Positions 1 through 64,000 of a stretch of 64,000 bases of DNA are shown in pieces. Made by a program: the position numbers and the translations under genes. The notes beneath the pieces are model-generated. The model searched no databases and was not told where the DNA came from. It saw only the letters and a program-made list of their open reading frames with translations. The DNA is from Isurus oxyrinchus (Eukaryota). Within the stretch, counting starts at the first letter, position 1; the number at the start of each line of letters is the position of its first letter. The stretch is taken from the NCBI GenBank assembly GCA_026770705.1, contig JANJGN010000052.1:3596001-3660000 (forward strand), given 5' to 3'.

Positions 1-425
1 TGCTGCACAGTCGGAGGGTCAGTACTGAGGGGGTGCTGCACTGTTGAAGGCGCTGTCTTTCAGATGAGATGTTAAACTGAGACAACATCTGCCCTCTCAG
101 ATGGATGTAGAGGATTCCATGGCCACAATTTAGATGAAGTGCGTCAGGAGTTGGGGGGTATGTGTGGAGGGGGTGATGGGGGGTGGATGGGTGGAGTTAT
201 GTCTGCTTTCCTGGGGCAAACATTTATCCCTCAACTGACATTGGTAAAAAACTGAAAATTGGGGCCATTATCACATTTCTGTTTGTGGGATCTTGCTGTG
301 CGTGAATTGCCTGCTGCGTTTCCTACATTACAGCGGTGAGCTCACTTCAGAAAAAGTCCTTCCTTCAGCTGTGGAACACTTTGGGCCATCCTGAGGAGGG
401 GAAAGGCGCTATAGAAATGCGCCAT
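1..425 (+). mobile_element. Deu-domain SINE (SacSINE1/AmnSINE1-like), 5'-truncated
   Basis: Matches the recalled DeuSINE core (cagtactgagggagtgctgcactg...gtctttcagatgag...atcacatt..tgtttgtgggatcttgctgtgcg..tttcctacattaca...gaaaggcgctatagaaatgc). Confidence 0.7.
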
Positions 426-509
426 CCTCCTTCCAATGACGCGCCTGATTGAAATGATGCCTTCTTTCTTTCCGGAATGTTCTCACCTATTGTGCTCCTG
501 CTTTTCCAG

Positions 510-626
510 GGCTCCTTGCTGCAGCGCCAGAAGAGAATGGGCAGACAGCAGCTCTGCAGATTCTGCTGTAACTGCTGTAATTGGAGAGAACCAAATGAGA
601 CTTGTGGTCTCTGCTGTAGATATTAG
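510..626 (+). CDS. HAMP: Hepcidin, terminal coding exon (end of propeptide + mature peptide); upstream exons lie outside the window
   Basis: Acceptor cttttccag at 501-509, then phase-0 frame GSLLQRQKR|MGRQQLCRFCCNCCNWREPNETCGLCCRY* (TAG 624-626). Furin site RQKR followed by the 8-Cys hepcidin pattern C-x2-CC-x-CC-xn-C-x2-CC. Confidence 0.9.
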   Translation, partial: GSLLQRQKRMGRQQLCRFCCNCCNWREPNETCGLCCRY

Positions 627-924
627 ACCCTGGCCTCATTCACGCAAGGTCATCCTGCACCATGCCACAGCCTCTCCCCTCCTTATCTACTGCTTAGCAA
701 TCTATTTCACACAGGCCCTGTTCATTAATTCCAGCTGAAACTTTACCTGCGTTTTACAGCAGGGAAAGAAGCCATTTGGCCCATCTGCTCCATGCTGGTG
801 TTTCTGCTCCACACGAGTCTCCGCCCACCCCTTCTCCATCTCACCCCATCACCATATCCTTCTATTCATTTCTCCCTCGTGTGTTTATCCAGCTTCCCCT
901 TAAATACATCGACACTATTCACCT

Positions 925-1073
925 CACGTGACTGTGTTTGTGTCTGTCTTTATGAGCGTGTGTGTGTGACTGTCAATATGTGTGTGTTAATGTGAATGTG
1001 TGTGATTGTGTCAGCGTGTGTGTGTGTATGTGTGACTGTCAGTGCGTGTCAATGTGAATGTGTGTGATTGTGT

Positions 1074-1111
<38 letters not shown>

Positions 1112-1262
1112 CTGTGTCAGTGTGTGTCAATGTGAATGAGTGAGTGTGTCAGTGTGTCTGTGTGGGTGTGTGTGACTGTGTCAGTGTGTGTCAATGTGAA
1201 TGAGTGAGTGTGTCAGTGTGTCTGTGTGGGTGTGGTTGTGTGAGTGTGCAAGTGAATGTGTG
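925..1262. repeat. Degenerate (TG)n microsatellite
   Basis: TG-rich low-complexity tract. Confidence 0.9.
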
Positions 1263-3099
1263 AGGAATCTTATGACTAAGTCATTTGAATGGATGTTACT
1301 GGGGTTAATGATAGTTAAAATTCAGAGAGATGTAAAGCGGGCTCCTGATTTTGCTGCTTTATGCTCCCGGGCACAGATTGACCCCGACAATGTGTTCATG
1401 ATTCACCATCATCTTGTCGGGACTTTAATTGTAAAGATTATGATTTGTGAAAAAAAATGAATAAACAACTTTTGTCTTCACAAAGTGTCTGGCTTGGTAT
1501 TTCAGGCTACTTGTCTCTCCCTCACCCTCCCCCCCCACCATGCCCCCCACACCAGGGAACAATTGTCCCCCCTTCCTCTGAAGTTCTGGGTAAAGATCAG
1601 CTTTATTCAATGCAAGCTGTTCCGACATCGAGAACGTTGTTACAAATATCTCACAAAGGGCACACGCCATGATAGCCCACTTTCAACAGATTTTACCAGT
1701 TGACCAGGTTGAAAACCTTTTCATAAACCACAACGTAGGTGTTCAATTCTTGCTGCTGTTTGCTTAATGTTCTCATAACTGCTATAACCTCTCTAGTTCC
1801 ACTACATAACAACACCAACATAAATAAACAGAAGCAGGAGTAGGCCTTTTGGCCTCCCAAGCCAGCTTGTCCATTTAATTTGAACCTGGCTCCTGCTGAA
1901 AGTTATTTAAGTTGAAGCGATAAAGCCATCAGGTGCAGGGATTAAAATGTAAGCAAAGGAAAAATAATACTTAGACATGAGATTTAAAATCAGTTTCTGT
2001 GAAGAATCATACTGAGGCCATTGCACTGGATTCCTTCTTTCCAGAGTGAAGGGTTTAAAACTAGGAGTCACATTCAGCAGCTGCGTTGTCTTCTCTAGTT
2101 GACTATTTGGAGGTTGCCTATAGATGTGAATCAGCAGGTCAGCAGCTTTGGGGAGTGAGTGAAGGTCCCTTTTATTTACAGGATCTGCCACAGGGTGTGC
2201 AGGAATATTCCTGCTGAATTCTCCATCCTTGCATTCATGAAGGGTTTGAAACTGGAAGTCATATTCAGCAGCTGCAATGGCCTCTGTAGCCAACTGTCTG
2301 GAGGTTGCCTGTACATGTGGACTCAGCAGGTCAACAGCTTTGTAGGGTGGGGGGGGGTGCACGGGTAGTAAAGGTCCCTTTACTTTAAAGGCTCTGCCAG
2401 TGCAACACTTGATGATCCTGGGTCAAAATCATGTATCACCCTCCCCAACAGCACTGTGGATGTGCCCTATGGAGGTTCCTTGGCTTCGACAAGCAGCCTA
2501 CCAGCTCTGCTCTCAATTCCTCTTCGCACTTGCTTCCTTCCTCCTCTGGTCTTTACTTTGTTATAGTGTTAGTGTCCGCTCTGCCTTTTTTGTAGCTTTC
2601 CCAATTCTTCCCACCAACTCTCTCTGGCTTGATCCTTCTCTGTGCTCATCTCATTGGTTTGGGTTTCTATCCGTTCATTGACCTGGTGTAATCTGAAACT
2701 GGTGCAATCAGGTAGGGGTGGGGGGGTTGGCGCTGGCCGTGGGTGGTGATACACGGCTACCTTTTTACCAAAATTGTTTCACGGGATGTGGACAGCGTTT
2801 GTTACCTGTTCCTGACTGACCCCTTGAGAAGGGGGTGCTGAGCTGCCTTTTCGAAGTGCTGCAGTTCACCTGGTTTGACTGGTCTGTGGCGGGTTTTGAT
2901 ATAACTCAGTGGCTTGCTCGGCCATTTCAGGGGCCAGTTAAGAGTCAACCACATTGCTGTGGGTCAGGAGTCACACGTAGGCCAGAATGGGTAAGGACGG
3001 CAGGTTTCCTTCCCCAAAGGGCATTAGTGACCCAGATGGGTTTTTGCAACAATTGGCCTTAGTTTCATGGTCACCATTACTGAGACTAGCTTCGCATTC

Positions 3100-5060
3100 C
3101 AGATGTCACATCCAGTCGTGGACAATTAAACAACTCACTGGAGGAGGAGGCTCCACAAATATCCCCATCCTCAATGATGGAGGAGCCCAGCACATCGGTG
3201 CAAAAGACAAGACTGAAGCATGCGCAACAATCTTCAGCCAGAAGTGCTGAGTGGGTGATCCATCTCGGTCTCCTCCGGAGGTCCCCAGCATCACAGATGC
3301 CAATCTTTAGCCAATTCGATTAATTCCACGTGATATCAAGAAAGGGCTGAAGGCACTGGATATTGTAAATGCTCCAGGCCCTGAAAATATTCTGGCAATA
3401 GTACTGAAGACTTGTGCTCCAGAACTTGCTGCACCCCTAGCCAAGCTTTTCTGGAATTTTCTAGTACAGCTGCAACACTGGCAACTACCCGGCTATGGGG
3501 TACGTCCTGTACACAAAAAGCAGGACAAATCCAACCCAGCCAATTCCCCAGCAGTCTATTCTTGATCATTACTAAAGTGATTGAAGGGGTCATCAACAGC
3601 GCTTGCAAGCAGCACCTGCTTAGCAAGAATCTGCTCACTGACGCTCAGTTTGTGTTCCACCAGGATCATTCAGCTCCTGGCCTCATTACAGCCTTGGTTC
3701 AAACATGCATAAATGAGCTGAACTCCAGAGGTGAGAGTGACTGTCCTTGACATCAAGGCAGCATTTGACTGAGTGTGGCAAATCAAGGAGCCCGAGCAAA
3801 ACTGGAGTCAATGGGAATCGGGGGAAAACTCTCCGCTGCTTGGAGTCATACCCAGCACAAAGGACGATGGTTGTGATTATTGGGGGTCAATCATCTCAGT
3901 TCCAGGACATCACTGCAGGAGTTACTCAGGGTAGTGTCCTAGGCTCAAACATCTTCAACTGCTTCATCAATGACCTTCCTTCCATCATAAGGTCAGAAGT
4001 GGGGATGTTTGCTGATGTTTGCACAATGTTCAGCACCATTCACAGCTTCTCAGATACTGAAGCAAGTTATGTCCATTTGCAGCAAGACCTGGACAACATC
4101 CAGGCTTGGGCTGACAGGTGACAAGTAACATTCATGCCACACAAGTACCAGGCAATGACCAGCTCCAACAAGAAAGAATCTAATTGAAGGTGCAGAAAAT
4201 TTGGATTTATGTTCAAGAGCCAGCCAGGACCAGCAGCTAGGGCGCCAAAGCGTACACATCCTTACGTGAAAACTTAAAAACCTGTACTAAGGGCTCAGTT
4301 GGAAATTTGCAATGAGGAAATGGGAGACACACACACAAGGACACTGGGTGACTCAATCAAGAAATGGGGAAGGTTATTTCACACCGTCCGATGGCCTTGA
4401 ACCACATCCAGTCAGCCCCCGGAAACCTTTTGTATTGAACAAACATAGATTCTTTGCTGTCTCAAAAGGACAATAGCCAGTCTCTGCCCTGTAATTACTG
4501 TACAAGAACACAATTATCAGCCCACCGGAGGATCATTGTGCTGTGGCCTTTGTCTAACTAATACCATTACCTTGTAACTGAGAGTAAAAATATATAAACT
4601 GTGCTCATTTGAACCTCGGTGGAGAAGCGCCTGGACTGCCCAGCGTTTGCTCCCCACATGCGTAATAAAGGAACCACTTGAATATTGCATCTGGAGTCCG
4701 AGTGTTGAAATTTTGTACCAGAATATCCCACAGACCATTCATAACCATCGCCCCTTGACATTCAATGGCATTACCATCAATGAATCCCCCAATATCAACA
4801 TCCTGGGAGTTACCATTGAGCAGAAACTGAACTGGACCAGCCATATAAACACTATGGCTGCAAGAGCAGGTCAGAGGCTGGGAACCCTGCAGACAGTAAC
4901 TCACCTCCTGACTCCCCAAAGCCTGTCCACCATCTACAACGCACAAGTCAGGAGTGTGATGGAATACTCTCCACATGCCTGGATGAGCACAGCTCCAACA
5001 ACACTCAAGAAGCTCGACACCATCCAGGACAAAGCAGCCCGATTGATTGGCTCCCCTTCC
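3100..5060 (+). mobile_element. Degraded CR1-type LINE, reverse transcriptase region, interrupted by a solo LTR
   Basis: ORF fragments TAGVTQGSVLG..FNCFINDLP..MFAD, LQQDLDNIQAWAD, ILGVTIEQKLNW, YNAQVRSVMEY, with stops and frameshifts. Confidence 0.85.
4185..4741 (+). mobile_element. Solo LTR inserted in LINE
   Basis: TGAA...TTCA termini and near-TSD taat/taac, splitting LINE sequence gaatctaa|ccatcgcc; internal TATATAA (~4591) and AATAAA (~4664). Confidence 0.65.
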
Positions 5061-6554
5061 ACAGAGCTAGATAGATTCTTGATTAACAAGGGGGTGAAAG
5101 GTCATTGGGGGTAGGCAGGAATGTGAGGTTGAGGTGACAATCAGATCAGCCATGATCTTACTGAATGGCAGAGCAGGTTCGAGGGACTGAGTGACCTACT
5201 CCTGATCCTAACTCAGATATCCAGATGTTCTCAAAGGCAATTGGGGATGGGCAACAAATACTGGCCTAGCCAGCGACACCAACATCCCTGAAATGAATAA
5301 GAAAAAAATGTATCAATCAATTAAATTTATTGATTAATCGAACTGAAATTCCTCCAGCTGCCGTGGTGGGATTTGAACCCATGCCTTCAAAGCATTCACC
5401 TGGGCCTCTGGATCACTGGCCTAGATCCATTCCCATTGTGCGACTGTCTGCTATCATCATGGCTCTTTCACATCGATGTGGAAGTCCTGATAACAGAAGC
5501 ATTGGACGAGGTACAGTAAGGTGACAAATCAGGAGCTCCATTGCTCAATATGAACGGATAATAAAGATAAATGAACATAAACCTTCCAGTTGCTAATTAG
5601 GGAGTCACTGTGGAGCCCATGAGTCCCTCGCAGCGCTATTGCAACCTTCTGGATCCCCAGTAGGGGACTCGGGGTGCAGCTGTGTCTTCCTCATCATTTG
5701 GAAAAGCCGGAATTGTTCGGGTGCCCCTTCAAACAGGCCAAAGATGCAGTGGGTGATGTCTCCCACAGGCCCTGGGAGACCTCCCCTGCCAATTTGTTTT
5801 GTAGCTTATTCTTCAACTGCGACATTGGATCAGCTTGAAAAAGGGTGAGGCTGAGGCAATACCACCAGGTAAGCGTCTATCCCCTCACACGTCACCCCCC
5901 GACCCCCGTAACCGTCACAGTCCCTCCCATCGTGCTGGAGGAGCATAATGTGCACATTCCCCTCCTTCCAATCAGTCTCCTCCCTTCCTCTCTAATCCTT
6001 GATCTTATTGTGTTCGGGGTTGACATCCCAGTCCTCCTCCCTAGACTGTCTGATGTTGACATCCCAATGCCCCATGTAGACCTGACCTCTCTCCAACTAG
6101 AGGCCCATTGTACTGTGACTTACAGAGACCACCGGCCCCCCTCGATTCCCACCCCCACCCCTACCCTCTATATTACCTGCTCCCCACTGACAGGCTGCAG
6201 ATGCCTCCCCTGACTGGGATTGTGCCACCTGCGGCCTAGTATCAAGCCCCCACCCCCAGGACCGACGTGTGTGAGGGACTGACCACGTCCTGCACACCAT
6301 GCTGGGCACCACCAACCCAGGACTGCCAGGCTCTCCCCACCACACTGGACTGGGACTAGAATAGGCGTGCCAAGCACAGCTCTCTAAATCGTGGCGCAGA
6401 CCCACAGCACTCGCAATGTTTTGTGGCCCGAATCCTTGCTGAGGAACTGCCCAGCACTAAAATCAAAACAACTGCAGATGCTGGAAATCCAAAACAGAAA
6501 CAGAAACAGAAATACCTGGAAAAACTCAGCAGGTCTGGCAGCATCGGCGGAGAA

Positions 6555-7338
6555 GAACTGAGGGAGAGCTGCACTGTCAGAGGTTCAGTACTGAGGGAGT
6601 GCTGCACTGTCGGAGGGTCTGAACTGAGGGAGAGCTGCACTGTCGGAGGGCTTGAACTGAGGAAGTGCTGCACTGTCGGATGGTTTGAACTGAGGGAGTG
6701 CTGCACTGTCGCAGGGTCTGAACTGAGGGAGAGCTGCACTGTCGGAGGGTATGAACTGAGGGAGTGCTGCACTGTCGGAGGGTATGAACTGAGGGAGAGC
6801 TGCACTGTCGGAGGGCTTGAACTGAGGAAGTGCTGCACTGTCGGATGGTTTGAACTGAGGGAGTGCTGCACTGTCGCAGGGTCTGAACTGAAGGAGTGCT
6901 GCACTGTCGGAGGGTCTGAACTGAGGGAGTGCTGCACTGTCGGAGGGTCTGAAATGAGGGAGTGCTGCACTGTCAGAGGGTCTGAACTGAGAAAGTGCTG
7001 CACTGTCAGAGGGTCTGAACTGAGAGAGTGCTGCACTGTCAGAGGGTCTGAACTGAGGGAGTGCTGCACTGTCGGAGGGTTTGAACTGAGGGAGTGCTGC
7101 ATTGTTGGAGGGTTTGAACTGAGGGAGTGCTGCACTGTCGGATGGTTTGAACTGAGAGAGTGCTGCACTGTCGGAGGTTCTGAACTGAGGGAGTGCTGCA
7201 CTGTCGGAGGGTTTGAACTGAGGGAGTGCTGCACAGTCAGAGGGTCTGAACTGAGGGAGTGCTGCACTGTCGGAGGGTTTGAACTGAGGGAGTTCTGCAT
7301 TGTCGGAGGGTCTGATCTGAGGGAGTGCTGCACTGTCT
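6555..7338 (+). repeat. 33-bp minisatellite array (variant unit gagggagtgctgcactgtcggagggtctgaact)
   Basis: About 24 tandem 33-bp units; produces spurious repetitive ORFs. Confidence 0.95.
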
Positions 7339-8068
7339 AAAGAACATTGTACAAATTGCACAAAATTTCATCTGATGCCTGTGTCTCATGCTAACATGAA
7401 GTTCATGCACACAACAGGAATATTTCTCGCTGTTTCTCTGCAGCAAGACAGCTTTGGTATCACACCACCCACTGGCAAGAGTGTGCAGTTACAATGTGAC
7501 ATGTTTACATTGGAAATTTCTATTATAAAGATGGACAGAGGAATTCATCTGATTGGAAAACGTGACAACAGGAAGCTATGTCTTTGAGCCAAGTATTTTG
7601 CAGCAAAACAAGAATTTTAATCTTTAAATATCTACAGAACAGGCTGAGCATTTTAATCACTTGAGTTAATCAATGTAATTTTATTCATAAGCCAAATGCT
7701 TCTTACAATCTATCGCAGCATGAAAAAGGTGCAGCATTCAGAAAGCACATTCCAATCAGAGAACAGAGTTTAGCAACGTCACATTTCTGTTCATTCCTAT
7801 TCGATGAACAATTTCAAAAGGAAATTGGACGGAAATTGGAAATAAATTTGCAGGGATACGGGGATAGAGCAGGGGATGGGACTGAGTGGATTGCTTTACA
7901 GAGAGACAGCATAGACTCAATGGGCCAAATGTCCTCCTCCATTGCTGGAATGACTCGATGATACGGAGACGATTATAACCAGGACACTGACCAGTTTCAT
8001 TACAACTTAACACAACATCACACGTTATTTGTCCGCACTGACTGACCAGATTGTTGCTGTACAAAGCT

Positions 8069-8208
8069 TCAAACAGTCTGTCGACTTCCTTTCACTGTTT
8101 GTCTCTCCCAGACACAGACTCCAGCGATAGTGATAACCACAGCCACAAGGAATATCACAGCTCGTATTCCCAGGATCAGGATCACGTGCAGAATCTCTCC
8201 TCCACTGT
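8069..8208 (-). CDS. Siglec gene C terminal exon: transmembrane segment with Arg + short cytoplasmic tail (activating type)
   Basis: Minus-strand acceptor tttctttctgtgtgttctctag, phase-1 start compatible with the upstream Ig exons. Encodes (D)SGGEILHVILILGIRAVIFLVAVVITIAGVCVWERQTVKGSRQTV*; Arg codon at 8164-8162; no Tyr motif. Confidence 0.8.
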
Positions 8209-9322
8209 CTAGAGAACACACAGAAAGAAATCATCACTGACTCTCCGCTTTCAATCTCTCACTCTGGCTGAACAATCAAGCTTCATATCACTGCAACATT
8301 TGCTGTAATATTGACCCATCCACTGGGATTCAATGTGGAATGAATGTTTTCACTGTAAACACTCTAAGAGTGGACAATCGGAACTTTCCCCTTAGCGTGG
8401 AACATTGGTGAGAATGGATCATTGTGCTGTTGGACTCCCTGTCCAATGTTTCTCTCTATTGCTGTGTACAGGATTGTGCTGTAGAAAATTCTGGAAACGT
8501 TTAGTGCCGGGTGAAAATCCATCTCGGACGTGTGTGCAAATCGGGCAGGATCGGGATGGACTCCCCCACGGACTTACACCCCCCGCTTAATAAACAGTTC
8601 CAATCTTTACCCAGAGAGAGGGGAGAATATGGAACTCGCTCCCACAGGGAATGGTTGAGGTGAATAGTAGGAAATTAGGAAGTGAAATTGCTTGAAAAGC
8701 TTGGAGATGCAAGGGTTAAGTGTTACCGTGCTACCACTGGTGGGAGAGTGTAACTACAGCGTGACGTTTACATAGGCAATCCCCATTATGAACATGGACA
8801 TCATGTGAAAAATGGGCACTGGAAAGCTGAGAACTTGATGTAAGCTTTTCAGCAACAGGAATTCCCTTCCTAAACCTCTCCACTTCCCTCTTATTCTCAG
8901 ATACTCAAACAAAATTTCACACAAAATCACGTAAGGAGGAATTGGGACTGGTGACTGGTCAAAGAGTTAGATTTCAGGAAGGTTCTTAAAGTAGGATAGA
9001 GAGTTGGAGAGGCAGAGAGTATCTGTGAGTATCTCTGTGCATCTGAGTGTCTGTAATAGACTTTGCAATTTCCATATTCTTCCATAAATATGAAAGGGAA
9101 CACAAATCCCAGAATCCAGGTCAACTCTCCGGTGCAGCACTGAGGGAGGTCAGGTAATCCACAGGGCAGTATGTGATAGTGTGTTTGTTTGTGAGTGTGT
9201 CTTTGTGTGTGCTCATAGATGTGGGATTGTGTGTCTGCAGGTGTCTATTTAAGGCTGGATATTTATGTGTGTTTTTGTAGTGTTTCAATCTGAGAGAGAT
9301 GTTGAAGTTTATCTTAACTAAC

Positions 9323-9474
9323 GTTCCACAGTGATGGTTATGAACCCCTCCACTGCTCCATGTTCATTCTCTGAGCACACTGATAGTCTCCAGTGTCCCT
9401 GGATGTAACGTGAGGAATCACCAACCACAGCTCATTGTTGGAACTTGTTCTGTTCATTGTGATATTCAGATGTC
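9323..9474 (-). pseudogene. Degenerate 3' half of a C2-set repeat exon in gene C
   Basis: Homologous to the 282-nt exons of gene A (MNRTSSNNELWLVIPHVTSRDTGDYQC) but 5'-truncated, with a 1-nt deletion after the Cys codon; donor GTTAGT retained. Confidence 0.8.
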
Positions 9475-9796
9475 AGGACCGGACTCAACAAGACAGATTG
9501 CAGGTTTACCAACAGAAAGTGAACAACAATTTATATTTAAAGGGAAGAGAGTGCTGGTTAATCAGCAAGTGGTCTCTGATTGGAGGAGGTGTTGCCATGG
9601 AAAATAATGTGTGTGAGATGTAAAGTTTAGACAGCTTGTCTCTTCATTCAGCAACAATCAAATAAAGATCAGTTAACTTCTATCGACTGTGAAGCACTTT
9701 GAGAGGCAGAGAATGTGGACACTGAGAACGGGCTGCACTGTCAGAGGGTCAGCGCTGAGGGAGTGCTGATGTAGAATGAAGGGTGTCTGTACTTAC

Positions 9797-10093
9797 CTTG
9801 CACAGTTAGTACGAGGGTCCGCTCCGATGCAACAGATGGATATCTCACTCTGCAGCTGAGAGTGTGTCCGTGGTGTTTGAGTGATGGGATCAGGGTCAGA
9901 ACAGAAGTATAGGTCAGAGTGACACCATGCTGAGTTACAGTGTTTGAGACTGATCCAGGTACGTCAGTGGGAGTGTCCCAGGTTAAGACAGGTGCTGCTG
10001 TTCCATTGCACGTTGTGTTGAAGGTGCAGCTTACATCCACAGGCTTTCCTGCAATAATTTCAGCAGGGAATATCGTGGGTTTATCTGTGAAAT
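9797..10093 (-). CDS. Siglec gene C domain-2 C2-set exon
   Basis: 297 nt, AG/GT, phase 1-1; DFTDKPTIFPAEIIAGKPVDVSCTFNTTCNG...HHGHTLSCRVRY..TVQ, nearly identical to the gene A and B exons. Confidence 0.9.
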
Positions 10094-10379
10094 CTAACAG
10101 ACAGAGAATGGATCCTTTTAGAGAAATATAATGTGAAGCATCAGTTCAAATAGAAATCACAGTCCCACAAGAAAAAGCACTTTTACAAGGATGATATCAG
10201 ATCTGAGAGGTTACAATGATTAGGAGAGAATTTCCTGCTTTGAGACTTTGGTGTTTCTGTCTCTCAGCTTAATACACGTTCACTCCGAGACACTTGAACT
10301 GATAATAGTGGGTGAGGGTGGTGGAGCAGACCAGAGTTTGGAGTGCACTAACCCATCAGTCCCTCAGCGATCTGGGCCA

Positions 10380-10545
10380 TTTTTTACTTTGCAATTTGTG
10401 GGAGCTTGCTGTGCGCAAATTGGCTGCTGTGTTTCTCACATTACAACAGTAACTACAATTCAGGAATCAGCTCATTGGCTGTGAAGTGATTTGGTCCATG
10501 CTGAGGTGGTGAAAGGTGCTACAGAAATGTGAATCTTTCTTCTGT
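10380..10545 (+). mobile_element. Deu-SINE 3' fragment
   Basis: tttgtgggagcttgctgtgcgcaaattggctgc...gaaaggtgctacagaaatg. Confidence 0.6.
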
Positions 10546-10821
10546 CGCTAAGTCAGACTTTGAGACAGGATTAGAGAGATCGATAGGAGTGGATAACCTG
10601 ATAACATTGATGGACACAGTCAATACATTTAATCATTGATATTAAAGTGAGTATTAGAGGTTGCTTTAGGAGTGAATTGGAAGCGATCACCAGGTTATTG
10701 AGAATCAGACAGTGTGTTATAATAAGCTGTGTTTTGTGTTAATACGTAAACGTCACAGTTTGTGTTATTTCCCATTGAGTGTTGAATGTGAATTGTTGAG
10801 TAATTATAACACAGCACTTAC

Positions 10822-11187
10822 CAGAAACGTGAACCTGGGTTACAGGGTAATAGTTATGGCTCGGACCATTGTCAAATTCTATTCTGAAAAAATAAGGTCC
10901 CGCATCTTCCCGTCTGATGTTGTTTATAATCAGGGAACAGTCGCCATCTTTCAGGTCTCCAGACAGCCGGGTCCGATGGTGGAACCGTGGTAACTCGTGA
11001 CTGTGATCCTTGGAGTGAAAGGCTATAGACGATGTTCTCCATTCCTCATTATTAAACCAGACTCCACCTCGCGGTTGGTTTTCCAGACACGATGGATAAC
11101 TGTAATGACATGGAATCTGTACACAGGAACATTCCTGCACTGTCACCTCTCGTGGATTGTCACCTTTCCACTCTTGCGAGGGTTCAG
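10822..11187 (-). CDS. Siglec gene C proximal V-set exon
   Basis: 366 nt, AG/GT, phase 1-1; SCVQIPC, DCSL and EDAGPYFFRIE with the essential Arg. Confidence 0.9.
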
Positions 11188-11239
11188 CTGGGGAGAGAAA
11201 TCTCAATATTTAACTCTGAATGGTTTGTGGATCCACTGA

Positions 11240-12040
11240 ACCCGATATTTACAGATGAGGCTGAATTGGGGGGATGGTCAATACTGAGGAGAATGGCAAC
11301 AAATTATATTGTCAGGAAGAATAGAAAAACAGGATATAATTTAAATGGAGACAGGCTGCAGAATGCAGTACAGAGGGATCTGGGTGTCCTGGTACATGAA
11401 TCACAGAAAGTCAGCATTCAGGAACACCACGGAATGAGGAAGGCAAGTGGAACGTTGGCCTTTATTGCAAAGGGATGGAGTATAAAAGGAGGGAAGTCTT
11501 GCAACAGCTGCACAGGGTGTTAGTGAGATTGTAACAGGATCATTGTGTACAGGCAGTTCAGAGAAGCTTCACTGGGCTGATTCCTGGGATTAAAGGGTTT
11601 GTCCTGTGAGGAAATGTTGAGCAGGTTGGGCCTGTATCCATTGGAGTTTAGAAGAATGAGGGGTGACCTTATTGAAACATATCCGATTCCGAGGGGGCTT
11701 GACAGGGTGGATGCTGGGAGGATGTTTCCCCCTCGTGGGGGAATCTAGAACCAGGGGGCACAGTTTCGGAATGAGGGCTCTCCCATTTAAGACTGAGATG
11801 AGGAGGAATTTCCTCTCTCAGAGGGGCGCTAGCCTGTGGAATTCTCTTCCCCAGAGAGCAGTGGAGGCTGGGCCATTGAATAGACTCAAGGCTGAGTGAG
11901 GCAGGTTTTTGATCGACAAGGGAGTCAAGGGTTTGGGGGACAAGCAGGAAAATGGAGTTAAGGCCGCAACCAGATCAGTGAGAGCAGGCTGGAGGGACCG
12001 AATGGCCTGCTCCTGTCCCTATTTCTTATGTTCCTACATT
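11240..12040 (+). mobile_element. CR1-type LINE 3' fragment
   Basis: QRDLGVLVHES and VGESRTRGHS..MRRNFLSQR..LWNSLPQ motifs plus a 3' tail. Confidence 0.85.
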
Positions 12041-12917
12041 CTTACCTTCTTAAAATATTAAAGCTGCAGAATAAACATGCAAGTGAATGACCCGCTCGAC
12101 CCACCTTCCATCTGGGGGTCCCATGGGGAGGACCCTTCCTGAGCCAGATCCACCAGCCAACATGGTCTGGATCTGAGCACAGGAGACACGGGGGGGAGTG
12201 ACTAACAGGCTCCTTGTGACAGGCCCCGTCTGTCCAATGGCTGGCTTTCAGCTGCCAAGGCCAGAGTTGTCCTTGCTAAAACTGGCTCAGGACAGGCCAG
12301 GACCCCTGTGCAGACCCCCTCCAGCGCTGCAGCCTCTGTACAAACCCCTCATGCGCTTGTGGAGAGACACAAACAAGGCTGCACATTACCGAGGAGAATC
12401 CCCTCTACGGACTAAGGGGCTGACTCATCACCTTAAACTCAGCAAATGAGGAGGCTCTCGCTCGGTATTGGGGCTTGGCATTGGCTCAATAAAAATAAGA
12501 GCTGTTTCAGCACAGTGGCTGGGGTGGGAACCTGATTGGAGGGATTCAAACATGGAGTTCCGGGAAAGATAGGAACGGATTCGGGAGATGGAAACACGTT
12601 GCAGGACTTTGGAGGGGAAAGAGAGGCTGGGGATGGGACGGGAGATTACACAGACAGTGTGAGGGGTGGAAGGTGTAGTGGGGAGGAGACACTTCACTCA
12701 GGGGGGAGGTGTCATCACCCCTCAGCTCGGTTTACGTTACAGCTATGATGTGGATTCAATCACACACAATAAGCTCATGGATCTGGGAGCAGAAATAGAC
12801 AAATCATTAAAAATAGTGACGCTGGTTAACACGGCCAAAAAACAAGCAAATCAAACACTATTATTTCCCATTGAGTGTTGGATGTGAATTGTTGAGTAAT
12901 TATAACATAGCACTTAC

Positions 12918-13283
12918 CAGAAACATGAAGCTGGGTTTCAGGACGGTCGTTGTATCTATTCCTGCTGTCAAAATCTGTTCTGAATAAATAATATCCTGCA
13001 TCTTCCCGTCTGATGTTGTTTATAATCAGGGAACAGTCACCATCTTTCAGGTCTCCAGAAAGCCGGGTCCGATGGTGGAACCGTGGTAACTCGCGACTGT
13101 GATCCTTGGAGTGAAAGGCTATAGACCATGTTTCCCAATTCCTTCTCATATACCAGATTCCAACAGGTGATCTCGGTACTAAATATGATGGGTAGCTGTA
13201 ATGACACGGAATCTGTACACACGAACCTTCCTGCGCTGTCACCTCTCGTGGAGTGTCACCTTTCCACACTTGTGGTAGTCCAG
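12918..13283 (-). CDS. Siglec gene C distal V-set exon
   Basis: 366 nt, AG/GT, phase 1-1, open frame; EDAGYYLFRTD with Arg retained; loops diverged from the other V exons. Confidence 0.85.
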
Positions 13284-13675
13284 CTAGGGGGAGAAATATC
13301 AATATTTAACTCTGAATGTTTTGTCAATCCACTAGACTCAAAATCCACCCCCTCCATCACTGGCGCACAGTGGCTGCAGTCTGGACTCACAATGAATGCC
13401 CCAATGTTTCACAACACATTGAAGAGAATCCTGGATACAGGAGTGGACAAGTTCATTCTACATTGGCTCGTGGCCCTCAGGAACCTGTTTAGTGAAGCCA
13501 GTCTTCCACCCAACACAGTGTCTACAAGACACACTAATTGAAGTGAGTTCACTGCTGTATTTACAAACTAGGACAATGGATTAGGAGCCTTCAGAATTCC
13601 CCCATTATCACCATCATGAATCATGAATTGGCCTAGCTGTCCTAGATCCTCAGTGTCTAAGGCAGTGGTTCCTAT

Positions 13676-14604
13676 TGTGATGAAAGTATAATAATTTTCA
13701 TAATATTTTATGGTATATTGTGAAGTAGGTTTATGGGGGTACGCATGATGGGTCTGCATGTGATTTAAGTACATTTGGAGTTAATTAGATTGGAAGTTTA
13801 AAATGATCAAAAGGTGCTAGGTGCTTGACATGCTATTGAGTAAACATGGATGCTGCTTAGCATGGAAGGTATGAAGAGAATTTGCATTTTTATTTCAATG
13901 AAGGGGTTGTTGGATTTCAAAGGAATCTTAGTTTGTTTACAACTAGCCAGATAAGCAAGACTAAGGAATGTGCTTATTTTTCTCAAAGGCTCCTGGCAAT
14001 ATGGGCACCACAAAAGAATTTGTTATGAGGAAGATACAGTTTCAAAAACATTTGGAACAATAGAATTTTCATGTTACAAAGAGAGAAATATATATCTATC
14101 AGGGAGAATGAAAGGCTATGTGTCAGAATGCCATGTAAGATCTAACACGAGTGTGTGATATAGTCTTAATGAAACCACTAGCATTTGTGCACAAGCCCGC
14201 TATCCAACAGAACTGAAGTTGGGGAAAAGCCACTTGGAATTCCTCTGTGCAGGGTATTGCTTTTATATTGTGTTAACTTGCTGGGTTTGTTTTAAATATA
14301 AAGTCTATTTTTGGACCGTTGCCTTAAAGGGAGTGTAACTGGGAGTCAGGTTATTTCGGAATTTTAAGAATTATTATTAAAATGGTAATTGTAGTGTCAC
14401 GTACATGCATGATATCATTTCTTCTGAGAGCAAGTATTTTAATTTAATTTTCAAATCTCTAAAGTTCCTAGAGTAATTATTGCTTCTGAATTCAGTGCAC
14501 ACATCTCATAATAAATACAAATTGCAAAATCATTATGATCGTGTGACCACCTTTCTCTCATGGACTTGGTCTGCCTGGCACACATCACCTGTCAAGTGAT
14601 AACA
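13676..14604 (+). mobile_element. Solo-LTR-like element
   Basis: TGTGATG...ATAACA termini; similar to 42775-43668 and to inverted copies at 18.8 and 23.2 kb. Confidence 0.55.
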
Positions 14605-14605
14605 C

Positions 14606-15929
14606 TGTTGTAATATGCCTTTCAGGGATAGCAGCATGACATCACTCGAGGGGAAGTGTGTCATGTGATTTTTAGGAACTGGGGATAGATTAAGTAAGTT
14701 CTATGTGTATTTGTGTGTGTTAGGCATAAGGTCTATCTTTAAGTTCAAGTTTAGTTTGATTTCTGTATTTGTGTGTTAAGAAAGGGGGAAACTTGACTTT
14801 TAGTTTCATTTTTATAGAAGCCAGCAATCTAATGAGGTTTGGTGACTGTTGAAGGGAAGTCAAAACAAATACAAGGTGTAAGAAACTGTGCTGTTGCCTG
14901 GCAACAGTGATGCAGAGGGAAGGACCCATAGAGACAGAGAAAAACAGAAAAGTACTTTCAGTTCTGTTGAAAGGAGTTGCCAGGAGAAGCAGCAAAGGAG
15001 CGGGACAGATAGTCAGTCCCAAAGTAAAGAAGAAGCAAAAACCATCGAGTGGAACAGGAGAAAGGGCCAAGAAGACCTTCTAGTCCAAGGAAGATCAGGA
15101 ATCTGGACAAGGTCCTGTTAAGTCAAGTTAAGGTTGAGGTTCAGAGGAGGGATCCAAGCTAAAAGAGAATGGGCAAAAGGACACAGACCCAAAGCAAAAA
15201 AGGCTTATGAGAAGCCAGAAGATCCTAGGAGACACCACAGGTTGGTGACTCATTACTACGGCCATGTGAAGCCATGGTGTTCCATTGACACGGCTGAGCA
15301 TTGGAGAGACAGGGCGTGGAAGGAAGGCTGAATGCACATGGCGATCCAGGGGGCAGGAACATGGGAAGGAGAGTTTGAAATAGTGAAAGTGGACCCGTGT
15401 GGAAGGTGTCTGAGTGAAAGTGTCATGTTGGAGAAGATTCCAAAGAGAGCACTTGGTGAGTAGAGATTGGAAACTCTCATGTGAAAGAAGCAGTTTCGTT
15501 AGACCAGTTGCCTCACGGTGTAACAAGCGTCTAGAGTCAGTTGAGGAGGGACCCGGAGCATTTGTTCCAAGTGGGTTCTGTCACTTGGTTTCAGAATGTG
15601 GTGTCCCTGACCCCAGGTCGTCTACTGTTTTACATCGACTGTGTACTTAGTGTGAACATGAGAGTATAAGTTAGTTATTGTAATTGCGTTATCCTTATGA
15701 AACTGTAAATGTATAGGTCTGGGTGAAGGAGTAATGTCATATAGTTTGTCTTTCCTAGTTTAATAAATGTTTTATTCTTTTGTTAGAAGTTCATCAGATG
15801 ACTCCTGTGACTCTGTTCAGTAGCCGCACTCCACATTCCTAAATAAAAAATAAAAGTTAGGACCTATCAAGCTGAGCTCCACCCTGGGATCTGACTTGCC
15901 CAGTAGTAACATCAGCTGGGATGATAACA
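14606..15929 (+). mobile_element. Second LTR-like element
   Basis: TGTTGT...ATAACA termini, AATAAA motifs near the 3' end, no coding capacity. Confidence 0.45.
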
Positions 15930-16564
15930 CCATCCAGTCCAAGTTTCACTTTGGTCTGTGAGCAGAACACAGCTCACACAGTTTAGCCGCAGGTGTCTCC
16001 CAGCTTTCTATCCTTGTATATCTGTTCTCATGTCCCTGTTCTAAATAACTGAACCCAAAATGTGTTTACCCAATTCCGTATCAGTGGCTGGTGCCTTTAT
16101 ATCATTATAAAAACACAACATGGTGATCAGCGGTGACCAAACATTCTGGCAGCAAGATTCAGTACAATATGAAAATGATACCAGAAACCTCTTATTCTCT
16201 GTCCTTCTCAAAGATCCATCCCTGCAGCAGGAGCCTTAAGAGTTATTGATGTGGGGCTTAATTTATCAGATTGTAGAATGATCTGGAAGAGAAGGAAGTC
16301 ATTTGGCCCATCGAGCCTGTGCTGGACCTTTGAAAGTTCTGTCCAATAAGTCCCACTGTCACCTCTGCTCTCTCCTCCACAGCCCTGCAAAATGTCTCCT
16401 TCAAGTATTTATCCAGTTCCCCTTCTGAAAGTTCCTGTTGAATCTGCTTCCACCGCCCTTTCAGACAGTGAGTCAATGGTCTCTCTCTGAGCTGCAAAGT
16501 GCTCAGATTCTGTGAAATTTAAACTCTGCAGCAGGTCAGAGACAATTATGATAACTCAGAATAT

Positions 16565-17055
16565 TGCACTGTCAGAAGGTCAGGGCTAAGGGAGTGCTGC
16601 ACTGTTGGAGGGTCAGTACTGAGTGAGTGCTGCACTGTCAGAGGGTCAGTGCTAAAGCAGTGCTGCACTGTTGGAGGGTCAGTAGTAAGGGAGTGCTGCA
16701 CTGTCAGAGGGTCAGGGCTAAGGGAGTGCTGCACTGATGGAGGGTCAGTACTGAGTGAGTGCTGCACTGTCAGAGGGTCAGTGCTAAGGAAGTGCTGCAC
16801 TGTTGGAGGGTCAGTACTGAGAGAGTGCTGCACTGATGGAGGGTCAGTTCCGAGGGAGTGCTGCACTGTCAGAGGGTCAGTGCTAAGGAAGTGCTGCACT
16901 GTCAGAGGGTCAGTGCTAAGGAAGTGCTGCACTGTACAGAGGGAGTGCAAGCCTGACAGAGGGTCAGTAATGAGGGAGTGTGAGACTGACAGAGGGTCAC
17001 TATTGAGGATGTGCTGCACAGTCGGGGGGGTCAGTACTGAGGGAGCGCTGCACTG
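16565..17055 (+). repeat. 33-bp minisatellite array
   Basis: Tandem gagggagtgctgcactgtcagagggtcagtact units. Confidence 0.95.
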
Positions 17056-17200
17056 CCATAGGTGGTTTCTTTCAGATGACATGAGAGAGAGGGTTAAACC
17101 CACTGAGACAAGACTGACACTAACGAGGCTGCTCATTAATTTAACCCTATCAGTGCCAGTAAATGATGTGAGGATGTCTTCTGTTTCCATTTCTCTGTAG

Positions 17201-17449
17201 GGTAAACAGAACGTGCTGATTTCTGAGCCCCGGAACACAACCAGAGACACAACTAGTGAGGGGGAGACCCCAGCTCCCCGGGGTCTCTCTGAAGGTGCAT
17301 TGGGAGGCGATGCTGGACATTGGCACATCGACAATCCCGACGGCCTTCTCTACGCCAATCCCGAAGTATTGAGGATGTCCAGTGATGATGGGTCTGTCCA
17401 CAGGGAAGAGGAGACGGAATACGCACAGATCAGGTTCGAGCATAACTGA
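17201..17449 (+). pseudogene. Orphan Siglec terminal cytoplasmic exon (LLYANP + TEYAQI)
   Basis: Paralogue of exon 42235-42483 with intact acceptor and open frame; no plus-strand TM or Ig exons upstream in the window. Confidence 0.75.
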
Positions 17450-18029
17450 ATGAGAAATGGGGAGTGGGAGTGAGGAGGTGTGGGGGTGGGGGTAGTGATT
17501 GAGATTCCTGGGAACAGGAAACAACCCACTGGGGGAGAGGGGGAGAGAGGGAGGAAGGGATGGAATTGGGCTGCGGTTGGTGTGGTTTGGAATGAAATGC
17601 TTCTCCAGAGAGGACTGGATGCTGAGCCACTGGGGATAGAGATTCACTGTCTCTCTCTGTCTGTCTCTCTCTCTCGCTCTCTTGTTCTCTCTCTCCCTCT
17701 CTCTGTCTTTCTTTCTGTGTCTGTCTCTCATTCTCTATCTCCAGCTCCTCCTTTAAGATGCCCGTTAATAACTGACTTTGTTGACTCAGCTGTTGGTCTC
17801 CTGTCCCTTATATCTCCTCATGTGCCTCAGAGTCAGGTGAAGATATGACTAACAATTCCCGGATGAGCCTTGGGACATTTTGCTACATTAAAGGTGCTAT
17901 ATAAATGCAAGTAGTTGCAGTAAGTCTGATCTGCTTCGATTAACAATGGAACCACAAAGGCTCCTTCGACAGGGCGTGTGTGCAGGAGGATCCCAATAAA
18001 TACATTGTGCTGTGAGATTTTTAATTCTT

Positions 18030-18490
18030 ACATCGAATGTGGTTGTCACTGGTGATGCCAGCATTAATGCCCATCCCTAATTGCACTTGAGAAGGTGGTG
18101 GTGATCAGCCTTCTTGACCCGCTGCAGTCCATGTGGTGTAGGTACACCCACAGTGCTGTTAGGGAGGGAGTTCCAGGATTTTGACCCAGTGACAGTGAAG
18201 GAACGATGATATATTTCCAAGTCAGGATGGTGAGTGACTTGGAGGGGAACTTCCAGGTGGTGGTGTTCCCATGTGTCTGCTGCCCTTGTCCTTCTAGATG
18301 GTAGAGGTCGTGGGTTTGGAAGGTGCTGTTGAAGGAGCCTTGCTGAGTTGCTGCAGTGCATCTTGTAGATGGTACACACACTGCTGCCACTGTGTGTTCG
18401 TTGTGGAGGGAGTGAATGTTTAATGTGGTGGATGGGGTGTGGATCAATCGGGCTGCTTTGTCCTGGATGGTGTCAAGCTTCTTGATTCTG
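18030..18490 (-). mobile_element. CR1-type LINE 3' end
   Basis: Minus-strand ORF CTIYKMHCSNS..RSFTVTGSKSWNSLPN, the same tail as at 44.4-44.7 kb. Confidence 0.8.
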
Positions 18491-18618
18491 TGCTTTGTAT
18501 AGAACTGATTTAAAGAGACAGTCCCAGTCGTTGGTCTAAGATTACAGTGGGCTCTGTGTCTGTGCTACACTGACTCTCTGCTATATGATAACCACAGTGT
18601 GATATTGTGTTATTACAG

Positions 18619-18700
18619 GAGAAAGACAGCGATGGAGGAGAGAGTTTCAGGGACCAGTGACATTGCATTGACCCCCAGTCCACTCTCTGTGAAGCACCAG
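18619..18700 (+). pseudogene. Orphan Siglec first cytoplasmic exon
   Basis: 82 nt AG/GT exon RKTAMEERVSGTSDIALTPSPLSVKHQ, paralogue of 40601-40682; no TM exon upstream. Confidence 0.75.
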
Positions 18701-18835
18701 GTACAGGAGCTGTTTACACTCACTCCAAAGCTTCACTCTCAGTGTGTAGACAACACATGTCCCAGATTCCCAGCCCAGTTACCCACTGATTTGTACCTGT
18801 GGAGTCAGCAATGGTTCAATATCATGCTGTCTCTC

Positions 18836-19592
18836 TGTTATGACACAGAAACTGGTAAAGGCTGTTGTTTAAAATCCCAGAGGGAAACTTTAAACAACTG
18901 TCATAACCTATATTTCCCAGTGGAATGTTTGAGATGCATCTCTAAATTCAGGAATAAGACCACCAGTTCTTGAGATGGGTTTATATCAAACTACATGAGA
19001 CATTTATTAATTTTCACAAGTTAATCATATGCACATTGGTACAAGCTAGTACTATCATAACTTTTTAACAAATTCCCAAACTAAAGTCCTCTAAGACAAC
19101 CCATAGACTTTAAGCAGATTCCAAGCGAAGCATTTTCACCTCACAAATTCCAAATGAGGTTCCTTTCACTTTGGTTCCTTTGCAGACAGGTGCAGGCTTA
19201 CAGCTGCTTTGATGTTACAAGCCTCTGCTCTGCACACACAAAACTGCTCAAGTTATACCCAGCTCTTCTCTTTGAATGTAAATTCTCATTGTATCATCAG
19301 GACCTTTGATCTCCATCTCTTCTAACTATAATTCCCGTTTCATAGTATCAATTTTATTAGTAATATAAACATTGATTGGTTTAAGAATTCACTCCCAGGC
19401 TTTGAATCCTCCTTTTAAAAATGCAATATGCCTCTTTACCTCTTTGTTTACATCTCAAAACTACTATACATCAAAGTACCCAGACCGGCTGGCTTTAATC
19501 CAATTAAAACACACACACACACACCCACAGACTAAACCTCTGTTTAAAAAGACAATTTCCAATTACAATACATACATTAATAGATTCATAAC
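18836..19592 (-). mobile_element. Solo-LTR-like element (inverted)
   Basis: Similar to 23212-24038 and to the reverse complement of the 13.7 and 42.8 kb elements. Confidence 0.55.
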
Positions 19593-19721
19593 GCTCAGTC
19601 TCTGACCCTTCATCTCTCTCTCTCTCTCTCATCCTCTCTCTGATTACAAGATTCATGTTATTGAGCCTCACACCAGGCACCTGAGTGCAGAATCCAAGCC
19701 GACATTCGCCAGAGCCATTAC

Positions 19722-20005
19722 CGAGGGAGTGCGAGACTGACAGAGGGTCAGTACTGAGGGAGTGCTGCACTGTCAGAGGGTCAGTACTGAGGGAGTGCTG
19801 CACTGTCAGAGGGTCAGTACTGAGGAAGACCTGTACTGTCGGAGGGTCAGTACTGAGGGAGCGCTGCACTGCTGGAGGGTCAGTACTGAGGGAGCGCTGC
19901 ACTGTCGGAGGGTCAGTACTGAGGGAGTGCTGCACTGTTGGATGGTCAGCATTGAGGAAGTGCTGCACTATCGAAGGGTCAGTACTGAGGGAGCACTGCA
20001 CTGCC
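19722..20005 (+). repeat. 33-bp minisatellite array
   Basis: Tandem units preceding the terminal exon, as in gene A. Confidence 0.9.
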
Positions 20006-20148
20006 ATAGGTGTTTTCTTTCATAAGACATGTGAGAGAGGGTTAAACCCACTGACCCACGACTGACACTAACGAGGCTGCAGAATATTTTAACCCTATCA
20101 GTGCCAGTAAATGATGTGAGGATGCCTTCTGTTTCCATTTCTCTGTAG

Positions 20149-20397
20149 GGTAAACAGAACGTGCTGATTACTGAGCCCCGGAACACAACCAGAGACACAA
20201 CTAGCGAGGGGGAGACCCCAGCTCCCCGGGGTGTCTCTGAATGTGCAGTGGGAGGCGATGCTGGACATGGGAACCCTGACAATCCCGACGAGCTTCTCTA
20301 CGCCAATCCCCAAGTCTTCAGGGTGCCCAGTGGTGATGGGTCTGTCCACAGGGAAGAGCAGACGGAATACACCCAGATCAGATTCAAGAGAAACTGA
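20149..20397 (+). pseudogene. Second orphan Siglec terminal cytoplasmic exon (LLYANP + TEYTQI)
   Basis: Open frame GKQNVLITEPR...TEYTQIRFKRN*, in frame with exon 18619-18700. Confidence 0.75.
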
Positions 20398-21539
20398 GTG
20401 TGAAAAAGGCAGAGGGGGTCAGGAGGTTTGTGGATGGTGGCAGGGATGAAGATTCTTGGGAACATGAGACAACCCACTGGGGGAGAGAGGGAGGAAGGGA
20501 CTGAATGGGTCTGTGGTTGGTGTGGTTTGGAATGAAATGTTTCCCCAGTGACGACTTGATGCTGAGTCATTGGGGACAGAGATTCAGTNNNNNNNNNNNN
20601 NNNNNNNNNNNNNNNNNNNNNNNNNNNNNNNNNNNNNNNNNNNNNNNNNNNNNNNNNNNNNNNNNNNNNNNNNNNNNNNNNNNNNNNNNNNNNNNNNNNN
20701 NNNNNNNNNNNNNNNNNNNNNNNNNNNNNNNNNNNNNNNNNNNNNNNNNNNNNNNNNNNNNNNNNNNNNNNNATTAACTGGCTTTGTGAAATCAGCTTTT
20801 TGTCACCTGTCCCTAATACCTCATTATGTGTCTCTGAGATGGATTTATATGTAGGTAACAATCCCCTGAAGAGATTTGGGACAGTTTGTTACATTAAGTG
20901 TGCCATATAAATGCAAGTTGTTGCAGGAAAGTTGATTTGCCTCGATTCAGAATGGTAATTCGGAGGGTCCATCTACAGGGCGTGTGTGCAACAGCCTCGC
21001 AATAAATGCATTGCACGGCAACAACTAAGCATGTCCTTTGATGCTGATGCATCCCAGTACTGCTTTGTGGACACATCACAACCGAGGGACTGCCTGACTG
21101 CGTGCAGCCAACATGGCCGAATAGTAATTAGCAGAAATGTGATGTCACTGAACTTTGTTGACATTTCAGAAAGTGCTTTCTGAATTCTGCAACTTGTTTA
21201 TTCTGTGATAGATTACAAGAAGCCTTTGCATTTTCTGTAATATTACATTTATTGTCACAAGGGATTGAAATGCCCAGACACCACCACCTGGAAGTTCGCC
21301 TCCAAGACACACATCATCCTGATTTTGAAATATATCGCCGTCCCTTCACTGCCACTAGGGTCAAAATCTTGGACTTCCTTCTCTAACTGCATTGTGGGTG
21401 TACCTACACCACATGGACTGCAGAGGGTCCGGAAGGCAGCTCACCACCACCTTCTCAAGGTAATTAGGGATGGGCCATAAATGCTGGCCTAGCCAGTGAT
21501 GCCCACTTCCCATGGAAGAATGAATATATAAAATATAAA

Positions 21540-24480
21540 GTTGGAACAAAATGAATGAAGTTATAGCACAAATAGAGATTAATGGGTACGATAAGATGGA
21601 CACTGCAGAGAGTTGGTTGCAACGTGACCAAGGTTGGAAATTGAAAATTGAAGAATATTTGGAATCTTTGAAAGGATAGGAAAAATGAAAAGGAGGTGGG
21701 GTAGCTCTCTTAATAAAAGATGAGACCTGTAAAGTAGTGAGAAATGATTTTGGCTCAGATGTCAAGATGCACAGTCAGTTTGGGTGAACATAAGGAATTG
21801 CAAGGGAAAGAAATCACTGGTGGGTTGGTTTATACTCCCCCCTGAATGTAGTTACACTGCAGGGGTAGATTATAAATCAATACATGAGGAGGTTTATGAG
21901 AAAGGCACCACATTAATCATGGGAGTTTTCAATCGTCATATGGATTAGCCAAATCAGATTAGCAAATGTAGCTTTCAGCGAGGTTATACAGATTGTATTC
22001 AGGACAGTATTTTAGAACAATCCAACATGGAACCAACCAGGGAAGAGGCTGTTTTAGTCCTGGCAATGTTTAATGAGACAAGACTAATTAACATCTCATT
22101 GTAAAGGACCCTCAAGGGAAGAGTAATCATACGGTGTTGAAATTTAATATTCAGTTTAGAAACTTGGTTCTTAAGCTAGTGTCATAAACTTAACTAAAGG
22201 CAATTACAAGGGTTAAAAGTAGAGTCGGCCCAAGTAGAGTGGGACAGCAGGTTAAAGTGGCGGGGGGGGGGTGTAGATGAGGAGTAATAGGCGTCTAAAG
22301 AGATGTTTCATAAATTCCAATGAAGATATTTTCCAGTAAGAAAGAAAGAATCTATAAAAAGGATGGAGCATCGGTGGCTAACTCAGGAAGCTAAGGACGG
22401 TATCCAATTGTGAGATAAAGCCGGCAATGTTGGGATGCTGAGTGATAGGCTGGAGATTGGGAATATTTGAGAAACCAGAAAAGTGAGGGGAGAAATATAA
22501 GGAGGCAGAAATGATGATATGAGAGTAAACTAGCAAGAACCATAAACAATGACAGTGAGATGTTGTACATTAAAATAAGAGAGAAGCTACAGTAATAATG
22601 GGACACATAGAAAATCAGACTGGGGAATTAATAATGGGAAACAAGGAAATGACAGAGACTTTCAACAAGAATTTTGTGTCTGTCTTCACAGTAAAAATCT
22701 CTAAAACCATCCCAATAGCAGGAGAAAGTCACGGTGCAACAAGGAGGGAGGAACATAAAACAATCACTATCACCAGAGAAAAAGTATTAAGAAAACTAAT
22801 GAGACAAATGCTGACAAGTCCCATGGAGCAGACGGCCTGAACGTGAGGGTATGAAAGGAAATGGCTGCAGAGACGGTGGATGCATTGGTTGTAATCTTTC
22901 AGAATTCCTTAGATTATGGGAAGGTCCCAGCGGATTGGAAAAACATAAATGAAACACGTCTGTTCAATAAAGGGAGGAGGCAGAAAGCAAGAAACTACAG
23001 GTCAGTTAGTCTAATATCTGTCATTGAGAAAATACCAGAATTCATTATGAAGGAGGGAGCAGCAGGACATTTAGAAAACCATAATTCAATCAGACAGAGT
23101 CAACATGGGTTTGTGAAAGGGATATCATGTTTGAAAAAATAATTAGATTTCCTCGAGGATGTAACAAGTGGATTGGATAAAGTGGAACCTGTAGATGTGG
23201 TGTATTAGGGACTATGACACAGCCAAGGGTAAAGGCTGAGTTGTTCAAATCCCAGAGGGAAAATTGAAACAACTGTCATAACCCAATTTTGCTATTTGTA
23301 ATTAAGAGATGAAGACTTTGATTTCAGTAGGAATAAGACCACCGAGGATTGTGGGTTTTTTATATAAAACTAAATAGACCATTTATTAACTTAACAACAA
23401 AATTAACATATACACATTGGCTACAAATAACTACTATAATAACTTTTTAACAAATCCCCCAACTAATCATCCCCATGTAAATCTCTACTAAGGCAACAAT
23501 GAACCATTGACATAATATAGACACCAGGCAAAGCACATTTGACATTACGAATTCCGAATGAGGTTCCTTTGCAAGTTGGTTGGAGGCTACAGGCTGGTTC
23601 GGTCTGAAATGCTCCTGCCTCACACACACAAACTCCTTCCTTTATATAGCTAGCTTTCCCTTTGAATGTAAATTTTCCATTGTATCACTCGGACTTCTGA
23701 ACTCCAGCTCTTCGAACAATAAAACCCCCTTTCATAGCACCAATTTCATTAGTAAGTTCAAGAAAAAACACATCTTTTGGCTCCTTCTAACTAGGTGCAA
23801 GATTTTACCCCCAGTCTGGAATGGTTTATTCAACAATTGCAAATGAACACTTTACTGTTCTCCTCACAATTCACCCAATTAACATCTCAAAACTACTAAA
23901 CATCAAAGCACACAGACCAGCTGGCTTTAATCCAATTAAGACACACACAGACACACACCTATACATGGACCACCACTAGAATTCTATTTTAAATAATAAT
24001 TTCCAAGCATATTTCACACACAAATATCTCTTCATGACACTGGATTTCCAAAAGGCATTCGATAAGGTCCCACATCAAAGGATACTGCACAGGGTGAAAT
24101 TGGATGGTGTTGGAGGGGATATATTAATATGGATAGAGGACTGGCTAACTGACAGGAAACAGAGAGCCAGGATAAATGGGTGATTTTCAGCTTGGTAAAC
24201 TGTAACTAGTGGAGAGCCACAGGGATCAGTGCTGAGGCCTCAACTAGTCACAATCTACATTAGTGACTTGGATGAAGGGACTGACTGTACTGTAGGCAGA
24301 TTTTCTGACTGTGCGGTGAAGATAGGTAGGAAATATATAAGCTGGGCAGGAAAGCAAATTGTGAGGAGGACATAAAGAGGCTGCAGAGGGAGATAAATAG
24401 TTTCAGTGAGTGGATAAAATAATGAGTGGATGGAATATAAGGAGTGAAAATGTCAGGGTGTCCAGCTGATCCTACTTGTT
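21540..24480 (+). mobile_element. Degraded CR1-type LINE (endonuclease + RT), interrupted by an LTR-like insert at ~23212-24038
   Basis: Fragments ETVDALVVIFQNSLD.GKVPADWK, NYRSVSLISV, QSQHGFVKG; the VYLDFQKAFDKVPH motif region is split by the insertion. Confidence 0.8.
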
Positions 24481-24578
24481 CTGTTCTTATATTCTTATAC
24501 AGACACAGGGTTTACTGACAGTGCACAGCAAAGTGCTGTTCACTCACTTTGTTCCAACTTCCTCATTTTGTCTCACAG

Positions 24579-24696
24579 AGACACATCAGCTCTTTCTAAT
24601 TAAATACACAGAGGGAGCAGCACAGGAAGAGGTCATTCAGCCCAAGCAGATCGTGTGGGCAGTTCCTCCCCAGGCGAGCAGTCGGACAGGTCCTGG
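24579..24696 (+). other. Probable 5' non-coding exon of Siglec gene A
   Basis: Ends at a consensus donor TGG|GTAAGT; segment conserved in gene B (ending 53430); 5' boundary uncertain. Confidence 0.5.
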
Positions 24697-25129
24697 GTAA
24701 GTAACGGAACGATTGGAATTCACTTCCACGACCAACACCGTCCTTTGCTGATGTTGTGACTTTATAAAGACAGATTCCAATGATTGATGCCTTTGAAAGA
24801 TTTCTACTGATTATTGAGATCTGGGTGTGAGGCTCAAGTCTGTTGTACAGAACATCTTTCTAGCTCAAGGGACATGAGCTTGGGGATGGCCTGAGGTGGT
24901 GAAAGCGGCTATAGAAATGCAAGTCCTTCATTGTTTTTCTTTCTGAAAGCCTTGTAACTCTCTGCAGAGCACCAATCATCCCACAGAGAATCAAATTAGT
25001 CTGTGAAGATATTGTCTAAAAGCATTTCTGATCTCTCGAGAGCATTCGGACAAGAGGTGAAGTCTCATTAACTCCTTTCTCTTTCAGAACTTCAGAGTTA
25101 GAAGCTGAGGAAATATCTGAGAGTGGACC

Positions 25130-25169
25130 ATGATTCGGAAATCTTACTTCCTCCTGTCACTTCTCCAAG
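25130..25169 (+). CDS. Gene A leader exon (signal peptide)
   Basis: Exon starts at 25088; accATG MIRKSYFLLSLLQ, phase-1 donor G|GTAATA; joins to VGLS|QEW. Confidence 0.85.
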
Positions 25170-51839: not shown

Positions 51840-52110
51840 CATGGTCTCTGGATGTCCCAGAACACTTTACAACTGAGTACACCCTTTTTTCGAAGTGTGG
51901 TTACTGTTGTAATGTAGGAAACGCAGCAGCCAATTAGCGCACAGCAAGCTCCCACAAACAGCAATGTGATCACCTGTTTTTGGTGATGTTGGTTGAGGGA
52001 TAAATATTGGTGCCAGGACACCGGGGAGATCTCCCCCCTGCTCTTCCTCCAAATAGTGGCTGTGGGATCTTTCACACCCGCCCGAGAGGGCAGACGGGGG
52101 ACTCGGTTTA
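51840..52110 (-). mobile_element. Deu-SINE fragment
   Basis: Reverse complement of the SINE core seen at 1-425. Confidence 0.65.
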
Positions 52111-53863
52111 GTGTCTAATATTGGACTAATCTCCAGGCGAGGTTGGCTGGATGGATTATTGACAAGGTCCATTCACCCTGTAAAGAGTTTCTCTGGTTTG
52201 AAATACCCGATCAAACATCGAGTTCTGTGTCTAAACCTTGTGTTGAAAAGACACCTTTCCAGCTATTCACCTGCCATTAGATTGTTGAGTCTTCACACGC
52301 TCCGTCTGTCCGTGACCAACCCCTCTTAGCTCATCCTTTCCTTGTCATACATCGAGCTGTTCATCCTGACGGGTTCCCTCCTTCCCAGTAACACTCCATC
52401 TCCGACATCAAACTAACTCCCAACACGTTGATGAATTGTATGGATTCCAGCGTCAGTTGGTTCTGTCTGAGGCTGTTTCTCTGATCGGGGACCGAGCTGT
52501 TCTGAACGGACATTGTGTTCAGCAGTCCTTATTGCAGATCAGACTGTTCAACCAATGCTGCTGTTCACTGAGGTGACTCCGATTCTACATTCACACATTA
52601 ATGATCTCATGTCCAGCAGCAAACATCTGAATGAAGCCAGGTTCAAGAAAAAACCCAGCTGCTTGATCCGACAGTTATCTGTTCAGGCATGGCCCCTTGT
52701 TCCAAATAACAAACATTATTTAAAAATAGTCATCACATGAGCCTGGTTAACAAGGAAATGAAACCATGAACAATTTGCAGTAAAGTGAAACGTACAGGAC
52801 AATCTATTTATATAGAGCTGATGATTTATTTTACACGAGACATGTTGCTAATTTCAAACATCATCCTCAGTACTGACCCTCTGACAGTGCAGCACTTCCT
52901 CAGTACTGACCCTTTGACAGTGCAGCACTCCCCCAGTACTGACCCACTGACAGTGCAGCACTCCCTTGGGACTGAATCCAGAGATACAAGGAAGAGACTG
53001 AAGAGCTGACGATTCAGCTGAATTTAAAAACAGAGGCAGTTACAGAATCACAACAAGTTTACAGAGCAGAAGGAGGCCATTCAGCCCCTCGAGCCTGTTA
53101 CACAGGAACTGGAGCGGCCATTCAGCCCCCTCGAGCCTGTTACACAGGAACAGGAGGAGGCCCATTCAGCCCCTCGAGACTGTTACACAGGAACAGGAAG
53201 AGGCAATTCAACCACATTCTTGACACCAAAGGGGTTACCAGTTTGCTTACGGTGGAAGACAAAGAGTTGGTTTCTCAAATTCACACAAACCAACTCACAT
53301 TTTGACTCACAGAGACACATTCACCCTTTCTAATTAAATACACAGAGGGAGGAGCACAGGAAGAGGTCATTCAGCCCAAGCAGAGCGTGTGGGCAGTTCC
53401 TCCCCAGGCGAGCAGTCGGACAGGTCCTGGGTAAGTAACGGAACGATTGGAATTCACTTCCACCACCAACACCGTCCTTTGTTGATGTTGTGACTTTATA
53501 AAGACAGATTCCAATGATTGATGCCTTTGAAAGATTTCTACTGTTTATTGAGATCTGGGTGTGAGGCTCAAGTCTGTTGTACAGAACATCTTTCTAGCTC
53601 AAGGGATGAGGAAAATGGGATGCCCTGAGCTGGTGAAAGGTGCTATAGAAATGCAAGCCCTTCATTGTTTTTCATTCTTAAAGCCTTTTAACTCTCTGCA
53701 GAGCACCTATCATCCCACAGAGAAACAAATTAGTCTTTGAAGTCATTGTCTAAAAGGAGTTCTGATCTCTCGAGAGCTGTCGGACAAGAGGTGAGGTCTC
53801 ATTAACTCCTTTCTCTTTCACAGTTTGAGAGTGAGAAGTGGATGGAATATCTGGGAGTGGACA

Positions 53864-53903
53864 ATGATCAGGAAATCTTACTTCCTCCTGTCACTTCTCC
53901 AAG
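53864..53903 (+). CDS. Siglec gene B leader exon
   Basis: Exon starts at 53824; ATG MIRKSYFLLSLLQ G|GTAATA; upstream non-coding exon donor at 53430/53431. Confidence 0.85.
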
Positions 53904-55079
53904 GTAATATCATCATCAGATTTAATGTTAATAGTCTCTGTAAAGGATCATTCTTATTGAGCTGTGATTGGGAACCGATTCAGCAGTGACCCTGTGCACA
54001 AACTCAGACCAAGTCCCATTCACCCATCACCCCTGTGCTCACTGATATACACTGACTCCCTGTCTGACAGCAGAATTGGAGGTGATCAGAGATCTCAGAG
54101 AGTTGTAGGGACTGGAGGATGTTACAAAGTTCAGCAGAATTGTAGCAGCGAGAGCAGGATCTTAAAATTCAGGTGCTATCGGACGTTGGTCAGTGAGCGA
54201 TGGGGAGTGATGGGTTGAGTAGAGAAGCAAAGATAAAAACTGGGGGATGAAGTCTATCCTGCTGCGAGGTCTCCGATAGCAATGGCCTGAAATTTGTGTC
54301 CTTTGCTGCCTTTATTCAAAATTTCCCATGAAGACAACACAGCAGCTCCTAGAATAGACAGGCTGTTCAGTGTCACACTTCCTGTCCATTCTCACCTTGC
54401 TAGATACTTCAATAAGGGAGCAAGATAACTGAAAGAGAGAAGGAAGGTAAAGCTGTCTGTGTGTAAAACTGTCAAATATTCTGAGTTATCCTGATTGATT
54501 CTGATCTGCTGCATAGTTTAAATTTCACAGAATCTGGGCACTTTGCAGCTCAGAGAGAGACCATTGACTCACTGCCTGAAAGGGCGGTGGAAGCAGATTC
54601 AACAGGAACTTTCAGAAGGGGAACTGGATAAATACTTGAAGGGAAATTTGCAGGGATGTGTGAAAGGTGCTGGAGAGGAATTGGGAAAGAGCCAGCACAT
54701 GCACGATGGGTCAAATGAGCTCCTCCTGTGTTGTATCATTCAACAATCAGACAATTTAAGACCCTTGTCAGCAAAACTTCAGAATCCTGCTGAATCACAG
54801 ATGTTTCAGAAGGACAGGGAACAAGAAGTTTCTGGTAGCAGCGTTTCATGTGGGGCCCAGTTCAGTTTGAACAAATAAACAACACCATCTTTGAAAGTCA
54901 TGAACCCACCACAGCGGCACCTCCGACACATGCAGAGCTCAGGCTAGAGGCGCTTTGTTAGTGTGTTTCACAGTGTCTGCTGGAGTAGGGTCAGTGCTGA
55001 GCTTGGGGACAAGTCAGTCTACAATGCTGCATCGGAATCAACAATACAACAATATGGGGTTTGGATCAGAAATAATCCA

Positions 55080-55240
55080 TTAGACAATGAGGATCCAAAG
55101 AGATTCCTTAGACAATGAGGATCCAAAGAGATTTCTTAGACAATGAGGATCCAAAGAGATTCCTCAGACAATGAGGATCCAAAGAGATTCCTTAGACAAT
55201 GAGGGTCCAAAGTGATTCCTTAGACAATGAAGATACAAAG
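55080..55240 (+). repeat. 28-bp VNTR
   Basis: About 5.7 copies of tagacaatgaggatccaaagagattcct. Confidence 0.9.
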
Positions 55241-55992
55241 TGCACCAATCAGATTGAACCAGATTAGCTAATCAGCTGTGTTGAAGAGCAAACAGGAATG
55301 TTAGGCTAATTAGTGATTCATGACGGTGATAATGGGGGGAGTTCTGAGGGCTCCTAATCCATTGTCCTGTCTTGTAAATCAGCACTGAATGGATCTCAAT
55401 GGGTGGGTCTCGTAGACACTGTGTTGGGTGGAAGACTGGCTTCACTAAGGGGAAGCGGCAGTAGAGAGGCATTGTCACTGGGCTAGTATTCCAGAGGCCC
55501 AGGGTGATGCTCTGGGGCCCTGGGTGTAAATCCCATCACAGCAGATGAATGGGATTAAAAAGCCTGGTTCACTGATCCCCTTCAGGGAAGGAAATCTCCA
55601 CCCTTACCGAGTCTGGCCTACATGTCACTCCAAACCCACAGCAATACAATTGATTCTTAAATGCCTCTGATGGACATGGGATGGGTAATAAATGCTGGGC
55701 ACATCCCATGAACGGATAATTTGAAAAACACATGACTTGGAGACACTGTGTTGGGTGGAAGACTGGCTTCACTAAACAGGGTCCTGAGGACCATGAGCCA
55801 ATGTAGAATGAACTTGTCCACTCCTGTGTCCAGGATTCTCTTCCATCCATTGTGAAACCTTGGGGAGATCCCTGTGTGTCCTGTAGATGGTCCACACTGC
55901 AGCCACTGTGCCCCAGTGATGGACGGGGTGGATATCGAGTCTAGTGGATCTACAAACCATCCAGAGTTAAATATTGATATTTCTCTCCCCAG

Positions 55993-56361
55993 TTGGACTG
56001 TCACAAGAGTGGAAAGGTGACACTCCACGAGAGGTGACAGCGCAGGAAGATTCGTGTGTACAGATTCCATGTCATTACAGTTATCCATCACATTTGGAAA
56101 GCCAACCACGAGTCGGAGTCTGGTTTAATAATGAGAATCAGATTCCTGGATCTCCCATTGCCTTTCACTCCAAGGATCACAGTCACGAGTTACCACGGTT
56201 CCACCATCGGACCCGGCTGTCTGGAGACCTGAAAGATGGCGACTGTTCCCTGATTATAAACAACATCAGACGGGAAGATGCAGGACCTTATTTTTTCAGG
56301 AAAGAATTTGACAGCAGTAATAGTTACAACTACTATCCTGTAACCCAGCTTCACGTTTCTG
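55993..56361 (+). CDS. Gene B V-set exon
   Basis: 369 nt, phase 1-1; EDAGPYFFRKE with Arg retained; distinct CC' loop NNENQIPGSPI. Confidence 0.92.
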
Positions 56362-56761
56362 GTAAGTGCTGTGTTATAATTACTCAACAATTCACATTCA
56401 ACACTCAATGGGAATTAACACAAACTGTGACGTTTACATATTAACACAAAACACAGCTTATTATAACACACTGTCTGATTCTCAATAACCTGCTGATAGC
56501 TTCCAGTTCAGTCCTAAAGCAACCTCTAATACTCACTTTAATATCAATGATTAAATGTATTGACTGTGTCCATCAAAGTTATCAGGTTATCCACTCCCAT
56601 CGATCTCTCTAATCCTGTTTAAAATAATTTCCTGATCATTGTAACCTCTCAGTTCTGATATCATCCTTGCAAAGGTGCTTTCTCTTGTGGGACTGTGATT
56701 TCTATTTGAACTGATGCTTCACGTTATATTTCTCTAAAAGGATCCATTCTCTGTCTGTTAG

Positions 56762-57058
56762 ATTTCACAGATAAACCCACAATATTCCCTGCTGAAATTA
56801 TTGCAGGAAAGCCTGTGGATGTAAGCTGCACCTTCAACACAACGTGCAATGGAACAGCAGCACCTGTCTTAACCTGGGACACTCCCACTGACGTACCTGG
56901 ATCAGTCTCAAACACTGTAACTCAGCATGGTGTCACTCTGACCTATACTTCTGTTCTGACCCTGATCCCATCACTCAAACACCACGGACACACTCTCAGC
57001 TGCAGAGTGAGATATCCATCTGTTTCATCGGAGCGGACCCTCGTACTAACTGTACAAG
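56762..57058 (+). CDS. Gene B domain-2 C2-set exon
   Basis: 297 nt, AG/GT, phase 1-1. Confidence 0.92.
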
Positions 57059-57271
57059 GTAAGTATGGACATCCTTCATTATACATTCGCTGGAACAGTC
57101 TATATTGTGCACAGCAGGATCTCATAGAAAGGTATTCTGATGAGAACCAGATCATCTGTAGTTTAGGGAAAAACACTAACCAGAAAACAGTTAATGACAG
57201 TTTCTGAACATTAACACTGGAGCTTTTTTTTCCAGCCAAGAAGCTGATAGAGCAGAGCATCATTCACAATA

Positions 57272-58460
57272 TACTAACCCCCTGACAGTGCAGCACTCCC
57301 TCAGTACTGACCGCCTGACAGTGCAGCACTCCCTCAGTACTGACCGCCTGACAGTGCAGCACTCCCTCAGTACTGACCCTCTGACAGTGCAGCACTCCCT
57401 CAGTACTGACCCTCGGACAATGCAGCTCTCCCTCAATACTGACCCTCTGACAGTGCAGCACTCCCTCAGTACTGACCCCCTGACAGTGCAGCACTCCCTC
57501 AGTACTGACCGCCTGACAGTGCAGCACTCCCTCAGTACTGACCGCCTGACAGTGCAGCACTCCCTCAGTACTGATCCTCCAACAGTGCAGCAATCCCTCA
57601 GTACTGACCCTCCAACAGTGCAGAACTCCCTCAGCACTGACCCTCTGACAGTGTAGCGCTCCCTCAGTACTGACCCTCTGACAGTGCAGCACTCCCTCAG
57701 TACTGACCTGCTGAAATTGCAGCTCTCCCTCAGTACTGACCCTCTGACATTGCAGCACTCCCTCAGTACTGACCCTCTGACAGTGCAGCACTGCCTCAGT
57801 ACTGACCCTCCAATAATGAAACAATCCCTCAGTACTGACTCTCCGACAGTGCAGCACTCCTTCACTGCTGACCCTCCAACTCTGCAGTGCTCCGTCAGGA
57901 CTGAAAATCTAACATTTCATATCTCCCTCCTGACTGACCATCTGAAAATACAACAGATCCTCGGTCGAGTCCTTCAAACAGTGCTGCACTTCCACAGTAC
58001 AGAATCTCCCCCCCACCCACAGTGCAGCACTTCCACAGTACTGAACCTCTGACAGTGCAGCACTCCCTCAGTACTGACCCTCCCACCTGCAGCACTCCCT
58101 CAGTACTGACCCTCCCACATGCAGCATTCCCTCAGTACTGACCCTCCCACATGCAGCACTCACTCAGTACTGACCCTCCCACAGTGCAGCACTCTCTCAG
58201 TACTGACCCTCCCACATGCAGCACTCACTCAGTACTGACCCTCCCACAGTGCAGCACTCCCTCAGTACTGACCCTCCCACATGCAGCACTCCCTCAGTAC
58301 TCACCCTCCCACAGTGCAGCACTCCCTCAGTACTGACCCTCCCACATGCAGCACTCCCTCAGTACTGACCCTCCCACAGTGCAGCACTCCCTCAGTACTG
58401 ACCCTCCCACATGCAGCACTCCCTCAGTACTGACCCTTTGACAGTGCTGCACTACCTCAC
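57272..58460 (-). repeat. 33-bp minisatellite array (31/33-bp variants distally)
   Basis: Tandem cagtgcagcactccctcagtactgaccctctga units. Confidence 0.95.
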
Positions 58461-58689
58461 TATTGGCTTTAAACTAAATAGAGTGTGGGGCGAATGTTTC
58501 TGGAGAGGGTATATGTACAGTTACAAACCAAAAGGATTTATTAGCATTGCAGGATAGCTGTTTTGGCAATGATACCCAGTGTGTGACAGGAAGGGACACA
58601 GTGTCCAAACATAAAAATACATCAGCAAATAGTGTCAGAGGGGGGGAAATGATAAAAAGACAAAATTAATGGCTCTTTACTTAAATGCA

Positions 58690-59350
58690 CATAGTATTTG
58701 GAATGTTGGCCTTTATTTCAAAGGGAATGGAGTATAAAAATAGGGAAGTCTTGCTAAAACTATACAAGGCACTAGTTAGACCACACCTAGAATACTGTGA
58801 GCAGTTTTGGTTCCCTTATCTAAGGAAAGATGTACTGGCATTGGAGGCAGTCCCGAGAAGGTTCACTAGGTTGATCCCAGTAATGAGGGATTTTCATATG
58901 AGGAGAGGTTGAGTAGGATGGGCCTGTACTCATTGGAGTTTAGGAGAATGAGAGCTGACCTTATTGAAACATATAAGATTCTTAGGGTGCTTGACAGGGT
59001 AGATGCTGAGAGGTTGTTTCCCCTTGTGGGAGAGTCTAGGACCAGAGGGCATGATCTCAGAGTAAGGGGTCACCCATTTAAGACAGAGATGAGGAGTTTC
59101 TTCTCTCAGAGGGTAGTGAATGTGTGGAATTATTTACTGCAGAGAGCTGCAGAGGCTGGGTCATTAATTATATTCAAGGCTGAGATACACAGTTTTTTAA
59201 TCAGTCAGGGAATCAAAGGCTATGGGGAAGAGGCAGGAAAGTGGAGTTGAGGATTGTCAGATCAGCCATGGTGTCATTGAATGGCGGAGCAGAGTTGATT
59301 GGCCGAATTGCCTCCTTCTGCTCTGACGTCTTGTGGTCTTATGGTCTTAT
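58690..59350 (+). mobile_element. CR1-type LINE 3' fragment
   Basis: LYKALVRPHLEYC, LEFRRMRADLIETYKI, ESRTRGHDL. Confidence 0.9.
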
Positions 59351-59351
59351 C

Positions 59352-62118
59352 ACCCTCCAACAGTGCAGAGCTCCCTAATTACTGATCCTCCGACAATGCA
59401 GCACTCCCTCAGTACTGAACCTCTGACAGTGCAGAGCTCCCTAATTACTGACCCTCCGACAATGCAGCACTCTTCCAGTGCTGACCCTCCGACAGTGCAG
59501 CATTCCCTAAGTACTGATCCTCCAACAGTGCAGCACTGCCTCAATACTGACCCTCCAACAGTGCAGCACTGCCTCAATACTGACCCTCCAACAGTGCAGC
59601 ACTCCCTCAGTGCTGACCCTCCGACAGTGCAGCACTCCCTCAGTACTGACCCTCCGATAGTGCAGCACTCCCTCACTACTGACCCTCCGTCAGAGCAGAG
59701 CTCCTAATTACTGACCCTCCAACAGTGCAGCACTCCCTCAGTACTGACCCTCCAACAGTGCAGAACTCCCTAATTACTGACCCTCTGATAGTGCAGAGCT
59801 CCCTCAGTACTGACCCTCCAACAGTGCAGCACTCCCTCAGTACTGACCCTCCAACAGTGCAGAGCTCCCTAATTACTGACCCACCGACAGTGCAGCACTC
59901 CCTCAGTACTGACCCTCTGACAGTGCAGCACTCCCTCAATACTGACCCTCCAACAGTGCAGCACTCCCTCAGTGCTGACCCTCCAACAGTGCAGAGCTCC
60001 CTAATTACTGACCCACCGACAGTGCAGCACTCCCTCAGTACTGACCCTCTGACAGTGCAGCACTCCCTCAATACTGACCCTCCAACAGTGCAGCACTCCC
60101 TCAGTACTGACCTTCCGACAGTGCAGCAGTCCCTCACTACTGACCCTCTGACCGTGCAGCACTCCCTAAATACTGACACTCTGACAGTGCAGCACTCCCT
60201 CAGTACTGACCCTCCGACAGTGCAGTACTCTTTCAGTTCTGACCATCCAACAGTGCAGAGCTCCCTAATTACTGACCCTCCGACAGTGCAGCACTCCCTC
60301 AGTACTGACCCTCTGACAGTGCAGCACTCCCTCAGTACTGACCCTCCCACAGTGCAGCACTCCCTCAGTACTGACCCTCCAACAGTGCAGAGCTCCCTAA
60401 TTACTGACCCTCCGACAGTGCAGCACCCTCTCAGTACTGACCCTCCGACAGTGCAGCACACCCTCAGTACTGAACCTCCGACAGTGCAGAGCTCACTAAA
60501 TACTGACCCTCCCACAGTGCAACACTCCCTCAGTACTGATCCTCCGACAGTGCAACACTCCCTCAGTACTGTTCCACCGACACTGCAGCACTCCCTCAGT
60601 ACTGATCCTCCGACAGTTCAACACTCCCTCAGTACTGTCCCACCGACAGTGCAGCTCTCCCTCAATACTGACCCTCCGACAGTGCACCACTCCATCAGTA
60701 CTGAACCTTCAACAGTGCAGCACTCCCTCAGTACTGATCCTCCAACAGTGCAGCACTCCATCAGTACTGATTCTCCGACAGTGAAGTACTCGCTCAGTAC
60801 TGACTATGTGGCAGTGAAGCTTTTACAGTACCCACCCACCATCAGTACAGCAGGTCCTCAGTACTCACGCTCCAACAGGGCAGCACTCCCTCACTACTGA
60901 CCCTCCGTCAGAGCAGAGCTCCTAATTACTGACCCTCCAACAGTGCAGCACTCCCTCAGTACTGACCCTCCAACAGTGCAGAACTCCCTAATTACTGACC
61001 CTCCAAAAGTGCAGCCCTCCCTCAGTACTGACCCTCCAACAGTGCAGCACTCACTCAGTACTGACCCTCTGACAGTGCAGAGCTCCCTCAGTACTGACCC
61101 TCCAACAGTGCAGCACTCCCTCACTACTGACCCTCTGACCGTGCAGCACTCCCTAAATACTGACACTCTGACAGTGCAGCACTCCCTCAGTATTGACCCT
61201 CCGACAGTGCAGAGCTCCCAAATTACTGACCCTCCGACAGTGCAGTACTCTTTCAGTTCTGACCCTCCGACAGTGCAACAATACCTCAGTTCTGACCATC
61301 CAACAGTGCAGAGCTCCCTAATTACTGACCCTCCAACAGTGCAGAGCTCCCTAATTACTGACCCTCCGACAGTGCAGCACTCCCTCAGTACTGACCCTCC
61401 GACAGTGCAGCACTCCCTCAGTACTGACCCTCCGACAGTGCAGTACTCCCTCAGTACTGACCCTCCAACAGTGCAGAGCTCCCTAATTACAGACCCTCCG
61501 ACAGTGCAGCACCCTCTCAGTACTGACCCTCCGACAGTGCAGCACACCCTCAGTACTGATCCTCCGACAGTGCAACACTCCCTCAGTACTGTCCCACCGA
61601 CAGTGCAGCACTCCCTCAGTACTGATCCTCCGACAGTGCAACACTCCCTCAGTACTGTCCCACCGACAGTGCAGCTCTCCCTCAATACTGACCCTCCGAC
61701 AGTGCAGCACTCCATCAGTACTGAACCTTCAACAGTGCAGCCCTCCCTCAGTACTGATCCTCCAATAGTGCAACACTCCCTCAGTACTGTCCCACCGACA
61801 GTGCAGCTCTCCCTCAATACTGACCCTCCGACAGTGCAGCACTCCATCAGTACTGAACCTTCAACAGTGCAGCACTCCCTCAGTACTGATCCTCCAACAG
61901 TGCACCACTCCCTCAGTCCTGATCCTCCAACAGTGCAGCACTCCATCAGTACTGATTCTCCGACAGTGAAGTACTCGCTCAGTACTGACTATGCGGCAGT
62001 GAAGCTTTCACAGTACCCACCCACCATCAGTACAGCAGGTCCTCAGTACTCACCCTCCAACAGGGCAGCACTCCCTCAGTACTGACCCTCCAACAGTGCA
62101 GCACTCCCTCAGTACTGA
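59352..62118 (-). repeat. Large 33-bp minisatellite array with ~1.2-kb higher-order duplication
   Basis: About 80 units; diagnostic variant blocks recur at ~59682/60901 and ~60802/61987. Confidence 0.95.
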
Positions 62119-62222
62119 ACTGAAGAGTCTGCCTGAATGATGTGCTTTGTGGTGAAGGATTGATATTACACCTTTAACATTGTCAGGGTCTCTGAAAGTA
62201 ACTGATCTTTATTTGTTTTTAG

Positions 62223-62504
62223 ATGCACCACAGAATCTCTCAATTACTTTTCATGATATGATTAACGCTTCATCGATCAATATAATTGAGGGGAATTCTG
62301 CAGAGATAATCTGCTCTGTCGAGAGCTTCCCAGCTTCTAACCTGACGTGGCGACATCTTAATGTCCCAATGAACAGAACAAGTTCCAACAATGAGCTGTG
62401 GTTGGTGATTCCTCACGTTACATCCAGGGACACTGGAGACTATCAGTGTGTGGCAGAGAATGAACATGGAGCAGTGGAGGGGTTCATAACCATCACTGTG
62501 GAAC
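62223..62504 (+). CDS. Gene B C2-set repeat exon 1
   Basis: 282 nt, AG/GT, phase 1-1. Confidence 0.9.
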
Positions 62505-63169
62505 GTGAGTTAACACAAATTGCAATAACACTGTCACATACAGACGCACACACACACACATAGACATACACATGCACACACACTCACTCATGAACAGATG
62601 TATACAAACAGGCACACNNNNNNNNNNNNNNNNNNNNNNNNNNNNNNNNNNNNNNNNNNNNNNNNNNNNNNNNNNNNNNNNNNNNNNNNNNNNNNNNNNN
62701 NNNNNNNNNNNNNNNNNNNNNNNNNNNNNNNNNNNNNNNNNNNNNNNNTCCTCTCTCAGTGCTGCACTGGAGTCTCGGTATCAGCCCTGATTCTGTGTTG
62801 AAGGAAGGTAAACTCCAGATCAACAAGACCCTGAATTGGATGAGCAAGCTCCTGAACAGTGAATTTTATATTTACCCCTCAGTGCTCCATCAATCAAATA
62901 CAATTCATTGCCTGTCAAGCCCTTGGCGAATTCCTGAAGATGTGAATGGAACTTTCTTTCATTCTAGATTGACAGCACCTCAACTGGTGGGAGAATGCAA
63001 CTGCAGTGTGACAGTTTACATAGGCAGTGTCCATTATAAATGTGACAGAGGAACTTATTCTGAGGAAAGGTGCCTGGAAATGCATTCAGACATCAGATTC
63101 AAAGAGATGATACATGGAGTCTTGCTGTGCACTGCGCTTGCTCACTCTAAAATCTTTATATGTTTATAG

Positions 63170-63451
63170 ACGCACCACAGAATCTCTCAATTACTTCTCT
63201 AGATATGATTAACACTTCATCAATCAATATAATTGAGGGGAATTCTGCAGTGATAATCTGCTCTGTTGAGAGCTTCCCAGCTTCTAACCTGACGTGGCGA
63301 CATCTTAATGTCCCAATGAACAGAACAAGTTCCAACAATGAGCTGTGGTTGGTGATTACTCACGTTACATCCAGGGACACTGGAGAATATCAGTGTGTGG
63401 CAGAGAATGAACATGGAGCAGTGGAGGGGTTCATAACCATCACTGTGGAAC
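63170..63451 (+). CDS. Gene B C2-set repeat exon 2 (gene presumably continues beyond the window)
   Basis: 282 nt, AG/GT, phase 1-1. Confidence 0.9.
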
Positions 63452-63489
63452 GTGAGTTACACAGAATTGAACGTTCTCGTGTTATTAGC

Positions 63490-64000
63490 TCATGGGATGT
63501 GGGCATTGTTGACAAGACCAGAAATCATTGCCCATCTGTAACTGCCCCTTGAGAAGGTGGTGGTGAGCTGCCTTCTTTAACCACTGCAGTCCATGTGGTG
63601 AAGGCACACCCACAGTGCTGTTAGGGAGGGAGTTCCAGGATTTTGACCCAGCGACGGTGAAGGAACGGCCGATATAGTTCCAAGTCCCAGGGCAGACCAC
63701 CACCTCAAGTTCGCCTCCAAGTCAAAGCCCTCACTGACTTGGAACTGTCTTGGTGGAAGAGGTTAAGTGTTTGGAAGGTGCTGTCGAAGGAGCCTTGGTG
63801 AGTTGCTGCAGCGCATCTTGTAGATGGTGCACACACTGCTGCCATTGTGTGCCAGTGGTGGAGGGTATGAATGTTTATGCTGGTGGATTGGCTGTCGATC
63901 AAACAAACAGCTCCTGGATGGTGTCGAGGTTCTTGAGTGTTGTTGGAGCTGCACTTATCCAGCCAAGTGGAGATTATTCCATCACACTCCTGACTTGTGC
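63490..64000 (-). mobile_element. CR1-type LINE 3' end (rearranged)
   Basis: RSFTVAGSKSWNSLPNS tail, same family as the 18.0-18.5 kb copy. Confidence 0.8.

What the first reader, a model, noticed from the sequence alone, without database searches (positions are those of the whole stretch)
510..64000. CD33-related-like Siglec cluster directly beside hepcidin, at the MAG/CD22 syntenic position
Seen: a hepcidin exon about 7.5 kb from the first Siglec exon; at least three Siglec genes with the essential Arg and the Siglec Cys pattern; gene A has a tail (ELFYANINF...TEYAQI) laid out like CD33 (ELHYASLNF...TEYSEV). Known: in human the order is USF2-HAMP-MAG-CD22 on 19q13, and CD33-related Siglecs are mostly characterised in mammals. 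Inference: an expanded, rapidly evolving immune Siglec cluster at the ancestral HAMP-MAG-CD22 locus, informative about the origin of CD33-related Siglecs.
Basis: partly seen in the sequence, partly recalled or inferred. Interest (0 to 1): 0.78.

Follow-up and report, generated by a model that had tools for sequence, protein, structure and literature searches.

The report
Shark Siglec receptor array beside hepcidin
This stretch of a shark genome holds several sialic-acid-receptor (Siglec) immune genes, one of a "hold back" type and one of a "switch on" type, next to a hepcidin gene copy; they form a shark-and-ray branch of the family whose link to mammalian CD33-type Siglecs or MAG could not be settled.

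Summary
The last exon of a hepcidin-family gene lies at 510-626 (+). The first Siglec exon lies 7.4 kb away.

The window then carries:
- one complete ITIM-bearing Siglec gene (A, 25.1-42.5 kb; V, C2 and seven tandem C2 exons);
- the 5' part of a second gene (B, from 53.9 kb);
- a minus-strand gene (C, 13.3-8.1 kb; V-V-C2, then a transmembrane exon with an arginine);
- orphan tail exons.

All five N gaps lie in introns or between genes.

The closest relatives are shark and ray proteins that databases name inconsistently (Siglec-5/8/10/12/13, MAG-like, CD22-like). In my trees they form their own well-supported clade. It lies outside tetrapod MAG, the CD22 lineage and tetrapod CD33-related Siglecs. 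The best tree puts it weakly on the CD33-related side, but topology tests reject neither that nor a MAG or CD22 placement.

The CD33-like tail also occurs in frog and crocodile MAG, so it does not discriminate. Whole-exon dN/dS is below 1. I could not read the flanks.

The scan has noted hepcidin-Siglec blocks before on other DNA of this genome. Hepcidin is therefore probably not a unique positional marker here. First reading: partly supported.

The parts
510..626 (+). Last exon of a hepcidin-family gene (cleavage site, 8-Cys peptide with a long loop, stop at 624-626). Exons 1-2 lie left of the window.
   Evidence: frame and acceptor; Pfam Hepcidin E 2e-7; four extra loop residues against the solved bass hepcidin.
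8069..8208 (-). Gene C, last exon: transmembrane helix with an Arg, 14-residue tail and stop (activating-type anchor).
   Evidence: matches the C-termini of P0021, P0006, P0141; acceptor; RNA-like contigs join 8208 to 9797 with canonical minus-strand intron ends.
9324..9605 (-). Gene C: decayed copy of the repeated C2 exon (frameshifts and stops), skipped in the contigs of runs X1-X3.
   Evidence: three frames needed; joint 8208>9797 skips it; in X4 a joint 8208>9323 includes a 94%-alike copy; an extra A behind 9375 in X1, X2, X4.
9797..10093 (-). Gene C: first C2-set exon.
   Evidence: joints 8208>9797 and 10093>10822.
10822..11187 (-). Gene C: second V-set exon (V2), Arg and Cys kept.
   Evidence: joint 10093>10822.
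12918..13283 (-). Gene C: first V-set exon (V1), in phase with V2, 79% identical to gene A's V. No leader exon upstream in the window.
   Evidence: Two-V proteins occur in Mustelus (P0003, P0005). One search shows a V1-type exon joined to a V exon and to a leader in contigs, probably of paralogues; 0 leader matches on the minus strand.
17201..17449 (+). Orphan cytoplasmic tail exon (open frame; the proximal Tyr motif has Pro at +3).
18619..20397 (+). Orphan pair: first cytoplasmic exon (about 18619-18700) and tail exon (about 20149-20397), with no V, C2 or transmembrane exon upstream on this strand.
   Evidence: the tail is 88% identical to that of P0018.
25130..25169 (+). Gene A: leader exon (ATG, signal peptide, phase 1 donor).
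28656..29021 (+). Gene A: V-set exon with the conserved Arg and three Cys.
29881..30177 (+). Gene A: first C2-set exon (C-x5-C).
30397..30489 (+). Gene A: 93-nt in-frame remnant of a repeated C2 exon (189 nt deleted inside). Use in mRNA unknown.
31162..37863 (+). Gene A: seven intact 282-nt phase-1/phase-1 C2 exons in about 1-kb units (31162-31443, 32115-32396, 33143-33424, 34192-34473, 35270-35551, 36529-36810, 37582-37863).
   Evidence: exons differ at 4-16 of 282 nt; the 300 nt upstream of successive gene A copies are 67-84% alike.
38925..38990 (+). Gene A: 3' remnant of a further C2 exon, without an acceptor.
39809..39905 (+). Gene A: transmembrane exon (no charged residue in the helix).
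40601..40682 (+). Gene A: first cytoplasmic exon.
42235..42483 (+). Gene A: tail exon with a proximal ITIM-type and a distal ITIM-like tyrosine motif, then the stop.
53864..64000 (+). Gene B, 5' part: leader 53864-53903, V 55993-56361, first C2 56762-57058, repeated C2 exons 62223-62504 and 63170-63451. It runs off the window.

Best explanation
The window is part of a shark genome, most like the lamniform sharks Carcharodon and Cetorhinus. It holds a piece of a tandemly amplified array of Siglec-family immune-receptor genes that lies next to a hepcidin-family gene copy.

Shown:
- Gene A encodes a leader, a sialic-acid-type V domain, a C2 domain, seven near-identical C2 domains, a plain transmembrane helix and a tail with an ITIM-type and an ITIM-like tyrosine motif.
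- Gene C encodes two V domains, one C2 domain and a transmembrane helix with an arginine and almost no tail.
- Gene B starts like A.
- The family is a clade of its own among sharks and rays, distinct from tetrapod MAG, the CD22 lineage and tetrapod CD33-related Siglecs.

Inferred from established knowledge of mammalian Siglecs (recalled, not tested here):
- The V domain binds sialylated glycans through the conserved Arg.
- Gene A type receptors damp cell activation by recruiting SHP phosphatases to the phosphorylated tyrosine motifs.
- Gene C type receptors pair through the membrane Arg with an ITAM adaptor of the DAP12 kind and activate.
- Together they would make a paired inhibitory/activating system.

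The array grew by unequal crossing-over of about 1-kb exon units and of whole genes, with later homogenisation of the C2 parts. Which tetrapod lineage it is orthologous to (CD33-related, MAG or both) is unresolved.
For: Exon map, splice sites and phases.

Siglec hallmarks:
- Pfam V-set E 9.6e-14 and Ig_CD22 E 9.9e-12.
- Arg and Cys align with solved Siglec-5 and CD33. C-x5-C aligns with MAG domain 2.
- Arg is kept in 4 of 4 window V exons and 41 of 43 cluster V rows. The three Cys are kept in 43 of 43.

Relatives: 10 of the 10 best-ranked representatives that I looked up are elasmobranch proteins. All 33 of 33 hits to the membrane-proximal part of P0011 are from sharks.

The Arg-bearing transmembrane exon is conserved in Chiloscyllium P0021 and in P0006 and P0141.

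Splicing V2>C2>Arg-transmembrane exon, with canonical intron ends, is seen in contigs of 3 runs of one sample. Exon bins are far deeper than intron bins.

Trees: cluster clade 100/99; window V exons sit in an 11-row set with Carcharodon and Cetorhinus (SH-aLRT 96).

The repeat copies are distinct, not identical. Synonymous divergence of V exons is 0.21-0.30 against 0.01-0.04 for the neighbouring C2 exons (Fisher p 0.004 to 0.00007).
Against: - No binding, signalling or cell-type data exist. Function rests on analogy.
- Gene C has no leader exon in the window. The laid contigs carry fixed differences from the window (for example 10042 in all four runs), so the transcripts may come from paralogues at least 95% alike rather than from this copy.
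- All runs are contigs whose RNA nature is a guess. Runs X1-X3 are one sample.
- How many of gene A's C2 exons enter the mRNA is unknown. Its expression was not tested.
- One gap (37874-38379) lies inside the repeat array.
Confidence: 0.8

Rival explanations
1. The shark and ray clade is the counterpart (co-orthologue) of tetrapod CD33-related Siglecs. On this view a CD33-type lineage with paired inhibitory and activating members already existed in the jawed-vertebrate ancestor, at the hepcidin-linked locus.
For: - The best trees hold a branch with MAG, CD22 and bony-fish proteins on one side and tetrapod CD33-related Siglecs plus the shark clade on the other (92/84; SH-aLRT 85, bootstrap 53).
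- The cluster member P0011 scores slightly higher against Siglec-8 domains 1-3 (122.9 bits) than against MAG domains 1-3 (109.7).
- The tail layout is shared, and the best non-elasmobranch tail matches are mammalian CD33-related proteins (41.4 and 37.1 bits).
- There is an Arg-bearing activating partner, as in mammalian paired Siglecs.
- Elasmobranchs have a separate CD22 lineage.
Against: - Support is below the tool's star level and there is no outgroup. With a root on the long CD33-related stem the two are not sisters.
- The AU test does not reject the MAG or CD22 unions.
- The tail layout also occurs in frog and crocodile MAG.
- In mammals (recalled) CD33-related genes lie far from HAMP, MAG and CD22.
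Confidence: 0.3
2. The clade is an elasmobranch expansion of the MAG orthologue itself. The gene that sits next to hepcidin was multiplied and kept, or took on, immune-type signalling, while tetrapod MAG specialised for myelin.
For:
- P0011 scores 231 bits against the whole mouse MAG ectodomain, its best solved match.
- Frog and crocodile MAG tails keep both tyrosine motifs, with close wording.
- No elasmobranch protein fell into the tetrapod MAG clade: 0 of the 56 elasmobranch rows of the 92-row tree. No elasmobranch row is named plain MAG.
- The AU test allows cluster plus MAG (delta lnL 2.9, p 0.455).
- The nearest language-model clusters are MAG and MAG-like (0.98).
Against: - The ML trees do not join them.
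- MAG scores highest partly because its solved chain is the longest. Over comparable domains Siglec-8 is level with it or higher.
- Genes A and C do not have the five-domain MAG layout.
- A true shark MAG may simply have been missed by word-limited searches that list at most 120 rows.
Confidence: 0.3
3. The genes are CD22 orthologues or co-orthologues: long stalks of many Ig domains with inhibitory tails.
For: - Gene A has at least nine Ig domains and an inhibitory tail.
- Pfam Ig_CD22 matches the V exon, though this model seems to cover Siglec V domains in general.
- Several relatives are auto-named CD22-like.
- The AU test does not formally reject the union (p 0.253).
Against: - Solved CD22 is the weakest Siglec match of the V exon (26.8 bits against 49-60 for the others).
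- Chimpanzee CD22 groups with a different elasmobranch lineage (P0052, P0082, P0370, P0367 and others; 98/74 and 98/88). Those proteins have CD22-type tails with more tyrosine motifs.
- Delta lnL is 12.5, the worst of the three unions.
- The long stalk of gene A is a recent tandem copy of one exon.
Confidence: 0.04
4. Much of what is seen is assembly artefact or dead debris: repeated exons from mis-assembly of a repeat-rich region, and gene pieces that are not functional.
For: - There are five gaps, 33-bp satellite arrays and microsatellites in the introns.
- Orphan tail exons, a decayed C2 exon, a 93-nt remnant and a gene without a leader are present.
- The best DNA runs hold only 0.39 of the sampled words of 8000-13400.
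Against: - The seven C2 exons differ at 4-16 of 282 nt and all keep an open frame and consensus splice sites.
- Relatives in other sharks also have variable numbers of this domain (P0011 two, P0021 four).
- Genes A and B have complete, in-phase exon sets.
- Spliced contigs match the predicted joins.
Confidence: 0.06

Closest known systems
Mammalian CD33-related Siglecs, including the paired receptors Siglec-5/14 and Siglec-11/16
   Same: - V-set domain with the conserved Arg and the Siglec Cys pattern.
- V then C2 order.
- A tail with a proximal ITIM-type and a distal ITIM-like tyrosine motif.
- A partner gene with a positively charged residue in the membrane helix.
- Clustered, multi-copy genes with pseudogene debris.
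   Different: - A separate clade with 100/99 support.
- It lies beside a hepcidin-family gene.
- The stalk is built from up to seven copies of one C2 exon.
- Tandem V-V forms exist.
- In the paralogue pairs compared here the C2 exon, not the V exon, is the homogenised part.
MAG (Siglec-4) of tetrapods
   Same: - It neighbours hepcidin (order recalled, as in the finding).
- It is the best whole-ectodomain match among solved structures.
- Frog and crocodile MAG keep both tail tyrosine motifs.
   Different: - MAG is single-copy, has five Ig domains and sits on a long, uniform branch (100/100).
- No shark sequence joined it.
- The window genes have 3 or at least 9 Ig domains and an activating partner.
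CD22 (Siglec-2)
   Same: Many Ig domains and an inhibitory tail. It shares a sequence record with the cluster in 5 other elasmobranch species, judged by equal record length.
   Different: The V domain is far less alike. A distinct elasmobranch CD22 lineage exists, with a two-module ectodomain and a multi-tyrosine tail.
RefSeq models of elasmobranch 'Siglec-5/8/10/12/13', 'MAG-like', 'CD22-like', 'sialoadhesin-like' and 'hemicentin-like' proteins
   Same: The same family. Window exons are 84-98% identical to Carcharodon and Cetorhinus models.
   Different: These are automatic names with no consistent orthology. I found no paper that describes the family.

Membership tests
Siglec family (sialic-acid-binding Ig-type lectins) | N-terminal V-set Ig domain followed by C2-set domains | tested here: met
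   Pfam V-set E 9.6e-14, Ig_CD22 E 9.9e-12, C2-set_2 E 1.7e-8. The top solved matches are Siglec-5, CD33, Siglec-8, MAG and sialoadhesin.
Siglec family (sialic-acid-binding Ig-type lectins) | Conserved Arg on the F strand that contacts the sialic-acid carboxylate | tested here: met
   It aligns with the Arg of solved Siglec-5 and CD33. It is present in 4 of 4 window V exons and 41 of 43 cluster rows. Its role is inferred.
Siglec family (sialic-acid-binding Ig-type lectins) | Three-Cys pattern in V plus an extra Cys in the first C2 domain | tested here: met
   The Cys columns are kept in 4 of 4 window V exons and 43 of 43 cluster rows. C-x5-C aligns with MAG domain 2. Disulfide connectivity itself cannot be tested here.
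Siglec family (sialic-acid-binding Ig-type lectins) | Binding of sialylated glycans | not testable with these tools
   Needs a recombinant protein and glycan arrays.
CD33-related Siglecs | Groups with CD33-related Siglecs to the exclusion of MAG, CD22 and others | tested here: inconclusive
   The clan is present in the best trees at 92/84 and 85/53. The tree is unrooted. The AU test keeps the MAG union (p 0.455) and the CD22 union (p 0.253).
CD33-related Siglecs | Tail with a membrane-proximal ITIM and a distal ITIM-like motif | tested here: met
   Gene A tail, 42235-42483. The feature is not exclusive: frog and crocodile MAG have it too.
CD33-related Siglecs | Position in the CD33-related gene cluster region of tetrapods | not tested
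The only non-Siglec neighbour seen is hepcidin, which in human (recalled) marks the MAG/CD22 region instead.
MAG (Siglec-4) | Groups with tetrapod MAG | tested here: inconclusive
   Not joined in the ML trees. The constrained tree is only 2.9 lnL worse, p-AU 0.455.
MAG (Siglec-4) | Five Ig domains, single conserved gene | tested here: not met
   Gene A has V plus 8 full C2 exons. Gene C has V-V-C2. There are several paralogues in 64 kb.
CD22 (Siglec-2) | Groups with CD22; CD22-type multi-tyrosine tail | tested here: not met
   Chimpanzee CD22 joins other elasmobranch proteins (98/74). CD22 is the weakest V match (26.8 bits). Gene A's tail has two tyrosine motifs only. Caveat: the AU test does not formally reject the union (p 0.253).
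Hepcidin family | Eight-Cys mature peptide after a dibasic cleavage site, encoded by the last exon | tested here: met
   Pfam PF06446, 31.6 bits against a cut-off of 27. Aligned to bass hepcidin with a four-residue longer loop.
Hepcidin family | N-terminal segment needed for ferroportin binding (iron-hormone type) | not tested
   No full-length reference was in hand. Earlier notes of the scan call such copies atypical. I only confirmed the longer loop.

The most novel reading that the evidence does not exclude
An immune-type Siglec with an ITIM plus ITIM-like tail and an activating, charged-membrane partner already sat beside hepcidin in the ancestor of jawed vertebrates. Tetrapod MAG and the CD33-related Siglecs both descend from it. 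Sharks kept it in place and amplified it, together with hepcidin copies, into a large array. MAG would then be a neural derivative of an immune receptor, and the paired-receptor design would be older than 400 million years rather than a mammalian invention.
Probability: 0.3. Interest if true: 0.75.

Novelty: new variant of a known kind. Interest (0 to 1): 0.55.

Why it matters
A review cites Bornhofft et al. 2018 for the view that Siglec-1, CD22, MAG and Siglec-15 are the ancient Siglecs, while CD33-related ones differ markedly between species (passage read in PMC9630641).

A large shark and ray clade of Siglecs with inhibitory tails and Arg-bearing activating partners, next to hepcidin, bears on this in two ways:
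- It shows that multi-copy, paired immune Siglecs are not confined to tetrapods.
- It gives a concrete data set for asking where CD33-related Siglecs and MAG came from.

It also offers natural variants for studying how stalk length and V-domain number tune sialic-acid sensing: V-V heads and stalks of one to seven copies of one domain.

Tried and rejected

Fetching reference Siglecs:
- A search seeded with a mammalian protein listed only CD33-related rows (120 of 512).
- A search with the membrane-proximal part of P0011 reached sharks only (33 of 33).
- The third search did bring tetrapod MAG and chimpanzee MAG-CD22 read-through models.
- Siglec-1 and Siglec-15 were never obtained, so the trees have no outgroup.

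The Atlas search gave MAG, sialoadhesin-like, Siglec-10, Siglec-5 and CD22 clusters, all at 0.97-0.98. This does not discriminate.

treekit's AU test did not finish in three calls. I replaced it with IQ-TREE under LG+F+G4 on 54 of the 92 rows. One search failed on the thread count and timed out. finished, but the CD22 constraint tree came from a fast search only.

Rows left out of the 92-row tree:
- P0015, P0035, P0143, P0002, P0098 and P0054 (many-copy or long-branch rows);
- every V followed directly by another V;
- all unlabelled representatives.

Other dead ends:
- A fuzzy-regex search for a leader exon timed out. It was replaced by blastn-short and the DNA search.
- One search failed on a wrong frame and was corrected.
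- Bornhofft et al. 2018 is not held.
- Cao et al. 2009 appeared only among the cited references of the papers that one search listed.

Positive selection on the V exon was considered and is not supported at whole-exon level. I ran no site-wise test.

No structure prediction was run, because the sequence alignments to solved Siglecs already place the Arg and the Cys.

Supplements are closed. Supplementary file 9 of the whale-shark genome paper (PMC8455134) may list Siglec families and could bear on the claim that the family is undescribed.

Window genes entered searches and the V tree as single exons. The two-domain tree used database proteins of related sharks as stand-ins.

Full report
**What is in the window.** The sequence is vertebrate, with CA microsatellites and a 33-bp satellite that read as long false ORFs.

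At 510-623 (+) an exon follows an AG acceptor. It encodes a dibasic cleavage site and an eight-cysteine peptide, with a stop at 624-626. Pfam Hepcidin matches above its cut-off (E 2e-7, 31.6 bits against 27). Against the solved bass hepcidin the loop is four residues longer. Only this last exon is in the window.

**Gaps, tested first.** One search shows the letters beside each N run. With the exon map every gap falls outside coding sequence:
- 20589-20772 lies about 190 nt after an orphan tail's stop.
- 37874-38379 begins 10 nt into the intron after exon 37582-37863.
- 46178-46396 and 50163-50325 lie in intergenic microsatellite.
- 62618-62748 lies in the intron after 62223-62504.

No frame crosses a gap. 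Gap lengths are estimates, so the gap at 37874 could hide more copies of the repeated exon. I filled no N.

**Exon map.** tblastn with gene A's exons and with two shark proteins, together with the splice contexts, gives the following.

*Gene A (+):*
- leader 25130-25169
- V 28656-29021
- first C2 29881-30177
- a 93-nt in-frame remnant 30397-30489
- seven 282-nt phase-1/phase-1 C2 exons between 31162 and 37863
- a 3' remnant 38925-38990
- transmembrane exon 39809-39905
- cytoplasmic exon 40601-40682
- tail exon 42235-42483

*Gene B (+):*
- leader 53864-53903
- V 55993-56361
- C2 56762-57058
- repeated C2 exons 62223-62504 and 63170-63451
- then the window ends

*Gene C (-):*
- V1 12918-13283
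- V2 10822-11187
- C2 9797-10093
- a decayed C2 copy at about 9324-9605 that needs three frames
- a last exon 8069-8208 that encodes a membrane helix with an arginine and a 14-residue tail

*Orphan exons on the + strand:* a tail at about 17201-17449, and a cytoplasmic exon plus tail at about 18619-20397, with no V, C2 or transmembrane exon before them.

The leader exon occurs twice only, in genes A and B. There is none on the minus strand. As assembled, gene C therefore lacks a start.

I searched every window gene exon by exon. I built no joined model.

**Are they Siglecs?**
- Gene A's V exon matches Pfam V-set (E 9.6e-14) and Ig_CD22 (E 9.9e-12).
- Among solved structures it matches Siglec-5 (60.4 bits), CD33 (57.3), Siglec-8 (55.5), MAG (55.3), sialoadhesin (54.5), Siglec-10 (52.1), Siglec-7 (49.3), Siglec-15 (36.4) and CD22 (26.8).
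- In those alignments the Arg and the Cys residues line up.
- The first C2 exon aligns with MAG domain 2, including the C-x5-C pair.
- In a 132-row alignment of V domains the Arg is kept in 4 of 4 window exons and in 41 of 43 rows of the shark and ray cluster. The three Cys are kept in 43 of 43.

**Who are the relatives?**
- An exhaustive HMMER search with the V exon found 1499 representatives at E 0.001 or better, and 35 at 1e-30 or better.
- I looked up thirty of them by name.
  - The ten I picked from among the top 24 ranks are all from sharks or rays (Scyliorhinus, Mustelus, Chiloscyllium, Stegostoma, Hypanus, Mobula, Pristis). Their automatic names range from Siglec-8, -10, -12 and -13 to MAG-like and hemicentin-like.
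  - Lower ranks hold bony-fish, frog, turtle and mammalian proteins.
- Window exons are 84-98% identical to Carcharodon and Cetorhinus models.
- In the V tree the four window V exons sit in an 11-row set with these two genera (SH-aLRT 96). The source is therefore most likely a lamniform shark.
- The Arg-bearing last exon recurs in Chiloscyllium P0021 and in P0006 and P0141. Two-V proteins recur in Mustelus P0003 and P0005.
- A third tail type, rich in YxN motifs, is seen in other members.

**Transcripts.**
- One run search listed 23 runs from 12 studies. None held half of the sampled words.
- I laid four contig sets on 8000-13400. X1-X3 are one sample of coded organism A. X4 is from organism B. 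The tool's 'RNA' label is a guess.
- X1-X3 show joints 8208>9797 and 10093>10822, both with canonical intron ends for the minus strand. This is V2 to C2 to the Arg-bearing exon, skipping the decayed C2 copy.
- Exon bins are tens of times deeper than intron bins.
- X4 shows 8208>9323 in a record with 16 mismatches, probably a relative's copy that keeps the C2 exon.
- Three further observations point to paralogues that are at least 95% alike:
  - an extra A behind 9375 in X1, X2 and X4;
  - a fixed difference at 10042 in all four runs;
  - a contig that joins a V1-type exon to a V exon with gene-A-like first letters, and another that joins a leader to a V1-type exon.
- The design is therefore transcribed and spliced as predicted. 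I cannot say that this copy is the source.

**Phylogeny.** The third protein search supplied tetrapod MAG (frogs, crocodile, snakes, birds, mammals), chimpanzee MAG-CD22 read-through models and elasmobranch 'CD22-like' proteins. One search supplied mammalian CD33-related proteins. Searches supplied frog, turtle and bony-fish rows.

The careful tree used V plus the following C2 domain (92 rows, 235 columns; omitted rows are listed under Tried and rejected). It gives:
- tetrapod CD33-related Siglecs, 28 rows, 100/100;
- the shark and ray cluster, 31 rows, 100/99, joined weakly by two Heptranchias proteins (91/65, 89/82);
- tetrapod MAG, 8 rows, 100/100;
- chimpanzee CD22 with module 1 of the elasmobranch CD22-like proteins (98/74) and their module 2 next to it (98/88);
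- one central branch (92/84) with MAG, CD22 and bony-fish rows on one side and CD33-related plus the shark cluster on the other.

There is no outgroup, so this branch does not show sisterhood.

On 54 of the 92 rows under LG+F+G4:
- the free tree equals the constrained 'cluster plus CD33-related' tree;
- 'cluster plus MAG' is 2.9 lnL worse (p-AU 0.455);
- 'cluster plus CD22 group' is 12.5 lnL worse (p-AU 0.253; fast search only).

Nothing is rejected.

Bit scores against solved structures tell the same story:
- For P0011, a cluster member: whole MAG 231, Siglec-8 domains 1-3 122.9, MAG domains 1-3 109.7, CD22 69.7.
- For the CD22-like P0052: CD22 115 and MAG domains 1-3 104.

**The tail.** The C-termini printed show the same two-motif layout in mammalian, frog and turtle CD33-related proteins. 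They show it also in Pelobates, Bombina and Crocodylus MAG.

A short-query BLAST of the last 45 residues against all 410 proteins in hand ranks mammalian CD33-related tails (41.4 and 37.1 bits) just above crocodile and frog MAG (33.3, 31.6, 31.2). The layout is thus probably ancestral and does not mark CD33-relatedness.

**Rates and mosaic history.**
- Pairwise NG86 values for the V exons are dN/dS 0.24-0.63, with dS 0.21-0.30.
- For the neighbouring first C2 exons of the same genes dS is 0.013-0.039.
- The synonymous difference is significant in all three pairs (Fisher p 0.004, 0.0002, 0.00007).
- Either the C2 parts are being homogenised or the V exons are older and were shuffled.
- By eye,'s output, the amino-acid differences between V exons gather in three short stretches. 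I ran no test of this.
- 'Rapidly evolving' is therefore not shown at whole-exon level.
- The seven C2 exons of gene A differ at 4-16 of 282 nt. The 300 nt upstream of successive copies within gene A are 67-84% alike. They are distinct copies, not one copy assembled several times.

**Synteny.** The window shows hepcidin (+) followed by gene C (-, tail to tail), the orphans, then genes A and B (+). No USF2, LSR, FFAR, MAG-type or CD22-type gene is in the window.

The only outside evidence I could get is indirect. In Scyliorhinus canicula, S. torazame, Mustelus asterias, Chiloscyllium punctatum and Pristis pectinata, cluster members and a tree-verified CD22-lineage protein carry the same longest-record length. 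That suggests one chromosome or scaffold. It does not show adjacency.

Earlier notes of this scan (unchecked AI notes) report hepcidin-Siglec blocks 0.75, 1.5 and 2.3 Mb before this window and on several other pieces. They also report that such hepcidin copies are long-loop variants. If that holds, hepcidin is co-amplified with the Siglecs and is not a unique landmark. I confirmed only the long loop of this copy.

**Literature.** Seven searches found no paper on shark or ray Siglecs or on a hepcidin-Siglec link (listings and abstract starts only).
- In PMC9630641 I read the passages that state Siglec-1, -2, -4 and -15 are the ancient members.
- In PMC8455134 I read the one passage that lists Siglecs among gene families gained in jawed vertebrates.
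- Bornhofft 2018 and Cao 2009 are not held.
- The library lacks most subscription journals, and supplements are closed.

This is a real, expanded Siglec array beside a hepcidin copy, and its genes are not plain MAG or CD22 orthologues. The label 'CD33-related-like', the claim of rapid evolution and the claim about the ancestral position remain open.

The most likely working model is a paired inhibitory/activating sialic-acid sensing system of a shark-and-ray-specific Siglec lineage. The mechanism is inferred from mammalian Siglecs.

Noticed in passing
window 6555-7337, 16565-16943, 40896-42044, 57272-58459, 59352-62118: Arrays of a 33-bp satellite (11 to 84 copies) lie in Siglec introns and between genes. 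They read as long false ORFs on both strands.
   Followed up: partly
window 3400-5100 and 43450-44400: Fragments of reverse-transcriptase (LINE-type) ORFs. Pfam RVT_1 scores E 3.8e-8 and 1.9e-5; the second is below the curated cut-off.
   Followed up: partly
window V exons (28656-29021, 55993-56361, 10822-11187) against first C2 exons (29881-30177, 56762-57058, 9797-10093): Between the same gene pairs the V exons are 5-15 times more diverged at synonymous sites than the C2 exons next to them. This suggests gene conversion of the C2 part or shuffling of V exons.
   Followed up: partly
window 9375 and 10042: The laid contigs carry an extra A behind 9375 (3 of 4 runs), which would remove one frameshift of the decayed C2 exon. 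They also carry a fixed G>C at 10042 (4 of 4 runs). This is a paralogue, an allele or an assembly slip.
   Followed up: no
window 17201-17449 and 20149-20397: The orphan tail exons have Pro at +3 of the proximal tyrosine motif, so no ITIM consensus. The same variant tail ends the database proteins P0018 and P0310, so it is a conserved tail subtype and not mere decay.
   Followed up: partly
proteins P0052, P0082, P0370, P0367, P0090 (other elasmobranchs): Elasmobranch 'CD22-like' models carry two V-C2 modules about 300 residues apart. Module 1 groups with chimpanzee CD22 and module 2 forms a sister clade. This is either real two-headed receptors or fused gene models.
   Followed up: partly
proteins P0366, P0373, P0374, P0379, P0380 (chimpanzee): Models named CD22 isoforms of about 1290-1440 residues start with a MAG V domain and hold the CD22 V domain at about residue 646. 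They are MAG-CD22 read-through models and reflect the adjacency of the two genes.
   Followed up: no
proteins P0385, P0389, P0387 (frog and crocodile MAG): Non-mammalian MAG tails keep a proximal YxNI-type motif and the distal tyrosine motif. In the mammalian MAG rows the proximal one is altered.
   Followed up: partly
window 39900-39910: The donor of gene A's transmembrane exon overlaps an in-frame stop. An unspliced read-through would end the protein right after the membrane helix, giving a tail-less form.
   Followed up: no

Follow-up and report, generated by a model that had tools for sequence, protein, structure and literature searches.

The minus-strand segment 8208-8069 of the window, the 64,000-nucleotide stretch of Isurus oxyrinchus DNA analysed here, is a real, spliced, terminal exon that closes a Siglec-like gene (hereinafter gene C) and encodes a transmembrane (TM) helix with an intramembrane Arg followed by a short tail. 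Comparison of the gene with its neighbours and with its relatives in other sharks makes it fairly probable that this exon is the anchor of an activating Siglec-like receptor, for which pairing with an adaptor, an activating output and sialic-acid binding would be expected.

Structure of the TM/tail exon

The TM/tail exon (8208-8069, minus strand, phase 1) is delineated as the terminal coding exon by its sequence and frame, by a splice joint and by the C-termini of homologous proteins. The acceptor AG (8210-8209) follows a 21-base pyrimidine tract, tttctttctgtgtgttctctag (8209..8231 together with the AG, minus strand), and the splice joint ends exactly there; in the acceptor context ...ttctttctgtgtgttctctag|AC, the leading AC finishes a split codon, as required by phase 1. 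Translation from 8206 on the minus strand gives SGGEILHVILILGIRAVIFLVAVVITIAGVCVWERQTVKGSRQTV*, that is, a stalk of 5 residues, (D)SGGE, the hydrophobic span ILHVILILGIRAVIFLVAVVITIAGVCVW and the tail ERQTVKGSRQTV, with the stop codon at 8071-8069; the remaining two frames are closed or non-hydrophobic. The top 19-residue Kyte-Doolittle window of the exon scores 2.95, and the intramembrane Arg, encoded by CGA at 8164-8162 (minus strand), occupies position 8 of the 26-residue span VILILGIR...VCVW. The span has an acidic flank on the outside (DSGGE) and a basic one on the inside (ERQTVKGSR), which fits a type I (N-out/C-in) orientation. The tail consists of 12 residues and contains neither tyrosine nor an ITIM or ITAM.

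Because it does not begin with a start codon of its own, the exon is missed by ORF-based tracks; at 8069-8208, the list of ORFs of at least 70 aa contains a different frame only. A tblastn search found no paralogue of the exon within the 64-kb window, the uncharged TM exon of the neighbouring gene A (39809-39905) included. The matches returned by this search were rejected as chance matches to frames of a 33-bp minisatellite. A search of the ESM Atlas with the 45-aa peptide was uninformative (best look-alike 0.80, clusters unnamed). The preliminary description had postulated, from the letters of the DNA, an exon hidden from the ORF track, a strong pyrimidine-rich acceptor with a phase-1 start, an Arg-containing transmembrane helix and a sequence unrelated to the gene A TM exon, and it holds on all these points.

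The minisatellite itself occurs, in both orientations, in the introns and flanks of all Siglec-like genes of the window (6400-7340, 16560-17060, 19720-20000, 40900-42050, 50520-50780 and 57270-62120), and its frames, ...TVRGSVLRECC... or ...PTVQHSLST..., yield spurious ORFs of up to 426 aa. Among the other repeats are LINE-type reverse-transcriptase-like ORFs downstream of gene C (3400-5100) and downstream of gene A (43669-44350, plus strand), the latter copy being 85-86% identical to the former.

Splicing and transcription

Read contigs were compared with the window over positions 7560-13550 in four contig sets, X1, X4, X7 and X8; X1, X7 and X8 represent three studies under two organism labels, and the runs were guessed to be RNA. 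In each of these three sets, a joint connects the C2a donor at 9797 to 8208, with GT..AG on the minus strand (depth 399 in X1, 146 in X7 and 192 in X8); on the plus strand, the skipped segment ends in CT..AC. Position 9797 is the exact phase-1 donor of the C2a exon, GTGCAAG|gtaagt, and the junction codon, G+AC, encodes Asp. The joint between the V and C2a exons (10822 to 10093) is present in the same three sets. An X1 contig that spans 7894-8185 at a depth of 547 is unbroken through the stop codon, differs from the window at 7970 and 7975 only and carries the Arg codon CGA unaltered. This read-through past the stop shows that the TM helix and the tail belong to one terminal exon, as had been proposed; the suggested check on whether the exon is ever spliced in is answered by the joint from 9797 to 8208 in X1, X7 and X8. 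An exon-internal donor at 8095 (ACA|GTGAAA), which would make the exon non-terminal, was considered and rejected, given that there is no outgoing joint and the contig passes the stop. The 3' UTR covers at least 7894..8068 (minus strand), as delimited by the same X1 contig and by X7 contigs over 7562-7804, and candidate poly(A) signals are recognizable in the sequence at 7685-7680 (AATAAA) and at 7657-7652 and 7621-7616 (both ATTAAA), all on the minus strand. The X4 set has zero depth on the TM/tail exon, so expression is not universal.

It could be argued that the exon is an artefact, either a chance hydrophobic frame or one with joints that come from a processed DNA copy instead of RNA, all the more as the runs were labelled RNA by guess. 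This explanation is extremely improbable: in three studies, two canonical GT..AG joints coincide exactly with the predicted exon ends, exon depth in the X1, X7 and X8 contigs is 10-100 times the intron depth, contig sets of the X1/X7/X8 type comprise 66-155 Mb vs 1.6-4.1 Gb for DNA runs, and the RefSeq models of six shark genera terminate in the same sequence. Together, the canonical joints at the predicted ends, the excess of exon over intron depth and the small size of the contig sets indicate cDNA and argue against a DNA artefact.

Very high contig depth (up to 110,000) and numerous back-joints were observed at 9732-9768 and 11360-11960 in four runs; this depth reflects dispersed repeats in the gene C introns and not expression of gene C.

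Organization of gene C

Self-comparison of the window combined with Pfam searches yields a map of three Siglec-like genes (A, C and D). Gene C lies on the minus strand, head to head with gene A, in the exon order V'-V-C2a-TM; in the similarity searches, this spliced model was queried one exon at a time. The V' exon (12918..13283, minus strand, 366 nt) encodes a V-set domain (Pfam V-set, 3.5e-14; X1 joint) with the motif YLFRTD; the V exon (10822..11187, minus strand, 366 nt) encodes another V-set domain (V-set, 2.4e-10; Ig_CD22, 1.4e-09; joint) with the motif YFFRIE; and the C2a exon (9797..10093, minus strand, 297 nt, phase 1 to 1, donor G|gtaagt) encodes a C2-set domain (C2-set_2, 1.1e-08; joint). 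Both V exons match Ig_CD22 (PF24518; 1.4e-09 and 2.7e-09), and all Pfam matches are above the curated cut-offs. The F-strand Arg motif is kept in both, as PYFFRIEFD in V and YYLFRTDFD in V'; in Siglecs, the Arg of the YFFRxE motif on strand F binds the carboxylate of sialic acid, a role that would be predicted here. By its sequence, with V-set, C2-set and F-strand Arg, gene C is Siglec-like, and its product would be predicted to bind sialic acid.

In X1, V' is joined to V (11176->12918) at a depth of 84 vs 620 for the V-C2a joint. Tandem V-sets are likewise present in great white P0021 and P0025 and in cloudy catshark P0002; in the tandem relatives, the second V often begins with AEPSQ and not with the signal-peptide end VGLSQ.

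The splice from C2a to the TM exon bypasses a relic of a C2b exon (9315..9474, minus strand), which consists of the 3' half only, with a 1-base loss at 9375 that splits it between two frames. The relic was also evaluated as a used exon and rejected. The contigs that lie on 9323-9474 have an additional A after 9375 and, from 9474, continue into ESFPASNLTW, the missing half of a full C2b, which is absent from the window. The extra A and this run-on indicate that the contigs derive from paralogues and that the relic is a dead exon. Gene C is homologous to genes A and D between about 9180 and 13531, the latter boundary being 250 bases upstream of V'; the TM exon, about 1 kb outside this block at the 9180 end, therefore lies in unique DNA.

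Conservation of the cassette in sharks

A phmmer search with the 45-aa peptide encoded by the exon (hereinafter the cassette) against 1.84e9 representatives (E<=1e-3) retrieved 10 proteins, all from sharks, 9 of which were matched at the very C-terminus; the remaining one, P0010, looks like a mis-model. Further proteins, from great white and small-spotted catshark, were added by a word search with the P0001 TM part and by cluster look-ups. The cassette is thus represented, in predicted proteins, in six shark genera from three orders: Carcharodon (Lamniformes), Scyliorhinus and Mustelus (Carcharhiniformes), and Chiloscyllium, Hemiscyllium and Rhincodon (Orectolobiformes). Skates, rays, chimaeras and squalomorphs gave no phmmer match with this 45-residue query, the reach of which is limited.

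Conservation of the Arg among homologous exons, which had been put forward as a test of the original proposal, is complete: the residue is invariant in 14 of the 14 distinct cassettes from the six genera. Altogether, 14 columns are invariant among these cassettes, the Arg included, namely L..ILGIRA.IF...V.....G.CV and one tail Lys; the tails of the homologues have 4-12 residues and are Tyr-free. The junction ...VQ|D|SGGE in P0001, P0012-P0015 and P0017-P0025 is the same as the one predicted for gene C.

The closest relative, great white XP_041037141.1 (P0021), has the architecture leader-V'-V-C2a-TM and is identical to gene C at 88% of positions in V', 97% in C2a and 96% in the TM/tail part. 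Eight relatives are complete, with either leader-V-C2a-TM or leader-V'-V-C2a-TM (P0014, P0016, P0018, P0019, P0021, P0022, P0025 and P0028), and carry the leader MIGKSYFLLSLLQ, which is that of great white and catshark relatives; gene C, unlike the leader-bearing RefSeq relatives, has no visible leader. The TM/tail exon is already contained in automatic RefSeq models of other sharks. Four such RefSeq (Gnomon) models show an exon order like that of gene C, namely XP_041037141.1 ('Siglec-12 isoform X1') and XP_041037236.1 (P0018), both from great white, XP_038669862.1 ('Siglec-14 X2', small-spotted catshark, P0016) and XP_072325011.1 (cloudy catshark, P0001); their names are automatic only. These models are 82-96% identical to gene C in the TM/tail part, up to 97% in C2a and up to 88% in V'. 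The gene C cassette differs from all great white copies in having L instead of Q before ILGIR and R instead of G after WE. In the literature collection that was searched, no paper on activating Siglec forms of sharks or on these RefSeq models turned up. In P0001, Ser replaces the sialic-acid-binding Arg (YHFSIE); loss of this Arg is frequent among mammalian Siglecs.

The neighbouring genes and signs of conversion

Gene A, on the plus strand, starts with the leader MIRKSYFLLSLLQ (25130-25168, leader search), which is followed by a V exon (from about 28637) and a C2a exon (29934-30209), both mapped by self-comparison and Pfam, by about nine C2b exons that are 92-96% identical and arranged in units of approximately 1 kb (31152-38996), by the TM exon WTVGLFTAGIMLSVFLAGIFIFICV (39809..39905), which has no charge inside the helix and continues with RK and a gtaagt donor, and by the last coding exon (42247..42483), which encodes LFYANI, an ITIM pattern, and TEYAQI, an ITIM-like/ITSM pattern. 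Judging from their order and strand, these exons presumably belong to one transcript, and gene A, with its uncharged TM helix, LFYANI and TEYAQI, has the predicted features of an inhibitory-type paralogue. Gene D (plus strand) starts with a leader of the same sequence (53864-53902, leader search) and continues with V, C2a and C2b exons, at least two of the latter (62213-63459), up to the window edge. The C2b arrays of genes A and D are products of recent tandem amplification of exon plus intron.

Two orphan copies of the last exon (17213-17449 and 20161-20397, both plus strand) are 68-78% identical to the tail exon of gene A; they keep TEYAQI or TEYTQI, and the ITIM is altered to LLYANP. These copies sit between genes C and A, and no plus-strand Ig exons precede them; they are probably what is left of rearranged genes.

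The ectodomain of gene C is closely similar to that of gene A, with protein identity of 90% in V and 94.6% in C2a, and the similarity is uneven along the gene: identity to genes A and D is 94-97% around C2a (9765-10344) vs 86-91% around V (10327-11248), and dS is 0.014 for C2a vs 0.23-0.29 for V (Fisher p 1e-3 and 2e-4). The high identity extends from C2a into the flanking intron. This distribution suggests a recent conversion tract that would cover C2a and not V, with duplications of different ages as the alternative. The dN/dS ratio of the gene C V exon is 0.23-0.32, which does not appear to be the pattern of free decay.

One cassette behind several ectodomains

By Pfam make-up, the cassette terminates three kinds of ectodomain. 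The first is formed by Siglec-type V/C2 domains, as in gene C; the second contains at least four Ig_2/Ig_3 domains and no Siglec V-set (P0004 and P0005, named "CD22-like"); and the third consists of two domains (P0007 and P0009, named "SLAM family member 9-like"). Neither the V nor the C2a exon of gene C shows similarity to P0004, P0005, P0007 or P0009 at E<=1e-3, and the TM parts of the same four proteins match the gene C cassette at 1e-11 to 1e-17. This combination is best read as an exon shared between receptor families through movement from one to another. The cassette thus ends two further kinds of Ig receptor besides the Siglec-like one, and this, together with its strong conservation, points to one shared partner chain. 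The discovery of such a chain would put the reported absence of the FcR gamma chain in cartilaginous fish to the test.

A bolder scenario, which we consider quite unlikely in its entirety, is that the Arg-TM/tail exon was shuffled among at least three Ig families, stayed near-constant in three shark orders and docks a chain other than FcR gamma, possibly an undescribed one. If it were true, the question of how activating/inhibitory pairing originated would become open to direct test at the root of the jawed vertebrates.

Proposed activating function and alternative interpretations

A basic TM residue couples Siglec-14, -15 and -16, as well as KIR and LILR receptors, to a separate signalling chain. 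By analogy with these Siglecs and other activating paired receptors, pairing of the Arg with an adaptor is expected in gene C. In the proposed mechanism, the last exon would supply a short stalk, a single helix with the Arg about one-third in from the outer face, and the 12-residue Tyr-free tail; the partner of the buried Arg would be an acidic residue that a separate signalling chain carries in its membrane helix; the receptor would require this chain to arrive at the surface; and a ligand bound by the Siglec-type V domain would elicit an activating signal, opposite to that of the ITIM-type gene A. The depth of the Arg in the membrane is between the typical FcR gamma-type and DAP12-type depths, and the reserve of the preliminary description with respect to the adaptor was justified, in that an Arg about one-third into the span does not discriminate between adaptors. 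When the span was examined for a conserved helical face that includes the Arg, the 100-degree moment did not exceed that of shuffles (p=0.76 for the whole span and 0.67 after ILGIRA); with no one-sided conservation along the helix, a specific helix-helix interface gains no further support.

The cassette might alternatively be functional with the Arg acting without an ITAM chain, through a YxxM-type (DAP10-like) or shark-specific partner, as an ER-retention/assembly check or in receptor pairing. To our knowledge, in all well-studied families of jawed vertebrates, a basic TM residue combined with a short tail leads to DAP12, FcR gamma, CD3 zeta or DAP10, and this precedent speaks against a non-ITAM role. 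In favour of such a role, the 14 invariant columns, with Gly, Cys and Lys among them, exceed the needs of one basic residue, the position of the Arg, eighth among 26 residues, is not a clean match to any adaptor class, and the FcR gamma chain was reported not to be found in cartilaginous fish (PMC4016189, PMC5742104). On the other side, the papers reporting this absence rest on pre-2014 shark data, and Siglec-14 goes with DAP12 (PMC4042635). On balance, we hold a non-ITAM role to be improbable and favour the adaptor-coupled activating receptor.

The activating interpretation also presupposes a complete receptor. A leader like those of genes A and D is found nowhere on the minus strand of the window, either by tblastn or by blastn with 1 kb around the gene A leader, the query matching only the plus-strand copies at 25130 and 53864, and a scan of 13285-27000 for an ATG-hydrophobic-donor pattern revealed no convincing substitute. 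The sequence ATGGAAG|gt (12105..12111, minus strand) could serve as another first coding exon, one that encodes no signal peptide: the leaderless great white proteins P0015 (ME|AEPSQ...) and P0024 start with a first coding exon that corresponds to this position in gene C. The site lies between V' and V, within a repeat-rich stretch. RefSeq relatives that start without a signal peptide are P0012, P0013, P0015, P0017, P0020 and P0024. With no leader exon found, the product of gene C may fall short of a complete surface receptor, and the gene could then be a transcribed, non-productive partial duplicate that left its leader behind, the cassette being functional only in complete members of the family elsewhere. 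Its spliced RNA would in that case code for leaderless Ig domains followed by a C-terminal anchor. The end of the A/D homology at 13531, the restriction of the A/D leader to the plus strand, the unconvincing scan and the match of ATGGAAG|gt at 12111-12105 to the leaderless great white models all agree with this explanation. Nevertheless, it appears rather unlikely: the four exons of gene C are all open, the dN/dS of the V exon is low enough to argue against decay, three runs show precise splicing at high depth, and V' still opens with GLPQ, the sequence in which the signal peptide usually ends. Moreover, the nearest great white relative, P0021, has a complete leader-V'-V-C2a-TM structure, and the contigs, which cannot show transcript starts, fill every bin up to 13550 in X1, as if transcription began further upstream; the missing exon may be a leader with another sequence than the A/D one, or may lie inside the gap at 20589-20772.

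Comparison with known paired receptors

Activating Siglecs and receptors with Arg or Lys in the TM helix are already well known; the noteworthy features here are a cassette common to three receptor families and a paired-Siglec locus in a shark. Most of what is known of paired activating and inhibitory Siglecs comes from primates, in which the pairing is interpreted as a defence of the host against pathogens that take advantage of the inhibitory members. In the shark window, near-identical ectodomains, opposite membrane/tail modules and a putative conversion tract together make up a paired build, and this points to a paired Siglec design that is either very old or has repeatedly arisen.

In several respects, gene C resembles the activating members of the human pairs Siglec-14/Siglec-5 and Siglec-16/Siglec-11: its V-set plus C2-set ectodomain is near-identical to that of an ITIM-type neighbour, its TM helix contains a basic residue, its tail is short, and it shows possible signs of partial conversion, here in the contrast between the dS values of C2a and V. 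Gene conversion is known for SIGLEC5/14 and SIGLEC11/16, Siglec-14 associates with DAP12, and the human conversion covers the first two domains (PMC4042635, PMC5701461). Unlike the human pairs, gene C belongs to a cartilaginous fish, possesses a tandem V'-V, and has the apparent tract over C2a and not over V; no sequence relationship of its TM exon to the mammalian Siglec TM exons was detected.

A further parallel is provided by macaque activating KIR, which reportedly took over the TM/tail of KIR2DL4, a module that then determines the adaptor, FcR gamma and not DAP12 (PMC8102735). One Arg-bearing TM/tail module has been recombined onto different ectodomains there as it apparently has been in sharks; unlike the macaque KIR module, which is confined to one family in one primate lineage, the shark module is found in at least three Ig families and in three orders.
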